Below, in pieces: positions 1-64,000 of a DNA stretch of 64,000 nt. The notes beneath the pieces are model-generated. The model made no database searches, had not been told where the DNA came from, and was given only the letters and a program-made list of their open reading frames with translations. The translations under genes were made by a program, and so were the position numbers. Source of the DNA: Acidimicrobiales bacterium (lineage in GTDB: Bacteria > Actinomycetota > Acidimicrobiia > Acidimicrobiales > SZUA-35). The stretch is from assembly GCA_050330635.1 (NCBI GenBank), contig JBHJNQ010000064.1, forward strand, positions 6,311 to 70,310, written 5' to 3'. Positions within the stretch are counted from its first letter, which is position 1. Every line of letters starts with the position of its first letter.

Positions 1-1035
1 GGCTGGTCCGACATCACCGATGGGCAGGTCTATGAGGAGGAGCTGGCCCTGGCCCGGCTGGCCGACGAGCTCGGCTTCGACGTGGTGTGGGCGGCCGAGC
101 ACCACTTCTTCGGCTACTCCTTCTGCCCAGACAACACCGAGCTCCTCGCCTACGTGGCCGGGGTGACGAAGAACGTCGACGTGGGCACGGCGGCGGTGAT
201 CATGCCGTGGCACGAACCCCTCCGGGTGGCCGAGCGGATCGCCCTGCTCGACACCGTGGCCAAGGGTCGGCTGCGCTTCGGTGTGGGCCGGGGTCTGTCG
301 CGCCGGGAGTACGCGGCGTTCACGGCGATCGAGATGGAGGAGTCGAGGGGCCGGTTCGACGAGGGCACCGCCATGGTCATCGAGGCCCTGCGCACCGGGT
401 TCATCGAGGGCGACGGCCCCTTCTTTCCCCAGCAGCGGATCGAGATCCGGCCGCGACCCGAGCGCTCGTTCGACGACCGGTTCTACGCCGTCGCCTCGAG
501 CGACGACTCGGTCGAGTCGGCGGCCCGCTTCGGGGGGCGGATGACGATGTTCGCCGACCGCTCGTGGGAACACCGGATGCCGAGCATCGAGGTGTACCGG
601 CGTCGGTTCCAGGAGGTCCACGGCCGGGAGGCCCCGCCCCTGATGACCGCCGATTTCTGCCTCTGCATGGACGACGCCGACGAGGCCAAGGCCAAGGCCC
701 ACCAGTACATGGGCACCTACCTCGGCAGCCTGCTCGAGCACTACGAGGTCATGGGCGACCACTTCGCCGTCACCGAAGGCTACGAGGCCTACGCCAAGGC
801 GGCCGAGGTGCTGCGCCGGGTCGGTGAGAGCGGTTTCCTCGACATGTTCATGTCGGCCACGGCGTGGGGCACCCCCGACCGGATCCTGGCCACCCTCGAG
901 GCCCGGCGGGAGCTGATCGGACCGTTCGAGTACACGACGGCGTTCCGCTACGGCGGCATCCCCTTCACCGAGGCCAAGGCCTCGATGGAGCTGTTCGCCT
1001 CCGAGGTCCTCCCCGTGATCAAGACCTGGGATTGA
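1..1035 (+). CDS. LLM-class (luciferase-like) flavin-dependent oxidoreductase, 5'-truncated by the window edge
   Basis: Frame 1 is open from base 1 (GWSDITDGQVYEEELALARLADELGFDVVWAAEHHF). Has the W-x-x-EHH, PLRVAE-x-IALLD and GRL-x-FGVGRG motifs of LLM enzymes. Confidence 0.9.
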   Translation, partial: GWSDITDGQVYEEELALARLADELGFDVVWAAEHHFFGYSFCPDNTELLAYVAGVTKNVDVGTAAVIMPWHEPLRVAERIALLDTVAKGRLRFGVGRGLSRREYAAFTAIEMEESRGRFDEGTAMVIEALRTGFIEGDGPFFPQQRIEIRPRPERSFDDRFYAVASSDDSVESAARFGGRMTMFADRSWEHRMPSIEVYRRRFQEVHGREAPPLMTADFCLCMDDADEAKAKAHQYMGTYLGSLLEHYEVMGDHFAVTEGYEAYAKAAEVLRRVGESGFLDMFMSATAWGTPDRILATLEARRELIGPFEYTTAFRYGGIPFTEAKASMELFASEVLPVIKTWD

Positions 1036-1063
1036 GGGTCTCGTCGCCGCTAGCCTTTTCGCC

Positions 1064-1558
1064 ATGCCCAGCTTCGACGTTGTCTCCCAGATCGACATGC
1101 AGGAAGTCCGCAACGCCGTCGACCAGACGAGTCGCGAGGTCACCAACCGCTTCGACTTCAAGGACACCAACTCCTCGATCACGCTCGACGCCGGCAACGA
1201 CGCCATCACCATGGAGTCGGCCAGCAAGGACCGCATCGGCGCCCTCCGCCAGGTGTTGGAGGAGAAGCTGGTGAAGCGGAAGGTCTCGCTCAAGTCGATC
1301 GAGTTCGGCGACGTGGAGGACGCCGCCGGCGGTCGGGCCCGAATGAAGGCGTCGTTGAAGGCGGGGATCTCGTCGGACCTGGCCAAGAAGATCAACATCC
1401 ACATCAAGGACATGAAGGTCAAGGGCGTGCAGTCGCAGACCCAGGGCGATCAGGTCAGGGTGTCGGGCAAGAAGCGCGACGACCTCCAGACCGTCATCGC
1501 CTCACTCAAGGAAGGCGAGTTCGACCTGCCCCTCCAGTTCGAGAACTTCCGCGACTAG
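1064..1558 (+). CDS. yajQ: YajQ family nucleotide/c-di-GMP-binding protein
   Basis: MPSFDVVS...EVRNAVDQ...RFDFK N-terminus and QGDQVRVSGKKRDDLQ...LPLQFENFRD C-terminus; 164 aa. Confidence 0.95.
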   Translation: MPSFDVVSQIDMQEVRNAVDQTSREVTNRFDFKDTNSSITLDAGNDAITMESASKDRIGALRQVLEEKLVKRKVSLKSIEFGDVEDAAGGRARMKASLKAGISSDLAKKINIHIKDMKVKGVQSQTQGDQVRVSGKKRDDLQTVIASLKEGEFDLPLQFENFRD

Positions 1559-1576
1559 CGGTGTCGCAGGGCCGAA

Positions 1577-1961
1577 TCAGGCCGGCCCTGACGTCGAGTT
1601 GGAGCCTGGGCGCCCCACCCGAGTTGATCGATTCACCCAGGCTGGCGCGGCGTATTCTCCCCCACCGATCGGCAGACGCCGCACTCGGGCGCGGTGTCGG
1701 CCTATGACGACGACAGCTCCGCTGTCGAGGTCGGCCTCGACCTCTGGCAACAGTCCGATCATCATTCGGACGAGGTTCTCGACCTCGAGGGACTGACCGC
1801 GAAACAGCACGACGCTCGGAGCTGTGGCCTGAGTTGTCGCCAGTAGTTCTCCGAAGTCGGTGTCAGCTGACACCAACCACGCGATGCTCCCGGCGGGCGA
1901 AGCTCATGATCTCGTGGTCTGGGCGCCCCGCTAGATCCACCTCGGTCACGTGGGTTGCGTC
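1577..1961 (-). pseudogene. DUF5615/VapC45-like PIN-domain toxin remnant, frameshifted and lacking its N-terminus
   Basis: Minus strand reads DATHVTEVDLAGRPDHEIMSFARREHRV, then one extra G near 1877 shifts into LVSADTDFGELLA...PSVVLFR...GAVVVIG...RVRRLPI. No start codon or N-terminal D-x-N segment is visible. Confidence 0.75.
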
Positions 1962-2006
1962 GCGAGTGAGGCAACGAAGCCCCGGCCGTCGCCGGACCAC
2001 CACCGC

Positions 2007-3298
2007 TCACGCCCCGCCGCGGAGGGCGGCGATGGGTTCGGTGCGGGCCGCCTTCCACGACGGGTAGGTGCCGGCGATCAGTCCGATGAGGGCCCCGAGG
2101 GCGGGGGCGGCGAAGGGGAGCCAGGGGTCGAGCACGGGCGACCACTCCCGGGAGGCGGAGATGACGACGACCACCAGCACCCCGATGCTGGTGCCGAGGA
2201 GGCCGGCCAGGGCCCCGAGGGCGGCCGACTCGGCCAGGAACTGGACGGCAATGTGGAGGCGGCGGGCGCCCAGGGCCCGACGCAGGCCGATCTCACCGGT
2301 GCGCTCCAGCACCGAGATGAACGTGACGTTGGCGATGCCGATGGCCCCCACCACCAGGGAAATGACCCCGAGGATGATGAACAGCGAGTTGACGTCGGCC
2401 TCGACGTCGCTCTGGACCCTGCTCAGCGAGGGGGGTGTGGCCACCCGCAGCCGGTCGGGTTCGTTGGGGGCGAGCGCCACCGCGGCCTGGGTGGCGATCA
2501 GCTCGGCGGCCCCGATGGCGACCTCGATCTGCACCTCCTCCACCCCGGTGAGCCCGAACCGGTCGCGGGCGACCGATTGGGGGATGATGATGGCGTTGAG
2601 CAGTTCGGGCTGGCGGGCCGTGTCGGCCAGGATGCCGACGACGGCCAGGGGCTCGTCGCCCACGAAGATCGTTGGCGAGTTGTCGACCCGGGTCACGTTG
2701 AGCCGCTGCGCCGCTGCCGGGCCGAGCACGGCCACGGGATCGGCTCGGTCGTCGTGACCCTGGTCGAAGAAGCGTCCGGTGACGAGCCGACCCCGCACCG
2801 CGGAGAACAGCCCGGGGCTGGCGGCCACCACCGGGATCTGGAACTCGGTCTGGCCCAGGGGGTCGATGACGGGGACGGAGCGGGCCAGCCGGTCGCCGAC
2901 CGGAACAGACGATTTGGCTCCCGCCGCCACGACCCCGTTCAGGCGGGTCAGGCGGGACTCGGCGTCCCACGGGATCACGCTCGTCTGCCGCTCCCCGCCC
3001 CCGCCGAAGTTGAACGCCCCACCGGCGTTCTCGGGGGTCACGACCACCTCGGTGGCCGCCAGCTCGTCGAAACGGGACACGATCTGGTTGCCGGCCGTCT
3101 TGGCGAACCCGAGGGTGGCCACCAGGGCGGCAACCCCGAGGATGGTACCCAGGGCCGTCATGAGGGTGCGGACGGGGCGGGCGGTCAGGGCCGCCGTCAT
3201 CTCCGACAGCAGGTCGATGGCGGAGAACGTCGAGCGTGGCACCTCCTCCGGTGACGGGTCGAGCTCCACCTCGACTTCGATCCGGGGCGGGACGAAGG

Positions 3299-3302
<4 letters not shown>
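2007..3302 (-). CDS. MacB/FtsX-like ABC transporter permease
   Basis: R-x-LMTALG TM1, large extracytoplasmic domain, SVLERTGEIGLRRALGA and QFLAES motifs, C-terminal P-x-x-KAAR-x-x-PIAALR. Confidence 0.92.
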
Positions 3303-4098
<796 letters not shown>

Positions 4099-4102
<4 letters not shown>

Positions 4103-5826
4103 GAGCCGTCCTCGTCCTCCGACTCGTCGCTGTCGTCGGTGCTGGCGCCGCCGAGGTCGAGGTCGCGGCCGACGACGACCCGGTCGCCTTCCGCCAGCGT
4201 CCCGTCGATGGGATCGACCTGGACGAAGCCCTCGGCCCGGAGCCCAGTGGTGACCTCGATCAGCTCGGTCTGGCCGGGGGTGCGTTCCGCCTCGACGCGG
4301 GCGGTGCCGTCGGGACCGGCCGACAGGGCGGCCAGCGGCACCGCCAGCACGTCGCCCCCGCTGGTGCTGATGGGGATCGACACCCGAAGGTTGACGTTGA
4401 GGGCGTCGTCCGGGACCTCGGCCACCGGTTCGAGCCGCATGGCGTAGCGGTCGTCCGACACCGTGCTCCCCGGCTCGTCGGCGATGAAGGTGACGACGGC
4501 GTCGATCGTCAGGCCGAGCTCGTCGGCCTCCAGCACCGCCTCGTCGCCGACCTCGACGAGTCGACGGTCGGCGGTGGAGATGCCCGATTCGATGATGGTG
4601 TCGGCGCCCGAGATCGTCATCACCGGGCCGGTCGGCTCCTCCCCCACCTCGGCCAGCACGGTGCGGACCTGGCGGGGGAACGAGTCGAGGAACAGGAGCT
4701 CCCCCTCGGGGATCCACGCCCCCACCCGGGCCTGGATGTCGGCCAGCTCGGCCTCGGCGGTGCGGAGGTCGGCCGAGGCGGCGTCGAGGTCCTGTTGGGC
4801 AGCGGCGGTGCCCGGTGGGTTGACGAGGGCGTCGCGCTGGGCCTTGGCCTCGGCCAGCGCCACCTCCGCCGCCCGCACCTGGAGATCGGCCGACGGTTCG
4901 ACCAGGGCGGACTGCACCTCGGCCAGTGCGGCCTCGGCGTCGGCCAGGGACTGATCGGCGGTGGCGGCTGCCGCCTCGAGGGCGGCCAGTTCTTCGGGGG
5001 TGGGGGGCTGGCCGGTGTCGGGGTGGGTGCCGTCGCGGGCCTGTTGGAGGCGGGATGCGGCGGTGGTGGCGGCGGTAGCGGCCGTGGAACGGGTCGACTG
5101 GGCGGTGGCCAACCGGTCGGACAGGCCCTTGGCGTCAGCCAGGTTGGCCTCGGCCCGGGCCACGTTCAGGTCGGCCTGCTGTTTCTCGTGGGAGGCGACG
5201 GGGGTCCGGGCGGCGTCGAGGGCGTCGCGGGCGGCGTCGACCTGGGCCTGCTGGGCGTCGACGGCCTGGCGTGCTCCCTGGAGGGCGGTGGTGAGCGCCT
5301 CGTCCTGCTCGGGCGGGCTGTAGCCGGCGTCGCGGTAGAGGGCGGCCACCGCCGAGGCGGTGTCGGCGGTGTAGGACTCGTCGACCGTGCCAGGGGCGTA
5401 GCCGAGCCGGGTCAGGGCCTCCTCGAGTTGGCGCACGTCGGGGCCCTCGAGCGTGGGGATCAGATTGCGGAACGCCGGCAGCTCACCCTGGAGGGCGATC
5501 ACGGGCCGGCCCGCCACCTCCATGAGCACGTCGCCTTCGGCCACCTCGTCGCCCGGCTCCTTGGCCAGCCGGGTGATGACCGTCTCCCCATTGACCGCTG
5601 GAGGCTGGAGCGCGGTCTCGTCGCTGGGCCGGATCGTGCCCCGCACCACCACGTTCTGCGACAGGGTCCGCAACTCCACCGGAACGGTGATCAACGACGG
5701 CTCGGGCGGCGCCTGCTCGGCGGCGATCTCGGCCGGCGACTTGATGCGCTGCCCGGCGACCCACCCCACCGCGCCAGCTACGACGGCGATCACCGCCACT
5801 GCCACCAGAATAGCTCGCCTGTCCAT
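4099..5826 (-). CDS. Membrane-fusion/adaptor protein with peptidoglycan-binding domain
   Basis: N-terminal TM, barrel-sandwich motif (GDEVAEGDVL), PG_binding_1-like GPDVRQLEEALTRLGY...TASAV, long coiled coil, VLAVPLAAL...GLRAEGFVQV C-terminus. Confidence 0.85.
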
Positions 5827-5899
5827 CGGCCGCCCTCCTTCCCGCCGCTAATTTAGGCACCCCGTCGGGTCATGGGAACGCGGACCACAAAGACGACCC

Positions 5900-5927
5900 T
5901 TGAAACGTCCCCCCCCCGACGCATACT
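5900..5927 (+). promoter_or_regulatory. Putative sigma70-type promoter with a C9 tract in the spacer
   Basis: TTGAAA (5900-5905), 16-bp spacer containing C9 (5909-5917), CATACT (5922-5927), upstream of ATG 5993. Confidence 0.45.
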
Positions 5928-5992
5928 CGATGAGCGGGCCCACGGTTGATGGAGCGGTTCAGATACGAACACGAAGCAAGGTGTTCAGGAAT

Positions 5993-6319
5993 ATGTTTCG
6001 CCGGTTGACACCGGTGGGCTTGGCGACAATGATCATCGTCGCCACATCTACGGTAGTCGCCGGAGCTTTGGGCACATCTTCGCAGTCCCTAGCGAGCTGT
6101 ACCGCTGGTGGCGTTTCGAACTCCCAGCTTGCCAGTACGGAGAGAACGGCAGGGACCAATTGCTCGGTCAGAACGGACCTGAGAGTCAGATTCCAGGACA
6201 ATAGCACTGGCTACCTGGGGTGGTCGGCCTGGAACTCCAGCTACTCGCAACGCAGCGGAGCTCCGAACCTGGTCAACCTGAACGGAAGGCACTCCCTCAG
6301 AGAGGTGGCACCACCTTGA
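5993..6319 (+). CDS. Small secreted hypothetical protein (signal peptide, 2 Cys)
   Basis: AGGA just before ATG 5993; MFRR + hydrophobic stretch + probable S-L-A cleavage; Ser/Thr/Gly/Asn-rich mature part; visibly lower GC than flanks. Confidence 0.6.
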   Translation: MFRRLTPVGLATMIIVATSTVVAGALGTSSQSLASCTAGGVSNSQLASTERTAGTNCSVRTDLRVRFQDNSTGYLGWSAWNSSYSQRSGAPNLVNLNGRHSLREVAPP

Positions 6320-6409
6320 CCTGGAGCACATGAGGAGAGCAAGCCGTGGCGTGGATCAGAGTGGCTTCCGCGGTGCCCCTGTAGCTCGGCGTTCCGAAGG
6401 CAATACCGC

Positions 6410-7266
6410 GTGAGAGCACTAACCATCCATGGAGCCATCTGCATCGCAGTGTCCCTCTGGATCGTTCCATCGTGTGCGACGACTCACTCCGCCGTTCCCG
6501 ACGATTTCACCGGGTTCGCCGACTACCTCGATTTCGCGAGCGTAGAAGCCCAGATCGACTGGAGCCGGAACCGCCAAATCGCCGTGGAGGAACTGACCCG
6601 GGATTGCATGATGCAACAGGGATTCGAGTACGAGCTCGTGCCCTTCGATGTATCACTTGTTCCCCTCCAGGCGAAACCAGAGGGGACGTGGCTGAACGCG
6701 GTCTCGGGGTGACGCGGGGGCTCGGGGATGACGCCGTCGTCAGCACCGACCCGAACGAGGCGCACCTCACCGAGTTCGACGAGGCCACACGATCAGCCTG
6801 GATGGAAGCGGCCTACGAGACTAGTAGCGACGACGGGTCCGGGTGCCGACACGAGGCCTATGACACCGTCAACGGGCCGTGGCTGGAGCCTAGCGCACGG
6901 ATCGGCGATGCCCGCACCGAGCTCTACGAGGTCATCCTCGCCGACCCCCGAACGGTCGCCCTCGACCGGCAGTGGTCGGCCTGCATGGCCGACCAGGGAT
7001 ACATCGTCGAGAGCCAGGAGCACTTGTTGGACTACATCGAAGACGAGCTTCCCGGCCTCGACCTGCTCGAAGCCTCACCGCCGGCGCTGGCCGAAGCTCG
7101 GGCCAGAGAGATCGACATCGCCCTCGCCTCGTTCGATTGCCGAGCGCCGCTCGACGACGACTACGCCACCGTCCGCCTCGACCACGAGCGCGGCTTCTTC
7201 GCCGACCACAGCGTCGAGCTGGTGGCGCTACACCAGGAGATGCGGCGCATCGAGCTCGACGGCTGA
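6410..7266 (+). pseudogene. Actinobacterial lipoprotein with repeated C-M-x-x-x-G-[FY] motifs, split by a 1-nt frameshift
   Basis: 6410-6712 has lipobox-like IVPSC and DCMMQQGFEY. The overlapping frame has DPNEAHL, GCRHEAY and WSACMADQGY. Adding one C to the C4 run at 6662-6665 joins them. Confidence 0.7.
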
Positions 7267-7331
7267 ACCGGCCCGCATCCCGGAACCTGGCAGGACCGAG
7301 CGAAAGCGTCGACGTCGTTCCCCGAACGTTT

Positions 7332-7432
7332 CGCGGAACCGCCGTCATCGGTCATTGAACGGTTCCGCGGAATCGCCGGCGGACCGCGCAGCGGGCGAAC
7401 TCCAGCGTCGAGACGCCCTCGCCCGACGCTGG
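7332..7432. terminator. Two hairpins between convergent genes
   Basis: CGCGGAACCG (7332-7341) / CGGTTCCGCG (7360-7369) and CCAGCGTCG (7402-7410) / CGACGCTGG (7424-7432). Confidence 0.45.
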
Positions 7433-7437
7433 CTCGT

Positions 7438-9390
<1,953 letters not shown>

Positions 9391-9556
9391 GTCCTGCGCT
9401 CCCCGACTGGTGGTCACTGCTACGGGCGCCGGCGGTCACAGACCGCTCAGCGCCGCGAGCCTAGTGGCCCGATGGGGGATCCTGCCCGCTCCGGTCGGGC
9501 TCGGTCCCATCCAGGGCGGGGCCGAGGCCGAGGACGAGGACGAGGCCGCCGGGAGT

Positions 9557-10189
9557 CTAGGGCAGGCCGTAGAACTGGCGGAGGCCGGCGACCACGGTCT
9601 CCAGGCCGGCGTCGAACATCTCCGTGCTCGTCAGACGGCGCCGGGCGTCGAGGTAGGCGAGCGCCACCGGATCGTTGAGGGTCTCCGGGTCGAGGCCCTC
9701 CGTCTGGATCCCGACGGCCATCGACCCAAGCTCGTTTGCCGCGTGGCCCATGACGAACGAGACCCCGAAGTGGAGGGCGTGGCACGCCTGTTCGACGTCG
9801 AGGCCCACGGACTGCAGCCTGCCGTAGGAGAAGACGAGGACGTCGAGGGCCACCCGGCTCTTGGCCGGGCGGGCGGCAAACAGCTCGAGCGCCGCCTGAT
9901 GGTTGACCAGCACGTCGTGGAACGAGCGCAAGCCGCGACGGATGGCGGTCTCCCAATCGCCGTCGGGCACGTCGACGGGAAGCTCGATCTCGTCGAACAG
10001 GCAGTCGAGCACGGCGTCGAGCAGATCGTCCTTGTTGACCACGTAGTGGTAGAGCGACATGGCCTCGACGCCCAGCTCGTTGCCGAGCTTGCGCATCGAC
10101 AGCCCGGCTAGTCCCACCTCGTCGGTGAGCGCGAGGGCCGTCCTCGCGATCAGCTCTCGGCTGAGGGCGGATCTCATGGACGCGGACAT
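9557..10189 (-). CDS. TetR/AcrR family transcriptional regulator (TetR_C type)
   Basis: LSRELIARTAL...GLSMRKLGNELGVEAMSLYHYV.NKDDLL helix-turn-helix. Confidence 0.92.
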   Translation of the reverse strand: MSASMRSALSRELIARTALALTDEVGLAGLSMRKLGNELGVEAMSLYHYVVNKDDLLDAVLDCLFDEIELPVDVPDGDWETAIRRGLRSFHDVLVNHQAALELFAARPAKSRVALDVLVFSYGRLQSVGLDVEQACHALHFGVSFVMGHAANELGSMAVGIQTEGLDPETLNDPVALAYLDARRRLTSTEMFDAGLETVVAGLRQFYGLP

Positions 10190-10196
10190 GGGGGAG

Positions 10197-10219
10197 ACGC
10201 TACCGGAACGGTCCGTTCC
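10197..10219 (-). promoter_or_regulatory. Leaderless -10 box plus palindromic operator upstream of the TetR gene
   Basis: Minus-strand TAGCGT (10197-10202) lies 7 nt before the ATG; perfect inverted repeat GGAACGG-T-CCGTTCC at 10205-10219. Confidence 0.55.
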
Positions 10220-10345
10220 CCCGGCCTTCCAACGGCAAGGTCTCCCGCCGCGTCCCGCTCGTGTCCCTGCGACGTCCCACCACCGTCCCTCGACCGGGAT
10301 CTCGAGCCGTCCGTCCCAGGCGGGTCAAGCAAGCCGAACCCGAAA

Positions 10346-11395
10346 TCAGGGGCCGCTCCACCGGCACACCAGCCACGAACCGAGGCCCAGCGGGTCGAGC
10401 AGCGCTTCGGCCTCGACCGCCCGGCTCCGCATCCGCAGCGCCGTCAGATCGGGGGCGGCGGCGCCGGCCGCCCACCGTCGGCGCCCCTCGTCCACCAACT
10501 CGTCTATCCCCCACCGCCTCAGGAACCCCGCCTGGTCGACGACCTCGGTCGGGCCCGGGAGCTGATCGACGGCGAGATCGGTGGTGATGTCCCACCGGCC
10601 CGGCTCCCGGAGTGGGTCGTGCCCCCGTTGATGCTGGCGGTAGGTGCGCAGCCAGCCCCCCCGCCGCCCCAGCTCGACCGTGGTCGGGCTGCCGTAGTCG
10701 AACACCAGCACCACCGCCGGGCGTCGGGCCAGCACCGCCTCCATCCACCGTCGGGCCCCCTCGAGCACCGGCACCCTCGTCCCCACCGGCAGGCTCTCGG
10801 CGTCGGCGGGCAGGAGGGGCCCAAAATCGGACGGCACGAGCACCTCGCCCGGTCGGCCGTCCCGGTCCCGGCCGACGTGGAGCTCCGCCCAGCCGCCCGC
10901 CACGCGCTCGGCCACCCGGAACGGGATGTTGTCGAGCAGCTCGTTGGCCACCACGACTGCCCCGGCCACGTCGACGCCGGGGCCGAGCGCTTCGTCGGCG
11001 GTGGGCGCACCATGACCCGGGGCCCGGTCGACCGTTACCACCCGGCGTGCGGCGGCCGAGGGCCCGGGCGCCCGCTCCAAACCCCGGGCCAGGGTGCCCG
11101 GCCCGCTGCCGGCGTCGATCACGACGTACGGATCGGGTCGGCCCAGCTCCGCCCACCAGGCGTCGAGGGCCCGGGCCACCACCTCGGCGAACAGGGGCCC
11201 CACTTCGGGGCCGGTGATGAAGTCACCGCCCCGTCGACCGGCAGTGCCCACAGCCGAAGTGTAGAAGCCCGTACCGGGCCCGTACAGGCAACGCTCGACA
11301 TAGTGGTCGAACCGCTCGACGGTCGCCTCGCCGTCCGCCCCGGCCCCGAGCGACTGCCCGGCCGGCTCGGCCCCGGCGGTCTCGTCGTGGGTCAC
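10346..11395 (-). CDS. MidA/NDUFAF7-family (DUF185) SAM-dependent methyltransferase
   Basis: FDHYVERCLYGP..GFY, GDFITGPEVGPLF, DAGSGPGTL, ANELLDNIP, FDYG and PGRWDITTD motifs match the NDUFAF7/MidA pattern. Confidence 0.88.
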   Translation of the reverse strand: MTHDETAGAEPAGQSLGAGADGEATVERFDHYVERCLYGPGTGFYTSAVGTAGRRGGDFITGPEVGPLFAEVVARALDAWWAELGRPDPYVVIDAGSGPGTLARGLERAPGPSAAARRVVTVDRAPGHGAPTADEALGPGVDVAGAVVVANELLDNIPFRVAERVAGGWAELHVGRDRDGRPGEVLVPSDFGPLLPADAESLPVGTRVPVLEGARRWMEAVLARRPAVVLVFDYGSPTTVELGRRGGWLRTYRQHQRGHDPLREPGRWDITTDLAVDQLPGPTEVVDQAGFLRRWGIDELVDEGRRRWAAGAAAPDLTALRMRSRAVEAEALLDPLGLGSWLVCRWSGP

Positions 11396-11411
11396 CGTGC
11401 GGGGGCCGGGG

Positions 11412-12956
11412 TCAGCGCCGGCCTGCGACCTCGGCGAAGTCGGTGAGGTCGGGCACCACGCCGGTGACGCCGGCGATCAGGGTGGCGACGACGGTGATGG
11501 CCAGGGCCGCCACCAGGGGCGCCGGGATCCGCATCGGGGTCACGTCAGCATCGTCGGGGGCCGAGAGGAACCACATCTGCTTGGCCACGTTCAGGTAATA
11601 GAAGGCGGCCACCACCGTGTTGACGGCGGCTACCACGGCCAACGTCACCCCGGCGACGGTGTCGGCCTCCAGCAGGGCGCTGAACACCTGCCACTTTGCC
11701 AGCCAGCCCCCCATCGGGGGGATGCCGGCCAGGGAGAACAGGAACACGGTCATGGCCACCGTCAGCCCGGGGGCATAGTTGAGGAGGCCGGAGAACGACG
11801 AGATCTCGCCCGACCGGGTTCGGCGGCTGGCGGCGATGACGACGGCGAACGCTCCCAGGTTCATGACGGCGTAGATCACCAGGTAGGTGACGATCGACGC
11901 CCGGGCCGAGTCGGGTACCGACCCGTAGACGGCCAGCGGGGCCAGCATGTAGCCGGCCTGGGCCACCCCCGAATAGGCCAGCATGCGCACGATGTTGGAC
12001 TGGCGAAGGGCGATCAGGTTGCCCACCGTCATCGTGACGGCGGCCAGGATCCACATGAACGGCTCGATGACCTGCGATTGGCCGGGGAGGGCGACGATGA
12101 CGATCGTGACCAGCGCCACGAAACCTGCCGCCTTGGAGGCGACGGCGAGGAAGGCGGTGAGGGGCGTCGGCGCCCCCTCGTAGGTGTCGGGGGCCCAGGT
12201 GTGGAACGGTACCGCCGACACCTTGAAGGCAAAGCCGATGACCGTGAACAGGACAGCCAGGGTGATCATGGGGGTGGTCTCATCGCTCGTGATCGCCTCG
12301 GCGATCACCGCCAGCCGGGTGTCACCGGCGACCCCGTAGAGGAGCGACATGCCGTAGAGCATGATGGCCGAGGCGAACACGCCCATGAGCATGTACTTGA
12401 GGCCGGCCTCGTTCGACTTCAGGTCTCGCTTGCGCCAGGCCGCCAGCAGGTAGGCGGGGATCGACAGCAATTCGAGAGCGATGAAGATCGACACCAGGTC
12501 GCGGGCCGACGCCATGACCGACATGCCGAGCACCGAGGCTGCGATCAGCTGGTAGTACTCGCTGTCGTAGTAGTCGCCCTCGGCCATGTAGTTGCTGCTC
12601 AGCAGCACCACGACGTAGCCGATGAGGAAGAACAGCCCCTTCAGCACCAGGGCGTACCGGTCGACGACGTAGGCCCCCACGCCGTCCAGTCCGCCCCCTT
12701 CGAGGGTTCCCTGGAACAGCACCCGGGTCGCCCCGTCGTCCCAGAGGGTCAGGATCGGGATCATGGCCACCAGGAAGCCGATGCCGGTGAGGGCGGGCAT
12801 GAAGCGGCGGGTCCGCTCCAGGCCGACGACGTCGACGATGGTGACGAGGGCACCCCACCCCAGCAGCAACAGCTCGGGAGCGAAGGCATGCCAATCGATG
12901 TGGGGCCGCACGAAGGGCGAGGCCTCGGCGGTCTGCTGTGCGATGACGGCCAGCAC
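11412..12956 (-). CDS. nuoN: Complex I subunit N (11-subunit cluster)
   Basis: EAGLKY, FKVSAVPFHTWAPDTYEGAP, RMLAYS; antiporter-like membrane subunit. Confidence 0.95.
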   Translation of the reverse strand: MLAVIAQQTAEASPFVRPHIDWHAFAPELLLLGWGALVTIVDVVGLERTRRFMPALTGIGFLVAMIPILTLWDDGATRVLFQGTLEGGGLDGVGAYVVDRYALVLKGLFFLIGYVVVLLSSNYMAEGDYYDSEYYQLIAASVLGMSVMASARDLVSIFIALELLSIPAYLLAAWRKRDLKSNEAGLKYMLMGVFASAIMLYGMSLLYGVAGDTRLAVIAEAITSDETTPMITLAVLFTVIGFAFKVSAVPFHTWAPDTYEGAPTPLTAFLAVASKAAGFVALVTIVIVALPGQSQVIEPFMWILAAVTMTVGNLIALRQSNIVRMLAYSGVAQAGYMLAPLAVYGSVPDSARASIVTYLVIYAVMNLGAFAVVIAASRRTRSGEISSFSGLLNYAPGLTVAMTVFLFSLAGIPPMGGWLAKWQVFSALLEADTVAGVTLAVVAAVNTVVAAFYYLNVAKQMWFLSAPDDADVTPMRIPAPLVAALAITVVATLIAGVTGVVPDLTDFAEVAGRR

Positions 12957-12958
12957 GA

Positions 12959-14506
12959 TCAGCCTCCGGCTCCGAGCGCTTGGAAGACCTCACCCACGGC
13001 CGACGCCGGCCCGTTGGTGACGTCGAACACGATGCTCGGCACGAAACCGAGCAGGACGATGAGGATGAGCAGCGGAACCCAGGCCACCCACTCGGTGAAG
13101 ACCGTGTCGTGGATGTGGGGATCGTCGGCGTACTCCTCCGACGGGGTGCCGAAGGCGGTCCGCTGGAGCAGCCACAGGAGGTAGCCGGCGGCCAGCACCG
13201 TTCCCAGGGCGGCCACGACCATGTACACCCGGAACAGGGCGTCCGACACGCCCGGCGCCGGATCGTAGGCGGCGAGGATCGCCGGGAACTCACCCCAGAA
13301 CCCGGCGAGGCCGGGCAGGCCGAGGGAGGCCATGGTGGTGAAGCCGAGGATCCACCCCAGGCGGGGAGCCTGGACCAGCAGGCCTCCCAGGCGCTTGATC
13401 TCGAGGGTGTGGTAGCGCTCCTTCACCGAGCCGGCGATGAAGAACAACATGCCGGTGATGAGGCCATGCGCCACCATGCCGAAGATGGCGGCGTTGATGC
13501 CGAAGTCGGTGAGGGTGGCGATGCCGAGCATCACATACCCCATGTGGGCCACCGAGGAGAAGGCGATGAGGCGCTTCATGTCGGTCTGGGCCAGGCACCC
13601 GAGGGCACCGTAGATGATGCCGATCACGGCCAGCAGGCCGATCCACGGGGCCCACCTCACCGCCGCTTCCGGGAGGATGGGCAGGGCGATACGGATGAAC
13701 CCGTAGGTCCCGAGCTTCAGCAGCACGGCGGCCAGGATGACCGAACCCTGGGTCGGGGCCTGGGTGTGGGCGTCGGGCAGCCAGGTGTGGAAGGGGAAGA
13801 TCGGGACCTTGATGCCGAAGCCCATGAACATGCCACCGAAGATCAACACCTGGGTACTGAGGGCGATGTCACGGGTCGCCACCTCCTCGGCCAGGGCGGT
13901 GAGGGAGAAGGTCTGGGACCCGGTCACCCAGTAGAGGGCCAAGAAGCTGACCAGCATGAGGGCCGACCCGAACAGGGTGTAGAGGAAGAACTTGATGGCG
14001 GCGTAGAGGCGCTGCTCGCCCCCCCAGACCCCGATCATGAAGTACATCGGCAGGAGCACGACTTCGAAGAACACGAAGAACAGCACCAGATCCTGGGCCA
14101 CGAAGGTGCCGAGCATGCCGGTGTGCAACACCAGGATCAGCATCAGGAAGGCCTTGGCGTTGCCCGGCTCGGGAATGTGGTTCCAGCTGTAGACGATGAC
14201 GAGGGGAACGACCAGCAGGGTCAACGCCACCAGTGGCAGCGACATCCCGTCGAGGGCGATCGAGTACCGGGCGTCGATGATGTCGATCCAGCTGCGGTCG
14301 ACGGCGAACTGGAGGATCCGCGAGTCGTCGTAGTCGAAGTTCCGCAGCAGCAGCACACCGACCACGGCGCTGGCCACGGTGGCCACCAGGGCGACGACCT
14401 TGTGGGTCTCTTCTTCCCGCTCCGGGATGATCATCATGATGGCCGCCCCCACGAGGGGGAGGAAGACCATCAGGGTGAGGCCCCAGTCGTTGAGAAAGTC
14501 GATCAT
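12959..14506 (-). CDS. nuoM: Complex I subunit M (11-subunit cluster)
   Basis: FFVFFEVVLLPMYF, AAIKFFLYT, HTWLPDAHTQAP, LLKLGTYG. Confidence 0.95.
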   Translation of the reverse strand: MIDFLNDWGLTLMVFLPLVGAAIMMIIPEREEETHKVVALVATVASAVVGVLLLRNFDYDDSRILQFAVDRSWIDIIDARYSIALDGMSLPLVALTLLVVPLVIVYSWNHIPEPGNAKAFLMLILVLHTGMLGTFVAQDLVLFFVFFEVVLLPMYFMIGVWGGEQRLYAAIKFFLYTLFGSALMLVSFLALYWVTGSQTFSLTALAEEVATRDIALSTQVLIFGGMFMGFGIKVPIFPFHTWLPDAHTQAPTQGSVILAAVLLKLGTYGFIRIALPILPEAAVRWAPWIGLLAVIGIIYGALGCLAQTDMKRLIAFSSVAHMGYVMLGIATLTDFGINAAIFGMVAHGLITGMLFFIAGSVKERYHTLEIKRLGGLLVQAPRLGWILGFTTMASLGLPGLAGFWGEFPAILAAYDPAPGVSDALFRVYMVVAALGTVLAAGYLLWLLQRTAFGTPSEEYADDPHIHDTVFTEWVAWVPLLILIVLLGFVPSIVFDVTNGPASAVGEVFQALGAGG

Positions 14507-14562
14507 GCTTCAGTGCTTTCCGGTGGTTTCTTCTGTGTCTACGAGGGGGGTCACGGCCAGGC

Positions 14563-16779
14563 TCAGATGGCGACGATGAACACGGCCGCCAGCAGGGCGG
14601 CGGCACCGAACATGAGCGTGGCGTACTGGCGGATCTGTCCGGTCTGGATGCGGCGGAGGAACTGGCCCGACCCGCTGGCGGAGCGGCCCGAGGCGTTGAC
14701 GGTGCCGTCGACGAGGCCCTGGTCGATGAACCGGTAGACGAAGCGACCCACGGTGACCGACAGGTTGCCGACCAGGTTGACGATCCCGTCGAGCACGTTC
14801 TGGTTGGTCCAGTAGGCGGCCCGAGCCAGCGGACCCTTGGTGCTGCCGGCGACGATTCCGGTGTAGAGGTGATCGAGGTAGTACTTGTTGTCGAGCACCC
14901 GGTACCCGGCGGCGGCGAGGGTGTTGCGAGACCGGAGTCCATCGGTGTACTCGGCCGCCTTCGGGTCCTTGGCGTAGAGGGCCTGGTAGTAGCGCCACAC
15001 CCCGAAGCCGGCCAGCAGGGCCAGGGAGGTGGCCACGATGGCGAGCGTGAGGCTCGGGTTGGCGTGGCCGATGGCGGGAAAGCTGGCGATCCCCGCCGGC
15101 TCCACCCAGTTCTCGAAGCGGTAGGCCAAGCCCTCGGGCAGGCCGATGGCCTTCACGAAGGCACCGGGCATGTTCAAGAACCCGACGACCGAGGCCATGA
15201 AGGCGAGGATCACCAGCGGGCCGGTGATGCGGGGCCCCGACTCGTGGGGGTGGGCGTGGCCCCGGTACTCGCCGAAGAAGGTCAGCCACACGGTGCGGGT
15301 CATGTAGGCCGCGGTCATGGCGGCGGTGATCATCCCGAAGATGAACGGGATGAGGTAGTCGCCGTTGCCGTCGGTGCCGGGCCACACCCCGGCACCGGCC
15401 AGGATCTCGTCCTTCGACCAGAAGCCGGCCAGCGGGGGGATGCCGGCCAGGGCCGCCGACCCGATGATGAACGTCCAGAACGTGATCGGCATGTGCTTGC
15501 GCAGGCCGCCCATGTCGGCCTTCATGTCGAAGCTGTGGTGGCAGGCGTGGCTGACCGAGCCGGCCCCGAGGAACAGACACGCCTTGAAGAAGGCGTGGGT
15601 GAAGAGGTGGAACATGCCGGCGGTGTAGGCCCCGACGCCGAGAGCCAGGACCATGTAACCGAGCTGGGACACCGTCGAGTAGGCCAGCACCTTCTTGATG
15701 TCACGCTGGACGAAGGCCAGGGCGCCGCCGCCGATCGTGGTCAGACCCCCGATGAAGGCCATCAGGTTGATGCTCGACCCCCCGATCGACAGACCCTCCC
15801 AGAACACGGGGTACAGGCGGCCGATCATGTAGACGCCGGCCACCACCATGGTGGCGGCGTGGATCAGGGCCGAGACCGGGGTGGGGCCGGCCATGGCGTC
15901 GGGCAACCAGGTGTGGAGGATGAACTGACCCGACTTCGACATCACCGCCGCCATCAGCGACACCGCGGCCACCGTCAACAACGTGGAGCTGATCTCGCCA
16001 CCGACGGCCATCGAGTTGATCTCGAGGATGTCGAAGGTCTGCCCGGCGCCGAAGTAGAGGAGGATCACGCCGACCAGCAGACCGACGTCGCCGACCCGGT
16101 TGGTCAGGAACGCCTTGAGGGCGGCATCGGAGTTGGGTTTGTCCTCCCACCAGTGGCCGATGAGGGCGAACGAGCAGACACCGACGAGCTCCCACCCAAC
16201 GATCAGTTGCAGGGTGCTGGTCGACAGCACCATGAACAGCATCGCCGCGGTGAACAGGGACAGGAAGGCGTAATAGTGGGTGTAGCGACGATCGCCCTTC
16301 ACGTAGTCGGACGAGTAGATGTGGACGAGGCTGGAGATGAAGGTGACGACGAACAGCAGCATCACCGACTGACCGTCGATGAGGGTGCCGATGCGGAACG
16401 AGTTGGAGCCGCTCTCGAACCAGCGGACGTCGGTCACGACCGGGGCACCCCGGGTGGCGCCGTTGTCGCCCTCCTCGGCGGTGGCCACGGTGAGGGAGGC
16501 GGGAGCGGCCGACTCGCCGTCGACGACGAGACCCTCCTCGGTGGCGTCGCTGATGGCCTCCTCCGCGCCCTGGATGTCGCCGATCCAGCTGAACGCGGTC
16601 AGCACGGCCAGGACGAAGGCGGCGAGGACGGCGGCGATACCGATCTCGGCTCCCTTGAACGGCAACCGCTTGCCGAACAGCAGGATCAGCATGAACGACG
16701 CCGCCGGCAGGGCAGGGATCAGCCACGCGTTCTCGTACAACCAGGGCACGGCGGTTTCAGCAGCTTCGGTGACAAACAC
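14563..16779 (-). CDS. nuoL: Complex I subunit L (11-subunit cluster)
   Basis: [41 protein letters not shown]. Exact start uncertain. Confidence 0.95.
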   Translation of the reverse strand: MFVTEAAETAVPWLYENAWLIPALPAASFMLILLFGKRLPFKGAEIGIAAVLAAFVLAVLTAFSWIGDIQGAEEAISDATEEGLVVDGESAAPASLTVATAEEGDNGATRGAPVVTDVRWFESGSNSFRIGTLIDGQSVMLLFVVTFISSLVHIYSSDYVKGDRRYTHYYAFLSLFTAAMLFMVLSTSTLQLIVGWELVGVCSFALIGHWWEDKPNSDAALKAFLTNRVGDVGLLVGVILLYFGAGQTFDILEINSMAVGGEISSTLLTVAAVSLMAAVMSKSGQFILHTWLPDAMAGPTPVSALIHAATMVVAGVYMIGRLYPVFWEGLSIGGSSINLMAFIGGLTTIGGGALAFVQRDIKKVLAYSTVSQLGYMVLALGVGAYTAGMFHLFTHAFFKACLFLGAGSVSHACHHSFDMKADMGGLRKHMPITFWTFIIGSAALAGIPPLAGFWSKDEILAGAGVWPGTDGNGDYLIPFIFGMITAAMTAAYMTRTVWLTFFGEYRGHAHPHESGPRITGPLVILAFMASVVGFLNMPGAFVKAIGLPEGLAYRFENWVEPAGIASFPAIGHANPSLTLAIVATSLALLAGFGVWRYYQALYAKDPKAAEYTDGLRSRNTLAAAGYRVLDNKYYLDHLYTGIVAGSTKGPLARAAYWTNQNVLDGIVNLVGNLSVTVGRFVYRFIDQGLVDGTVNASGRSASGSGQFLRRIQTGQIRQYATLMFGAAALLAAVFIVAI

Positions 16780-16792
16780 GGATGATCCTCAC

Positions 16793-17092
16793 TCAACCCT
16801 TGAGCAGGTTGGCTTCGGCGACGTCGATGCTGCGCCGGTTCCGGTAGATGAGCAGGACGATGGCGAGACCGACACCGACCTCGGCCGCCGCCACGGCGAT
16901 GACGAAGAGAGCGAAGACCTGCCCGGCGACGTCGCCGTTGAAGGCCCCGAAGGCCACCAGGTTGATGTTGACCGAGTTCAGGATGAGCTCGATCGACATC
17001 AGGACGAGGACGCCGTTCTTGCGGGACAGCACACCGTAGACCCCGATGCAGAACAGCACGGCAGCGAGGATCAGGAACTGGTTGAGAAGCAC
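16793..17092 (-). CDS. nuoK: Complex I subunit K (11-subunit cluster)
   Basis: LMSIELILN, VAAAEVGVGLA; 99 aa, 3 TM. Confidence 0.95.
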   Translation of the reverse strand: MLLNQFLILAAVLFCIGVYGVLSRKNGVLVLMSIELILNSVNINLVAFGAFNGDVAGQVFALFVIAVAAAEVGVGLAIVLLIYRNRRSIDVAEANLLKG

Positions 17093-17095
17093 GGG

Positions 17096-17653
17096 TCAAT
17101 CCCTCCGGGCGACGACGACGGCGCCGATGAGGGCGGCCAGCAGCAGGACGGACAGCGCCTCGAAGGGCACGATGTAAGTACTGAAGATCTGGTCGGCGAC
17201 CTCGGCCGTGCGCTGGGGGGCGAGGGTATCGGGCAGCTCGGTGTCGCCGTAGTACTCCCAGAGGGAGTAGCTCATCACGGCGAACATGCCGACGGCGACC
17301 AGGGCGCCGATCCAGCGCTGCTCGTGGTCGAGATCGGTCTCGGCCCCGATCTTGGCCCTGGTCAGCATGACGCCGAAGAGCAGCAGCACCATGATCGCCC
17401 CCAGGTACACGAGGACCTGGGTGGCGGCGATGAACTCGGCCCCCAGGATCACGTACACGCCGGCCACCGCCGACAGCACGACGAGGAGGTAGAGCGCGGC
17501 GTGGACGACGTTGTTGGTCGTCACCATCTTGAGCGCGGCGACGACGGCCACGATGGCGATGACGGCGAAGAACACGTTGACCACGCCGGTCTCGGTGCCC
17601 GTCATCGGCACCACCACCTCCTGGGCGAGCAGCCCGAGGGAAGCGAGGTTCAT
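17096..17653 (-). CDS. nuoJ: Complex I subunit J (11-subunit cluster)
   Basis: HAALYL, AEFIAATQVLVYLGAIMVL, PFEALSVLLL. ATG 17653 overlaps the nuoI stop. Confidence 0.93.
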   Translation of the reverse strand: MNLASLGLLAQEVVVPMTGTETGVVNVFFAVIAIVAVVAALKMVTTNNVVHAALYLLVVLSAVAGVYVILGAEFIAATQVLVYLGAIMVLLLFGVMLTRAKIGAETDLDHEQRWIGALVAVGMFAVMSYSLWEYYGDTELPDTLAPQRTAEVADQIFSTYIVPFEALSVLLLAALIGAVVVARRD

Positions 17654-18150
17654 CGCGGCACCTTCTTGGCCTTTACCTCGGCCCCCGCCTCGTAGCTCTC
17701 GAACTCCGGCACGGTGGTCATCCACTGCCCCAGGCGGGTCTTGTCGTGGAGGAGGTCGGCGATCCGTGGTTCGGAGTACTCGTACTCCGGGCTCCAGAAC
17801 AGGGCCTCGAACGGGCACACCTCCACACAGATCCCGCAATACATGCAGAGCCCGTAGTCGATGTCGAAGCGGTCGAGCTTGTTGACCTGGCGGGGCTTGC
17901 CTCCGGCCCGACGGGGCGGGGCGAGGTCCTTGTGGGCCTCGATGTAGATGCACCAGTCGGGACACTCCCGGGCGCACAGCATGCAGGAGGTGCAGTTCTC
18001 CTCGTGGAGGGCGATCACCCCCCGGGCCCGTGGAGTCGGGTCCTCCTTCTCGTGGGGGTACTGGACGGTCTCCGCCCCCTTCGTCACCGTTTTGACGATC
18101 TCGGAGAACGTGACGCCGAGACCTTTGACGACACCGGGTACGAGCGACAT
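17650..18150 (-). CDS. nuoI: Complex I subunit I (11-subunit cluster)
   Basis: TVQYP, CTSCMLCARECP and CMYCGICVEVCP. Confidence 0.95.
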   Translation of the reverse strand: MSLVPGVVKGLGVTFSEIVKTVTKGAETVQYPHEKEDPTPRARGVIALHEENCTSCMLCARECPDWCIYIEAHKDLAPPRRAGGKPRQVNKLDRFDIDYGLCMYCGICVEVCPFEALFWSPEYEYSEPRIADLLHDKTRLGQWMTTVPEFESYEAGAEVKAKKVPR

Positions 18151-19196
18151 CAGAACACCACCTTGAGCAGCCCGGTGGCCGCGATGTTGATCAGTGAGAT
18201 CGGGATCAGGTACTTCCAGGCGAACGCCTGCAGCTGATCCTCGCGGAACCGGGGATAGGTGAATCGGACCCAGTAGATGATGAAGGTGAGCACCAGCATC
18301 TTGACCACCATCACCAGCGGACCGACGACGTTCATCACGTCGGAGTACGGGTCGATCCCGAACAGGTCGGTGACGAACGGCGGCACCGACCAGCCGCCGA
18401 GGAAGAGCACCGCCGCCAGGAAGGCGAAGATGTTGGCCGAGGCGAACTCGCCGATGAAGAACATGAGGAACCGGAAGCCCGAATACTCCGTCATGTAGCC
18501 CGAGACGAGCTCGGACTCAGCGATCGGCATGTCGAACGGCACCTGGGTCAGCTCGGCCTGGACTGCGATCATGAAGATGAAGAAGCCGATGAACTGGGTC
18601 AGGATGAACGGGTTACCGAGGGCGCCCCAGCCGAAGATCTCACCGTCGATCTGAGCCGACACGATCCCCTGCAGGTTGAGGGTGCCGGCCTGGATGACCA
18701 CGCCGACCACGGCCAGGACGAGCGGCAGCTCGTAGGCGATGAGCTGACCGCCGGCCCGCAGGCCACCGAGCAGGGAGTATTTGGAGGCGCTGGCCCACCC
18801 CGCCATGAGGACGCCGATGACCGACACCGAGGTGACGGCCAGGGCGAAGAACACGCCGGTGTCGAAGTCGGCGAAGACGGCGTCGGGCCCGAACGGGATG
18901 AACAGCACGAGGAGGAAGGTGCTGATCAGCACGATGTAGGGCGCGGCGGCGAACACGAAGCGGTCGGCCCGGGCTGGGAAGATGTCTTCCTTCTGGGCGT
19001 TCTTGCCGAGCTCGGCCAGCAGCTGGAGGGAGCCGTAGGGCCCGGCCTCCATGGGGCCGAGCCGGCTCTGCATGAAGCTCACCATCTTGAACAGGTACAG
19101 GTAGACGGTGGTGCCGGCGGGGATCAGCACGGCGATGAAGGCCATCAGCAGCTTGAACACCGTCGTCTGCCAGAACGCGAACTCAGCGACGAGCAC
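18150..19196 (-). CDS. nuoH: Complex I subunit H (11-subunit cluster)
   Basis: MQSRLGP, KEDI, KYSLLGGLR, PFDMPIAESELVSGYMTEYSG, PRFREDQL. Confidence 0.95.
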   Translation of the reverse strand: MLVAEFAFWQTTVFKLLMAFIAVLIPAGTTVYLYLFKMVSFMQSRLGPMEAGPYGSLQLLAELGKNAQKEDIFPARADRFVFAAAPYIVLISTFLLVLFIPFGPDAVFADFDTGVFFALAVTSVSVIGVLMAGWASASKYSLLGGLRAGGQLIAYELPLVLAVVGVVIQAGTLNLQGIVSAQIDGEIFGWGALGNPFILTQFIGFFIFMIAVQAELTQVPFDMPIAESELVSGYMTEYSGFRFLMFFIGEFASANIFAFLAAVLFLGGWSVPPFVTDLFGIDPYSDVMNVVGPLVMVVKMLVLTFIIYWVRFTYPRFREDQLQAFAWKYLIPISLINIAATGLLKVVF

Positions 19197-19280
19197 GACG
19201 ACCTCCAGCCGCAGGTTCCGCCACCGGCAGAACTCCGTCAGTGACGAGCGAAGCGAGGAACGGCGCGAACTCAGCGACGA
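19176..19280. repeat. 17-bp direct repeat flanking a REP-like palindromic element
   Basis: CGCGAACTCAGCGACGA at 19176-19192 and 19264-19280; GAGCGAAGCGAG core between them. Confidence 0.6.
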
Positions 19281-19286
19281 AGAGAT

Positions 19287-20459
19287 TCACCGGTCGATGT
19301 CTCCCAGGATGAAGTAGAGCGAGGCCAGGATGGTGATCACGTCGGGGACGTAGGTGCCCTTCAGCAGCCACGGGCTGATCGACATGTTGGAGAAGCTGGC
19401 CGAGCGGATCTTCACCCGGAACGGCTCGAGCCCACCCTGGCTCACCACGTAGTAGCCCATGATGCCCAACGGGTTCTCGGTGGCCACGTAGGCTTCGCCC
19501 GCGGGCACCTTGATGATGCGGGGCACCTTGGCCATGATCGGACCGGCGGGGATGGCGTCGAGCAACTGGTCGAGGATGTGGCAGGCCTCCCGGACCTCCT
19601 GCAGACGAACCCAGTAGCGGGCGAACGAGTCGCCGTCGGGGTGGGTCCACACCTTCCAGTCGACCTTGTCGTAGGCCAGGCCGACCGGGTTGTCACGGCG
19701 GAGGTCCCAGTCGACACCGGAGGCTCGGATGTTGGCTCCCGACAGACCGTACGACAGTCCGATGTCGGCCGGGATGACCCCGATCCCCCGCGTCCGGGTC
19801 TGGAAGATCTCGTTGCCGACGATCAGGTCTTCCATCACCTGGCAGAAGTTGCGGATCTTGTCGAGGGAACGGCGGGTCTCGTCGATCCAGCCGGCGGGGA
19901 GGTCGTCCTTGATGCCGCCGATGCGATCGAAGTTGGGGTGGAACCGGCCGCCGGTGGCGGCCTCGATCTGGTTGAGGATGTGCTCCCGGTCGCGGAAGGC
20001 GTAGAACACGGGGGTCACGGCCCCCAGCTGGACGCCCATGTCGCCCAGGAACAGGGTGACGTTGGCGATGCGGGCCATCTCGAACAGGATCGTGCGGATC
20101 CACTGGGCCCGAGGTGGGGCCTCGACACCCATCAGCTGCTCGGCGGCGAGGATGAACGGCACCTCGTTGGCGAAGCTACCGAGCCAGTCGATCCGGTTGA
20201 TCAGGGTGGTGACCTGCGGATACGTGCGGACCTCGACCAGCTTCTCGTAACCCCGGTGCATGTAGCCCATGATCGGGTCGGCCTCGATCACCTGTTCGCC
20301 GTCGAGGCGGACCACGATACGGAGGGTGCCGTGGGTGGCCGGATGCTGGGGCCCGATGTTGAGGGTCATCCCCTCCGCCTCGAGCTCCACGTTGACCCGG
20401 GCGTCGGCCGCCTGGGAGGCGATGTAGGACAACTGCCGTCGATCGCTCACCGCGGTCAC
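19287..20459 (-). CDS. nuoD: Complex I subunit D (11-subunit cluster)
   Basis: NIGPQHPATHGTLR, GYMHRGYEK, RIDWLGSF, GDIDR C-terminus; no Ni-binding CxxC motifs. GTG 20459 overlaps the nuoC stop. Confidence 0.94.
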   Translation of the reverse strand: MTAVSDRRQLSYIASQAADARVNVELEAEGMTLNIGPQHPATHGTLRIVVRLDGEQVIEADPIMGYMHRGYEKLVEVRTYPQVTTLINRIDWLGSFANEVPFILAAEQLMGVEAPPRAQWIRTILFEMARIANVTLFLGDMGVQLGAVTPVFYAFRDREHILNQIEAATGGRFHPNFDRIGGIKDDLPAGWIDETRRSLDKIRNFCQVMEDLIVGNEIFQTRTRGIGVIPADIGLSYGLSGANIRASGVDWDLRRDNPVGLAYDKVDWKVWTHPDGDSFARYWVRLQEVREACHILDQLLDAIPAGPIMAKVPRIIKVPAGEAYVATENPLGIMGYYVVSQGGLEPFRVKIRSASFSNMSISPWLLKGTYVPDVITILASLYFILGDIDR

Positions 20460-21217
20460 GATGCGTCCTCCGGGTTCGTGGTGGCGGGGCCGGCGCCCTC
20501 GTCGGCGGTCGGGCCGTCGTCGGTGGTCGGCATGGGCTCGACGTCGACGATGCCCGGCCACGGCTTCACCAGCCGGGCCAGCAGGGGGAAGTCCTTGCGC
20601 AGGGGGTGGCCCTCGAAATCCGTCGGCAGGTACAGGTTGCGCAGGCCGGGATGGCCGATGAACCTGATGCCGAACATCTCCCACGCCTCGCGCTCGTGCC
20701 AGTCGGCCCCGGGGTAGGTGTCGGTCCAGGTGGCGATGGCGAGCTCGGCGTCGACATCGGCCTTGAGGGTCAGGCTGAGCTTCGTGGCCAGGTTGCCCAC
20801 CCGGGCGATGACCTGGAAGCGGGTCTCCCCCCCGGCGGCGCTGGCCGCCGCCGCCGCTTCGGCCGTCGGGGCGCCCTCGACATCCTCGTCACCGGCGCTC
20901 GGCGGCTCGAGCGCCTTGTCGACCTCGGCGTCGAGGCTGCGGCCGTACGGCGACGGCAGCCAGTCGATGGCCGAGAGCCAGTCGAAGAACCGGAACCGCT
21001 GCCGGTTGCGCAGATAGTCGGCGGTGTCGGCCCAGGCGTCGTTGGCGACCCGGATCCAGAGATCCCGACCGGGCACCAGATGGGTGGCCACGACGGCGTC
21101 GCCGAGCTCACCGCTGACCGCCTCGAGGAGGGCGGTGCGGCCCTCGTCGACGATCTCGGTGTCGGCCGTGTCGGTATCGGTGGTCTCGCCGGTGTCAGCT
21201 GATGGCAAGGGGATCAC
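20456..21217 (-). CDS. nuoC: Complex I subunit C (11-subunit cluster)
   Basis: [36 protein letters not shown]. Confidence 0.93.
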
Positions 21218-21695
21218 CCTTCCACTTCTCTGCCATGTCCTCGTTCTGGATCAGTTCCTGGAGCAGCACGATGCCCTCCAGTAGCGCCTCGGGTCGGGGG
21301 GGGCACCCGGGAACGTACACGTCGACGGGGATGATCTGGTCGACACCCTTGGTCACGGAGTAGCTGTCCCAGTAGGGGCCGCCGCAGTTGGCACACGATC
21401 CCATCGAGATCACGTACTTTGGCTCCGGCATCTGCTCGTAGAGCCGACGGACGGCCGGGGCCATCTTGTCGGTCACCGTGCCCGACACGACGACGAGGTC
21501 GGCCTGGCGGGGGCTGGCGGGCAGGGGGATCACCCCGAGGCGCATCACGTCGTAGCGGGGCGACCCGAAGGCCGCCCCCATCTCGATGGCACAGCACGCC
21601 AGGCCCCACTGGTACACCCACAGCGAGTACTTGCGACTCATGTTGAGCAGCGTGGTCAGCCCTTTTGGCAGCTTGCCCGATTCGACCAATCCCAT
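21195..21695 (-). CDS. nuoB: Complex I subunit B (11-subunit cluster)
   Basis: [32 protein letters not shown]. Confidence 0.95.
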
Positions 21696-21741
21696 GTGGT
21701 GTGTTCTCCCTCGACGTGTCCTCGACCGGTGAGCGTTGCAG

Positions 21742-22107
21742 TCACGCCCAGCGCAGCACGCCCTTTCGCCAGGCGTAGGCCAGACCGAGGGCGAGAATGA
21801 AAATGAAGATCACCATCTCGACCAGCCCGAAGTAGCCGTACGCCTCCAACCGGGTGGCCCACGGGAAGATGAAAACCGCTTCGACGTCGAACATGACGAA
21901 CAGCAGGGCGAAAATGTAGTAGCGGATCTGGCTCTGTGACCAACCGGAGCCGACCGGGTCGACGCCGCTCTCGTAGTTCTCGACCTTGCCGGCGGACGGA
22001 CGGTTGGGACGGAGCAGCGAGGCGATCCCGATGAAGCCGCCGACAACCCCGCAGCCCAGGAGGGCGAACAGGATGACGAGGAGATACTCGCGAAGGAAGT
22101 CCGACAC
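21742..22107 (-). CDS. nuoA: Complex I subunit A (11-subunit cluster)
   Basis: [32 protein letters not shown]. Start placed at GTG 22107. Confidence 0.93.
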
Positions 22108-22273
22108 GACTGGCGAGCCTACCTGTGACAAGGGCGCCGATCCAAGATCATCACGTGTGACTTTCTGGTGGAGATTGCCCGGTCGCCCCTCGCCCGGCGT
22201 CGGCCCGGCCCGATGGCGGACGACGTAGCGGACGGCCTGGCGAGCGAGGGTACGACCCTCTAGGTTGCCGGGG

Positions 22274-22738
22274 GTGAGCGACCACGCCGAAGCCCACGGA
22301 CCGTCGCCCGGATCGGTCGCCTGGGCCGACCCGGCCACTCTCGGTGATGAACCGCCGGTGGAGCGCGTGCTCGCCGTCTACGGGACCCTGCGCCCGGGGG
22401 ACACCAACTTCGACGTGGTGGGCGGGATCGCCGGCGAGTGGTTCACCGGAGTGATCCGAGGTCGACGGTTCATCAATCCCGCCGGCCGGTACCGGGGCTA
22501 CCCCGCGTTCGTGGCCGCCGACGCCACGGGGTCACCCGGCGGTGGAACCGGGCCGGCCCCCGTCCCGGTCGCCGTGCTCGTCTCGGTCGAGCTGCCCCGT
22601 CACTGGGCTCGCCTCGACGACTTCGAGGGACCAGGCTACCGGCGGGTGCCGATCGGCGTCGTGCTCGACCCTCGCGCCGGTGGCGAGCCCGTCGCCTGCC
22701 GAGCCTACGTCTACGAGACCCTGCCCCATCCGGCCTGA
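22274..22738 (+). CDS. Gamma-glutamylcyclotransferase (AIG2-like) family protein
   Basis: AVYGTLRPG, GYP, LDDFEGPGYRR and AYVY motifs. TAGGTT lies 7 nt before GTG 22274. Confidence 0.85.
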   Translation: MSDHAEAHGPSPGSVAWADPATLGDEPPVERVLAVYGTLRPGDTNFDVVGGIAGEWFTGVIRGRRFINPAGRYRGYPAFVAADATGSPGGGTGPAPVPVAVLVSVELPRHWARLDDFEGPGYRRVPIGVVLDPRAGGEPVACRAYVYETLPHPA

Positions 22739-22953
22739 GCCCAACGGATCCGACGGTCCGCTGGTACTTCTCCACTGGGTCCAACCGGACTCGGCTTCGG
22801 GGTTGCGGCATACCGACCCCATGGGAGCGACCAGGGCGCCCCGGCTAGGGTCCCCCCACCGTCATCTCCGCCTCCGGTTTGACCGTGGGGGCCATCCGGG
22901 CCAGATTCGGCGCAGCGAACGCCAACGTGAACGCCGACGAGCAAGGGGACGAG

Positions 22954-23382
22954 ATGAACGAGTTGACGGTGGAGGACCGACTGGAGCTGTACGAGCTCCC
23001 GGGGCGCTACGGCGACGCCATCGACGACCGGGACTGGGATGCGTTGCGTACCGTCTTCACCGAGGACGGCGTCTTCGACCTGACCGGCGTCGGCTCCCGG
23101 CTCTGCACCGGTATCGACGACATCGTCGACTTCATGGAGCGCGAGGCCGCCCATCCCCGCACCCACATGATGACCAACATCCGGGCCTGGCCCACCGAGG
23201 ACGGCGCCGAGCTCCGCTTCCGGATCGTGGCCCTGCTCACCGAGGGACGCGTCGGCACCGCCAGCTACTACGACCAGGTGGTCAGGACCGACGCCGGCTG
23301 GCGGGTGGCGCATCGTCAGGTCCACCTCCGCCGTCGCGACAAGCGGGAAGCCGAGGTCGACCGCAACGGCATCGCCCTGTAG
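22954..23382 (+). CDS. NTF2-like / SnoaL_4 family protein
   Basis: EDRLEL.EL..RY.DAIDDRDWDAL..VFTED, H-x-x-TN and YYDQVVRT..GWR motifs. Confidence 0.85.
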   Translation: MNELTVEDRLELYELPGRYGDAIDDRDWDALRTVFTEDGVFDLTGVGSRLCTGIDDIVDFMEREAAHPRTHMMTNIRAWPTEDGAELRFRIVALLTEGRVGTASYYDQVVRTDAGWRVAHRQVHLRRRDKREAEVDRNGIAL

Positions 23383-23517
23383 CCGACGCTGGCGGTGGCG
23401 ATCGCCCGGCCGGTGACCGTCCTCTACCCGCTGTGATCACCGCAGTGCCGCGCCTCCGGATCGACCGGCCGTGGTGCTGCTGTTCCTCGGCCGTTGCGGC
23501 GCCGGATCGGCGGGCCG

Positions 23518-24552
23518 TCAGGTCAGGTACGCAGTGGCCCCCGGGAGCTCCAACTCACGGTGACGCCAACAGCGCACCAGCCGACCCGGTCCGGCGTCGA
23601 GCAGGGGCTGAGGCTCGAGGCAGGCCTCCTGCTGGAACTCGCAGCGGGGTCCGAACCGGCAACCGGCGGGGAAGTCGACCGGTTGGGGCACCCGGCCGGG
23701 GATGGCGGTCAGGTCCTCGGCCGCCACCCCGGGGCGGGGGATGGCGGCGAGCAGTCCGGCCGTGTAGGGATGGCGGGGGAACTCGAGGGCCTCGTCGACC
23801 GAACCCTCCTCCACGATCTGGCCGGCGTACATGGTCAGAACCCGGTCGCAGGTCTCGGCCACCACCCCCAGATCGTGGGTGATGAGCAGTACCGCCGTGC
23901 CCCGCTCCTCGCTCAGCTTCACGATCAGGTCGAGTACCTGGGCCTGGATCGTCACGTCGAGGGCGGTCGTCGGCTCGTCGGCCACCAGCAGACGGGGCTC
24001 GCACACGAGGGCCATGGCGATCATGGCCCGCTGCCGCATCCCTCCCGACAGCTGGTGGGGGTACTCCCGGTACCGGCGGGCCGGCTCGGGGATCCCGACC
24101 TCGGCCAGGAGCTCGATCGATCGCGCCCGGGCCTCGGCCCGGCTCACCTCGTGATGGGCCCGGAGGGTGGAGCCGATCTGCTGGCCGACCGTGAACACCG
24201 GGTCGAGGGCGGTCATCGGCTCCTGGAACACCATCGAGACCTGGGTCCCCCGCAGGGTCCGCAGCTCACGCTCCGGCAGGGCCAGCAGGTTCCTCCCCTC
24301 GAGCAGCACCTCACCCGAGATCCTGGCCGCGGCCGGGGCCAGACCGAGCAGGGACAGCCCGGTGAGCGACTTACCGCTCCCGCTCTCCCCCACCATGCCC
24401 ACCCGCTCCCCGGCGGCGATGGTGAACGACGACCCGCTGACCGCCTCCGCCACCCCCCTCGGGGTGTCGAAGGCGATGGCCAGATCGCGCACCTCGAGCA
24501 GAGGGGCACCACCGGCCGGAGGGAGATCGGACGGGGCGAGGTGGTCGGTCAC
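23518..24552 (-). CDS. Oligopeptide/dipeptide ABC ATP-binding protein (DppD-like)
   Basis: GESGSGKS, FQEPMTALDP, YPHQLSGGMRQR, HPYT, GCRFGPRC. Confidence 0.92.
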   Translation of the reverse strand: MTDHLAPSDLPPAGGAPLLEVRDLAIAFDTPRGVAEAVSGSSFTIAAGERVGMVGESGSGKSLTGLSLLGLAPAAARISGEVLLEGRNLLALPERELRTLRGTQVSMVFQEPMTALDPVFTVGQQIGSTLRAHHEVSRAEARARSIELLAEVGIPEPARRYREYPHQLSGGMRQRAMIAMALVCEPRLLVADEPTTALDVTIQAQVLDLIVKLSEERGTAVLLITHDLGVVAETCDRVLTMYAGQIVEEGSVDEALEFPRHPYTAGLLAAIPRPGVAAEDLTAIPGRVPQPVDFPAGCRFGPRCEFQQEACLEPQPLLDAGPGRLVRCWRHRELELPGATAYLT

Positions 24553-25514
24553 GACCCTCCCTTCGACGAACGGGCGAGGCGCCGCACGGCCCGCCGGATG
24601 CGGCGTTCGGTGCCGGCCACCGGATCGAGGCTGTCGCGCAGCGAATCGCCGAGGGCGTTGATGGCCAGCACGGTCAGGGTGATGGCCAATCCTGGCGCCA
24701 CCACCTGGACGTTGGGGGACACGTGGAGGTATCGGGACGAACGGCTGAGCATGCCGCCCCAGCTGGCGGTCGGTGGCTGGGCCCCGAGCCCGATGAACGA
24801 CAGGGCGGCTTCGGCCAGGAAGGCCACGGCCAGCAGCAGGGCCGACTGGACGATGATGGGTTGGATGGCGTTGGGGAGGATGTGACGCCGGATCGTGTGC
24901 CACCACGGGCTCCCGTACTGTTCGGCGGCGTCGACGTAGAGGTGGTTCTTGGTGGCCAGCACCTGGCCTCGCATGAGGCGGGCGACCGACGGTGAGAAGG
25001 TGACTCCCACCGCCACCATGGCGTTGGTCAGGCCCGGGCCGAGGGCGGCCACGATCCCGATGGCGAGGACGATGGCGGGGAAGCCGAGGATCGAGTCGAC
25101 GATACGCATCAGCACGTTGTCGACGATGCCGCCGAGGTAGCCGGCCAGCACGCCCACCGGGATCCCCAACACGAGGGCGACGGTGACGGCGAGGAAGGAG
25201 CCGAACATCGACACCCGGGCGCCGTAGAGGAGTCGAGAGAAGAAATCGCGCCCGACGTCATCGGTTCCCAGCCAGTTCTCGCTCGAGGGGCCGGCCAGAA
25301 CCGACGTGAGGGTCTGCTCGTTCGGGTCGTCCGGAGCGAGCAGGGGGGCGAACACGGCGACGAAGAGGACGAGAAGGAGCCACCCCAGGGCCACCTTGGC
25401 CCGGGTGTCGCCCCACAACCAATCGAAGCGGTCCCAGGGGGAACGGCCGGCCTCGGCCAGTTCGGGAGGCAGAGCGTCGTCGGCCACGACGGCATCGGTC
25501 ACGGCGTCGGTCAT
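24549..25514 (-). CDS. Oligopeptide/dipeptide ABC permease (DppC-like)
   Basis: WLGTDDVGRD..SRLLYGARVS, RHILPN, SFIGLG..PP..SWG. Confidence 0.92.
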   Translation of the reverse strand: MTDAVTDAVVADDALPPELAEAGRSPWDRFDWLWGDTRAKVALGWLLLVLFVAVFAPLLAPDDPNEQTLTSVLAGPSSENWLGTDDVGRDFFSRLLYGARVSMFGSFLAVTVALVLGIPVGVLAGYLGGIVDNVLMRIVDSILGFPAIVLAIGIVAALGPGLTNAMVAVGVTFSPSVARLMRGQVLATKNHLYVDAAEQYGSPWWHTIRRHILPNAIQPIIVQSALLLAVAFLAEAALSFIGLGAQPPTASWGGMLSRSSRYLHVSPNVQVVAPGLAITLTVLAINALGDSLRDSLDPVAGTERRIRRAVRRLARSSKGGS

Positions 25515-26452
25515 CAGCGGATCCTCGGGTCGATGACGCGGTAGGCGATGTCGATCAACAGGTTGATGGCGAGCACGATCAGGACGTAGGTGAGGACCAC
25601 CCCCTGGATGACGGGGAAGTCCCGCGAGGTGGCGGCGTTGATCACCCGGAACCCCATCCCGGGGATGGCGAACACGGCCTCTATCACCACCGTGGCCCCC
25701 AGCGTGGTGTTCACCAGCAGACCGATCACGGTGATGATGGTGACCCCCGAGTTGCGCAGGGCGTGTTTCCACAGGATCGTTCGCCACGGCAGGCCCTTGG
25801 CTCGGTGGGTGCGCACCGACGGCGACGACAGGGCCTCGATCATCGCGCCCCGCACCTGGCGGGTGACGATGGCGATGCCGGACGTCGACACGACGAAGGC
25901 GGGGAGGATCGTGTGGCGAAGGGCGTCGCCGAGACCGTCGGTGAGCACGACGAAGCCCCGGGCCGGCAGGAGCTGCCAGTTGATGGCCACGAGGGCGACG
26001 AGTACCAGGGCCAACCAGAAGTTGGGGACCGACACCCCTACGGCCGAGCCGCTGGTGACCATCAGATCGGTCGGCTTGTTGGCCCGGGTGGCGGCCAGGA
26101 TCCCCAGGGGAACGCCGACCACCACCGAGATGAGTACCCCAGCCAGTACCAGCTGGAGGGTGGTGGGTAGGGCCCGACCGATGATCGAAGCGACTTGCTC
26201 GGTGCGGATCAACGACTCTCCCAGATCGCCGGTGGCTACCTTGCCCACCCAGTTGGCGTACTGGACGACGAGGGGGTCGTTGAGGCCGAGTTGCTCGCGC
26301 ACCTCGGCGATGCGTTCCTCGGTGGCGTTCTCACCCAGCACCACCGTCGCCGGGTCGGCCGGCCCGATGTGCTGGAGGCCGAAGATGGTGAAGGTGGCGA
26401 AGATGAGCGTGGGGATCACCGCCACCAGGCGGGTTCCCAAGAGTCTGAGCAT
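25514..26452 (-). CDS. Oligopeptide/dipeptide ABC permease (DppB-like)
   Basis: DPA, LGLNDPL..QY, GDLGES, RAKGL, KHALRN, RDFPVIQG, DPRIR. Confidence 0.93.
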   Translation of the reverse strand: MLRLLGTRLVAVIPTLIFATFTIFGLQHIGPADPATVVLGENATEERIAEVREQLGLNDPLVVQYANWVGKVATGDLGESLIRTEQVASIIGRALPTTLQLVLAGVLISVVVGVPLGILAATRANKPTDLMVTSGSAVGVSVPNFWLALVLVALVAINWQLLPARGFVVLTDGLGDALRHTILPAFVVSTSGIAIVTRQVRGAMIEALSSPSVRTHRAKGLPWRTILWKHALRNSGVTIITVIGLLVNTTLGATVVIEAVFAIPGMGFRVINAATSRDFPVIQGVVLTYVLIVLAINLLIDIAYRVIDPRIR

Positions 26453-26530
26453 GGCTCAGATCGTCCTTTCCGATCGGGGGCCGGCACGCCCGGCCCCCGA
26501 TCAACGTCACCGGTTACGACGGTTGGCGAT

Positions 26531-28279
26531 TCAGCCCTCGAGCCAGGCGAACTGGACCTGGCCCTTGCCCAGGAGATTGAGCTGGTAGCCGCCGACGTCG
26601 GCGCCGGTGGCCGAGTTCGAGGCGTTGTGCCACAGGGGCGTCCACAGTGCCTCGTCGACCACGGCGGCCTGCCACAGCTCGGCGTAGGCGGCCGCTCGCT
26701 CATCGAGGTCGGGGGTGGCCACGGCGGCATCGAGGAGGGCGTCGAGACCCGCCCGGTCGCTGTCGCGGACCGAGTAGTAGGCACTCGAACCGAACAGCGA
26801 GAGCGCCGTCTGGCTCGGGTCGGGACGGCCGGTCCACGGGGCGCAGAACATCGCGTACTGGCGGTCGGTGAACATGGCCGGCACCGCCGCCGACAGCTCG
26901 AGCACCTCGACCTCGACGTTGAATCCAGCCTCGGCCACGCCCGCTTGGAGCAGCTCCGCCTTGCGCAGCTCATTCGGATTCTGGAAGAAGAGTATGGTCA
27001 CGTCGACCGAGTCGAGACCGGCCTCCTCGAGCAGGGCCTTGGCCCCCTCGGGGTCGTAGCTGTTCGACCCGATCAGGTCCGGGGCGCTCGACCAGTGCTG
27101 TGGCGGCACCGGCATGTAGGCCGGCTCGGCAAGACCGAACGTCATCACCTCGGCAATGGTGTCACGGTCGACAGCCATGCTGAACGCCTTGCGGACCCGG
27201 ACATCGTCCCATGGTTCGATCTCGTCGTTGATGTAGCAGCCGTCGGTGTTGAGCGACGGACTGGCGATCACTTTCAGGTTGGGATCGGACTGCAGCTCGA
27301 TGATCTGGGATCCGTCGCGCAGGGTCAGGGCCACGTCGATGTCGCCGGCCCGCAGGCCGTTGACACCCGACTGCTCGTCGCCGGTGAAATCCCACTCGAG
27401 ACCGTCGAGGTACGGCAGACCCTCCTGCCAGTAGTCGGCGTTCTTCTCCAGCAGGAGCCGTTCGCCTGCGGCGTACTCCACCATCTTGAACGGGCCGGTT
27501 CCCACCGGGCTGGCATCGAGCTGGGCCTGGTCGGCCGCCTCGGCCGCCGTGGGCGACACCATCATGCCGGCCCGGTCGGACAGGATCCCCACGAGCCCGG
27601 TGTCGGGCTTGGTGAGGTTGAACTGGACGGTCAGCTCGTCGATGACCTCCACCGATTCCACCGACTCGAGGTCGGCCGGCACCTTGGTGTTGGGGTGGTT
27701 CTGGACCCGGTCGACGTTGTAGGCCACGGCCTCGGCGTCGAAGGGGCTGCCGTCATGGAAGACGACGCCCTCCCGGAGGTTGAACACGAGCGTCGTGTCG
27801 TCGGTGAACTCCCACGACGTGGCCAGGCCGGGGGTGAACTCGAGGGTCTCGAACTCGAAGTGCACCAGGCGGTCGTACAACGAATAGAGCACCTGATGGT
27901 CGGCCCCGGAGCTGCCGGTGTGGGGGTCGAGCGACAGGGGTGGGAACCAGTGGGCCACCCGCAGGGTCCCCCCATAGGTGCCGCCCGGCTGGGCCGCTCC
28001 TTCCTGGTAGGCGGGCAGGTCGCCCGCCGGCGTCGCGTCGCCGCCCTCGGCATCGTCGCCCTCGGCGGCCGCGCCGTCGTCCTCCGCCTCGGCATCGTCG
28101 CCTCCGGCGGCCACCGGCTCGTCGCCGTCGGAGGCGGCGTCGTCGCCTCCGCCGCAGGCCGCGGCCACGAGGGCCAGGGCCAGCAGGAGGGCCAGCAGGG
28201 CCCGGGGCCCGAAGGGGCCGGATCGGCCCGGTCGGTGCCGCCCCTCGGGGCGGCTCGTTCCTCGCTCCTGGTTGTCCAT
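26531..28279 (-). CDS. ABC substrate-binding lipoprotein, family 5 (DppA/OppA-like)
   Basis: Lipobox LVAAAC, SLDP, LREGVVFHDGSPFDAEAV, PVGTGPF. Start is 28279 or 28318. Confidence 0.92.
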   Translation of the reverse strand: MDNQERGTSRPEGRHRPGRSGPFGPRALLALLLALALVAAACGGGDDAASDGDEPVAAGGDDAEAEDDGAAAEGDDAEGGDATPAGDLPAYQEGAAQPGGTYGGTLRVAHWFPPLSLDPHTGSSGADHQVLYSLYDRLVHFEFETLEFTPGLATSWEFTDDTTLVFNLREGVVFHDGSPFDAEAVAYNVDRVQNHPNTKVPADLESVESVEVIDELTVQFNLTKPDTGLVGILSDRAGMMVSPTAAEAADQAQLDASPVGTGPFKMVEYAAGERLLLEKNADYWQEGLPYLDGLEWDFTGDEQSGVNGLRAGDIDVALTLRDGSQIIELQSDPNLKVIASPSLNTDGCYINDEIEPWDDVRVRKAFSMAVDRDTIAEVMTFGLAEPAYMPVPPQHWSSAPDLIGSNSYDPEGAKALLEEAGLDSVDVTILFFQNPNELRKAELLQAGVAEAGFNVEVEVLELSAAVPAMFTDRQYAMFCAPWTGRPDPSQTALSLFGSSAYYSVRDSDRAGLDALLDAAVATPDLDERAAAYAELWQAAVVDEALWTPLWHNASNSATGADVGGYQLNLLGKGQVQFAWLEG

Positions 28280-28314
28280 TCGGTGTTCTCCCTTGTTGCG
28301 TGTGGACGGGTTCG

Positions 28315-29415
28315 TCATGCGGACGCCGTGTCGGCTGGCGAGGGGCCGCTCGCCACGGCCCGCCCGACGAGCGACAGCTCGGCGGCGAAATGGCAGGCCA
28401 CCTCGTGGCCGTCGGCGCCGCCGACCAGCGCTGGAACCTCATCGGCGCAGCGGTCCTGGACATAACGGCATCGGGTGCGCAGGGCGCAACCCGACGGGGG
28501 GTCGATCGGGCTGGGCACGTCGCCCTCGAGGATGATCCGGTTGCGGAGGCGAAGCCGGCGGGGCAGGGCCTCCGGCTCGGCCGACAGGAGGGCTTCGGTG
28601 TAGGGGTGTCGGGGGTTGGCCACGATCTGGGCCGTGGTGCCGATCTCGACGATGCGGCCCAGGTACATGACCCCGATGCGGTCGCTCATGCTGGCCACCA
28701 CGCCCAGGTCGTGTGAGATGAAGAGATAGGCCAGGCCCCGTTCGGCCTGGAGGCGGGCCAACAGGGCGAGGATGTCGGCCTGGATCGACACGTCGAGGGC
28801 GGAGACGACCTCGTCGCACAGGATCACGTCGGGCTCGAGGGCGATGGCGCGGGCGATGTTCACGCGCTGGCGTTGCCCGCCCGACAGCTCGTGGGGGCGG
28901 CGGTCGCTCATCGACGCCGCCAAGCCGACGGCGTCGAGGGCGGCATCGGTGGCCCTGGCCAGCTCCGCCCCCCGGACCCCGCGCAGTATTCGCAGCGGCT
29001 CTTCGACGCTGTCGCGGATCGACATGCGGGGATCGAGCGAGTCGTTGGGGTCCTGGAAGATCATCTGCATCCGGTGGCGATGCGACCGAAGCTCCCGCTT
29101 CGACATCCGGTCGATCGGGGTTCCCGCCAGCACCACCGACCCCGACACCGAGGCGCCCTCGCTCCCCAGGAGCTGACTGACGGCCCGGGCCACGGTCGAC
29201 TTGCCCGAGCCGGACTCGCCGATCAGGCCGAGCGTCTCGCCGGGGACGATGTCGAACGAGGCGTCGGTGACGGCGTGAACGACGGCCCGCGAGACGCCCC
29301 GGGTCCGGAAGCGGACCGTGAGGTTGCGGACCTCCAGCACCGAATCGGGGCGGGGGTCGACTCCCTCGTCAACTGCGGTCGGATGGTCGGCACTCGACGC
29401 CGGGCGCGCTGGCAT
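28315..29415 (-). CDS. Oligopeptide/dipeptide ABC ATP-binding protein (DppF-like)
   Basis: GESGSGKST, ELSGGQRQR, HPYTEALL, GDVPSPIDPPSGC. Confidence 0.92.
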   Translation of the reverse strand: MPARPASSADHPTAVDEGVDPRPDSVLEVRNLTVRFRTRGVSRAVVHAVTDASFDIVPGETLGLIGESGSGKSTVARAVSQLLGSEGASVSGSVVLAGTPIDRMSKRELRSHRHRMQMIFQDPNDSLDPRMSIRDSVEEPLRILRGVRGAELARATDAALDAVGLAASMSDRRPHELSGGQRQRVNIARAIALEPDVILCDEVVSALDVSIQADILALLARLQAERGLAYLFISHDLGVVASMSDRIGVMYLGRIVEIGTTAQIVANPRHPYTEALLSAEPEALPRRLRLRNRIILEGDVPSPIDPPSGCALRTRCRYVQDRCADEVPALVGGADGHEVACHFAAELSLVGRAVASGPSPADTASA

Positions 29416-29502
29416 TATGGCTCACCCTCTCCCGGGTGGATCGGACGGCACCAGGAGCGTGGTTTCCCCCGTTACCCGTTCGGTCTGCAAACTCGACGGC
29501 TC

Positions 29503-29531
29503 AATCTTCCGCATGCCGGGCTTCATGTCAA
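29503..29531 (-). promoter_or_regulatory. Putative promoter for the dpp operon
   Basis: Minus-strand TTGACA (29526-29531), 17 bp, then AAGATT (weak -10). Confidence 0.3.
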
Positions 29532-29631
29532 ACCAGACCAGCGTGGGCTCTCGGTTGTGAAATGGACACGACGGCTCGCAGGGCCGAACCTGGTGGGTGG
29601 GGCGCGGGCCGTGATCAGAGGACACCTGACC

Positions 29632-30471
29632 ATGGAGAAGATGAGCGATTTCTGGTCGGTCAACGAGGGGACGTTCTTCTGCCTCTACGACCCCCGGCGC
29701 ACCCGGGCGTTCCGCCGGGCCATCAGGGCCACGGTGGCCCCGGGCGACGTGGTGGTCGAGATGGGGGCGGGCAGCGGCGTGCTGTCGATGTTCGCCGCCG
29801 ATGCTGGGGCGTCACGTGTCTACGCCGTGGAGCTCGATCAGGCCAACCTGACGTCGCTGCGGGACACCGTCGTGACCAACGGCTACGAGGATCGGATCGT
29901 GGTGCTCGAGGGCGACGCCACCACCATCGAGCTCCCGGAGCGGGTCGACGTCATCATCTGCGAGATGATCGCCACCGGTCTGTTGGAGGAGCTGCAGCTG
30001 CCGGCCATGGCCAACGCCATGCGTTGGGCCAAGGACGGGGTGAAGGTCGTTCTGCAGCGGTACCACGTCTTCGCCGATCTGGTCGAGCACAAGAACCGTT
30101 ACCACGGCAAGGTGTTCAACACCATCCGCTACGAGCTTCCCGACAAGCCGAGTCTGCGAGCCACCGTCCGGTCCGACCCGGCGCTCCTGGTCGAGGTCGA
30201 TTTCCGGCGGCGGTACGACTCGACCCTCCTGGAGCGGACGGTGCCGCTGACCGTCATGTCGGCGGGCACCGTGAACGGCCTGCGGATCAGCGGCACCACC
30301 GTGTTCCACGATGGCAGTCGCTTCGACAGCTCGGTCTCGTACAGCTTCCCGGTGATCCTGCCCATCGACGACCTGGAGGTCGACGTCGGCGATCGCTTCC
30401 GGACCGACATCTCGTACAGCATGTGCGACGGCCCGCACCGCCTGCGCTACTCGGTGACCCCGATGAGCTGA
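29632..30471 (+). CDS. PRMT-like class I SAM-dependent methyltransferase (COG4076-like)
   Basis: D..RTRAFRRAI, EMGAGSGVLSMFAA, VYAVE, and VDVIICEMIATGLLEE (double-E-loop-like); beta-rich C-terminus. Start at ATG 29632 after GAGGA. Confidence 0.8.
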   Translation: MEKMSDFWSVNEGTFFCLYDPRRTRAFRRAIRATVAPGDVVVEMGAGSGVLSMFAADAGASRVYAVELDQANLTSLRDTVVTNGYEDRIVVLEGDATTIELPERVDVIICEMIATGLLEELQLPAMANAMRWAKDGVKVVLQRYHVFADLVEHKNRYHGKVFNTIRYELPDKPSLRATVRSDPALLVEVDFRRRYDSTLLERTVPLTVMSAGTVNGLRISGTTVFHDGSRFDSSVSYSFPVILPIDDLEVDVGDRFRTDISYSMCDGPHRLRYSVTPMS

Positions 30472-30509
30472 GGCCGGGCCGCTCCCCTACCCGGCGGCAC
30501 CGCGGCGTC

Positions 30510-31559
30510 CTACCGCATCCGGCCCAACACCACGTCGGCCTCGGCCGGGTGATGCCGGGCCTCGAGCAACGCCTGGAGCAGCAGGGGCGCCACGATCGTG
30601 GCGTCGCTCTCGATGACGTGCATCGGCGTGGTGGGGGTCAGCTTGTCCCACGTGATCTTCTCGTTGGGTGTCGCCCCCGAGTACGACCCGTAGGAGGTGA
30701 CCGAATCACTGATCTGGCAGAAGTAGGCCCAGGGCTCCACCTCCTCCTCGAGGTCGTAGCGGATGCTGGGCACGACACAGATCGGGAAGTCACCGGCGAT
30801 CCCACCCCCGATCTGGAAGAAGCCAACCCCTTGGCCGCCGGTGGAGAGGCGTTGACGGTAGACGTCGTAGAAGTGGGCCATGTACTCGATGTCGGAGCGG
30901 GCGATGCCCGGCGTCAGATCGCCCCGGTAGCAGTAGCTGGCGAAGATGTTCCCGAATGTCGAGTCGGCGTAGCCGCCGACCATCATCGGTAGGTCGGCCT
31001 CGGCTGCGGCGAGGAGCCAGCACTCCTCCGGTCTGCCTTCGAAGGCCGGTCGGAGGGCCGGGTCGGTGATCAGCTCGTAGAAGTACTCGTGCCAGAACCG
31101 CGGCGTGCCGTCGGCCTCGGCCCGTTGCCACATGGGGACGATGAGCTCCTCGACCTTCCGGAAGGCCTCGTCCTCCGGGATGCTGGTGTCGGTGACACGT
31201 CGCTGGCGACGGGCGAGAATGGCGGCGTCGTCGTCCTTGCCCAGATACCGGTAGTCGTGGAAGTCGGCGAAGTGATCGTGGGCGACGAGGCGGAACAGCG
31301 ACTCCTCGAGGTTGGCGCCGGTCACCGACAGGCCGTGGACCAGGCCTGCCCGGATGGCGGGTGCGAGGTGGATGCCGAGCCGCGCCGTCGACATCGCTCC
31401 GGCCAGCGACCAGAACATGTTGCCGCCCCGCTCGATGTGATCGTGGTAGTCGACCAGGGCCCGCTTGAGGGCGCCGGCGTTGAAGTGGAAGTACGAGTCG
31501 CAGATGAACCCGAGGATCGGAAGCCGCCGCTCGACCTCGTCATCCTGGTCGGAACCCAT
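30510..31559 (-). CDS. Deoxyhypusine synthase-like protein (probable homospermidine synthase)
   Basis: LAGAMST, TGANLEE, DST.G, QIGGG, SYSGATPNEKITWDK; the catalytic Lys position of the DHS EAVSWGK motif is retained. Confidence 0.87.
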   Translation of the reverse strand: MGSDQDDEVERRLPILGFICDSYFHFNAGALKRALVDYHDHIERGGNMFWSLAGAMSTARLGIHLAPAIRAGLVHGLSVTGANLEESLFRLVAHDHFADFHDYRYLGKDDDAAILARRQRRVTDTSIPEDEAFRKVEELIVPMWQRAEADGTPRFWHEYFYELITDPALRPAFEGRPEECWLLAAAEADLPMMVGGYADSTFGNIFASYCYRGDLTPGIARSDIEYMAHFYDVYRQRLSTGGQGVGFFQIGGGIAGDFPICVVPSIRYDLEEEVEPWAYFCQISDSVTSYGSYSGATPNEKITWDKLTPTTPMHVIESDATIVAPLLLQALLEARHHPAEADVVLGRMR

Positions 31560-31566
31560 CGCTCGC

Positions 31567-31992
31567 CTATCCCCGATCTCGCCCGGCGTGCCTGACCCGT
31601 TCCGGATGGAGGTCGAGCGTCGGATAGCGGGTTCCCCGCTTCAGATGATGGACCTCGTCGTCGCTGGCGGCGAACCGTTTCCTGAGGAACTGACGTACGG
31701 CCTCAGTGTCGAGTCCGTTCTGGCACGTGTAGACGTCGGCCGAGACGAAGCCCCGGGCGGGGAAGGTGTGGACGCTGATGTGGCTCTCCTGGAGCACGAC
31801 CATCCCCGTCCATCCTCCGGGGTCCTTGGCGTTCGTGGCCTCGGCCAGGTACACGACCGGGCCGGCCAGCACCGTCATACCCAGCTTCGCCGCCAGATCC
31901 GCCAACACGCCGTGCACTGCGGCACGGCAGTCGAGGATCCCAGGGTCGGCTCCGTAGCCGTCGTACGTCACGTGCTCACCGAAATGGGCCAC
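31567..31992 (-). CDS. speD: Pyruvoyl-dependent S-adenosylmethionine decarboxylase-family proenzyme (class 1b)
   Basis: GEH..DGYG, GWTGMVVLQESHISVHTFP (E|S autocleavage site), DVYTC; 141 aa. Substrate not certain. Confidence 0.85.
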   Translation of the reverse strand: MAHFGEHVTYDGYGADPGILDCRAAVHGVLADLAAKLGMTVLAGPVVYLAEATNAKDPGGWTGMVVLQESHISVHTFPARGFVSADVYTCQNGLDTEAVRQFLRKRFAASDDEVHHLKRGTRYPTLDLHPERVRHAGRDRG

Positions 31993-32215
31993 CGGTCGCC
32001 ACCTCGCGATCGACTGGATCGGGGCTGCTCCGGACCCCGACCTCGTTTGACAGCGGACACCGGGCGACGGTCCAGACTACCGAATGCGGACCGACCGACC
32101 AGCGCTAACAGGCCTAACGGTAGTTGTCCATGCGGGAGCACGCAATCTGGATGACGGCCGACACCGGCGTCCGTGGGGGGTGGGCGAGCGAGCGCGGCGG
32201 GATGCGGGTCGACGT

Positions 32216-35038
32216 TCAGCTGGAGGGCGGCACGACGGATCCGCTGGCGACGGCCGCCTGTAGCTCACTGACGCGCTGTGACAGTGCGGGATCGATGCCA
32301 TAGCCGGGGTTGAGCTCGACGGACAGACCGCCGTTGGCCAGATCGCCGACGACGACCCGCCCGTTGGGGACGCCGGCGTCGATGTCCGCCAGGACCTGCC
32401 GGAGAACGACGTCCCAGTGGTAGAGCTGGGAGGCGACCACGTGGCCCGGACCGATCGGCGACTGGTCCACCTGGTTGCCGATCCACAGCCGCTCGTTCCG
32501 GACCGCCACCGTCGCCGCTCCGGTACTGGCCGGACCCGAACCGGTGAGCACATCCGCTCCGGCGGTGATCTCGGCCTGGGCTGCCTCGGCCGCCAGTGAT
32601 GCGTCGAGGAACGAGCCGGTGTAGCTGATCTGCACGCTCACATCGGGCCGCTCGGCGACGGCGCCGGCCTCGAACCCGCTGATGTAGCCGAGGGAGTCTC
32701 CGGCCTCGATCGGCCCCACTACGCCCAGCACGCCGCTGTCGCTCAGTGAGGCGGCAAGGGCGCCGAGGACGTAGCCGCCCTGCTCGGAGGCCACGGTGTA
32801 GGTGTACACGTTCGGCAGGGGCGGGGCCTGGCTCGCGGGGCCCCAGGCGAACGTGACCTCGGGGAACTCCTGGGCCAGGGTGGCCACCGCGGCACCAAGC
32901 TGGGGGTCATGGGCGATGACCAGGTGGTAGCCCTCGGACGCCATGGTCCGCAGGGCCTCCGCGGCCTCGTCGACGAGGATGGTGTCGTCGACGACGGTCA
33001 CGGTGAGCCCTTGGCGCTCGTCGACCAGGGTGTTGACCGAATCGACCATGCTCTGCGACGAGGCGAGATCGTTGCCGGGACTGAAGGTCACGATACCGAC
33101 CCGCAGGTCGGCCAACGGCGCTGCCTGGGCACCGCCGGGAGCGACCACCTCGAACACGACCCGCCGTTCGAGACCCGACAGGTCGGCAACCCCAGAGGCG
33201 TCCGCCTTGCCCCGACCTTCGACGATGAGATCGGGAGCAGCGACCCCGTTCGCAACGAGATAGTCGTGGACGGCCGTGGCCCGGGCGATGCTGACCTCCA
33301 GGTTGGTCTCCACCGAACCGGAGCCGTCGGTGAACCCGATGACCTTGACCGGAACGCCCGGTGACGACTGAAGCAGTGCCGCCACGTTGTTGAGCACCCG
33401 GCGGTTGTTGTCGGAGAGGTCTCGTTGGCCGGTGTCGAAGACGACCGGGGTGAACGACAGGAGACGGTCGAGGTCGTCCTGCAGGCTCGAGGTCCGCAGC
33501 TCGGAGGCCGTGGCCGGCGTCGCCGTCTCCGTCGACGTCTCCGGAACGACCTCGGTCGTCTGCGGAGCGGCCACGCCGACCGTGTCGATGGCGTCGTCCT
33601 CGTCGGTCGACTGGTCGCCGCCCGGATTCCACAGCAGCGCCGCAGCGCCGACCACGGCCGCCACGGCGATGGCGCCGACGACCAACCAGTTCGGACGCTC
33701 CTGGTCGGCGACGGGGCCGGTCGATTCGCCGGCCGAGCGCAGCTGGGGGCGTTCGCTCAGCCCCGCCAGCTCGCCCAGCCATGCCTGGGAGAACGCCTCG
33801 TTGGCCTTGCGGAGCTCGCCGAGGCTGACGGCGATGCGACCGAGGACAGCCAGGATCGCCGCCATGGCCAACCACACCGCCATGGCCGGCACGTCGCCAC
33901 TGACGCTCCAGCCGATGACGCCGAGGGAGGCCAGGGCGGCGGCCCAGGGGATGAGGGCCACGCCGCCCGTGGTCTTGGCCGGCGCCCGGTCCGTCCGATA
34001 CTGGGGAAGCCAGGGCGCAGCGCCGAAGAACAGGATGCCCACCACCCAGCTGGCCTCGAGCACCGTGCCCGGCACGTAGGAGTCGTTGGCCAGCTGGCGT
34101 AGGAACACGACGTCGCCGATCGCCCACACGGCGGCCCCGAGGATGAACGCGGTGACCGACGGAGACGGCCGGTAGGCGACGACCGACAACCCCGACAGCA
34201 CGATCACGATGAAGACCAGATCGAACAAGGGGTAGGCGAGCGCGACCATCACCGCCGCCGTGCTGCCGCTCTGGTCGAGGATCGTGTCGAACCAGAAGGC
34301 CACGGCGATGGCCGCCGCGGCCAGGCCGATCACGAGACCGTTGAGCCGGGCGGCCCGGGAGACCCCGGGCAGGTTGCGGTGGGTGACGAGGGCGAGGGCC
34401 ACCACGAGGGCGAGTGTGGACTCGAGGTAGAGCACGTCCGACCAGGCCGGGAAAGGGATCGGATCGAGGTTCTGATCGTGGTAGGTGTAGAGAAGGGTGC
34501 CACCGGTGTAGAGCAGGATGCCGAGGGTGACCAGCCACCAGGCCAACCGGTTGTGCCGATCGGTGACGGCCCGGAGGCCGCTCAGCACCGCCGGCACGAT
34601 GAGGGCGGCGTGGTAGATCCAGCCGTCCCACACCGTCAGGTAGCCGCTCTCGGGACGGGCCACCAGCACGAGCGACAGCATGTAGGTGGAGGTGAGCAGG
34701 ACGGCCCCGACCAACACCGCCCAGATGAACTGCTGGCTCCCGTCGCCCCCACCGAGACCCGATGGCGACTCCTCCGTCAGGAGCGACTCGAGAAGCGAGT
34801 CGAAATCAGCATCGCCGCCGCCGTCGAGCGGCTCATCGTCCGATTCCTCGGATCGGGTGCTTCCGGATCGGTTCTCGATCTCGGCTAGGGCGTCCCGGGT
34901 GGAGGCGAGGCGTCGGCGGAGCGCGCTGCGTTCCTCGTCATCGGCTGCGTTGGTGAGGGCCATGCGGAGGTCGACCTGTGTCTGCTGCAGCCTTCGCCAC
35001 CGTGCCATCTCGGGCTCGTCATAGCCGCTCGTCGTCAC
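32216..35038 (-). CDS. Chimeric membrane protein: multi-TM sensor domain + TM + OmpA-like domain + BMP-family solute-binding domain
   Basis: About 9 TM with PFPAWSDVLYL and AYPLFD; OmpA-like VVFDTG...IGFTDGSGS..NLEVS.ARA...RRV; BMP-like D...QSM, EQGGYVLGALAA, SYTGSF.D, IGNQVDQ. Start uncertain (35008-35083). Confidence 0.8.
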   Translation of the reverse strand: MTTSGYDEPEMARWRRLQQTQVDLRMALTNAADDEERSALRRRLASTRDALAEIENRSGSTRSEESDDEPLDGGGDADFDSLLESLLTEESPSGLGGGDGSQQFIWAVLVGAVLLTSTYMLSLVLVARPESGYLTVWDGWIYHAALIVPAVLSGLRAVTDRHNRLAWWLVTLGILLYTGGTLLYTYHDQNLDPIPFPAWSDVLYLESTLALVVALALVTHRNLPGVSRAARLNGLVIGLAAAAIAVAFWFDTILDQSGSTAAVMVALAYPLFDLVFIVIVLSGLSVVAYRPSPSVTAFILGAAVWAIGDVVFLRQLANDSYVPGTVLEASWVVGILFFGAAPWLPQYRTDRAPAKTTGGVALIPWAAALASLGVIGWSVSGDVPAMAVWLAMAAILAVLGRIAVSLGELRKANEAFSQAWLGELAGLSERPQLRSAGESTGPVADQERPNWLVVGAIAVAAVVGAAALLWNPGGDQSTDEDDAIDTVGVAAPQTTEVVPETSTETATPATASELRTSSLQDDLDRLLSFTPVVFDTGQRDLSDNNRRVLNNVAALLQSSPGVPVKVIGFTDGSGSVETNLEVSIARATAVHDYLVANGVAAPDLIVEGRGKADASGVADLSGLERRVVFEVVAPGGAQAAPLADLRVGIVTFSPGNDLASSQSMVDSVNTLVDERQGLTVTVVDDTILVDEAAEALRTMASEGYHLVIAHDPQLGAAVATLAQEFPEVTFAWGPASQAPPLPNVYTYTVASEQGGYVLGALAASLSDSGVLGVVGPIEAGDSLGYISGFEAGAVAERPDVSVQISYTGSFLDASLAAEAAQAEITAGADVLTGSGPASTGAATVAVRNERLWIGNQVDQSPIGPGHVVASQLYHWDVVLRQVLADIDAGVPNGRVVVGDLANGGLSVELNPGYGIDPALSQRVSELQAAVASGSVVPPSS

Positions 35039-35145
35039 CGGTCCCCGCCTCCCACACCACCATGGTTGTCGGAGTTTATACACGCGACGCGGTGGCCCCC
35101 CGGCCGGTCCGAGAATCTCGGTTGTCAGGGGCGGCGGCCCGAGAA

Positions 35146-36027
35146 TCAGCCCTCGAAGCCGCTCGATATGTCCAGGCCGAACAGCTCGTTGAAGCGGGCG
35201 GCATAGGCCAGATCGTCGTCGATGGCTCCCATGGCCACCCAGTCCTCATCGGCCACGCCCGGCTTGCGGCCGGTCAGCTCCGGACCGCCCCAGCCACACG
35301 TGTGGCGCAGCGTGGGGTGCTCCTCGGTGGCGGCTCGGAACACGACGTCGGCCACCTCCTCCGGTTGGCCCGGGGTCCGTAGCCCGGCGGCGTAGAAGGC
35401 GAACAGGCGGCGGTTGTGGGCGTCATAGGCGCCGGTGGTGTTCGGGGCGTCGGTGTTCTTGGCCATGATCGCCGTCTTCACGATGCCGGGTTCGATCAGC
35501 GCCACCCGGATCCCGTGGGGGGCGACCTCCTGGGCCAGCCCCTCCGTCAGCCCCTCGATGGCCCACTTGGACGCCACATACGCCGACTGGGCCATGGCGG
35601 CGATGACGCCGGTGACCGAGCCGATGTTGACGATGCAGCCGCTCCCCCGCTCCCGCATGTGGGGCAGCACGGCCTGGACGCATCGGATCACGCCGTAGAC
35701 GTTGACGTCCATGACCTCCTGGTACAGCTCGAGGGGAGTCTCCTCCATGACCCCGTTGCCGCCGATGCCGGCGTTGTTGACCAGCACGTCGATCCCGCCG
35801 GCGGCCCCGATCACCTCCGCCACGGCGGCGCCGACCGAGTCGGTGTCGGTCACGTCGCACTGGACGGGGTGGACGGTCACGCCCCGCTCGGCGGCCATGG
35901 CCGCCAGCTTGTCTCCGGACTCGAGGCGCCGCATGGTGCCGTAGACGTCCCACCCCTTGGCCGCGAGGCCCACGGCGGTCGATCGCCCGATTCCGGAGTT
36001 GGCGCCGGTGATGAAGGCAACGGTCAT
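35146..36027 (-). CDS. Short-chain dehydrogenase/reductase
   Basis: TGANSGIG, NNAG, YVASK, IEPG. Confidence 0.93.
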   Translation of the reverse strand: MTVAFITGANSGIGRSTAVGLAAKGWDVYGTMRRLESGDKLAAMAAERGVTVHPVQCDVTDTDSVGAAVAEVIGAAGGIDVLVNNAGIGGNGVMEETPLELYQEVMDVNVYGVIRCVQAVLPHMRERGSGCIVNIGSVTGVIAAMAQSAYVASKWAIEGLTEGLAQEVAPHGIRVALIEPGIVKTAIMAKNTDAPNTTGAYDAHNRRLFAFYAAGLRTPGQPEEVADVVFRAATEEHPTLRHTCGWGGPELTGRKPGVADEDWVAMGAIDDDLAYAARFNELFGLDISSGFEG

Positions 36028-36089
36028 GACCGGCGAGACTAGTCGGCTCTCCTGCGACGAGCAGGTCCGACCGTGGCATCCTGGATGCC

Positions 36090-37241
36090 ATGTCCGCCCC
36101 CACCGCCTCCTCCACGACGATCTCGGGCCCGCTCGTCATCGGGCCGTTGCGGGTCGAGGTGCCCGTGGTGCTGGCTCCCATGGCGGGGGTGACCAACGCC
36201 CCGTTCCGACGTCTGTGTCGCCACTACGGGGCCGGCCTGTACGTGAGCGAGATGATCTCGGCTCGCGCCCTGTGCGAGGGCAGCGACAAGACCGACGTCC
36301 TGGCCAGCTTCGCCCCCGACGAGTCACCCCGGAGTCTCCAGCTAGCCGGGGTCGATCCCCGCTACGTCGCCCAGGCGATACGGCGGCTGGTGGAGGAGGG
36401 ACGCGTCGACCACGTCGACCTCAACTTCGGCTGCCCGGTCCGCAAGGTCACCCGCCACGGCGGCGGCGGGGCCCTGCCCTACAAGCGTCGCCTGTTCGCC
36501 GCCGTGGTGGCGGCCGCCGTCGAGGCCGCCGGCCCCGTCCCCGTCACCGTCAAGCTGCGGGTCGGGATCGACGACGGGCACCACACCCACCTCGAATCCG
36601 GCCGCATCGCCGAGGACCTGGGGGTGGCGGCGGTGGCTCTCCACGGCCGCACGGTGGCCCAGCTCTACTCCGGTCAGGCCGACTGGTCGACGATCGCCGA
36701 CCTGAAGGAGACGGTGACCTCGATCCCGGTGCTGGGCAACGGTGACATCTGGGAGGCGGCCGACGCCGTCGCCATGATCGACCGGACCGGCTGCGACGGG
36801 GTGGTCGTCGGGCGGGGATGCCTCGGCCGACCCTGGCTGTTCGGCCAGCTGGCGGCGGCCCTGCGGGGCGAGCCGATCCCCCCCCACCCGGCCACCCCCG
36901 AGGTGGCGCGGGCGATGACCGAGCACGCCCGGCTCCTCGTCGACTGGTTCGGCGACCACAAGGGGGTGCGGGAGTTCCGCAAGCACACCGCCTGGTACCT
37001 GAAGGGCTACCCGGTCGGCGGACGACTACGGGGCCAGCTCGGCCAGATCGAGACCCTCGATCATCTGACCGAGCTGCTGGCCCAGCTCCCCACGGCCGAA
37101 CTGCCGCCGGAGAACCACCGGGTGGCCCGGGGTCACACCCGCGGCCCTCAACGGGTCGCCCTCCCCGACGGCTGGCTCGACGATCCCCACGACGATTCCC
37201 TGGCCGACGCCGAGGGCGACTCCGCCGCCTCCGGCGGGTGA
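36090..37241 (+). CDS. dusB: tRNA-dihydrouridine synthase
   Basis: LAPMAGVT, DLNFGCP, VTVKLRVG, HGRT, GNGDI, GRGCLGRPWLF. Confidence 0.93.
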   Translation: MSAPTASSTTISGPLVIGPLRVEVPVVLAPMAGVTNAPFRRLCRHYGAGLYVSEMISARALCEGSDKTDVLASFAPDESPRSLQLAGVDPRYVAQAIRRLVEEGRVDHVDLNFGCPVRKVTRHGGGGALPYKRRLFAAVVAAAVEAAGPVPVTVKLRVGIDDGHHTHLESGRIAEDLGVAAVALHGRTVAQLYSGQADWSTIADLKETVTSIPVLGNGDIWEAADAVAMIDRTGCDGVVVGRGCLGRPWLFGQLAAALRGEPIPPHPATPEVARAMTEHARLLVDWFGDHKGVREFRKHTAWYLKGYPVGGRLRGQLGQIETLDHLTELLAQLPTAELPPENHRVARGHTRGPQRVALPDGWLDDPHDDSLADAEGDSAASGG

Positions 37242-37295
37242 GAGGCGCAGCCGATGTCCGACGCGGAGCGCGGTGATCCCCTAGTCTCGTCGCCC

Positions 37296-37667
37296 ATGGA
37301 GCTACCCGTGGACGTCGACGCCCTCACCGCGGTCCTCCGTCGACACGGCGTCACCTTCACCCTCGTCTTCGGGAGCCGGGCCACGGGCTCGGCCAGCGCG
37401 TCATCCGACCTGGACCTCGCCGTGTGGTCGCCGGAGCCGATCGACGACTGGTCCCTTCGCGGGTCGCTGCCCGACGTGGTGGATCTGGTCGACCTCCGCA
37501 CCACCTCCGACGGTGTGGCCGGGAGGGTGGCCATGGAGGGCATCGTCATCCTCGACGACGACCCACCCGTCCGGATCCGTTGGCAGGCCGAGACCCGCAA
37601 GCGCTACCTCGACGAGGCGTTCCGGCGGGAGCGGTTCCGACGGGATTTCGTTGCTGCCCATGGTTGA
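37296..37667 (+). CDS. MNT nucleotidyltransferase antitoxin (MntA-like)
   Basis: FGS-x10-DLD motif and VDLVDL. ATG 37296 lies 8 nt after TAGTCT; alternative start 37254. Confidence 0.85.
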   Translation: MELPVDVDALTAVLRRHGVTFTLVFGSRATGSASASSDLDLAVWSPEPIDDWSLRGSLPDVVDLVDLRTTSDGVAGRVAMEGIVILDDDPPVRIRWQAETRKRYLDEAFRRERFRRDFVAAHG

Positions 37668-37685
37668 CCGCGGTGGCTGACGGCC

Positions 37686-38102
37686 ATGGTTGACGCCGAA
37701 CGGCTGCTGAGCCTGCTCGGTCGGGTCACGTCGCGGCTCGTCGTCCTCGACGGCTACGCCGAAGCCGATCGGGGCGAGCTGCTGGCTGACCGGGTGCGAC
37801 TCGGCGATCTCAAGTACACGTTCCAGACCGCCATCGAAGCCTGCATCGACGCCGCCCATCACGTCGTCGCCGACCGGGGCCTCGGCGTGCCCACGTCGAA
37901 TGGGGCCACCTTCCTGGCACTGGCCGATGCCGGGCTGCTCGAGCGCGACCTGGCCACTCGGATGGCCGGTTCGGTCGGGTTCCGGAACGTGCTGGTGCAC
38001 GGGTATGCCGACGTCGACGACGGCCTGGTGATCGACCATCTACGCCATCGTGACGATCTGCGACGCCTCGTCGCCGCCCTGACCGCCCTGCTCGATCCCT
38101 GA
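37686..38102 (+). CDS. HEPN (DUF86/HepT-like) RNase toxin
   Basis: QTAIEACIDAAHH and GFRNVLVHGY (R-x4-H-x-Y). Confidence 0.9.
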   Translation: MVDAERLLSLLGRVTSRLVVLDGYAEADRGELLADRVRLGDLKYTFQTAIEACIDAAHHVVADRGLGVPTSNGATFLALADAGLLERDLATRMAGSVGFRNVLVHGYADVDDGLVIDHLRHRDDLRRLVAALTALLDP

Positions 38103-38166
38103 CCAGAGCCCGGCTCCGGGCGACGGGCACCGGCACCACGGCGTCGATCCGGCCCGGCGAACGACG

Positions 38167-39810
38167 TCAGCGGAAGGCGGCGATGGCGCTGGCGGCGTCG
38201 AACAGGACACCGTCACCCAGGTTGGGCAGGACACCGAGGACGACGGTGGCGACGGCGGAGACGGCGATGGCCAGCAGGGCCGAGGGGGGAAGGGCGAGCC
38301 GGACGGGGGCCGCGACCGTCACCACCGCGGTCCCGCCGCCGCCCGCCGCCACGTCGGTGTCGGCGTCGTCGGGCACCTCGGACCCGACCCCGGCCCCGGC
38401 CGTCGCCGGCACCATGAACATGGCCACCACGATCCGCAGGTACAGGTAGGCGGCCACGACCGCCGACAGCATGGCCACCGCGGCGAGCACGTAGGACTCG
38501 TTGAGGGCGGCAGCGGCGATGACCCGGAACTTGGCGAAGAAGCCCGACGTGAACGGCACCCCGGCCTGGGAGAACAGCAGCACCGACATCAGCCCCGCCA
38601 GCAACGGGTGGCGCTGGGCCAGACCCCGGTAGGCCTCCAGGTCGTGATCGCCGTCGCCCCGACCACCGACGATCGAGATCACCCCGAACGTGCCGGCGAT
38701 CATGATCGTGTAGGCCAGGAGGTAGAAGAGGAAGGCCTCGCCGCCGAGGAGGCCGGAGTTCTCCGGCGTCGAGGCGGCGTGCACCGCCACCAGGATGAAG
38801 CCGGCGTGGGCGATCGACGAGTAGGCCATCATGCGCTTCACGTTGGTCTGGGCCACCGCCAGCACCGACCCCAGCAGGAGGGTGATCACGGCCAGCCCGG
38901 CGATGAGCGGACGCCAGTCCTCGAAGTAGGGGCCGAGCCCGACCCAGAAGACGCGGACCAGGCCGGCGAACCCCGCCACCTTCACCCCCGAGGCCATGAA
39001 CGCCACCACCGGCGTCGGCGCCCCCTCGTAGACATCGGGCGTCCACATGTGGAACGGCACCGCCGAGATCTTGAAGGCGAACCCGACCAACACGAGGGCC
39101 ATGCCCACCAGCAGGAGGGACGAGTCGACGGCGGGGTCGTAGCCGGCGCCGTTGGGCCCGGCGGCGGCGATGCCCCGCAGCGACGTCGACCCCGTCGCCC
39201 CGTACAGCATGGCCACGCCATAGAGGAACAGGGCCGACGACACGCTGCCGAGGAGGAAGTACTTGAAGCCCGCTTCCTGCGACTGGAGCCGACGGAGGTG
39301 GAGGGCGGCCATCACGTAGGCCGCGATCGACAGGATCTCGAGGCCGAGGAACGTGACGATCAGATCCTCACCCGAGGCGAGGAGCACCCCGCCGGAGGCC
39401 GACATCAGCAGCAGCACATACCACTCGGGACCATCGAGCTCCTCCCGCCGCAGGTACTCGTCGAGCAGCATGGCGGCGAAGAACACGGCCACGCAGATGA
39501 GGGCGGTGACGAACACGGTGAACCCGTCGATGGCGATGGCGTCGGCGATGACGAGCCGGGGGCCCTCGGTCCCCGTGTTGGCGTTGACCCGATTCCACAC
39601 GGGGATGAGGCTCAGCCCGGACACGAGGGCCGTGGCCCCGGTGAAGGCGGCCGGGAACCCCCCGCCCCGCAGGCGCGGAACCAACGACGTGATCAGCACC
39701 AGGAGCACACCACCGAGGGCGAGGACGACGAAGGGCAGGACGAGCGACCAGACGATCTCGGGCCCCACCACCGCCTCCTGGGCCAGCACACCCGTCATCG
39801 CGACCGTCAT
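38167..39810 (-). CDS. nuoN: Complex I subunit N (14-subunit cluster)
   Basis: EAGFKYF, FKISAVPFHMWTPDVYEGAP, KRMMAYSS. Confidence 0.95.
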   Translation of the reverse strand: MTVAMTGVLAQEAVVGPEIVWSLVLPFVVLALGGVLLVLITSLVPRLRGGGFPAAFTGATALVSGLSLIPVWNRVNANTGTEGPRLVIADAIAIDGFTVFVTALICVAVFFAAMLLDEYLRREELDGPEWYVLLLMSASGGVLLASGEDLIVTFLGLEILSIAAYVMAALHLRRLQSQEAGFKYFLLGSVSSALFLYGVAMLYGATGSTSLRGIAAAGPNGAGYDPAVDSSLLLVGMALVLVGFAFKISAVPFHMWTPDVYEGAPTPVVAFMASGVKVAGFAGLVRVFWVGLGPYFEDWRPLIAGLAVITLLLGSVLAVAQTNVKRMMAYSSIAHAGFILVAVHAASTPENSGLLGGEAFLFYLLAYTIMIAGTFGVISIVGGRGDGDHDLEAYRGLAQRHPLLAGLMSVLLFSQAGVPFTSGFFAKFRVIAAAALNESYVLAAVAMLSAVVAAYLYLRIVVAMFMVPATAGAGVGSEVPDDADTDVAAGGGGTAVVTVAAPVRLALPPSALLAIAVSAVATVVLGVLPNLGDGVLFDAASAIAAFR

Positions 39811-41462
39811 CGACCTGCCTCCTCGTCGGCGCCCTCGGCCCCCGACCCCTCGTGGGCGGCCTCGGCCGCCCCCACGATCTGTTCGACCCCCGGGACCGGC
39901 ACCTCCTCGGGCTCGGGTTCGACGAAGCCGTCGACCCGCTGCTCGACGTGGGCGATCAGCTCGTCGACGGCCGGCGAGATCCGGTCGAGGACCGGCTTGG
40001 GGTACACGCCGAGGAACACGATGAGGAAGAGCAGCGGGGCGATGCCGAGCAGCTCCGACAGCCGCAGGTCACGCATCGTGGCGTTGTCGCCCTGCGCCGG
40101 ACCGTGGAAGGCCCGTTGGTAGGCCCACAGCAGGTACAGGGCGGCGAGGATCACCCCGCTGACGGCGACCACGGCCCACCACCGGGCACTCGAGAAGGCG
40201 CCGAGCAGGATGAGGAACTCCCCGACGAAGCCGTTGAGGCCGGGCAGTCCGATGCTCGACAGCATGACCAGGGTGAAGACCCCGGCCATGACGGGAGCGG
40301 CCGACTGCAGGCCGCCCAGGGCGGCGATCTCCCGGGTGTGGCGACGCTCGTAGATCCACCCGACGAGGATGAACAGGGCACCGGTGGAGATCCCGTGGTT
40401 GACCATCTGGAGGACGGCGCCCTCGAGGCCCTGGGAGTTGAGGGCGAAGATGCCGAGCACGATGAAGCCCATGTGGGCCACCGAGGAGTAGGCCACCAGA
40501 CGCTTGAGGTCGCTCTGCATGGTGGCCACCGCCGCCCCGTAGACGATGCCGATCACACCGAGGGTCAGGAACAGCGGGGCGAGGTCGTCGACGACCGACG
40601 GGAACAGGTAGACACCGAAGCGGATGAACCCGTAGGTACCGAGCTTGAGCATGACACCGGCCAGGATGACGGAGCCGGCCGTCGGGGCTTCGGTGTGGGC
40701 GTCGGGGAGCCAGGTGTGGACCGGGAACAGTGGCACCTTGACGGCGAAGGCGGCGGCGAAGGACAGGAACACGAGGAGGGCCGCCGTGTCGCCGAGGGCC
40801 TGGTTCTCGGCCAGGAAGCGGACGTCGAACGACAGGATCCCAGTCTGGCGGGCGGTGAGGAACACCAGGCTGACGATGCCGACGAGCATCAGGGCCGAGG
40901 CGGCCATGGTGTAGAGGAAGAACTTGAGGGCGGCGTAGACCCGGTTGGCGTGGCCCCAACCCCCGATGAGGAAGTACATGGGAACGAGCACGACCTCGAA
41001 GAACAAGAAGAACAGCAGGAGATCGAGCGCCATGAACGCCCCCATCGCCCCACCCATGAGGAGCATCAGCCAGAGGTAGTACCGCTTGGGGTCGTGGTCG
41101 GGTTCGGAGGTGACGATGGCGATCGGGAAGAGGATGCCGGTCAGCACCACCAGGAACAGGGAGATCCCGTCGACCGCGAACAGCCAGCTGAGGCCGAGGC
41201 TGGCCACCCACTCCCGGCTGGTCACGAACTGGAAGCCACCGTCGGCGGCATCGAAGTCGGCCAGCAGGAACAGGGAGATGGCACCGGTGATCGCCGACCC
41301 GATCAGCGCCGCCAGCCGGGTGAAATCGCCCCGACTCGGGGGGAGCACGGCGATGACGGCGGCGGTGACAACCGGCACCAGGATCAGCGACGGTAGGAGG
41401 GGGAAGGTGGGGGCCGCACCCGCCGCCTCGGTGGCGACGAACGGAACCGCGCCGACGATCAT
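39807..41462 (-). CDS. nuoM: Complex I subunit M (14-subunit cluster)
   Basis: FFEVVLVPMYF, HTWLPDAHTEAP, MLKLGTYG, GFVGEF. ATG 41462 overlaps the nuoL stop. Confidence 0.95.
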   Translation of the reverse strand: MIVGAVPFVATEAAGAAPTFPLLPSLILVPVVTAAVIAVLPPSRGDFTRLAALIGSAITGAISLFLLADFDAADGGFQFVTSREWVASLGLSWLFAVDGISLFLVVLTGILFPIAIVTSEPDHDPKRYYLWLMLLMGGAMGAFMALDLLLFFLFFEVVLVPMYFLIGGWGHANRVYAALKFFLYTMAASALMLVGIVSLVFLTARQTGILSFDVRFLAENQALGDTAALLVFLSFAAAFAVKVPLFPVHTWLPDAHTEAPTAGSVILAGVMLKLGTYGFIRFGVYLFPSVVDDLAPLFLTLGVIGIVYGAAVATMQSDLKRLVAYSSVAHMGFIVLGIFALNSQGLEGAVLQMVNHGISTGALFILVGWIYERRHTREIAALGGLQSAAPVMAGVFTLVMLSSIGLPGLNGFVGEFLILLGAFSSARWWAVVAVSGVILAALYLLWAYQRAFHGPAQGDNATMRDLRLSELLGIAPLLFLIVFLGVYPKPVLDRISPAVDELIAHVEQRVDGFVEPEPEEVPVPGVEQIVGAAEAAHEGSGAEGADEEAGR

Positions 41463-43843
41463 GCGAACAACCTCCCCAGGAACCACACCATGACGAAGGC
41501 GGCACCGACGGCGAGGCCGAGGGCGTAGCTACGAACGAACCCCGGTTGGGTGACCCGGAGACCGCGACTGGCGGCCCCGATCCCGGTGGCGGTGCCCCGC
41601 ACCAGCCCATCGACCACCGTGCGGTCGAACCAGGCGACCAGATCGAACAGCTTCCGACCCGGGCCGCCGAAGAAGTCGGCGTAGCTCTCGTCGACGTACC
41701 AGGCGTGGGCCAGCGGTTCGAGTTCGATGGACTCGGGCTTGGGGGCTCGGCCCCGGAGGTAGACGGCGAAGGCGGTGACGATGGCGACGAGGGCGATGGC
41801 CGCCGCCACCATGGCCAGGAGCCACTTCGTCCCGGCCGACGCCGTCAGCTCGGCCTCGTGCCCGAACAGGGACGGCTCCAGCCAGTGCTCGAGGAACTTG
41901 ACCTCGCTGGCGAAGGGAAGGTTGAGCGCCCCGGCGCCGAGGGCGAACAGGGCCAGGACGACGAGGGGCAAGGTCATGGTCCACGGCGACTCGTGGGGTC
42001 GGTAGTGCTGGCGGTGCTGGTAGCTCTCGGGCAGGTGCTCGGTCAGGTCGCCGACATCGGTCGCCGGCGTACGGGCCGTGACCACCGCCGGGGGCAGGGG
42101 CAGCGGGGCGGAGCTGAGATCGTTGAGCCGGGCCGTCGCCACGTCGACGTCGGCTCCGGCCGCCACCACGCCGTCGGCGGTCGTGGCCGCACCCTCCCTG
42201 GCCTTGACGAGGGCCTCCTCCGCCTTGGGCACGGCCCTGGTCGCCTTCTCCAACGCCTTCACGAGCTTGTCGTGGCCGTCGGCGCCGACCGTAGAGGCGG
42301 TGACGGCGGCGCCCGACTCGCTCAGGGTGGCCTGGGCCTTGGCCAGGCCCTCCTGGCGCTTGACGATGTCGGCTTGGGCCTTCTCGGCCTGCTCCACCGC
42401 TGCGGTTCGGGCCTCTTGGGCCACGGTCACTCGGGCCTGGGCCGCCTCGACCCGTGCGGCCTGGGCGGCCGCGACCTCCGCCGCCGTCACATCGTAGAAG
42501 CGGGACCGGCCGAGGAAGGTGAGGATCACTTGGCGGGTCATGTAGAAGGCGGTGAGCAGGGCCGTCACGATGCCGACGGCCCACAACCCCTTGCCCCCGA
42601 TCTCGTCGGCGTTCCAGGCGTAGAGGAGGATCTCGTCCTTCGACCAGAAGCCACTGAAGGGGGGAACACCGGCGATGGCGAGCCAGCCGACGATGAAGGT
42701 CCCCGCCGTCAGGGGCATGTAACGGGCCAGGCCGCCCATGCGCCGCATGTCCTGCTCGTCGTGGAGCCCGTGGATGACCGACCCCGAACCGAGGAACAGG
42801 AGGGCCTTGAAGAAGGCATGGGTCACCATGTGGAAGATGGCGGCGACGTAGCCCCCCACGCCGACGGCGAGGAACAGGTAGCCGAGCTGCGACACCGTCG
42901 AGTAGGCCAGGACCCGCTTGATGTCGGTCTGGGCTATGGCGACGGTGGCGGCGAACAGGGCCGTCCCGGCGCCGACCCAGGCCACGAGGCCCCTGCTCCA
43001 GGTGTCGGCCTCGGCCAGGATGGGGTTGAGGCGGGTCAGCAGGAACACGCCGGAGGTCACCATCGTGGCGGCGTGAATGAGGGCCGACACGGGGGTCGGG
43101 CCGGCCATGGCGTCGGGCAGCCACACGAAGAGGGGCAGCTGGGCCGATTTCCCGGCCGCACCGAGCAGGAACAGCACCACGATCAGGGTGGCGGCGAAGG
43201 TTCCGATCTCCGGCGACCGGGTGAGTATGTCGGCGTAGCGGATCGAGCTCAGCTCGGTGAACACGAGGAACGTGGCCAACATGAACCCGAAGTCACCGAT
43301 GCGGTTGGTGACGAACGCCTTCTTGCCGGCGCTGGCGTTGCCCTCGTCGGTGAACCAGAACGAGATGAGGAGATAGGAGCAGGCCCCGACCCCCTCCCAG
43401 CCGAGGAAGGTCAGCAGCAGGTTGTCACCGAGAACCAGCACCAGCATGGAGGTGATGAACAGGTTGAGGTAGGTGAAGAACTTCGAGAAGTTCGGGTCCC
43501 CGTGCATGTACCCGATCGAGTACAGGTGGATGAGGGTGCCGACCCCCGTGATGAACAGGCTCATCGTGACCGACAACGGATCGATCAGCAGGCCGGCGTC
43601 GACCGAGAACGAACCGGACTCCACCCAGGTGAACAGCGTCTGGATGTGGAACCGCTCCTCGGCCGGCTCGCCGACCAGGCCGGCGTAGACGACGACGGTG
43701 GAAACGAAGGCGCCGGCGCTGGCCAGGGTGGCGAGCCAACCGGCGGCCGGCTCGCCCATCCGCCGACCGAAGGCGACGAGGAGTACGAACCCGGCCAGCG
43801 GAAAGGCGGGTATCAGCCAAGCGGCATCGAGCATGCCCATCAA
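41459..43843 (-). CDS. nuoL: Complex I subunit L (14-subunit cluster) with a large internal insertion
   Basis: [40 protein letters not shown]; 794 aa. Confidence 0.95.
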
Positions 43844-44145
43844 CCCTTCAACGACGTCAGATCATCGGCGGTGAGCGTCGGGCGGCGGCGCATGACGGCC
43901 ACCACGATCGACAGCCCGACGACCACCTCGGCCGCCGCCACCACCAGCACGAAGAACACCGCCGTCTGTCCCGCCAGGTCATCGAGGGCGCGGGAGAAGG
44001 CGACGAACGACAGGTTGACGGCGTTGAGCATCAGCTCGACGCACATGAACATGATGAGTGGATTGCGGCGGACCAGCAGACCGGTCAGGCCGATCGTGAA
44101 CAACAGGGCGCTCAGCACCAGGTACCACGTCTCGGTCAGCTCCAC
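43840..44145 (-). CDS. nuoK: Complex I subunit K (14-subunit cluster)
   Basis: [27 protein letters not shown]. Start at GTG 44145. Confidence 0.94.
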
Positions 44146-44176
44146 AGCGACCCTCCGTCCGGCGTTCCGTCGTCCA

Positions 44177-44758
44177 TCACGTCGCCGCCTGTCCCGGCTC
44201 GTCGACGGTGAGGTCCTCGGCACCCCGGTTGCGCACGAGCACCACGGCGCCGACGGTGGCGATGGTCAGGAGGAGGGCGGTGGCCTCGAAGGCCAGGACG
44301 TTACGGGTGAACAGATCGCGGGCCAACTGGTCGATGTCGGGCTGGGTGTCATCGATCGGTTGGGTGGCGGCCCGGGTACCGGTGAGGGCGACCGCACCCT
44401 CGTCGCCGCCCTTGCCGGACAAGAACAGGCCACCGGCGATCATGACCAGCACCAGGGCCCCGACCAGGATCCCGCCCACCCGTTGCCCGGCCAGGGGTTC
44501 CACGCTGAGATCCTCGGCCTGGTCGACACCGAGGAGCATGATCACGAACAGGAAGAGCACGACGATGGCGCCGGCGTAGACCACCACCTGCACCAGGGCG
44601 AGGAAGTGGGCACCCTGCACCACGAAGAGCACGGCGACCCCGAAGAGGGAGGCGATCAACGACAGGGCGGCCCGCACGGGGTTGGCGTTGAGGACCACGC
44701 CGAGGCCACCGCCGAGAACGATGGCCCCGGCGACGACGAAGACGATGACGTCGGCCAT
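44177..44758 (-). CDS. nuoJ: Complex I subunit J (14-subunit cluster)
   Basis: [37 protein letters not shown]. Confidence 0.94.
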
Positions 44759-45441
44759 CAGTGGTGTCCTCCGTGATCGTCATGCTCATCATGGTCATGA
44801 TCGTGATGGTCATGGCCGGCGGCGGTCGGCGGGGGCGCCGTCTGACCGGCCTCGGCGGCCCGGACGCCGTAGCCGAGCTCGCCCGACCACCCGATACGGC
44901 CCTCATAGGCCGCTCGCCCCGACGACGACGTGGCCCGCATCCACCCTGACGTGTGCTCGTCCTCGCCGGGGCGCCAGTCCTCCCATGGCAGCTGCCTGGG
45001 CTTGCCGTCTTCGCCGACGAGCAGCTCGTCCTTGGTGTAGATGGCATCGCTACGGTTCGTGAACGAGAACTCGAACAGCTTCGTCTCGGTGATGGCCTCG
45101 GTGGGGCAGGCCTCGACGCAGAGGTCGCAGTGGATGCACCGGAGATAGTTGATCTCGTACACGTAGCCGTAGCGCTCACCCGGCGAGAGGGGGGCGTCGG
45201 GCGGGTTGTCGGCCCCCCGGACGTAGATGCAGCGGGCAGGGCAGACACCGGCGCACAACTCGCAGCCGATACACTTCTCCATCCCGTCCTCGTAGCGGTT
45301 GAGCACGTGGCGGCCGTGGACCCGCTCGGGCTTGGGGGCCTTGATGTCGCTCGTACCACCCCGGCCGGCCATGTACTGCTTGGTGGTGACGCCCTCGGCC
45401 CACTTCTTGAGCGTGACGCCGAAACCCTCGAGGTAGCCCAT
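44758..45441 (-). CDS. nuoI: Complex I subunit I (14-subunit cluster) with His/Asp-rich tail
   Basis: CIGCELCAGVCP and CIHCDLCVEACP. Start at ATG 45441. Confidence 0.95.
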   Translation of the reverse strand: MGYLEGFGVTLKKWAEGVTTKQYMAGRGGTSDIKAPKPERVHGRHVLNRYEDGMEKCIGCELCAGVCPARCIYVRGADNPPDAPLSPGERYGYVYEINYLRCIHCDLCVEACPTEAITETKLFEFSFTNRSDAIYTKDELLVGEDGKPRQLPWEDWRPGEDEHTSGWMRATSSSGRAAYEGRIGWSGELGYGVRAAEAGQTAPPPTAAGHDHHDHDHDEHDDHGGHH

Positions 45442-46712
45442 CAGTTGACCTCCGGTGAGGGGTGCTCGACCAGGCCCCGCTCGGCCAGCCGGTCGTGGCG
45501 GGCCGTCCGCACGGCGAGCCCGAGGACGCCGGCGGCGGCGACCCCGATCACCAGTCCGATGGCCACGACCGCCACCACATCGCCGACCGGGGTCGCACCC
45601 GGCTCGGCGTCGAACCATCCGAATCCGCCGTCCTGGGCCACCCGGATGCCGCCCAGGATCAGGAGCCAACCGAGGGCGAGGGGGATCAGGAGCTTCCACC
45701 CGAGGTCCATCAGCTGGTCGTAGCGGAGCCGGGGCAGGGTGGCCCGGAACCACACGAAGGTGAAGAGGAACACCAGCAACTTGCCGAAGAACCACACGAA
45801 GCCCCAGAGCCAACCGGGCAGGATGCCGAGGTTCGGCCCGGCCGGGCCGCCGAAGAACAACGTGACGATGATGGCCGACATGGTGACCGTGTTCATGTAC
45901 TCGGCCAGGTAAAAGAGGGCAAAGCGGATCGAGGAGTACTCGGTGTGGAACCCGCCGACCAGCTCCTGCTCGGCCTCCACCAGGTCGAACGGGGGCCGGT
46001 TGAGCTCGGCCGTGCCGGCGATGAGGAAGATCACGAACGGCACGAACCCGGTGACGATCACGTTCCAGTTGGGGACGATGCCACCGAAGCCGGCCCCGGC
46101 CTGGACCTGCACGATCTCGTTGGTGCTGAGCGTGCCGGAGACGAGCAGCACCGACGCCAACGACAGGCCGAGGGCGGCCTCGTAGGAGATGGCCTGGGCC
46201 GAGGCCCGGACCGAACCGAGGAGCGGGTACTTCGAGCCGGACGACCAACCGGCCAGCATGATGCCGTAGACACCGATCGAGCTCATGGCCAGGAAGAACA
46301 GGATCCCGACGGGGACGTCGGCCACCTGGAGGAAGGTCTCGCGGCCGAACACGGTGACCGACCCGTTGCCACCGTCACCGAAATCGCCGGCGATCGGCAC
46401 CAGGACGAACGTGAGGAACGCCGGTATCAGCGCCAGGTAGGGGGCGATCTGGAAGACGAACCGGTCGGACCGGCTGGGGATCAGATCTTCCTTGAAGAAC
46501 AGCTTGATCCCGTCGGCCAGCGTCTGCAGCAGACCGAACGGGCCCGCCACGGTGGGGCCGAGACGGTTCTGGAGGCGGCCGACCACCTTGCGCTCGAACC
46601 AGACCATCAGCATGACGGCCACCAGGAGCAGGGCGAAGGCGATACCGGCCTTGGCGATGGCGAGGATGACATCGCCACCGTCGACACCGTCGGCCAGGTA
46701 CGGATCCCCCAT
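45441..46712 (-). CDS. nuoH: Complex I subunit H (14-subunit cluster)
   Basis: ERKVVGRLQNRLGP, ADGIKLFFKED, NRPPFDL.EAEQEL, PRLRYDQL. Confidence 0.95.
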   Translation of the reverse strand: MGDPYLADGVDGGDVILAIAKAGIAFALLLVAVMLMVWFERKVVGRLQNRLGPTVAGPFGLLQTLADGIKLFFKEDLIPSRSDRFVFQIAPYLALIPAFLTFVLVPIAGDFGDGGNGSVTVFGRETFLQVADVPVGILFFLAMSSIGVYGIMLAGWSSGSKYPLLGSVRASAQAISYEAALGLSLASVLLVSGTLSTNEIVQVQAGAGFGGIVPNWNVIVTGFVPFVIFLIAGTAELNRPPFDLVEAEQELVGGFHTEYSSIRFALFYLAEYMNTVTMSAIIVTLFFGGPAGPNLGILPGWLWGFVWFFGKLLVFLFTFVWFRATLPRLRYDQLMDLGWKLLIPLALGWLLILGGIRVAQDGGFGWFDAEPGATPVGDVVAVVAIGLVIGVAAAGVLGLAVRTARHDRLAERGLVEHPSPEVN

Positions 46713-49186
46713 CACCCACCTCCCCGGATGGTGATGTTGGTGACCGAGCGACCGGCCATCAGCAGGTTGCGGACGTCGAAGCCGGGCAGTCGGATCGGCA
46801 ACCAGGCCGTCCCCGGCAGAACCGAGGGGTCGGCGACGTAGTCCAGCTCGTGGATCGTGCCCTCCCGATCGATGGCGACCGGCCGATCGGGTTCGAGGCC
46901 GAACTCGGCCACGTCGACGGGCGCCAGGCGCAGCACCGCCGGCTGCGGCAGCTGACGCAGCGACGGCGACTCCTGCACCATGGTCCCGAGATCCCAGAGC
47001 TTGTGGTCCACCACCAGCCGCAGACCGTAGCTGCTGGCCATGGGCGGCACCGCGGCATCCCCGAACTCGAGGACCCACTGACGGTCCATCTCGATGAGCG
47101 GACCATCGTCGGCCCCCTGCACCGCGCCCCAGTCGATGTTCCGCAACGACTGGGCGGTCGTGCTCATCTCGGCCCGCAGCTCGTCCAGGGTGACGAAACC
47201 CAGGTCGATTCCCAGGGCCGACGCGATCTCCGCTGCGATCATCCAGTCGGGCTTGGCCTGGCCGGGCGGGGTCACCTTGGCCCGCAGCGGGCTGAGCCGA
47301 CCCTCGGCGTTGAGGAACGTGCCGTCGGACTCGCCGAACAGGGCGGCGGGGAGGATGACGTCGGCCTTGGCCGCCGAGGCGGTGGCGAAGGCGTCGACGG
47401 CGATCACCGTCGGCACCCGCTCCAGGGCGGCGGCGACCAGCTCGGGATCGGGGAAGTCCTCCACCGGGTCGGCGCCGAGCAGTACGATCGTGTCGATCTC
47501 GCCCTCCGACGCGGCCCGGAGGATCCCGTCGGCGTCCTTGCCGTCGAAGTCGGGCAACAGACGCCAGTTCTCCAGCTCCGCTCCTGCCCGGCGGATCCCG
47601 CCCGGCAGGAAGCCTCCGGTGAGACCCATCTCGAGCCCACCGAGCACGTTGCCCCGCCGCAGCACCGGCAGGAAGCGGCTCTCGGGAGCAAGGCGGAGGA
47701 GGGCGCCCACGGCGTCGGCGGTGTAGCGGGCCGACTCGGCCAGGTTGAGCCGTCCCAGCACGACCGTCACGGGACGGCCCGATTGGAGCAGCTCGCGGGC
47801 GGCGGCCACGTCGTCGGTGTCGACGGCGGCCGGTAGCTCCGACCCCGGACCGTCGGCCAGGGCGCCGGCCACCTGACCGACGGTGCCCGGCACCGAGTGG
47901 AGACGGATGGCGGCGTGTTCCGACAGCGAGGTGGGGCGGGGGGTGAGCTCGATGAGGGTCACCCCGTCGTGGATGAGGGCGTGGCGGAGCCGGAGGTACA
48001 GCGACGGCTGTTCCTCCTTGGGGTCGGGAGCGAGGAGGACGACGATGCCACCGGGGACGCAGGCCCGGTCGATCGTGGCCCGGGGCAGGCCGAGAGCCAT
48101 GGGGGCAGGGAGTCCGTCACCGAGCTGGCAGTCGACGTGATCGGTGCCGATCACGCCCTTCATGAGCTTGGCCCAGGCGTACTGGTCCTCGAGGTTCAGC
48201 CGGGCTCCGCCGATGACGGCGATCCGCTCCGGGTCGCCCCGGAGAGCCCGGGCCGCCACCTTGGTGGCGTCGCTCCAACGGCTCGGCACCAGCTCGTCGC
48301 CGCCCCGACGGAGCCGGGGCTCGACGATGCGGTTGGCGCTCGTCGTCACCTCGTAGCTGAAGCGGTCCTTGTCGGACAGCCAGCCCCAGTTGACGGCATC
48401 GCTGTCGACGCCGATGATCCGCACCAGGCGGTCCTGGGACGACTGGAGCACGATCCGGGCGCCGGTGGAGTCGACGGTCGCCGTCGATTCCACGGTCTCG
48501 AGGTCCCACGGGCGGGCCTTGAACCGGTAGGGGGCGGCCGTGAGGGCACCGACCGGACAGATCTGCACCGTGTTGCCACTGAAGTACGAGGAGAAGGGGT
48601 GCTCGGGGAACGTGTTGACCTGGGTCTGGGAACCCCGGTCGATGAAGTGGATGAGGGGATCGCCGGCCACGTCGGCGGCGAACCGGGTGCAGCGGTCGCA
48701 CAGGATGCACCGCTCGCGGTCGAGGTGGACGAGGTCGCTGATGGGGATCGGCTTCTCGAAGTGCCGCTTCTCCTCCACGAACCGGCTCTCGCCGGGCCCG
48801 AAGGCGTAGGCGTTGTCCTGGAGGGGGCACTCGCCGCCCTTGTCACACACGGGGCAATCGAGGGGGTGGTTGATGAGGAGGAACTCGAGCACCCCGTCCT
48901 GGGCCTGCTTGGTGGCCTCCGACTCGGTCTCGACCTTCATTTCGGGTGTCACCGGCACCATGCAGCTGGGCTGGAGCGCCGGACCCCGTCCGGTGTCGAT
49001 ATCGACCAGGCACATCCGGCACATGCCGACGGGTTCCATGCGGGGGTGGTAGCAGAAGCGGGGGATATGGACACCGTTGCGTTCGCAGGCCTCGATCACC
49101 AGCTCCCCGTCGGTGGCCTCGACCGGGCGACCGTTGAGGGTGAAGGGAACGCCGGTGGTGGCCTCGGTCGATTCCGTCGTCGTCAT
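46712..49186 (-). CDS. nuoG: Complex I subunit G
   Basis: CYH...CRMC...SC (N1b), HPLDCPVCDKGGEC (N5), CILCDRC...ICPVG (N4). Confidence 0.95.
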   Translation of the reverse strand: MTTTESTEATTGVPFTLNGRPVEATDGELVIEACERNGVHIPRFCYHPRMEPVGMCRMCLVDIDTGRGPALQPSCMVPVTPEMKVETESEATKQAQDGVLEFLLINHPLDCPVCDKGGECPLQDNAYAFGPGESRFVEEKRHFEKPIPISDLVHLDRERCILCDRCTRFAADVAGDPLIHFIDRGSQTQVNTFPEHPFSSYFSGNTVQICPVGALTAAPYRFKARPWDLETVESTATVDSTGARIVLQSSQDRLVRIIGVDSDAVNWGWLSDKDRFSYEVTTSANRIVEPRLRRGGDELVPSRWSDATKVAARALRGDPERIAVIGGARLNLEDQYAWAKLMKGVIGTDHVDCQLGDGLPAPMALGLPRATIDRACVPGGIVVLLAPDPKEEQPSLYLRLRHALIHDGVTLIELTPRPTSLSEHAAIRLHSVPGTVGQVAGALADGPGSELPAAVDTDDVAAARELLQSGRPVTVVLGRLNLAESARYTADAVGALLRLAPESRFLPVLRRGNVLGGLEMGLTGGFLPGGIRRAGAELENWRLLPDFDGKDADGILRAASEGEIDTIVLLGADPVEDFPDPELVAAALERVPTVIAVDAFATASAAKADVILPAALFGESDGTFLNAEGRLSPLRAKVTPPGQAKPDWMIAAEIASALGIDLGFVTLDELRAEMSTTAQSLRNIDWGAVQGADDGPLIEMDRQWVLEFGDAAVPPMASSYGLRLVVDHKLWDLGTMVQESPSLRQLPQPAVLRLAPVDVAEFGLEPDRPVAIDREGTIHELDYVADPSVLPGTAWLPIRLPGFDVRNLLMAGRSVTNITIRGGG

Positions 49187-50625
49187 GCCGACACCTCCTC
49201 CGTCTCCTCAGCGGGCGCCGACGCCGGCTCGTCCGGCGGATGCGGGTCGGTGACGGGCGACGCCGCTCCGATCTTGGCTTCGAACTCGGGCCGGAAGCGC
49301 CGGATGGCCGACACGATGGGCGCCACCGACGAGGGGCCGAGAGGACAGATCGTGGTCTGGCGGGGAGGGAACGGCACTGCGGTCAGGCCCTCGGATTCCC
49401 ACGCCGCCACCGGGTAGCTGCCCGGACTGATCTGGGAGCCGACGTCGAGCAGCAGGTCGATGTCGGACGGGCGGCCGTGGCCGTCGAGGATGCGTTGGAG
49501 GATCTTCTCCTCCCAGCTCGTGCCCTCCCGACAGGGCGTGCACTTCCCACACGACTCCCGGGCGAAGAACCGCACCACCCGCAGACAGGCCTTGACCGCG
49601 TCGGTCGACTCGTCCATGGCGACGATGGCGCCGGAACCGAGCATCGACCCCGCCGCCCCCACGTCGGCCGCCTCGAGCGGGAGGTCGAGGTGCTCGGGGA
49701 AGAACCACGGGGCGGAGCCGCCCCCGGGAATGAACATCTTGAGCTCGCTGCCACCGCGCATCCCCTGGCAGAAGTTGTCGCCGTAGAACAGGTCGCGGAA
49801 CGTCACGACGCCCTGTTCGACCTCGTAGACACCGGGCCGGTTCACGTGACCGCTGATGCTCAGCATCCGGGTCCCCGGCGAGCGCTCCGAGCCGAGCTCC
49901 TTGAAGGCGGCGGCCCCGTTGGTCACGATCCACGGCAGGTTCGACAGGGTCTCGACGTTGTTGACGATCGTCGGCTTCATGTAGAGGCCCTTGGCTGCGG
50001 GGAAGAACGGCGGCTTGAGCCGCGGCATGCCCCGGTTACCCTCGAGGCTCTCGATGAGGGCGGTCTCCTCCCCCACGATGTAGGCCCCGGCGCCCCACGT
50101 CAGCACCACGTCGATGCTGACGTCGGTGCCGCAGATGTTCTTCCCGATGACGTTGGCGTCGTAGGCGTCGTTGAGGGCCTGGGCCAGGCGTTCCTGGGCC
50201 GTCGCCATCTCGCCCCGCACATAGAGAAAGCAGGTGTTGAGCCCGAGAGCGTAGCAGGCGATCACGCAGCCCTCGATGAGCTGATGAGGATCGCGCTCCA
50301 TCAGGAGCCGGTCCTTGTAGGTCCCCGGCTCGGACTCGTCGCCGTTGACCACCAGGTACCGGGGCCACACCGGGGGCATGAAGCCCCACTTGATCCCGGC
50401 GGGGAAGCCGGCGCCACCCCGCCCGAGGAGCACCGCCTCCTTGACCTCCGCCGCCACCTCGGCCGGTGACCGCTCGAGCGCCTGCCGCAGACCGGCGTAC
50501 CCGCCGGTCTCGACCGAGCGTGAGATCAGGTGGCTGTCGGGGTCGGCGAAGCGCGACGTGACGACCTTGGGGCCCTCGTTGTCGACATAGCCGGCGGCGT
50601 GGGGAACGTATGCGTTCGTCGCCAT
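49183..50625 (-). CDS. nuoF: Complex I subunit F (FMN/NADH-binding)
   Basis: GRGGAGFP, DESEPGT.KDR, GAGAYIVGEETAL, ESCGKCTPCREG, TICPLG. Confidence 0.96.
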   Translation of the reverse strand: MATNAYVPHAAGYVDNEGPKVVTSRFADPDSHLISRSVETGGYAGLRQALERSPAEVAAEVKEAVLLGRGGAGFPAGIKWGFMPPVWPRYLVVNGDESEPGTYKDRLLMERDPHQLIEGCVIACYALGLNTCFLYVRGEMATAQERLAQALNDAYDANVIGKNICGTDVSIDVVLTWGAGAYIVGEETALIESLEGNRGMPRLKPPFFPAAKGLYMKPTIVNNVETLSNLPWIVTNGAAAFKELGSERSPGTRMLSISGHVNRPGVYEVEQGVVTFRDLFYGDNFCQGMRGGSELKMFIPGGGSAPWFFPEHLDLPLEAADVGAAGSMLGSGAIVAMDESTDAVKACLRVVRFFARESCGKCTPCREGTSWEEKILQRILDGHGRPSDIDLLLDVGSQISPGSYPVAAWESEGLTAVPFPPRQTTICPLGPSSVAPIVSAIRRFRPEFEAKIGAASPVTDPHPPDEPASAPAEETEEVSA

Positions 50626-50713
50626 CAGTACACGTTCTCCGTTGCTGCGTGGAGGGAGGATCGCCCGAGGAGGGGGCGCGCTGGTCCGGATCCTGCGGGA
50701 GCTGGGTCCACTA

Positions 50714-51331
50714 CTACGACTCCTCTGCGGGTTGGCGGCTGGCGAACCAGGGCGGGGTGCCGGCGACCTCGGGGGACTCGATCCCGGCCATCCGCTCGGG
50801 GGGGATGTGCTGTCGGACCCGGCTGAGGGTGCCGTGGGCCGGGATGTCGGGTCGGACCCCGTCGCGTAGGTCGCTGATCAGCTGGGAGAACGAGCCGGGC
50901 TCGACCCGGTACTCGTAGCGGTAGTTCACCTGGAGGCACGGGGCTTCGGTGCAGGCGGCGATGCACTCGACGTCCTCGAGGGTGAACAACCCGTCGTCGG
51001 TCGTGCCGCCGGGTCGGACCCCGAGCTCACGCTCGGCCTCGTGGAGGAGCTCCTCGCCACCGTTGAGCTGGCAGCTGATGTTGGTGCAGATGTTGACGAG
51101 GTACGTGCCGACCGGCTCCCGCTTGAACATCTCGTAGAACGAACAGGTCCCCAGGACCTCGGCCGGTGTCACGCCCACCAGCTCGGCCAGGTGCTCCATG
51201 GCGTCGTCGGCCACGTAGCCCTCCTGTTCCTGGGCCAGGTGGAGGAGGGGGATGAGGGCCGACTTGGGTCGGGGGTAGCGGGAGATGATCTCCCGGGCCA
51301 CCGCCTCGTTGTCGGGTGTCAAGCGCGCCAT
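50714..51331 (-). CDS. nuoE: Complex I subunit E
   Basis: SALIPLLH, CTNISC...ECIAAC..AP (2Fe-2S). Confidence 0.95.
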   Translation of the reverse strand: MARLTPDNEAVAREIISRYPRPKSALIPLLHLAQEQEGYVADDAMEHLAELVGVTPAEVLGTCSFYEMFKREPVGTYLVNICTNISCQLNGGEELLHEAERELGVRPGGTTDDGLFTLEDVECIAACTEAPCLQVNYRYEYRVEPGSFSQLISDLRDGVRPDIPAHGTLSRVRQHIPPERMAGIESPEVAGTPPWFASRQPAEES

Positions 51332-51332
51332 A

Positions 51333-52664
51333 TCACCGGTCCACCTCCCCCAGCACCGGGTCGACGGAGGCGATGACCGCCACCGCGTCGGCCAGGAAGC
51401 CGTCGGCCATCATGTGGGGCATCGTCTGCAGGTTGACGAAGCTCGGCCCCCGGATGTGCATCCGGTAGGGCTTGGGTCCACCGTCGGACACCAGGTAGCA
51501 CCCGAGCTCCCCCCGGGGCGACTCGACCGCCACGTACACCTCTCCCGGCGGCACCTTGAAGCCCTCGGTGAAGATCTTGAAGTGGTGGATGAGCGCTTCC
51601 ATCGACTCGTCGATGCGGGCCCGCGGCGGAGGCGTGACCTTGGTGTCGCCCGACCGGTAGTCGCCATCGGGCATCCGCTCCATGATCTGGTGGACGATCC
51701 TGATCGATTCCCGGATCTCGTTGAGGCGGATGGCGTAGCGGTCGAAGGCGTCACCGTAGGTGCCGACGAGCACGTCGAAGTCGACCTCGTCGTAGGCCAG
51801 GTAGGGCATGTTGCGGCGCAGATCCCACTCGACGCCGGTGCTGCGGAGCACGGGCCCGGTGGCGGAGAGGGCGATGGCCTCCTCCTGGGTGATGACACCG
51901 ACCCCCTGCAAGCGATTGCGCCAGATCGGCTGACCGGTCATGAGGATGTCGTACTCCTCGAGGCGGGGCGGGAGCATGTCCATCAGCTCGCTCAACTGCT
52001 CCTGCCAGCCGTCGGGCAGGTCGGCGGCGACGCCGCCGGGGCGGATGTAGTTGTGGTTCATACGCAGACCGGTGACCGTCTGGAAGAAGCGGAGCACCTG
52101 CTCCCGTTCCCGCCACCCGTAGATCATCATCGACACCGCGCCGATGTCCATCCCGTTGGTGGCCATCGACAACAGGTGCGACGAGATCCGGTTCAGCTCG
52201 CACATCAGCATCCGAATCCACGTCGCCCGTGGTGGGACCTCGAGGCCGAGCAGCTCTTCGGTGGCGAGCGAGAACACCAGCTCGTTGAAGAACGGCGAGA
52301 CGTAGTCCATCCGGGTCACGTTCGTTGGACCCTGGAGATAGGTGAGGGTCTCCCCCGTCTTCTCCATTCCGGTGTGGAGGTAGCCGATGATGGGCTTCGA
52401 CCGCAGGACGGTCTCGCCGTCGAGCTCCAGCATGAGGCGGAGCACCCCGTGGGTCGACGGGTGCACCGGGCCCATGTTGACCAGCATCGTCTGGTCGCTC
52501 TCGCCGGCGATGCGGGCCCCGCCGACCGTGGCCGCAGCCTCGACCTCCGACATGCGCAACACCGACCCCCGGCGGGGCAGATGATGGAGCTGACCGCCCT
52601 CGACGAAGTTGTCGTCGAGAGCATCGGCGGTGGCCGACTCGGATCCGCTGACGGTCACGGTCAT
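51333..52664 (-). CDS. nuoD: Complex I subunit D (14-subunit cluster)
   Basis: NMGPVHPSTHGVLR, GYLHTGMEK, RMDY, ESPRGE, GEVDR. Confidence 0.95.
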   Translation of the reverse strand: MTVTVSGSESATADALDDNFVEGGQLHHLPRRGSVLRMSEVEAAATVGGARIAGESDQTMLVNMGPVHPSTHGVLRLMLELDGETVLRSKPIIGYLHTGMEKTGETLTYLQGPTNVTRMDYVSPFFNELVFSLATEELLGLEVPPRATWIRMLMCELNRISSHLLSMATNGMDIGAVSMMIYGWREREQVLRFFQTVTGLRMNHNYIRPGGVAADLPDGWQEQLSELMDMLPPRLEEYDILMTGQPIWRNRLQGVGVITQEEAIALSATGPVLRSTGVEWDLRRNMPYLAYDEVDFDVLVGTYGDAFDRYAIRLNEIRESIRIVHQIMERMPDGDYRSGDTKVTPPPRARIDESMEALIHHFKIFTEGFKVPPGEVYVAVESPRGELGCYLVSDGGPKPYRMHIRGPSFVNLQTMPHMMADGFLADAVAVIASVDPVLGEVDR

Positions 52665-53230
52665 GGGAGATCCGCCTTCGGGTTGCGTTGCCAGGGTGCC
52701 TTGAACTGGACGGGGATGGCACCGACGGCGTAGTCCTTGCGGAGGGGATGCCCCTCCCACGTCTCCGGCATCAGGATTCGTGACTGGTCGGGGTGACCGG
52801 CGAAGGTGATCCCGAACAGGTCGAACACCTCGCGCTCGTGGAAGTCCGTGCCGGGGTAGATGGCGTACAGGGAGTCGATGGTGGGATCGTCCGCCGGCAC
52901 CTGGACCCGGGCTCGGAGACGCTCGGCCCGCTGATGGGACACGAACGAGGCGACCACCTCGAACCGCTCCGGGGTCACCCCCGGCGGCACTTCCCGTAGG
53001 CCGCCGAGGCTCAGGTAGTCGACGGCGGTGAGGTCGACGCACATGTTCCATCCGTCGGCCAGTAGCTCGACGGCGAGGGCCCGCCAGGCGTCGCGGTCGG
53101 GGTGGATGACCCGCTGGCCCCGCGACCAGGTGACGGGGAACCCGTAGGCCTCCTCGACGGTGAGGCCGGTCTCGGTGGACTCGCTGTCGTCGGTCTCGGC
53201 GTCGGTGTCGGCGGCCCCGGTGTCGCTCAC
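52661..53230 (-). CDS. nuoC: Complex I subunit C (14-subunit cluster)
   Basis: [30 protein letters not shown]. Confidence 0.94.
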
Positions 53231-53817
53231 CGGCCGTCGCCGATCGTGGTCAGCACGGGGGCGCCCTGCCCGTCACGCTGCTCGATCGTGATCTCGGCCC
53301 CGCCCCCCGTGGCCGAGCGGCGTCGCAGCAGCTCACCCGACTCGATGTTGGCCCGCAGGGTGAGGATGGCGTGGAGGAGGGTCTCCGGGCCCGGTGGGCA
53401 CCCGGGGGCGTAGACGTCGACCGGGACGACCTGGTCGACGCCCTGCACGATGGCGTAGTTGTTGAACATCCCACCGCTGGAGGCGCACACCCCCATCGAG
53501 ATGACCCACTTCGGCTCCATCATCTGGTCGTAGATCTGCCGCAGGACCGGAGCCATCTTCTGGCTGACCCGCCCGGCCACGATCATCACGTCGGCCTGGC
53601 GGGGCGAGGCCCGGAAGACCTCCATGCCGAGGCGGGCGATGTCGTAGTGGGAGCCGCCGGTGGCCATCATCTCGATGGCGCAGCACGCCAGACCGAACGA
53701 TGCCGGCCACGACGAGCGGGCCCGCGACCACGACACGAGCTTCTCCAGCGGGGCGGTGACGACATTGTGGTCGAGTCCCTCGAAGCCGTGCTCGTTGACG
53801 TTGCTGACCAGTCCCAT
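53227..53817 (-). CDS. nuoB: Complex I subunit B (14-subunit cluster)
   Basis: [32 protein letters not shown]. Confidence 0.95.
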
Positions 53818-54395
53818 CAGACGACCACCTTCTCCTTCTCCGGCTCCGGGGAGGGTCGGGACCCCTCGTCGGGATCGTCGTCGGCGTGGCGTTCGGCGGC
53901 GGCCGCCGCCTCCCGTTCCGCCTCGATCTCGCCGATCCCGTAGGCGATCTGGTAGCGCCCCTCGTTGCCCACTCGACGCACGGTGGAGGTCGACGTCCTC
54001 TCGCCCGCCCGCAGTGGGTCCTGGCGGCGTGACACCTGGAGGGGTCCCCACTCGAGGGCGCCCTTGGAGATGAGATAGACGAACGACTCGAACACGAGGG
54101 CCGAGAAGACCAGGACCGCCACGAGGCCGAAGACCCCGAGGGCGGCGTGGTTGACCGCCCACGGGTAGAGGAACACGATCTCGATATCGAAGATGACGAA
54201 CAGCATCGCCACCAGATAGAAGCGAACCGGGAACCGCTCGGGGAGGTCCCGACCCGGGGTGATGCCGCACTCGTAGGGTGCCAGCTTCTCCAGGGTCGGT
54301 CTCCTCGGGGCCAGCAGCCTCGATGCTATCAAGCTCAATGCTGCGAACACGAATGCCAGCACGAGCAGGGCCAGAACCGGTAGGTACTGCGCCAA
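53817..54395 (-). CDS. nuoA: Complex I subunit A (14-subunit cluster) with C-terminal extension
   Basis: [28 protein letters not shown], then about 70 charged residues. Confidence 0.93.
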
Positions 54396-54434
54396 GGTGT
54401 CCTCCTCTCCTGGTGGCCGGTGTGGATTGCCGCC

Positions 54435-55484
54435 TCAGGCGGCGGTCCGGATCTCTGACTCCCGTTGATCTCTCACGTGCATGTTCCAGGCGACGGCGGC
54501 GAACACCAACCCGTTGAAGATGGTGAACATCGCCGGCGTGAACCGCCGGCCGCTGAACAGGGCGGGGAACGGACCGCCGCGGTCACGTTCCATGATCACA
54601 CTCACCAGCGGGGCATCGGGGTCGACCGTGGCCACCGGCGGGGGCTGACCGGGCAACGTCGGCTGTTCGATGGCGGCCTGGACCTGGATGACGATCAGCT
54701 CCCGGCCGTAGAAGGGATGGAGAAACGTCTCGTTGAAGAAGTGACCCACCCGCTCGAAGACGTTGGCATCCTCGACCAGCACCGGCTTGCCATCGATCGT
54801 GAAGGCCCCGAACTGGCGGGTCACGTACTCACCGGCGGCGAACCGGCCCCCCTCGATGAGGAAGGCATCGACCGAGGCCTGGGCCTCTCCCCGGATCGGA
54901 TCGGAGCTCTCCAGGTACCGCCAGTCGCCGAGGTCGAGCTGGCGGGAGGCGACGAGCGCCGCCTCCTGGGCCACGTCCTGGTCGGCTATCTCGTCGACGG
55001 TGGCGGCGTCGGACAACAACCCGGCCACCGACTCCCGGGCGTCGGCGTCGGGGTAACGGTCGAGCACGGCTTCGGGGTCGAACGGCGCCTCGCCCAGCCC
55101 CCCGGCCGGCACGCCGTCGCCGCTGTCGGACTGGAAGAGCTGAGCCGCCTCCTCCACCTCGGAGAAGAGCAGGCCGTCGTCGGTGTCGCCGGCGTCGTCG
55201 AAGTTGATCTCCACCAGCGACCATGTCGGGGCGGCGCCGTTCCAACCGATGCCGTAGATCGTCCAGATGATCCCCATGAGGAACATCCAGCCGGTGAGGC
55301 CGGCGACGGCGATGAGAAAGCCCTGCCGGCTACCCGTGTTGGTGGCGACGATGAGGTAGGTGCTGCCCATGAGGACGACCACGCCGACCAGCACGCTGAG
55401 CAGGCCCCGGAAGAAGGGATCGAAGCCGATTCCATCGATGAAGGCCAGCTGGCTTGCGACGACCTGGTTGACCAGTAGCAGCAT
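54435..55484 (-). CDS. Hypothetical membrane protein between the cytochrome bc genes and nuoA
   Basis: Two N-terminal TM helices, acidic soluble domain, one C-terminal TM; ATG 55484 overlaps the upstream stop. Confidence 0.75.
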
Positions 55485-57040
55485 CACAGGCCTCGCTCGT
55501 AGTCGACGACCGCTTGAATGTAGTCGGGTGGCAGCGACCCGCCGAAGCCCGGCATCATGCCGGCGGCACTGAGCCCGCCCCGACCGTAGCCGGCACCGGC
55601 CTCGGCACCGGTGTAGATGAAGTCGTAGTGGGCCGTGCTGGTGCGGCCGGGCATCTCGACGATCGTGCACTGACCGACCAGCCGGCCGTCGGCCAGCTCG
55701 AACACCTCACCCGGCACGTCGGCTGCGTCGAGTCCGGGCGGGTCCCTGAAGTTGCCGCTGTCGTCCTGCTCGAGCTCGTAGCCGACGGCGAAGGGGTAGG
55801 CGGGTCCGGACTCGGGCTGCCACAGCTGCGACACGTACTCGCAGCTGGCCAGGTCGCCGGCCACGCTCTCGTCGTCCGGCACGGTGACCCCGGTCGGGTC
55901 GTCGAGGATCAGGTAGGGCTCGCCGTCGTCGGTGACGGGGTTGCCGCTTGCATTGAGGCGGACCTTCGAACCGTTGGCCGCCTCGATGTAGAACCCCTCG
56001 TCGTCGTCGAGGCCCTCGGGGGGCAACCACGAGCCGTCGGCCGCCAACCAGGTGTCGTCGGGGAAGCGCTCCAGGACGGAGCCACCGCACAGGTTGAAGC
56101 CGATGCCGGACGGATCGCCGCCCCCGCAGCCGGCGACGCCCTCGTCGAGCACGTTCGGTACGGTGTCGATGCCGAGTGACCAACCGGCGGTGTGGCACCG
56201 GGCGCACGACAGCGAGCCACCGCGGTAGCCGCTGTAGAGACCGAGGTTGAACACGGCTTCACCGATGGTGTCGAACTCGCCGGCGGCGATCGAACGTTCG
56301 ACCTCCTCGCGGACCTCGGCCTCGACCTCGGCGGCGGCGGCCGCCGCCTCCAGGCTCGCCTCGTCGCCCGGGTCGCCGCCGCCGGCGGCGGCGATCTCGA
56401 TGGGGTCGAGGCTCTGCTGCTGCAAGGTCCGCAGATAGATGATGACCTCATCGACCTGTTGGGTCGTGAGGGGTCCGCCACCGGGCGTGCCCCAGGCCGC
56501 CATGGGCGAGCCGGGACGGCCGAAGTTGAGCACGTAGCGGACCTCGTCCTCGCTATAGCGCAGGAGCACGTCGTCGAGCGCCGGGGCGTACCAGTTGGCG
56601 TTGGCCAGGAACTGGCCGTCGGCATCCTGGAGGACGTAGGGGGCGGCACCGCCGGCGCCCCCGGCGGCGTGGCAGTTCACGCACTGGGCACCGCCCACGT
56701 AGGTGCCTTCACCCCGCGACTCGGCCTGCCGGTTGTAGGCGGCGACGGCGCCGACCTGACGGCCGGGTTCGGCCAGCCAGTAGAAGGGCAGGACGATGGC
56801 GAGGAGGCCCAGCATGACCAGGGCGAACGTGAGGGACTTGTCGAGCTTGGTGCCCTCCAGCTCCTCGTCGCTCAGGTACGGTTTGCGGTTGGGGGCGAGC
56901 TCCACCTCCGAGCCCAGCTCGGAGCGGGCGACCCGCATGTTTCGGATCCACAGGGCGACGAAGGCGACGAGAACGAGGGCAGCGACGGTGAGGCCGATGG
57001 CTCTGAAGTCAACGGCCAGGATGGCGGTGGCCGCGACCAT
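55484..57040 (-). CDS. Membrane-anchored diheme c-type cytochrome of the Rieske/cytochrome b complex
   Basis: Two TM helices, CVNCH and CARCH, candidate distal Met ligands in SPMAAW and GMMPGF. Confidence 0.88.
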   Translation of the reverse strand: MVAATAILAVDFRAIGLTVAALVLVAFVALWIRNMRVARSELGSEVELAPNRKPYLSDEELEGTKLDKSLTFALVMLGLLAIVLPFYWLAEPGRQVGAVAAYNRQAESRGEGTYVGGAQCVNCHAAGGAGGAAPYVLQDADGQFLANANWYAPALDDVLLRYSEDEVRYVLNFGRPGSPMAAWGTPGGGPLTTQQVDEVIIYLRTLQQQSLDPIEIAAAGGGDPGDEASLEAAAAAAEVEAEVREEVERSIAAGEFDTIGEAVFNLGLYSGYRGGSLSCARCHTAGWSLGIDTVPNVLDEGVAGCGGGDPSGIGFNLCGGSVLERFPDDTWLAADGSWLPPEGLDDDEGFYIEAANGSKVRLNASGNPVTDDGEPYLILDDPTGVTVPDDESVAGDLASCEYVSQLWQPESGPAYPFAVGYELEQDDSGNFRDPPGLDAADVPGEVFELADGRLVGQCTIVEMPGRTSTAHYDFIYTGAEAGAGYGRGGLSAAGMMPGFGGSLPPDYIQAVVDYERGL

Positions 57041-57909
57041 CAGTGGCCACCACCGCTGCTCAGGCAGTTCGGGCCCTCGGCCTCCTGGCCGGTGGTGTTC
57101 GTACCGATCGGGGGTCCGGCGATGATCACGCCGGTGTTGACGATCAGCTCATTGGCGGCCGAGACCTCCATGGGGAACCGGTCCATACCGCGGGGGGCCG
57201 GACCGCCCTTCTTCTCGCCGACCTGGTTGTACTGCGAACCGTGGCACGGGCACTCGAACCACTGAGAGGTGACGCACTCCGGCACCCGGCACCCGAGGTG
57301 GGGGCAGGTCTGGTAGAGGGCGACCACGCCGGCCCGCAGCCCCTGCTCGACCTGGGGGTAGAAGGCGTAGGTAGCCTCGGCCTTGGCCACCGCCGAAGCC
57401 GGGTACTCGGTCACCCACATCCTCCCCTCCGGCACGTAGAAGAAGCCCTGGCCGTTCCGGATGGCAGCCTGGATGTCGGGCAACCGGCCGACGTTGACCC
57501 GGGCCCCGAAGCCCTCGCTCGGCGGCGGCCACAGGAAGGCGAGGGAGGCGGCGCCGAAGGCCGTCAGCCCGAAGGCGAAGCTGGTGACGATGCTCCGGTT
57601 GAGGAACTGACGGCGGGTGACTCCCAGCGTCTCGGGGTCCGGGGGGACGTAGATCGCCGGAGCGGTGTCGCCCGTGGCCACCAGCGTCCCGGTGCGGCCG
57701 CCGCGGGCGGACGCCTCCAGGGCCCGGCCGGTAGCGGGAGCCGTCTGGCCCTCGTCGCTTGCGGCGAGCTCGGCCCGGCGGTCGCGCTTGACCGTCTCGC
57801 CCGACAGCTGCCCGATGGCGGTCGTCGTGTCGTTGCGGCGGAACGACACGGCAACGACGACCAACCCGAGCAGCGCCAGGATGATGATGCCGATGATGAG
57901 AGGCGTCAT
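57040..57909 (-). CDS. Rieske iron-sulfur protein
   Basis: Internal Tat motif TRRQFL; CPHLGC and CPCHGSQY boxes. Confidence 0.95.
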   Translation of the reverse strand: MTPLIIGIIILALLGLVVVAVSFRRNDTTTAIGQLSGETVKRDRRAELAASDEGQTAPATGRALEASARGGRTGTLVATGDTAPAIYVPPDPETLGVTRRQFLNRSIVTSFAFGLTAFGAASLAFLWPPPSEGFGARVNVGRLPDIQAAIRNGQGFFYVPEGRMWVTEYPASAVAKAEATYAFYPQVEQGLRAGVVALYQTCPHLGCRVPECVTSQWFECPCHGSQYNQVGEKKGGPAPRGMDRFPMEVSAANELIVNTGVIIAGPPIGTNTTGQEAEGPNCLSSGGGH

Positions 57910-57925
57910 GTGATGCTCCTGCTCT

Positions 57926-58729
57926 CTAGAGGTCGAAGAAGATGCCCTCGACCCACGGGAACACGAAGTTGAACCCGGGGCCGCGGAAGAACGAACCGAT
58001 CATGACGAGCACAGCCCAGAACATGAGGAACACCGTGAAGACCGCCACTGCGAACTTGCGGCGCTCCGGCTGGATGTTGGGGTTGCGGTCGATGTAGGGG
58101 GCGATCATGAGGATGAACAGACCCATGCCGGGGATGGTCACCCCGGCCACCATGGGGTGGAACATCGTCAGTAGCTCCTGCAAGCCGAGGAAGTACCACG
58201 GGGCCTTCGACGGGTTGGGGGTGGCGTTGACGTCGGCCAGCCGCAGCAGCGGGGCGTTGACGAAGATGGAGAAGATCGTGAGGAAGGCCGTCAGGAACAG
58301 GGCCGAGCCGAACTCGACGATGATCAGGTGGGGCCACGTGTGGACCTTGTCGTGAGGCTTCGACTTGATGTCCTGGATCGAGCCCGACTTGACGACGGTC
58401 AGCAGCCGCTGGGTGTGACCGGCCGGACCGGTCATCGTCGGCAGCGGGCCGGCGGTGGTGGCGGCCGCCACCGCGGTCGAGGCCGCAGGGGCGACCGCGG
58501 TGGCCGTGGCCCCGCCGCCCGACTCCTCCGCCTCGCGTTGCTTGGCCGACTTCGACCGCTGCAACAGATGCTCGGGGATCTTGCTGGCCGCGCCCTCACC
58601 ACCGCCGGCAGCGGGCGCCGGGACGTCGGCGGCCGTCGGGGCGTCGGAGGCCGCACCCTCGGCGGGGCCCTCGGCCTTCTTGCGGGCCTCCTGGGCCCGC
58701 TTGCGGAGATGTTCGGGGATCTCAGTCAT
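57926..58729 (-). CDS. Cytochrome b6-f/bc subunit IV-like protein
   Basis: TWPHL, ATPNPSKAPWYFLGLQEL (Qo motif region), PYIDRNP...RR. Confidence 0.88.
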   Translation of the reverse strand: MTEIPEHLRKRAQEARKKAEGPAEGAASDAPTAADVPAPAAGGGEGAASKIPEHLLQRSKSAKQREAEESGGGATATAVAPAASTAVAAATTAGPLPTMTGPAGHTQRLLTVVKSGSIQDIKSKPHDKVHTWPHLIIVEFGSALFLTAFLTIFSIFVNAPLLRLADVNATPNPSKAPWYFLGLQELLTMFHPMVAGVTIPGMGLFILMIAPYIDRNPNIQPERRKFAVAVFTVFLMFWAVLVMIGSFFRGPGFNFVFPWVEGIFFDL

Positions 58730-58751
58730 ACGGTCTCTCTTCCTCCGGGGC

Positions 58752-59543
58752 CTAGAGCGGCCCGGAGATGCCGCCGTCCTTGCGGACTCGCCAGAAGTGG
58801 ATGGCCATGAAGATCACGGTCACGAAGGGTAAGAGCAGCACGTGGAGCACGTACCAGCGCAACAGGGTGTCGGTCCCGATGACCTGACCCCCGAGCAGCA
58901 CGAACTTGACCTGCTCACCGAACACCGGGGTGAAGCCCATCATGTTGGTCCCCACCGTCACCGCCCACAGGGCGAGCTGGTCCCAGGGGAGCAGGTAACC
59001 GGTGAACGACAGCAGCAGGGTGAACTGGAGGAGGTTCACGCCGATCACCCAGTTGAACTCGCGGGGTGCCTTGTAGGCCCCGTGGTAGAAGACCCGGGCC
59101 ATGTGGAGGAAGACCGAGATGACCATCAGGTGGGCGCCCCACCGGTGCAGGTTGCGGACGAGCAGGCCGAAGGCGATCTGGGTCTGGAGGGTCTCGATGT
59201 CGTTCCAGGCGGCGGCCGCCGTCGGCCGGTAGAAGAACATCAGGAAGATGCCGGTGATGGTCAGCAGGATGAAGAGGAAGAAGCTGAGCCCACCGAGACA
59301 CAGGGTGTAGCTGACCTTCACCGCGTGCCGTTTGACCTTCACCGGGTGGAGGTGGTAGAGAACGCTGTTCATGATCACGTACGACCGGTTGCGAGGGCTG
59401 TCGGTGTAGCCCTTGCGGAACACCGAACCCGGCCGGAAGATCGAGTTCCAGGCCTGGGAATCCTGGATCGTCTCCGCCATCTGGGAGGCGCTGGCGCTCA
59501 TCCGCTCGGAGAGCGACGGCTTGTCCTGGATCGACTTTGCCAT
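58752..59543 (-). CDS. Cytochrome b6-like (split cytochrome b, N-terminal part)
   Basis: TLCLGG, TGIFL, four heme His (LHRW...LHM, LHV...IHF), TGYLLPWDQ, GISGPL C-terminus. Confidence 0.93.
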   Translation of the reverse strand: MAKSIQDKPSLSERMSASASQMAETIQDSQAWNSIFRPGSVFRKGYTDSPRNRSYVIMNSVLYHLHPVKVKRHAVKVSYTLCLGGLSFFLFILLTITGIFLMFFYRPTAAAAWNDIETLQTQIAFGLLVRNLHRWGAHLMVISVFLHMARVFYHGAYKAPREFNWVIGVNLLQFTLLLSFTGYLLPWDQLALWAVTVGTNMMGFTPVFGEQVKFVLLGGQVIGTDTLLRWYVLHVLLLPFVTVIFMAIHFWRVRKDGGISGPL

Positions 59544-59672
59544 GGATGTCCTTGATCTCGTACGGGTTCTCGTGCGGTTGCCGGGCGCCGTCGGCGCCGG
59601 GCGGTGAGATTCGGTCGGGTGCGATTCGGTCGAGTTCGGGTGAGGAGCGTAGAGGGTGCGGCCCGCTTTGGC

Positions 59673-60089
59673 TCAGGCCAGGCGCATCCCGTAGCCGTAG
59701 CCGTAGGACGTGGTGCGCTGGTGGGAGTCGCCGGTGGCGGGCGGTGTGTCGATCTTGCCGAGGATGATCACCCCGGTCGGGCAGCGGTCGACGCAGAGGG
59801 CGCAGCGGGTGCACACGTCGTCGTCGATGGTGAAGATGAAGGCGTCGTCGGGGTCGTCGCCGGGTTTGACGACACCATAGGCCTCCTGGACGGCGTCGAC
59901 CGTCTGCATGTGGATGCACTTCCACGGGCAGATGTCGACGCAGCCCTCGCAGGCGATGCACTCCGACTGGTCGATGTGGATGAACTGCTTCGGCTTGACG
60001 GCACGGCCGAGGTAGTCGGCGTCGACCTCCATCAGGAGGTAGTCGTCTCGGAATTCCGGGAGTGGTGGGTTTGCGTCGGTGGTGACCAT
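59673..60089 (-). CDS. 2[4Fe-4S] ferredoxin
   Basis: CIACEGCVDICP and CTRCALCVDRCP. Confidence 0.92.
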   Translation of the reverse strand: MVTTDANPPLPEFRDDYLLMEVDADYLGRAVKPKQFIHIDQSECIACEGCVDICPWKCIHMQTVDAVQEAYGVVKPGDDPDDAFIFTIDDDVCTRCALCVDRCPTGVIILGKIDTPPATGDSHQRTTSYGYGYGMRLA

Positions 60090-60107
60090 GGTGTGCTCCG
60101 GTACCGA

Positions 60108-60554
60108 TCAGCCCTGCTTGACCAGGGGCCGACCGTAGGTGCTGCGGGGGATCTGACCGCGCTGCTCGGCCGCCTGACCCCGATTCTGCCAAACGAGCCA
60201 GAGGACGATCTGAGCACCGAAGAACACGAGGTAGAAGACGCCGGCGATCGAGTCGGAGACCACCCGGTACGTGATGTCGAAGGGTAGCCAGCCGCCCTGG
60301 CTGGCGGGCTGGACGATGTTGCCGGGGCCGTAGACGAACCGGTCGGCCCGCCAGTTCAGCTCGTTCTCGGCCAGGGTCAGCCACTGATGGGGAATCACGC
60401 CGTAGGCGAGGAAGGCGAGAAAGAAGACGTAGACGGCGCCGACCATGGCCTCACCCCACGTAACCGGCGTGCCGACGGGACGACGGCGGGCGTACCACAA
60501 CACACCCAACACCATCAGAACCGCAGCGATGATCGAAGTGATGAGGGCGACCAC
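60108..60554 (-). CDS. Hypothetical 3-TM membrane protein, first gene of the bc-nuo operon
   Basis: Three hydrophobic segments, TWGEA and IPHQW motifs, STYGRPL tail. Start placed at GTG 60554. Confidence 0.72.
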   Translation of the reverse strand: MVALITSIIAAVLMVLGVLWYARRRPVGTPVTWGEAMVGAVYVFFLAFLAYGVIPHQWLTLAENELNWRADRFVYGPGNIVQPASQGGWLPFDITYRVVSDSIAGVFYLVFFGAQIVLWLVWQNRGQAAEQRGQIPRSTYGRPLVKQG

Positions 60555-60583
60555 GAAGAACTCTCCAGTTCGGGCGGGATGAC

Positions 60584-60608
60584 TTTGTGAAGCTTTGCAC
60601 AAATGCTA
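60584..60608 (-). promoter_or_regulatory. Rex-type operator adjoining a -10 box
   Basis: TTTGTGAAGCTTTGCACAAA (60584-60603) has one mismatch to the consensus TTGTGAA-N4-TTCACAA. Minus-strand TAGCAT at 60603-60608. Confidence 0.8.
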
Positions 60609-60799
60609 GTCGGAAGCTTCGAGAACGACGCAACCGTAGGCCGGCGGGCGGCCGATACCGCCCATCGGGCCGCCGGTTCGGTTGCTGGCCGCCGGTCGGT
60701 TTAGCATCCAGTTGCCGGTCGTGGCCAATACTTCGGTAGTCTTTGCGCCGCCCGGAGTTGGAAATCCCCCCGTTCTGGTCGTAGTTACGCGGAGGACCG

Positions 60800-61687
60800 T
60801 TGACCGAGATCCCCGAACACCTGCTGAAGCGAAGCAAGTCGGCCAAGGCCGGCAAGGGCGGCGACGCCGGAGGTGGCGATGCCGCTCCCGCACCGGCCGC
60901 GGCCGGCGCCGGTGGCGCCGCTCCCGTGCCGGCCTCCGGGGGACCGGCCGCCGCTCCCGCCCCCCTCATCCCCACCGACCAGCTTCCCAACCTCGACCCG
61001 GCGCCGGAGCCGGCCCGACCGGAGCCGGCCTATGTCAAGGCGGCCAGGGCCCGGACGCGGATCCCCGTCTGGGCCCTTCCCGTGGTGGCCGCCCTCCCGG
61101 TGTGGGCCTTGACCTTCGCCGGCACCATGCAGCAGCCCGAGGTCGAGGACCCGCTGCTGATCGAGGGCGCCATCTTCTACTCCGAGGCCGGCTGCGCCGG
61201 CTGCCACGGCACCGACGGAGGCGGCGGCTCGGGCTATGCGATGTCGAACGGCGAGGTGCTCGCAACGTTCCCGGAGCCGATCGACCAGATGGTCCACGTG
61301 GCCCGGGGCTCCGCCGCCATCGGGGGCCAGGAGTACGGGGCGGTCCGGCCCGACGGTAACCGGCGGGTGGCCGGTGCGATGGGGCAGATGCCGGCCCAGG
61401 AGGGGCAGATCTCCCAGGTCGAGCTGGAGATGATCGTGTTCCACGAACGGGCCATCCTGTCGGGGGAGGATACCTCCGACCCGGCCTACGAGGAGTGGAT
61501 GGAGCACATGCGGGAGGCCTACGAGTCGGGGGACGACGCCGAGATCGACCTCGAGCTGCTCCTGGCCTGCGCCGACCCCGAGTACACGCCGGGCGCCACC
61601 GGCGCCGGTGCCCCCGACGAGGACACCTCCTGCCCCGGGCCCCAGCCCGAGGGCGAGGGCGACGGGGAAGCCGCCCTCGGAGGCTGA
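60800..61687 (+). CDS. Membrane-anchored monoheme cytochrome c
   Basis: GGAGGA then TTG start; one TM; CAGCH; distal Met in GQMPA. Confidence 0.88.
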   Translation: MTEIPEHLLKRSKSAKAGKGGDAGGGDAAPAPAAAGAGGAAPVPASGGPAAAPAPLIPTDQLPNLDPAPEPARPEPAYVKAARARTRIPVWALPVVAALPVWALTFAGTMQQPEVEDPLLIEGAIFYSEAGCAGCHGTDGGGGSGYAMSNGEVLATFPEPIDQMVHVARGSAAIGGQEYGAVRPDGNRRVAGAMGQMPAQEGQISQVELEMIVFHERAILSGEDTSDPAYEEWMEHMREAYESGDDAEIDLELLLACADPEYTPGATGAGAPDEDTSCPGPQPEGEGDGEAALGG

Positions 61688-61697
61688 CCGCCGCCGG

Positions 61698-64000
61698 TCA
61701 CGGCAGGGTGCCCGTGGCCACCACGAACTCGGCCGACTCGCTGAAGGCCACCATCACCGCCCCCCGGCTCAGGCCGGCGGCCAGCTGGCTCCGCCAGTAG
61801 CCGTCGCCCGTGGGGTCGGGTTGGCGGGCCAGCACGTTGTTGTAGACGAGCTGGACGAACCGGTCGTCGGCCACCGATCCGTAGGTGGCGGCGAACTCGG
61901 CGGAGGCGACGAAGGAGGCGGCGATCGTCTCGAGCGAGGCGCCGCCGTTGCGGACCCCGACCCAGTAGGCGAACCCTCCGGCGTCGGGCTGGCGGAGGAA
62001 GAAAGCGACGTAGAGGCGGTACACCTCGTCGTCGGTGGCGGCGCGAGGGAACACGGTGCCGGTGCTGGCCACGAACTCCTGTGACTCGGCGAAGGCCAGC
62101 ATGACCGCTCCCCGACTGACGCCCTGGGCCAGCTGTCCCGTCCAGTAGTCCTTGCCGCCGGCGTCGGCCGGGCGACCCATCACGTTCTGGTAGACGAGAT
62201 CGACGAAGGCGGCGTCGCTCAACGAACCGTAGGTGGCGGCGAACTCGGCGCTGGCGGCGAACGTGGCCGACACCGAACTCATCGGCAGACCGGCCGATCG
62301 GACCCCCTGCCAGTAGCCGAACCCGGACGGGTCGGGAGAGCGGGAGAAGTAGGCCCGGTAGATACGGCCGACCTGGCCGTCGAGAGCGACGGGACGGACG
62401 ATGCCGGCACCGACCCCGGTGGGGATCGAGTAGCCGAACGGTCCGGCGCCGTAGCCGTTGGTGGCCCGGACCCGGAGCTGGTGGACGCCCTCGGCCGGGA
62501 AGGACACACCGATCGACGTCGATGACGTGGTGCCCACCGTCGACCAGCCGATCCCGTCGGTCGAGCGTTCGACCAGGTAGCTCGACACCGGCCCGCCCGG
62601 GGGCGACCAGGTCAGCGTGCGGGTCAGGCCGGTGCCGGGGGCGAGGGCGATCGTCGCCGGGGCGGCGGGAACGCCGGTGATGGTCAGCGAGGCCGTGGCC
62701 CCGGGTCCGTCGAGCCCGCCGGCGGAGGCCGTGGCTCGGATCGTGTAGCTGCTGCCGCCGACGAGGTTGGTCAGGGTGGCCGACGCGACGGTGGCCGCCA
62801 CGGTGGTGGAGGCGTCGAGCGTGGTGCCGTTGCGCCACGCCTCGACCCGGACGGTGTCGGGGGCCGGACCCACGCCATCGAAGTTCACGCCCCAACCGGC
62901 CGTCACCGATGTGCCGGCGCTGCCGACCGTGAGCCCGGTCGGGGCGACGGGCCCCACCTTCATGGGCCAGCCGATGCGGCGCATGACCCCTACGACCTTG
63001 GTGTCGAGCTCGCGCTCGACCTGTTGGGAGCCGAGGCTGGGGGTCATGAGGGCACCGGCCGTGCCGCTCGGATGGGCCGCCTCGTCGAAATGGGAGAAGC
63101 TGCTGCCCTCCTGCCAGCCGCCGGGGGCGTAGAGCTTGGTGTCGAGGGCCGTGCTGATCCCGATGCGGAGGTTGTTGGAGGTGAGGACGGCGTCGGGATC
63201 ACCGAGGTTCAGCAGCGGCGTGCCGTTGTGGGTCACGAGGCGGTCGAACACGAACGTGGGGTGATCGAGGGTGGGCCCGGAGCCGCCACCGTTGTACAGG
63301 GATCCGGAGCCGATGAAGCCGAGGCCGTGAGCCATCTCGTGGAGGACCACGCTGTAGAGGTCGATCTGGCCGCCACCGGGCGAGCCACCCGTGCCGATGT
63401 ACCAGTTGGGCGTGGAGTTGAGGTTGACGGTTAGCTCGGCCCCGGCGCCGTTGACATCGGTGTTCAACAGCGTGTTGGCCAGTGCCGCCGGGTAGTACGA
63501 ATCGGTGGGGAGGGAGTGGCCGGTGTAGAGCCCGGTGGGTCCGGCCGAGCCCAGCAGGCTGGGACTCCCCAGGTTCTTCCAGATGACGGCGATCTCCACC
63601 GGCCCGCTGATCGAGGTGGCCAGCACCTGGTTCCAGTCGTTGGCGGCGGCCAGGACCACGGCCTGGACGTTGGGGGGGGCGGTGTGGGCCCCGTCGAAGG
63701 TGACGGTGATCCCGGCACCGGCCGACGCCTGGGCCAGGGCGAACGGCGACCGCCCGGGCAGGACCCAACCGTCGCCGGGGTCGAAGCTCTCGTGGACCTC
63801 GGTCAGCTCCGCCACGAGTGCAGGGTCGTTGACATCGATCCCGGTCCCGCCGGCGGTGTCGGTGTCGACGCCGACGTGGGCGCCGCCCGCGGTCTCGATG
63901 ACGATGGGGGCCGGCACGCCCGTCAGATCGGCTCCGTCGTCGGCTACCGCGCCGGGAGCCAGGGGCAGGACGCCGACCGTCAACGTTCCCAGCGCGAGCA
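61698..64000 (-). CDS. Secreted zinc metalloprotease with FN3 and DUF4214 domains; start lies beyond the window
   Basis: VVLHEMAHGLGF (HExxH), GSSFSHFDE, ALMTP Met-turn, two FN3-like segments, repeated RLY.A.F.R.PD..G..YW and FV..VY.NV.GR..D..G..YW units. Frame is open to the window edge. Confidence 0.85.
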   Translation of the reverse strand, partial: LALGTLTVGVLPLAPGAVADDGADLTGVPAPIVIETAGGAHVGVDTDTAGGTGIDVNDPALVAELTEVHESFDPGDGWVLPGRSPFALAQASAGAGITVTFDGAHTAPPNVQAVVLAAANDWNQVLATSISGPVEIAVIWKNLGSPSLLGSAGPTGLYTGHSLPTDSYYPAALANTLLNTDVNGAGAELTVNLNSTPNWYIGTGGSPGGGQIDLYSVVLHEMAHGLGFIGSGSLYNGGGSGPTLDHPTFVFDRLVTHNGTPLLNLGDPDAVLTSNNLRIGISTALDTKLYAPGGWQEGSSFSHFDEAAHPSGTAGALMTPSLGSQQVERELDTKVVGVMRRIGWPMKVGPVAPTGLTVGSAGTSVTAGWGVNFDGVGPAPDTVRVEAWRNGTTLDASTTVAATVASATLTNLVGGSSYTIRATASAGGLDGPGATASLTITGVPAAPATIALAPGTGLTRTLTWSPPGGPVSSYLVERSTDGIGWSTVGTTSSTSIGVSFPAEGVHQLRVRATNGYGAGPFGYSIPTGVGAGIVRPVALDGQVGRIYRAYFSRSPDPSGFGYWQGVRSAGLPMSSVSATFAASAEFAATYGSLSDAAFVDLVYQNVMGRPADAGGKDYWTGQLAQGVSRGAVMLAFAESQEFVASTGTVFPRAATDDEVYRLYVAFFLRQPDAGGFAYWVGVRNGGASLETIAASFVASAEFAATYGSVADDRFVQLVYNNVLARQPDPTGDGYWRSQLAAGLSRGAVMVAFSESAEFVVATGTLP

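Follow-up and report, generated by a model that had tools for sequence, protein, structure and literature searches.

The window analysed here is a 64,000-nt stretch of an Acidimicrobiales bacterium genome (GCA_050330635.1, contig JBHJNQ010000064.1, positions 6,311 to 70,310 of the forward strand). It contains two nuo operons and one gene, midA (10346..11395, minus strand), which starts with GTG and encodes a 349-aa SAM-dependent methyltransferase of the MidA/NDUFAF7 family (PF02636). All other features described below are also on the minus strand. Eleven nuo genes (A, B, C, D, H, I, J, K, L, M, and N) are located at 11412-22338, upstream of midA and on the same strand. In the order of transcription they are nuoA2 (21742..22338; NCBIfam NuoA; given as the longest ORF, with TTG 22131 or GTG 22107 as the likely start), nuoB2 (21195..21695; NCBIfam NuoB), nuoC2 (20456..21217; PF00329; longest ORF), nuoD2 (19287..20459; 390 aa; PF00346 and NCBIfam NuoD models), nuoH2 (18150..19196; PF00146, 3e-97), nuoI2 (17650..18150; 4Fe-4S dicluster domains), nuoJ2 (17096..17653; PF00499), nuoK2 (16793..17092; PF00420), nuoL2 (14563..16779; PF00361 and PF00662; longest ORF, the true start being probably further in), nuoM2 (12959..14506; PF00361 and PF01059), and nuoN2 (11412..12956; PF00361, 2.7e-70; stop at 11412-11414). 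A GGAGG lies upstream of the nuoD2 GTG start at 20459, which shares bases with the TGA of nuoC2, and the ATG of nuoJ2 at 17653 overlaps the stop of nuoI2.

This is the layout of the 11-subunit, "ancestral-type" complex I: nuoH directly follows nuoD, and the operon lacks nuoE, F, and G. In the window, nuoE, F, and G are confined to the second operon, where they lie at 46712-51331. The second operon has 14 genes (~38167-54395), including nuoD1 (51333..52664; ATG 52664 is one candidate start and is not settled) and nuoB1 (core at 53320..53748). The whole genome has one PF02636 gene and two nuoD genes.

The first-pass annotation placed midA 17 nt after the nuoN stop. This is correct when counted to the first base of the GTG (11395-11393) from the last base of the stop, and the spacer between them is 16 nt (11396..11411). 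Neither a promoter-like nor a terminator-like site was found within these 16 nt. The GTG is the sole in-frame ATG/GTG/TTG/CTG codon from the upstream stop to the conserved core.

Family and Predicted Fold of MidA

The midA product matches PF02636 (Methyltransf_28, formerly DUF185) with E=2.3e-20 and 73.5 bits, well above the curated cut-off of 23.3, which confirms the proposed DUF185 membership. It scores 61.8 bits in the genome scan with the same model, which has no match in E. coli in the control set. No NCBIfam model matched the product. The Pfam match spans profile positions 94-233 only, and the similarity to solved structures is much longer. A profile of 37 orthologues, searched against PDB, is aligned across positions 6-287 of 333. 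Its strong matches are MidA-type structures only: the beta-proteobacterial 4f3n (1.2e-42), followed by 1zkd (1.3e-34) and Dictyostelium MidA 5ztz (2.3e-29). The single sequence matches 4f3n at 5.3e-17. The sequence identity to the solved homologues is 20-26%.

The AlphaFold2 model (pLDDT 89.4, pTM 0.87) has the seven-beta-strand methyltransferase core with the extra domains of the family, as in 5ztz, 1zkd, and 4f3n. Foldseek retrieved 4f3n, 4g67, 5ztz, 5zu0, and 1zkd at TM 0.70-0.72. The six best matches are all MidA-type chains, and the next ones drop to TM ~0.3.

SAM-binding motif I is DAGSGPGTL (residues 94-102; 11090..11116), aligned with G-x-G-x-G of 4f3n, 1zkd, and 5ztz. The family motif ANELLDN (residues 150-156; 10928..10948) is aligned with NE..D..P of the same three structures. 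Residues 232-235 and 265-273 likewise correspond to their DYG and PG..D(I/L)T. Among the 37 orthologues, N151, E152, L153, D155, and N156 are invariant, and G96, G98, and G100 are invariant or nearly so, as are GDF.T.PE, ANELLDN, DYG, PG..DIT, and the SAM motif as a whole.

Reciprocal Residue Switch Between the Two Isoforms

Arg69 of NuoD2 (CGG codon, 20253..20255), in GYMHRGYEK, aligns with R in GLLHRGTEK of mouse NDUFS2 and with T in GYLHTGFEK of Thermus Nqo4, and is the predicted methylation site. NuoD1 has Thr (ACC codon, 52371-52373) in GYLHTGMEK. Both motifs are as first annotated. The 14-gene operon had been regarded as a natural negative control, and the contrast is stronger than claimed, as it extends to NuoB. 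At the position of Thermus Nqo6 Arg83, NuoB1 has the compensating Arg (CGG codon, 53569-53571), while NuoB2 has Thr73 (codon 21477-21479), as does mitochondrial NDUFS7 (aligned with mouse ...AGTLTNK...). NuoD2-Arg with NuoB2-Thr is thus the mitochondrial type, and NuoD1-Thr with NuoB1-Arg is the Thermus type. A switch of this kind is described in PMC8042128.

NDUFAF7 is reported to dimethylate the aligned Arg of human NDUFS2 (PMC3829151). According to PMC8042128, mammals, yeasts, and Paracoccus dimethylate this Arg, and E. coli does not. The claim that NuoD2 keeps the target Arg stands, but the residue is not diagnostic for MidA. The NuoD2 sequences read in two Acidimicrobiales sets (43 and 11) all have Arg, and in another reading set it is kept in 44/44 NuoD2-type sequences with or without MidA, 17 of which are operon copies from genomes without MidA.

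Linkage of midA and nuo2 in Acidimicrobiales

The linkage is conserved throughout the order. The gene directly upstream of midA is nuoN2 in 25/29 loci of the same family and in 18/20 loci drawn from 20 further families of the order. Among 80 Acidimicrobiales records, nuoN2 is upstream of midA on the same strand in 75, within 500 nt in 67 of them. This arrangement is more than chance, and it recurs in most of the relatives examined. The linkage survives REARRANGEMENT at two loci: midA is directly upstream of nuoA2 in L042 and convergent with nuoN2 in L088. The midA reading frame is uninterrupted in the window, as it is in most of the >100 loci. In one relative (G049), the midA match is split and contains a TGA, and nuo2 is intact.

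Free-Standing nuoD2-midA Pairs in Other Actinomycetota

In at least seven other families of Actinomycetota, nuoD2 is found outside the operon, alone, with midA beside it. All 13 loci fetched, from 7 other families, have a free-standing nuoD2-type gene next to or near midA, and no other nuo genes were found in the 6-20 kb fetched around them. In family f44, midA is present in three of eight genomes, each time beside a NuoD2-type gene, which stands alone in both loci fetched. Two genomes with solitary nuoD2 have a nuoA2-B2-C2-H2 cluster without nuoD. One family with solitary nuoD2 and midA has genomes of 7-10 Mb. Hand reading of the place lists gave 37 "same phylum" genomes with midA at most 10 kb from a NuoD2-type match. 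The solitary genes next to midA occupy at least three separate places in the NuoD tree. The two-gene unit is consistent with the report that the nuoD2 of Streptomyces is located away from the nuo2 operon (PMC8388888). In three families (f37, f46, and f30), MidA is unlinked to nuo2, and no recurrent neighbour of midA was found there.

Co-Occurrence of MidA and NuoD Types

Four genomes of the order without MidA have the NuoD1 type only (37-41% identical) and no NuoD2. Such co-loss is expected from physical linkage alone, and is thus not independent evidence. In the class sample of 32 genomes, 29 have both genes, two have neither, and one has NuoD2 only, at a contig end.

The "same phylum" survey covered 368 genomes, counted by hand, with E<=1e-100 as the threshold for a NuoD2-type match. 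About 82 of 97 MidA-positive genomes have such a match. At least seven of the remaining 15 carry another Arg-type NuoD, followed by nuoH or nuoI and not by nuoE/F. Three MidA-positive genomes (G137, G395, and G439; 92-98% complete) showed only the Thr-type 14-subunit NuoD. MidA was never linked to a Thr-type NuoD among the MidA-positive genomes examined. The expected co-occurrence of MidA with HRG-type nuoD is borne out, almost all MidA-positive genomes having an Arg-type NuoD. The reverse does not hold: ~61 genomes have a NuoD2-type match without MidA. Together with the retention of Arg in MidA-less genomes, this means that the methylation cannot be a general requirement.

Proposed Function and Alternatives

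From homology and gene context, we infer that midA is co-transcribed, which protein it modifies, at which residue, and by what kind of methylation. It is probable that the midA product methylates Arg69 of NuoD2 and thereby aids the assembly, or tunes the N2 site, of the 11-subunit isoform; comparative genomics supports this reading, and all sequence-based checks suggested at first turned out favourably. The gene would be expressed as part of the nuoA2-N2 operon, in twelfth and final position. MidA would target NuoD2 while it is still free and NuoB2 has yet to dock, and modify the R of the HRG motif beside Fe-S cluster N2. This would help to assemble the NuoEFG-less complex I or tune its N2 site, mirroring the role of NDUFAF7 on mitochondrial NDUFS2. 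The 14-subunit isoform would need no MidA-type factor; its NuoD1 has Thr at this position, and NuoB1 supplies the Arg. MidA may be a factor dedicated to one isoform, as first proposed. The operon linkage agrees with this proposal, but the families with unlinked MidA and the three MidA-positive genomes with Thr-type NuoD only do not.

The function of prokaryotic MidA is described as "only inferred in silico" in PMC12455994. It is unlikely, at the level of a minority reading, that MidA works with the nuo2 complex without methylating the HRG arginine, either by modifying a different residue or subunit or by serving chiefly as a chaperone, without catalysis, that holds NuoD2 during assembly. The gene context indicates NuoD2 or nuo2 as the partner and is silent on residue and chemistry, and the equal conservation of Arg in MidA-less genomes fits this explanation as well. 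However, the invariance, complete or nearly so, of the SAM-binding and family motifs in 37 orthologues argues that catalysis is retained. Where nuoD2 is outside the operon, midA goes with nuoD2 and not with other subunits, and the only characterised members of the family methylate exactly the HRG arginine, according to PMC3829151. A target outside complex I (a different protein, a nucleic acid, or a small molecule), with the operon position reflecting co-expression or inherited synteny, is less likely still. The unlinked midA genes with no recurrent neighbour and the three genomes with no Arg-type NuoD seen point in this direction, and DNA methylation by a Wolbachia MidA expressed in E. coli has been reported (PMC12455994). 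Such a target would leave unexplained the adjacency to NuoD2-type genes in several architectures and at least four NuoD lineages, the hand-tallied NuoD2-type matches in most MidA-positive genomes, and the different Arg-type NuoD in at least seven of the remainder. The eukaryotic homologue is also reported to bind NDUFS2 (PMC9006661).

That midA is a decaying or inactive remnant is very improbable. The split match in G049 and the limited Pfam coverage of the window protein would suit a remnant, but the frame is intact in most loci, the motifs are conserved, the full-length fold is confidently predicted, and the orthologue profile reaches the solved homologues over most of its length.

Comparison with Known Systems

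A close functional parallel to the proposed methylation of NuoD2 by MidA is NDUFAF7/MidA of human and Dictyostelium discoideum (PDB 5ztz, 5zu0, 5zzw). It shares PF02636, the fold (TM 0.70-0.71), and the SAM and family motifs with the window MidA, and the Arg that it modifies in the NDUFS2 HRG motif corresponds to NuoD2 Arg69 in the alignment. The window MidA may be an orthologue of the mitochondrial/alpha-proteobacterial NDUFAF7 or belong to a paralogous bacterial branch. If it has the same function, it would dimethylate the Arg symmetrically and bind NuoD2 directly. NDUFAF7 is described as acting on the NuoD orthologue during assembly (PMC3829151), similar to the role proposed here. In contrast, the window MidA is ~20% identical, bacterial, without a targeting peptide, and encoded within the same operon as its presumed substrate, in association with an 11-subunit NuoEFG-less enzyme. 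The alpha-proteobacterial homologues (PDB 1zkd, Rhodopseudomonas palustris) are also bacterial members of the family. They are inferred in PMC9006661 to methylate NuoD, and the corresponding Arg of Paracoccus complex I is reported as dimethylated (PMC8042128). They serve the 14-subunit enzyme, unlike the role proposed for the window MidA.

The presence of NDUFAF7 after an 11-subunit nuo operon is already known from Ca. Actinomarina, another member of Acidimicrobiia, in a 2021 preprint (bioRxiv 10.1101/2021.02.01.429150). There, nuoA-D,H-N is followed by NDUFAF7 (K18164/PF02636), which its authors considered an accessory assembly component. The flanking genes differ from those of the window, with heliorhodopsin before and htpX and pspE after. 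In the preprint, NDUFAF7 is mentioned in passing, without residue analysis, a distribution survey, or solitary nuoD2 pairs. The Thermus/Mycobacterium-type complex I (Nqo4 Thr and Nqo6 Arg83) has the same pair as the 14-gene isoform of the window (NuoD1 HTG and NuoB1 AGR), which has no linked methyltransferase and provides the internal contrast. The best sequence and structure match of the window MidA is the Burkholderia thailandensis COG1565 protein (PDB 4f3n, 4g67; TM 0.72), which differs in being 26% identical and is not known to be connected with complex I. According to its title, Shahul Hameed et al. 2018 places the origin of the methylation in Proteobacteria, whereas the present family is actinobacterial.

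Implications

The pairing of midA with nuoD2 bears on the origin of complex I arginine methylation. It is conceivable, although doubtful, that NuoD2 and MidA are an old, portable substrate-enzyme gene pair in Actinomycetota and that solitary methylated NuoD2 is an exchangeable Q-module subunit. If the pair is old, complex I arginine methylation would not be a proteobacterial invention. Methylated free-standing NuoD2 would then plug into the D-less nuo2 clusters. In G119 and G188, where only one nuoB was found, NuoD2 might even replace NuoD1 in the 14-subunit enzyme, an exchange that would switch the N2 environment between "Thermus type" and "mitochondrial type".

The dimethyl-arginine next to cluster N2 might drive assembly or might tune the cluster. 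According to the authors of PMC8042128, its role awaits removal of the methylase with the arginine left in place. The bacterium described here carries two complex I isoforms, one with NuoD-Arg/NuoB-Thr and its own MidA gene and the other with the Thermus-type pair and no such gene. It is a bacterial system in which to study this modification, and the solitary two-gene unit of nuoD2 and midA could make it possible to test the modification cleanly, by genetics and biochemistry, in a tractable species. If MidA methylates NuoD2, this would be a further example of protein arginine methylation in Gram-positive bacteria, where it is rare.

The midA gene and the two nuo operons

The genome, 5.4 Mb in 84 contigs, has only Acidimicrobiales MAGs as its closest public records, and a genome search found a single PF02636 gene and two copies of nuoD in it. 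The eleven genes of the nuo2 operon (nuoA2, B2, C2, D2, H2, I2, J2, K2, L2, M2, and N2) extend from 22338 to 11412 on the minus strand. Their stop and start codons overlap at several junctions, including GTGA at nuoC2/nuoD2 and ATGA at nuoI2/nuoJ2. The midA gene (349 codons, minus strand) starts with GTG at 11395, the sole possible start in its frame, 16 nt past the nuoN2 stop codon, and ends at 10346. The second nuo operon, at ~38167-54395, consists of 14 genes, nuoE, F, and G among them. The motif of NuoD2 is GYMHRGYEK, with the codon for Arg69 at 20253-20255, and that of NuoD1 is GYLHTGMEK, with the Thr codon at 52371-52373. The position of midA and both NuoD motifs had been described in the first-pass annotation, and re-reading of the window found them right in every detail.

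A promoter and terminator scan of 9300-12000 revealed no promoter-like site and two weak terminator-like matches, both within nuoN2. The sequencing runs listed are DNA runs, some possibly from the source sample; no RNA run covering 10346-13000 is among them.

A TetR-family regulator gene (9557-10189, minus strand) is located 156 nt past midA. A 15-base perfect palindrome, GGAACGGACCGTTCC, at 10205-10219 lies 16-30 nt upstream of the ATG of this gene and is operator-like in appearance. The TetR gene is kept downstream of midA in 27 of 29 loci from the same family. Of the 80 public records, the 17 nearest have it too, and the more distant ones do not. In the window, it is followed on the same strand by an acetate--CoA ligase gene (7438-9417; NCBIfam NF001208, E=6e-302).

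MidA as a member of the MidA/NDUFAF7 family

The product of midA is almost certainly a MidA-family enzyme. The assignment to DUF185, proposed in the first-pass annotation, was borne out by the Pfam model PF02636 (Methyltransf_28, MidA/NDUFAF7 family), which matched with 73.5 bits (cut-off 23.3); no NCBIfam model matched. A profile of 37 MidA orthologues (A1) found strong matches in PDB only to MidA-type structures: Burkholderia 4f3n (1.2e-42), Rhodopseudomonas 1zkd (1.3e-34), and Dictyostelium MidA 5ztz (2.3e-29), with alignments spanning profile positions 6-287 of 333. The AlphaFold2 model built from A1 has a pLDDT of 89.4. Its six best Foldseek hits are the same MidA-type proteins with TM scores of 0.70-0.72, and the next is at ~0.3. 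In A1, no or almost no variation is seen in the SAM motif DAGSGPGTL (residues 94-102) or in the family motifs GDF.T.PE, ANELLDN, DYG, and PG..DIT. The protein shares only 20-26% identity with the solved homologues. MidA here is a further case of a known kind of enzyme, not a new kind.

Coordinated difference between the isoforms at cluster N2

In human NDUFS2, the Arg corresponding to Arg69 of NuoD2 is symmetrically dimethylated by NDUFAF7, which is needed for assembly (PMC3829151). Dimethylation of this Arg, which lies beside the Fe-S cluster N2, is known from mammals, yeasts, and Paracoccus; in E. coli the residue lacks it (PMC8042128, citing Carroll et al. 2013). E. coli, in the control set of the genome scan, showed no match to PF02636. 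In Thermus, whose NuoD has Thr, an Arg of Nqo6/NuoB (R83) occupies the same space beside N2, an intersubunit switch seen in structures (PMC8042128).

The Arg of NuoB1 encoded at 53569-53571 aligns with Thermus R83 and with the Arg of Mycobacterium smegmatis NuoB. In NuoB2, Thr73 aligns with a Thr in both mouse NDUFS7 and E. coli NuoB, and the best PDB matches of NuoB2 are mitochondrial NDUFS7 chains. Thus, the residues at the N2 site change in concert between the two isoforms, NuoD1-Thr/NuoB1-Arg versus NuoD2-Arg/NuoB2-Thr. Of the two in the window, only the "mitochondrial-type" isoform is linked to midA.

Linkage of midA to nuo2 in Acidimicrobiales

Of 61 genomes, a set made up of relatives and the genome of the window itself, 57 yielded a MidA homologue, as did all 36 relatives from the same family. 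The first-pass annotation had proposed a dedicated factor for one complex I isoform, and the linkage on which this proposal leans is conserved among relatives. In the same family, nuoN2 is directly upstream of midA in 25 of 29 loci, and the 1.5-kb flanks of midA at L010, L019, L022, and L024 contain no nuo gene. Of 20 loci from 20 further families of the order, 18 have nuoN2 immediately upstream of midA; L044 is a short contig, and at L042 (genome G058) midA sits in the gap that separates nuoN of the 14-gene operon from nuoA2 and so immediately precedes nuo2. Among 80 public Acidimicrobiales records, nuoN2 is upstream of midA on the same strand in 75, and in 67 of these the aligned parts are no more than 500 nt apart. 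Record L138, from Actinospongicola halichondriae Hal317, a cultivable member of the Acidimicrobiia, has midA after nuo2. The two genes are convergent at L088, there is no nuo gene within 10 kb of midA at L066, L103, and L125, and the L092 record is too short to judge.

The sequence GYMHRGYEK is found in 11/11 and 43/43 NuoD2 proteins whose loci extend to the N-terminus. The sole NuoD of the four genomes of the order without MidA is 37-41% identical to NuoD2, i.e., of the NuoD1 type, and reads HTGMEK. Joint absence of midA and nuo2 is to be expected from their adjacency and does not count as independent evidence.

Tandem arrangement of the 14-gene and 11-gene operons is common (L042, L037, L041, L046, and L167-L182), with nuoA2 within 0.1-5 kb after nuoN1. 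At L054 (G049:C1:1233398-1234386), midA is matched in two separate parts and holds an internal TGA, and the nuo2 operon upstream of it seems intact; midA may be decaying in this 2.4-Mb genome. Two public MAG records titled Bifidobacterium breve (L116 and L136) contain a nuo2-midA operon of the Acidimicrobiales type, whose NuoD2 shares 81-82% identity with that of the window. They are probably mislabelled or mis-binned contigs.

Solitary nuoD2 genes paired with midA

Outside the class, a nuoD2-type gene was observed alone beside midA at 13 of 13 loci from seven families (f44, f50, f55, f62, f66, f70, and f74), with no other nuo gene in the 6-20 kb fetched. The two genes are mostly convergent, either 42-130 nt apart or with one to a few genes between them. 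Both were confirmed with Pfam at four loci (L143, L145, L152, and L155). Two of these genomes (G074 and G214) carry a nuoA2-B2-C2-H2 cluster without nuoD (L195 and L196), which indicates that the solitary nuoD2 is the missing subunit. Two others, G119 and G188 (94% complete), have the solitary pair (L146 and L149), but only a single nuoB was found in each, in a cluster with its own nuoD (L197 and L198). In these genomes, a second complex that could take up the solitary NuoD2 may be lacking.

At L155 (G337), midA and the solitary nuoD2 are separated by a gene for a BNR-repeat (sialidase-like) protein (9709-11166, minus strand), which is on the strand of midA. Many f50 genomes have a similar midA-nuoD2 gap of ~1.6-2.4 kb, and the intervening ORF at L152 has no Pfam match.

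A quick maximum-likelihood tree of NuoD was built from 75 rows chosen from the fetched loci, with the Acidimicrobiales represented by 14 loci and the NuoD2 of the window, and rooted with NuoD1. One side, supported at 99, holds all Arg-type rows. The midA-adjacent solitary genes are placed in at least three separate positions, and one group of them is a recent paralogue of the operon NuoD2 of f44. In f44, MidA is present in three of eight genomes, each time beside a NuoD2-type gene, and this gene is solitary in both fetched (L145 and L151). These placements and the f44 pattern indicate that, where nuoD2 moves, midA accompanies it rather than staying with the other operon genes. Since the genomes are related, the solitary cases do not represent many independent events. 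By hand count, midA is within 10 kb of a NuoD2-type match in at least 37 published genomes outside the class; the two are on separate contigs or further apart in at least 24.

Distribution of MidA and NuoD in Actinomycetota

MidA, searched with profile A1, was found in 127 and NuoD (E<=1e-30) in 344 of 401 sampled Actinomycetota genomes, tallies that include unpublished genomes. Inside the class, both genes were found in 29 of the 32 genomes sampled and neither in two; in G416, NuoD2 lies at the end of a contig and MidA was not found. Outside the class, 368 genomes were tallied by hand, with a match at E<=1e-100 counted as NuoD2-type. MidA accompanies a NuoD2-type match in ~82 genomes, ~61 have a NuoD2-type match without MidA, and 15 have MidA but only weaker NuoD matches. 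In addition, 52 stretches and some further loci from published genomes were read directly.

In families f37, f30, and f46, the 11-gene operon is present and midA lies either at another place in the genome or 4-7 kb downstream. No MidA was found in other families with this operon, among them f42 (0/13), f43 (0/20), f80, and f61, and NuoD2 of the MidA-less families keeps the Arg, reading HR(G/A/S)FEK. At least seven of the 15 genomes with weaker matches (G079, G080, G094, G123, G148, G363, and G436) have another Arg-type NuoD (HRGVEK or HRSLEK), followed, where visible, by nuoH or nuoI, not by nuoE/F. In three MidA-positive genomes (G137, G395, and G439), the sole NuoD seen reads HTGMEK and is followed by nuoE and nuoF. 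Of the sequences read in this comparison, all 44 of the NuoD2 type have Arg and all eight of the NuoD1 type have Thr.

The residue two positions past the Arg was considered as a marker of MidA substrates, Tyr with MidA versus Phe without. Operon NuoD2 from MidA-less genomes has Phe in 15 of 15 cases, the Acidimicrobiia and f37 proteins uniformly have Tyr, and the solitary copies have Ala, Pro, or Tyr. The marker was rejected on family f46, whose MidA-positive genomes have Phe (5/6) or Met (1/6, HRAMDK) and never Tyr (0/6). The residue follows a phylogenetic pattern and is not a MidA marker.

No recurrent neighbour was observed for midA genes unlinked to nuo, under crude ORF calling; the neighbours include genes for aldolase, Hsp20, DUF2090, racemase, and M48 peptidase. 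Contig C498 of G323 (640 contigs) carries both MidA (2.7e-122) and NuoD2 (81% identity), in family f47, which has MidA in only 2 of 33 genomes. It is likely a foreign contig in the bin.

Function of MidA

The function of prokaryotic MidA is described as "only inferred in silico" (PMC12455994). NuoD methylation is inferred for alpha-proteobacterial homologues (PMC9006661), and DNA methylation is reported for Wolbachia MidA (PMC12455994). For the gene in the window, the best-supported reading of the genomic data is that MidA would serve NuoD2 of the 11-subunit isoform. The strongest pointer to NuoD as the partner is the apparent movement of midA with nuoD2. A functional tie of MidA to NuoD2 or nuo2 is very probable. 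By analogy with human NDUFAF7, MidA would, on balance, be expected to methylate Arg69 of NuoD2 specifically. Complex prediction for NuoD2 (alignment A2) with MidA (A1) scored 0.11 against a mark of 0.32, without controls, which speaks neither for nor against binding.

The operon arrangement has already been noticed in print: NDUFAF7 (K18164/PF02636), htpX, and pspE are listed as accessory components after the 11-subunit nuo operon of Ca. Actinomarina (preprint 10.1101/2021.02.01.429150). It was the only earlier description of this gene order found in the literature search. In Streptomyces, nuoD2 is apart from the nuo2 operon, and the available portion of that report does not mention the methyltransferase (PMC8388888). 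Within the search, no analysis was found of the Arg/Thr contrast, the NuoB switch in this setting, or the pairing of solitary nuoD2 with midA. The distribution in bacteria may be covered by Shahul Hameed et al. 2018 (Cell Rep) and Elurbe & Huynen 2016, two studies beyond its scope.

What gives the system its value is the built-in contrast between its isoforms, along with the portable pair of nuoD2 and midA. Together, they offer a bacterial route to a question that is still open for mitochondrial complex I.

Follow-up and report, generated by a model that had tools for sequence, protein, structure and literature searches.

Positions 38167–60554 of the stretch of Acidimicrobiales DNA analysed in this study (64,000 nt in all, hereafter the window) hold 21 co-oriented genes on the minus strand, which run from a gene for an unannotated membrane protein, X1, to nuoN. 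These genes probably constitute a Rex-controlled operon for two separate, consecutive respiratory enzymes that has been compacted from an old neighbourhood. The first enzyme would be the product of a seven-gene module, b6c (X1, a ferredoxin, cytochrome b6, subunit IV, a Rieske protein, a membrane-anchored cytochrome c and a second unannotated membrane protein, X2), which presumably oxidises menaquinol and hands the electrons to a caa3-type oxidase whose genes are on another contig. The second would be the 14-subunit NADH:quinone oxidoreductase NuoA–N, reducing the same quinone pool. As NADH rises, Rex, a sensor of NADH/NAD+, would leave its operator, and the quinone-reducing and quinol-oxidising enzymes would then be produced together from one long mRNA, presumably started upstream of X1, at a fixed ratio, and probably be inserted into the same membrane patch. 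The head-to-tail fusion would be a derived compaction, found throughout the Acidimicrobiales, of a much older neighbourhood; in the other lineages of the phylum sampled that carry b6c, b6c and nuo are 4–36 kb apart, and often divergent. We read the gene packing as a sign of common regulation rather than of a new physical super-machine.

Gene content of the array

Gene identities were assigned by Pfam and NCBIfam profile searches of the translations, with some motifs read in the translations by eye (Table 1). The ferredoxin is of the 2x[4Fe-4S] type, and all 14 Nuo families were matched, from nuoA at 54395 to nuoN at 38167. Stop and start codons overlap at 12 of the 20 junctions, the remaining gaps being 18, 129 (the widest), 22, 16, 39, 1, 88 and 31 bp. 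Coordinates, shared orientation and families all agree with the first-pass annotation of this DNA, which had described 21 co-oriented and mostly overlapping or closely spaced genes, and the X2–nuoA gap measures the 39 bp that it had given. A divergent ORF lies upstream of the array and a convergent pair, nucleotidyltransferase/HepT, past nuoN. The translation of nuoL contains an Ala/Gln/Glu-rich insertion of ~150 aa. The window also holds a second nuo cluster, of 11 subunits and without NuoEFG.

Table 1. Features of the 21-gene array and its operator-like site, in gene order (positions in the window)
Feature	Position	Strand	Families and remarks
Rex operator (ROP)-like palindrome TTGTGAAGCTTTGCACAA	60585..60602	.	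31 bp upstream of X1 start codon
X1	60108..60554	-	148 aa, GTG start; membrane protein, unannotated family
Ferredoxin-like protein	59673..60089	-	138 aa; Pfam Fer4 families; two CxxCxxCxxxCP motifs
Cytochrome b6	58752..59543	-	PF00033 (E 2.6e-45); four-helix N-terminal half of split cytochrome b
Subunit IV	57926..58729	-	PF00032; C-terminal part of split cytochrome b
Rieske [2Fe-2S] protein	57040..57909	-	PF00355
Dihaem cytochrome c	55484..57040	-	518 aa; PF13442 and PF00034, first domain only
X2	54435..55484	-	349 aa; membrane protein, unannotated family; start overlaps cytochrome c stop
X2–nuoA spacer	54396..54434	-	39 bp; contains ribosome-binding site AGGAGAGGAGGA
nuoA	53817..54395	-	192 aa, TTG start; PF00507; NCBIfam NuoA match under cut-off
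nuoB	53227..53817	-	PF01058; start overlaps nuoA stop
nuoC	52661..53230	-	PF00329; 4-bp overlap
nuoD	51333..52664	-	PF00346 (E 1.3e-115); 4-bp overlap
nuoE	50714..51331	-	PF01257
nuoF	49183..50625	-	PF01512 and PF10589; 88-bp gap before gene
nuoG	46712..49186	-	PF13510, PF10588, PF22117, PF00384
nuoH	45441..46712	-	PF00146 (E 2.5e-118)
nuoI	44758..45441	-	Fer4 families, and place between nuoH and nuoJ
nuoJ	44177..44758	-	PF00499
nuoK	43840..44145	-	PF00420
nuoL	41459..43840	-	PF00361, PF00662, PF01010
nuoM	39807..41462	-	PF00361
nuoN	38167..39810	-	PF00361; last gene

The b6-type complex and the linked ferredoxin

Judged from its haem-ci cysteine and APWY Qo motif, the first enzyme is of the b6 type and not an actinobacterial QcrCAB; its cytochrome b is split into b6 and subunit IV. 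Among solved structures, the b6 subunit is closest to the b6 proteins of chloroplasts and cyanobacteria (E 1e-46), whereas actinobacterial QcrB reaches only ~1e-21, and the NCBIfam family cytb_ExtP is matched at 301.9 bits (cut-off 290). Residue C82 aligns with Cys35 of solved b6, the haem-ci cysteine, and H133, H147, H234 and H249 align with its four histidines; C82 and the four histidines are invariant in our b6 alignment (A4), and ~55 additional conserved residues stand at the N-terminus. In subunit IV, whose match to NCBIfam memb_ExtQ is under the cut-off, A176, W178 and Y179 of the APWY motif are invariant and P177 is nearly so (alignment A5), and an Ala/Pro-rich N-terminal extension of ~130 aa carries two IPEHL-type motifs. 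The translated Rieske protein shows an N-terminal helix, an internal RRQFL twin-arginine motif, a second helix and the cluster boxes CPHLGC and CPCHGSQY. The cytochrome c gene, whose start codon overlaps the Rieske stop codon, encodes two CxxCH motifs read in the translation (CVNCH and CARCH; Pfam detects the first domain alone), two N-terminal hydrophobic stretches seen by eye and an acidic C-terminal region. A genome search returned a single cytochrome b, and this is the sole Rieske/cytochrome b complex of the genome; the oxidase cluster, whose CtaC includes a fused cytochrome c domain, is on a separate contig (C2). As far as Kao and Hunte (2014) cover the APWY clade, none of its enzymes has been characterised, and the direction of electron flow in b6c is therefore an assumption.

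The ferredoxin gene was found directly 5′ of b6 in all 80 related loci, and likewise in other classes, and the eight cysteines of its product are all invariant (alignment A3, 47 sequences). Neither a signal nor a Tat motif was visible by eye in the sequence, and for this reason the protein is read as cytoplasmic. Three runs predicting a complex of ferredoxin, b6 and subunit IV scored 0.48, 0.30 and 0.48, against 0.00 for the best of three controls, and the score dropped to 0.00 when subunit IV was swapped out; the runs share at least 34% of contacts, with a partner pLDDT of at least 62. Of 157 solved complexes, 116 pass the score mark, as do 2 of 215 mismatched pairs; those that pass it at 0.60 or below are just 18 of the 157, together with both passing mismatches. 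These counts are approximate here given the custom alignments and three chains. These predictions weakly support docking of the ferredoxin on b6/subunit IV.

Such docking bears on a different account of the enzyme, one that overlaps with the other readings of the locus and does not exclude them, in which b6c would do more than serve as a plain quinol:cytochrome c reductase. Electrons would move between the ferredoxin on one side and haem ci and the quinone-reduction site on the other, supplying the menaquinone pool with low-potential electrons or having the complex run in reverse, and the gene linkage to complex I would in that case stem from a joint balancing of NADH, ferredoxin and quinone. 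We regard this as improbable. It draws on the constant place of the ferredoxin gene and its invariant cysteines, the invariant haem-ci cysteine, the weak docking score, which falls to 0.00 when subunit IV is replaced, and the NuoEFG-less nuo cluster in the window, as well as on the conserved extensions at the N-termini of b6 and subunit IV, which, by analogy with b6f topology, would be on the cytoplasmic side. Proposals in the literature also count towards it, namely ferredoxin input at haem cn of b6f (PMC5600118) and a reversed Q cycle in a Geobacter APWY-type complex (PMC4122944). On the other side, this is the sole cytochrome b of a genome bearing a caa3 oxidase, and an ordinary forward role is therefore needed; in at least one relative (L083) X1 and b6 are too close for a ferredoxin gene to fit; docking is only weakly predicted; and the APWY clade, within the coverage cited above, offers no biochemistry.

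The Rex operator-like site and the X2–nuoA junction

The palindrome upstream of X1 has one mismatch to the ROP consensus TTGTGAA-N4-TTCACAA (PMC5355995). It was the sole match in the window at up to three mismatches and, at up to one, the sole match in the whole 5.45-Mb genome, for which 0.027 matches are expected from base composition. The same contig carries a rex gene ~9.3 kb upstream (NCBIfam equivalog, 283.7 bits, cut-off 226), and in Streptomyces avermitilis Rex represses nuoA–N via such a site (PMC5355995). It seems likely from the motif that Rex binds upstream of X1 here. Among 77 related loci, 43 have a ROP-like site with at most two mismatches in the 300 bp preceding X1, and in 34 no operator was found upstream of X1 at that threshold. 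Elsewhere in the related loci (1.35 Mb) there are just four further ROP-like sites, and none of the 77 loci has one at the X2–nuoA junction. Operator-like sites with two mismatches occur in three relatives at locus positions 17.9–18.2 kb: those of L053 and L058 are no more than 20 bp from where the nuoE match begins, and that of L030 is ~230 bp downstream of this point. Placement of the operator differs between lineages: it precedes X1 in the Acidimicrobiales, whereas in the three other-class loci examined (L091, with 0 mismatches, L092 and L093) it precedes the nuo operon, before a reductase-like gene and nuoA.

The first-pass annotation had named a separate promoter or terminator before nuoA as evidence that would speak against a single transcription unit, and our scans (sigma-70 consensus and folds) detected neither. 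No promoter-like match was found in 53500–62000 with the sigma-70 consensus, which is of little value at 70% G+C, and of the two terminator-like matches in that interval (2.7 expected by chance) neither lies in the X2–nuoA gap. No stable fold was found in the three largest gaps, the fold z-score of the 88-bp gap before nuoF being +1.92. Two spacers, ferredoxin–b6 and X2–nuoA, have GC-rich hairpins without U tracts; that at X2–nuoA, of 6 bp, spans the X2 stop codon, and the fold z-score of the spacer is -0.40. Terminators in high-G+C bacteria can be without a U tract. Across 69 related loci the median X2–nuoA gap is 9 bp; the gap is at most 9 bp in 35 and 157–368 bp in four.

These observations are those by which we judged whether the array might comprise at least two transcription units, with b6c and nuoA–N abutting as a relic and a nuo promoter inside or just after X2. 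We think this unlikely. Internal promoters are common in long operons and may lie within coding sequence, for instance that of X2, and a division here would accord with the hairpin across the X2 stop codon, with the four wide gaps among relatives, and with most other lineages having two separate, often divergent clusters and a Rex site on the nuo side. Yet the 39-bp spacer contains a ribosome-binding site only, the relatives' spacers are mostly as short or shorter, the junction is free of promoter-like and terminator-like matches here and of operator-like sites in all 77 loci, and the genome's sole strong Rex site has shifted to the front of the array. A single transcription unit is supported indirectly, by sequence features of this kind.

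Conservation of the linkage and the role of X1 and X2

The linkage on which the earlier claim depended is kept in relatives. From X1 to nuoD, each gene detected is colinear and co-directional in all 80 related Acidimicrobiales loci; nuoA is reached in 69, the other 11 stopping at a contig edge, and the full set of 11 genes is present in 66. Among 36 genomes of the same order, b6 and nuoD are in tandem at 5.1–6.3 kb in 28, which are all of the genomes with both genes on one contig; two have them on different contigs, five are without a b6 orthologue and one is without a nuoD match. Other orders of the class (80 genomes) gave 29 tandem arrangements at 6.3–22 kb, 21 divergent ones at 4.2–24 kb, 23 cases of different contigs, six genomes without b6 and one without nuoD. 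The sample from other classes, from which 10 unpublished genomes were omitted, comprises 96 genomes in which a b6 orthologue was found: 41 divergent and seven tandem, all at 4.4–36 kb, 35 with different contigs and 13 without a nuoD match at 1e-130. Excluding one family of 1-Mb genomes, b6 and nuoD on one contig are at most 36 kb apart in 126 of 126 cases, although all of these counts come from related genomes and are not independent events.

Neither X1 nor X2 has a Pfam or NCBIfam match. The predicted model of X1 (pLDDT 88.5) has three helices, and 40 aligned sequences (A2) share the motifs TWGEAM, YGVVPHQWL, WQNRG and a C-terminal S-x-YGRPLVK. That of X2 (pLDDT 89.9) has two helices at the N-terminus, a soluble alpha/beta domain and one helix at the C-terminus, with G27, G40, N49, G51, R53 and W74 invariant in 36 sequences (A1). 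X1 was detected in 77 and X2 in 72 of the 80 related loci. In another class, an ORF 5′ of the ferredoxin gene is related to X1 (hhalign probability 96.7%) and one after the cytochrome c gene to the N-terminal hairpin of X2 (97.7%).

The first-pass annotation had proposed X1 and X2 as connectors between complex I and the bc-type complex, and we consider it very unlikely that the two enzymes form a physical supercomplex, joined by the subunits X1 and X2, for whose assembly the operon would exist. Operon-mates often encode interacting proteins, and the linkage within the order is close, conserved and co-directional, with junctions of the translational-coupling type, an X2–nuoA gap reduced to 9 bp or less in about half of the loci, and no cta oxidase genes adjacent in this genome. 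A C-terminal extension of NuoA could be added to these points, since of the 69 Acidimicrobiales loci in which nuoA was matched, 66 have a tblastn alignment running at least to about residue 147; however, the extension is absent from the tandem loci L088 and L089, and so tracks the order and not the arrangement. The connector proposal is not supported by the company that X1 and X2 keep. Both remain with b6c where nuo is on another contig or more than 700 kb away (L082) and where nuo is divergent (L083 and L084, in which X2 lies on the side of b6c facing away from nuo), and in other classes their relatives flank b6c, with 8–15 kb of other genes before nuo; therefore, they are not positional connectors. 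In addition, caa3 oxidase genes are nearer to b6c than nuo is in another class, and adjacency of enzymes with a common substrate pool requires no physical contact. From synteny and the one weak complex prediction, we infer that X1, X2 and the ferredoxin serve b6c, either as accessory subunits or in its assembly.

In the three other-class loci examined, genes for cytochrome c biogenesis, menaquinone and Rex intervene between the two clusters, and in one of them the caa3 oxidase does. L090/L091 have a CcdA-like gene, caa3 genes (ctaC with fused cytochrome c, ctaD, ctaE and CtaG), CtaA/B and, directly before nuoA, a geranylgeranyl-reductase-like gene; L092 has a ResC-like gene, a UbiE/MenG methyltransferase and a reductase-like gene before nuoA; and L093 has rex followed by a reductase-like gene before nuoA. 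The contrast originally drawn with the cta-linked qcr genes of model Actinobacteria is weaker than it had seemed, as the same b6c module adjoins a caa3 cluster in another class.

Gene content of the array and type of its Rieske/cytochrome b enzyme

The array consists of 21 co-oriented genes on the minus strand of contig C64, running from position 60554 down to 38167 in a 5.4-Mb (5.45 Mb) genome of ~70% G+C (G000). Its first seven genes, X1 to X2, constitute a module for a Rieske complex with a split cytochrome b, here called b6c. Stop and start codons overlap at 12 of the 20 junctions, and the remaining gaps measure 18, 129, 22, 16, 39, 1, 88 and 31 bp, the 22-bp gap lying between b6 and subunit IV. 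NuoA, B, C, D, E, F, G, H, J, K, L, M and N were identified by Pfam, and a Fer4 protein occupies the NuoI position. The 5' flank of X1 comprises 230 bp and then a divergent ORF, and the 3' flank of nuoN holds a convergent nucleotidyltransferase/HepT pair, which resembles a toxin-antitoxin module. Hence the first-pass annotation described the 21 genes correctly at the coordinates that it gave.

Genes of the array and other features of the same stretch of DNA
Feature	Coordinates	Strand	Length	Basis or remark
X1	60108-60554	minus	148 aa	three predicted helices (structure model)
Ferredoxin-like protein		minus	138 aa	two CxxCxxCxxxCP motifs
Cytochrome b6	59543-58752	minus		PF00033 and PF13631
Subunit IV	58729-57926	minus		PF00032
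Rieske protein	57040-57909	minus		PF00355; boxes CPHLGC and CPCHGS (translation)
Cytochrome c		minus	518 aa	two CxxCH motifs
X2	54435-55484	minus	349 aa	three helices and a soluble domain (structure model)
nuoA to nuoN	start 39 bp after X2	minus		14 families, canonical order
NuoA	53817-54395	minus		C-terminal extension
NuoL	41459-43840	minus		Ala/Gln/Glu-rich insertion
Nucleotidyltransferase and HepT-like RNase	37242-38102	plus		PF18765 and PF01934
Second nuo-like cluster	11412-21250	minus		Pfam N-, M-, L-, K-, H- and C-type subunits
NuoD paralogue	~19536-20372			41% identity; in second nuo-like cluster

The b6 protein is the sole cytochrome b of the genome. Among solved structures it is closest to b6 of chloroplasts and cyanobacteria (E 1e-46), with actinobacterial QcrB chains at only ~1e-21. 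The cytochrome b being split, and the scores against the NCBIfam models bc1_QcrB_actin (118.5 bits versus a cut-off of 500) and bc1_QcrA_actin (21.7 versus 275) being low, the enzyme falls outside actinobacterial QcrCAB. The features of a split b6-type complex are all present, namely a four-helix b6 gene apart from the subunit IV gene, four histidines, the ci cysteine and the CxH and CxxH boxes of the Rieske protein. Residues H133, H147, H234 and H249 of b6 align with histidines of spinach b6 (6rqf_I), which we take to be the ligands of the two b haems, and are invariant in the 47 sequences of our b6 alignment. C82, equally invariant, aligns with residue 35, a cysteine, of both 6rqf_I and 1q90_B and is the predicted attachment cysteine of haem ci/cn (Cys35 of b6). 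In subunit IV, SKAPWYFLGLQELL supplies APWY at the Qo site, with A176, W178 and Y179 invariant and P177 nearly so in the subunit IV alignment; by this Qo motif alone, the module would be placed in the APWY clade. Residues 1-130 of the same subunit form an Ala/Pro-rich extension with two conserved copies of IPEHL(R/L)xR(A/S) and a conserved HTQRLLTVVKSGSIQD segment.

Both COX1 matches of the genome are on contig C2, so that the cta genes are not adjacent to the b6c genes here. The oxidase encoded on C2 carries a cytochrome c fused to its subunit II and is accompanied by a Caa3_CtaG factor. The second Rieske box reads CPCHGSQY in full, and Ser and Tyr at such positions are taken to predict a high-potential centre (PMC3509893). 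Such a centre would be unexpected with menaquinol as substrate, menaquinol being an assumption here.

Like the Firmicute b6c complex, Bacillus QcrABC, with its caa3 oxidase, the system has a split cytochrome b, a haem-ci cysteine, presumed menaquinol oxidation, an oxidase subunit II with fused cytochrome c and a Caa3_CtaG assembly factor. Unlike in Bacillus, subunit IV is not fused to cytochrome c, a separate dihaem cytochrome c gene being present, the genes follow one another as b6, subunit IV, Rieske and cytochrome c, APWY stands at the Qo site, and the cluster includes a ferredoxin and two unannotated membrane proteins and is fused to nuoA-N. Cytochrome b6f shares the aligned Cys35 and haem histidines as well as the place at which cytochrome b is split, whereas the array yielded neither a cytochrome f gene nor PetG/L/M/N genes; it has the dihaem cytochrome c instead, b6 and subunit IV both bear long N-terminal extensions, and the setting is respiratory, not photosynthetic. 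The actinobacterial bcc complex (QcrCAB, bcc-aa3) has in common with the array its phylum, a dihaem cytochrome c and a Rieske protein in which an additional N-terminal helix stands ahead of the twin-arginine motif, and, with the b6c module of another class, oxidase genes alongside. It differs from the array, however, in which cytochrome b is of the split b6 type, cytochrome c appears to be N-terminally anchored and, in G000, cta adjacency is absent.

In a survey by Kao and Hunte (2014, PMC4122944), a split cytochrome b is recorded for deep-branching members of the Actinobacteria, one of them the Acidimicrobidae strain Ilumatobacter coccineum, and this b6 type was therefore already known at survey level. 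The APWY clade of that survey shares with the array the split cytochrome b and APWY at the Qo site, whereas ferredoxin, X1, X2 and the nuo linkage go without mention in the portion of it available to us, which also states that no APWY-type enzyme had been characterized.

Conservation of the linkage between b6c and nuo genes

The linkage, for which the first-pass annotation had proposed a synteny survey in Acidimicrobiia, is present in relatives. The genes detected from X1 to nuoD are colinear and co-directional in 80 of 80 related Acidimicrobiales loci, 69 of which reach nuoA, the other 11 ending at a contig edge; all 11 genes are held by 66. Across a sample of 151 genomes from the class, the tandem arrangement was found in 28 of 36 genomes of the order itself (see table). 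The same tandem pattern, judged by eye rather than tallied by script, was seen in a sample of 41 genomes of relatives.

Arrangement of b6 and nuoD in 151 genomes of the class (number of genomes; distances in brackets)
Group	n	Tandem	Divergent	Convergent	Different contigs	No b6	No nuoD
Own order	36	28 (5.1-6.3 kb)	0	0	2	5	1
Other orders	80	29 (6.3-22 kb)	21 (4.2-24 kb)	0	23	6	1
Family with ~1-Mb genomes	35	0	0	4 (>700 kb apart)	29	1	1

In other classes, the 96 genomes with a b6 orthologue, a tally that leaves out 10 unpublished genomes, had b6 and nuoD divergent in 41, tandem in seven (all 4.4-36 kb) and on different contigs in 35, with 13 having no nuoD match at the threshold used. Outside the ~1-Mb family, b6 and nuoD on the same contig were thus within 36 kb of each other in 126 of 126 cases (28 + 50 + 48). 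As the genomes are related, these counts represent a conserved neighbourhood and not independent events.

The interval between b6c and nuo was inspected at three loci of other classes. It holds CcdA-like, ctaC (with fused cytochrome c), ctaD, ctaE, CtaG, cupredoxin, thioredoxin-like and CtaA/CtaB genes in the first (L090/L091), a ResC-like gene, an AsnC-type regulator and a UbiE/MenG methyltransferase in the second (L092), and rex in the third (L093). A geranylgeranyl-reductase-like gene directly precedes nuoA in all three. Because respiratory genes lie between the clusters elsewhere, the Acidimicrobiales array seems to have arisen by compaction of an older island of respiratory genes. Such compaction would have brought the b6c genes directly and co-directionally ahead of nuoA, and the oxidase genes would have been relocated.

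Several observations concern the distribution of b6 itself. Five of the 36 own-order genomes (G068, G086, G157, G173 and G181) have no b6 orthologue and keep nuoD; their only cytochrome b match is distant (E 1e-24 to 1e-27) and may be of QcrB type. A second b6 paralogue (~50-56% identity), absent from G000, occurs in many relatives (e.g., G020:C5:2917133-2917822 and G001:C6:11050-11700), often ~6 kb from another distant cytochrome b match. The ~1-Mb family (35 genomes, f28), together with its locus L082 (G045:C1:974000-993000; G+C 36%), carries X1, ferredoxin, b6, subunit IV, Rieske, cytochrome c and the start of X2, unlinked from nuo. Complex III is stated to be missing in the streamlined marine Ca. 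Actinomarinales (PMC7771536), which suggests that the module may escape routine annotation. If f28 corresponds to Ca. Actinomarinales, the module was overlooked there.

A candidate Rex operator and transcription of the array

The X1 start is preceded, 31 bp upstream, by an 18-bp palindrome that departs at one position from the Rex operator consensus, TTGTGAA-N4-TTCACAA. Both this consensus and the repression of nuoA-N by Rex in Streptomyces avermitilis are documented (PMC5355995). With up to three mismatches allowed, the window has no match other than this candidate operator, and neither has the 5.45-Mb genome with up to one allowed, for which 0.027 are expected from base composition. A rex gene is on the same contig, ~9.3 kb upstream of X1 (NCBIfam NF003992, 283.7 bits versus a cut-off of 226), so that by sequence both an operator in the promoter region and a rex gene in the genome are in place for membership of a Rex regulon. 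Among related loci, 43 of 77 have a site with at most two mismatches within 300 bp upstream of X1 and the other 34 have no recognizable site; only four further operator-like sites were found in 1.35 Mb, none of them at the X2-nuoA junction. In other classes the operator stands ahead of the reductase-like gene and nuoA, as a perfect match in L091 and also in L092 and L093. Operator-like sites with two mismatches were observed at 17909 in L030, 18248 in L053 and 17927 in L058, at most 20 bp from the start of the nuoE match in L053 and L058 and ~230 bp downstream of it in L030.

The array shares with the Rex-repressed nuoA-N of Streptomyces the operator consensus and the rex gene (PMC5355995). 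In contrast to Streptomyces, the operator precedes seven b6c genes set in front of nuoA, and Rex control is therefore predicted to extend over both enzymes at once.

The single transcription unit proposed in the first-pass annotation is supported indirectly by gaps, overlaps and operator position, which fall short of proof of one transcript. The X2-nuoA spacer has a median of 9 bp in 69 relatives, and this spacing, with the operator at the head of the array, argues for, and does not prove, a reading of the array from one predicted Rex-controlled promoter. An independent promoter or terminator before nuoA, which would have spoken against that reading, was not found in a scan of 53500-62000 suited to sigma-70 consensus promoters and U-tract terminators only; it returned no promoter-like and two terminator-like sequences (2.7 expected), neither of them in a gap of the array. 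RNA folds of the three largest gaps were no more stable than shuffled sequences (z -0.28, -0.40 and +1.92).

As a rule, complexes I and III have separate genes and separate regulation. No account of a b6c-nuo operon in Acidimicrobiia was found in our literature search, and the predicted Rex-headed fused operon and the seven-gene b6c module would be a variant without a description in the literature searched. With both enzymes behind one NADH sensor, the array would be a compact natural case in which redox state governs the expression, at a fixed ratio, of one enzyme that reduces quinone and one that oxidizes quinol.

Membrane proteins X1 and X2, the ferredoxin and complex I

X1 and X2 are conserved families, as judged by their alignments, and neither has an annotation from Pfam, NCBIfam, solved structures or the ESM Atlas, in which the nearest 30 clusters of each are all unannotated and all from Actinomycetota. 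Foldseek gave no match in the PDB at E 0.001 or better for either protein. A profile of X2 found nothing below E 0.3 among solved structures, and its best hit in a wide VIA-align search (Z 7.7) covered long helices only. With regard to the accessory subunits of bcc-aa3, the row for 9qef_A (Z 7.2, 60 residues) was one among many tied helical matches. Homology of X1 or X2 to a known bcc-aa3 accessory subunit was considered and dropped, no search supporting it.

X1 and X2 remain beside the b6c genes where nuo is far away or on another contig (the ~1-Mb-family locus L082) and where nuo is divergent and X2 lies at the far end (loci L083 and L084). Counterparts occur in other classes, where the X2 hairpin aligns with the ORF that follows cytochrome c (hhalign probability 97.7%, E 1.6e-12, 77 columns) and X1 with the ORF that precedes ferredoxin (96.7%, E 3.7e-10, 109 columns). 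As X1 and X2 are kept with b6c irrespective of the position of nuo, both belong to the b6c module, and the suggestion that they connect it to complex I in a supercomplex found no positional support at any of these loci.

The ferredoxin gene stands ahead of b6 in 80 of 80 related loci, and no export signal was seen in its sequence. It is not universal in the module, since in L083 (G134:C55, ~12605-13954) only ~120 bp separate X1 from b6, with no ferredoxin gene between. Prediction of a three-chain complex of ferredoxin, b6 and subunit IV scored 0.48, 0.30 and 0.48 in three runs, which share at least 34% of contacts with a partner pLDDT of at least 62, and 0.00 in the best of three controls; replacement of subunit IV abolished the ferredoxin score. 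The mark for such predictions had been attained in 116 of 157 solved complexes and in 2 of 215 mismatched pairs; at 0.60 or less it was attained in only 18 of the 157 and in both of the passing mismatches. These counts hold only roughly, own alignments having been used. These models weakly support a docking of the ferredoxin on b6/subunit IV.

Respirasomes of mitochondria and Paracoccus, physical assemblies of complexes I and III known from biochemistry and cryo-EM, combine the same two consecutive activities of the chain, whereas here there is gene linkage alone. A fuller proposal, which we consider improbable as a whole, is that deep-branching Actinomycetota possess a hitherto undescribed b6c enzyme of seven subunits. 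One of these, a cytoplasmic 2x[4Fe-4S] protein, would bind at the n-side by way of the N-terminal extensions that b6 and subunit IV carry, and electrons would pass between it and haem ci. In Acidimicrobiales, on this proposal, a single Rex-controlled mRNA would serve to build the enzyme together with complex I, and the two would make up a NADH-to-cytochrome c unit in function and possibly also physically.

The module is now defined as seven conserved genes, in which a haem-ci-type b6 is accompanied by a ferredoxin and by two membrane proteins of unannotated families, and is spread over deep branches of the Actinomycetota, in a clade without a characterized enzyme according to the survey (PMC4122944). 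Cultured carriers exist, namely Salinilacustrithrix flava (L049) and Ilumatobacter, as named in that survey, and hence operon, Rex control and subunit composition are open to direct test.

The ORFs scanned in the second nuo-like cluster included no NuoE, F or G; a nuo paralogue without EFG is described for Ca. Actinomarinales (PMC7771536). Many relatives also have a NuoD paralogue ~17-32 kb from the main nuoD. Of the 69 Acidimicrobiales loci that gave a nuoA match, 66 have a C-terminal extension of NuoA that tblastn aligns to at least ~residue 147, but the alignments in loci L083-L093 do not extend so far. The insertion in NuoL comprises ~150 aa.
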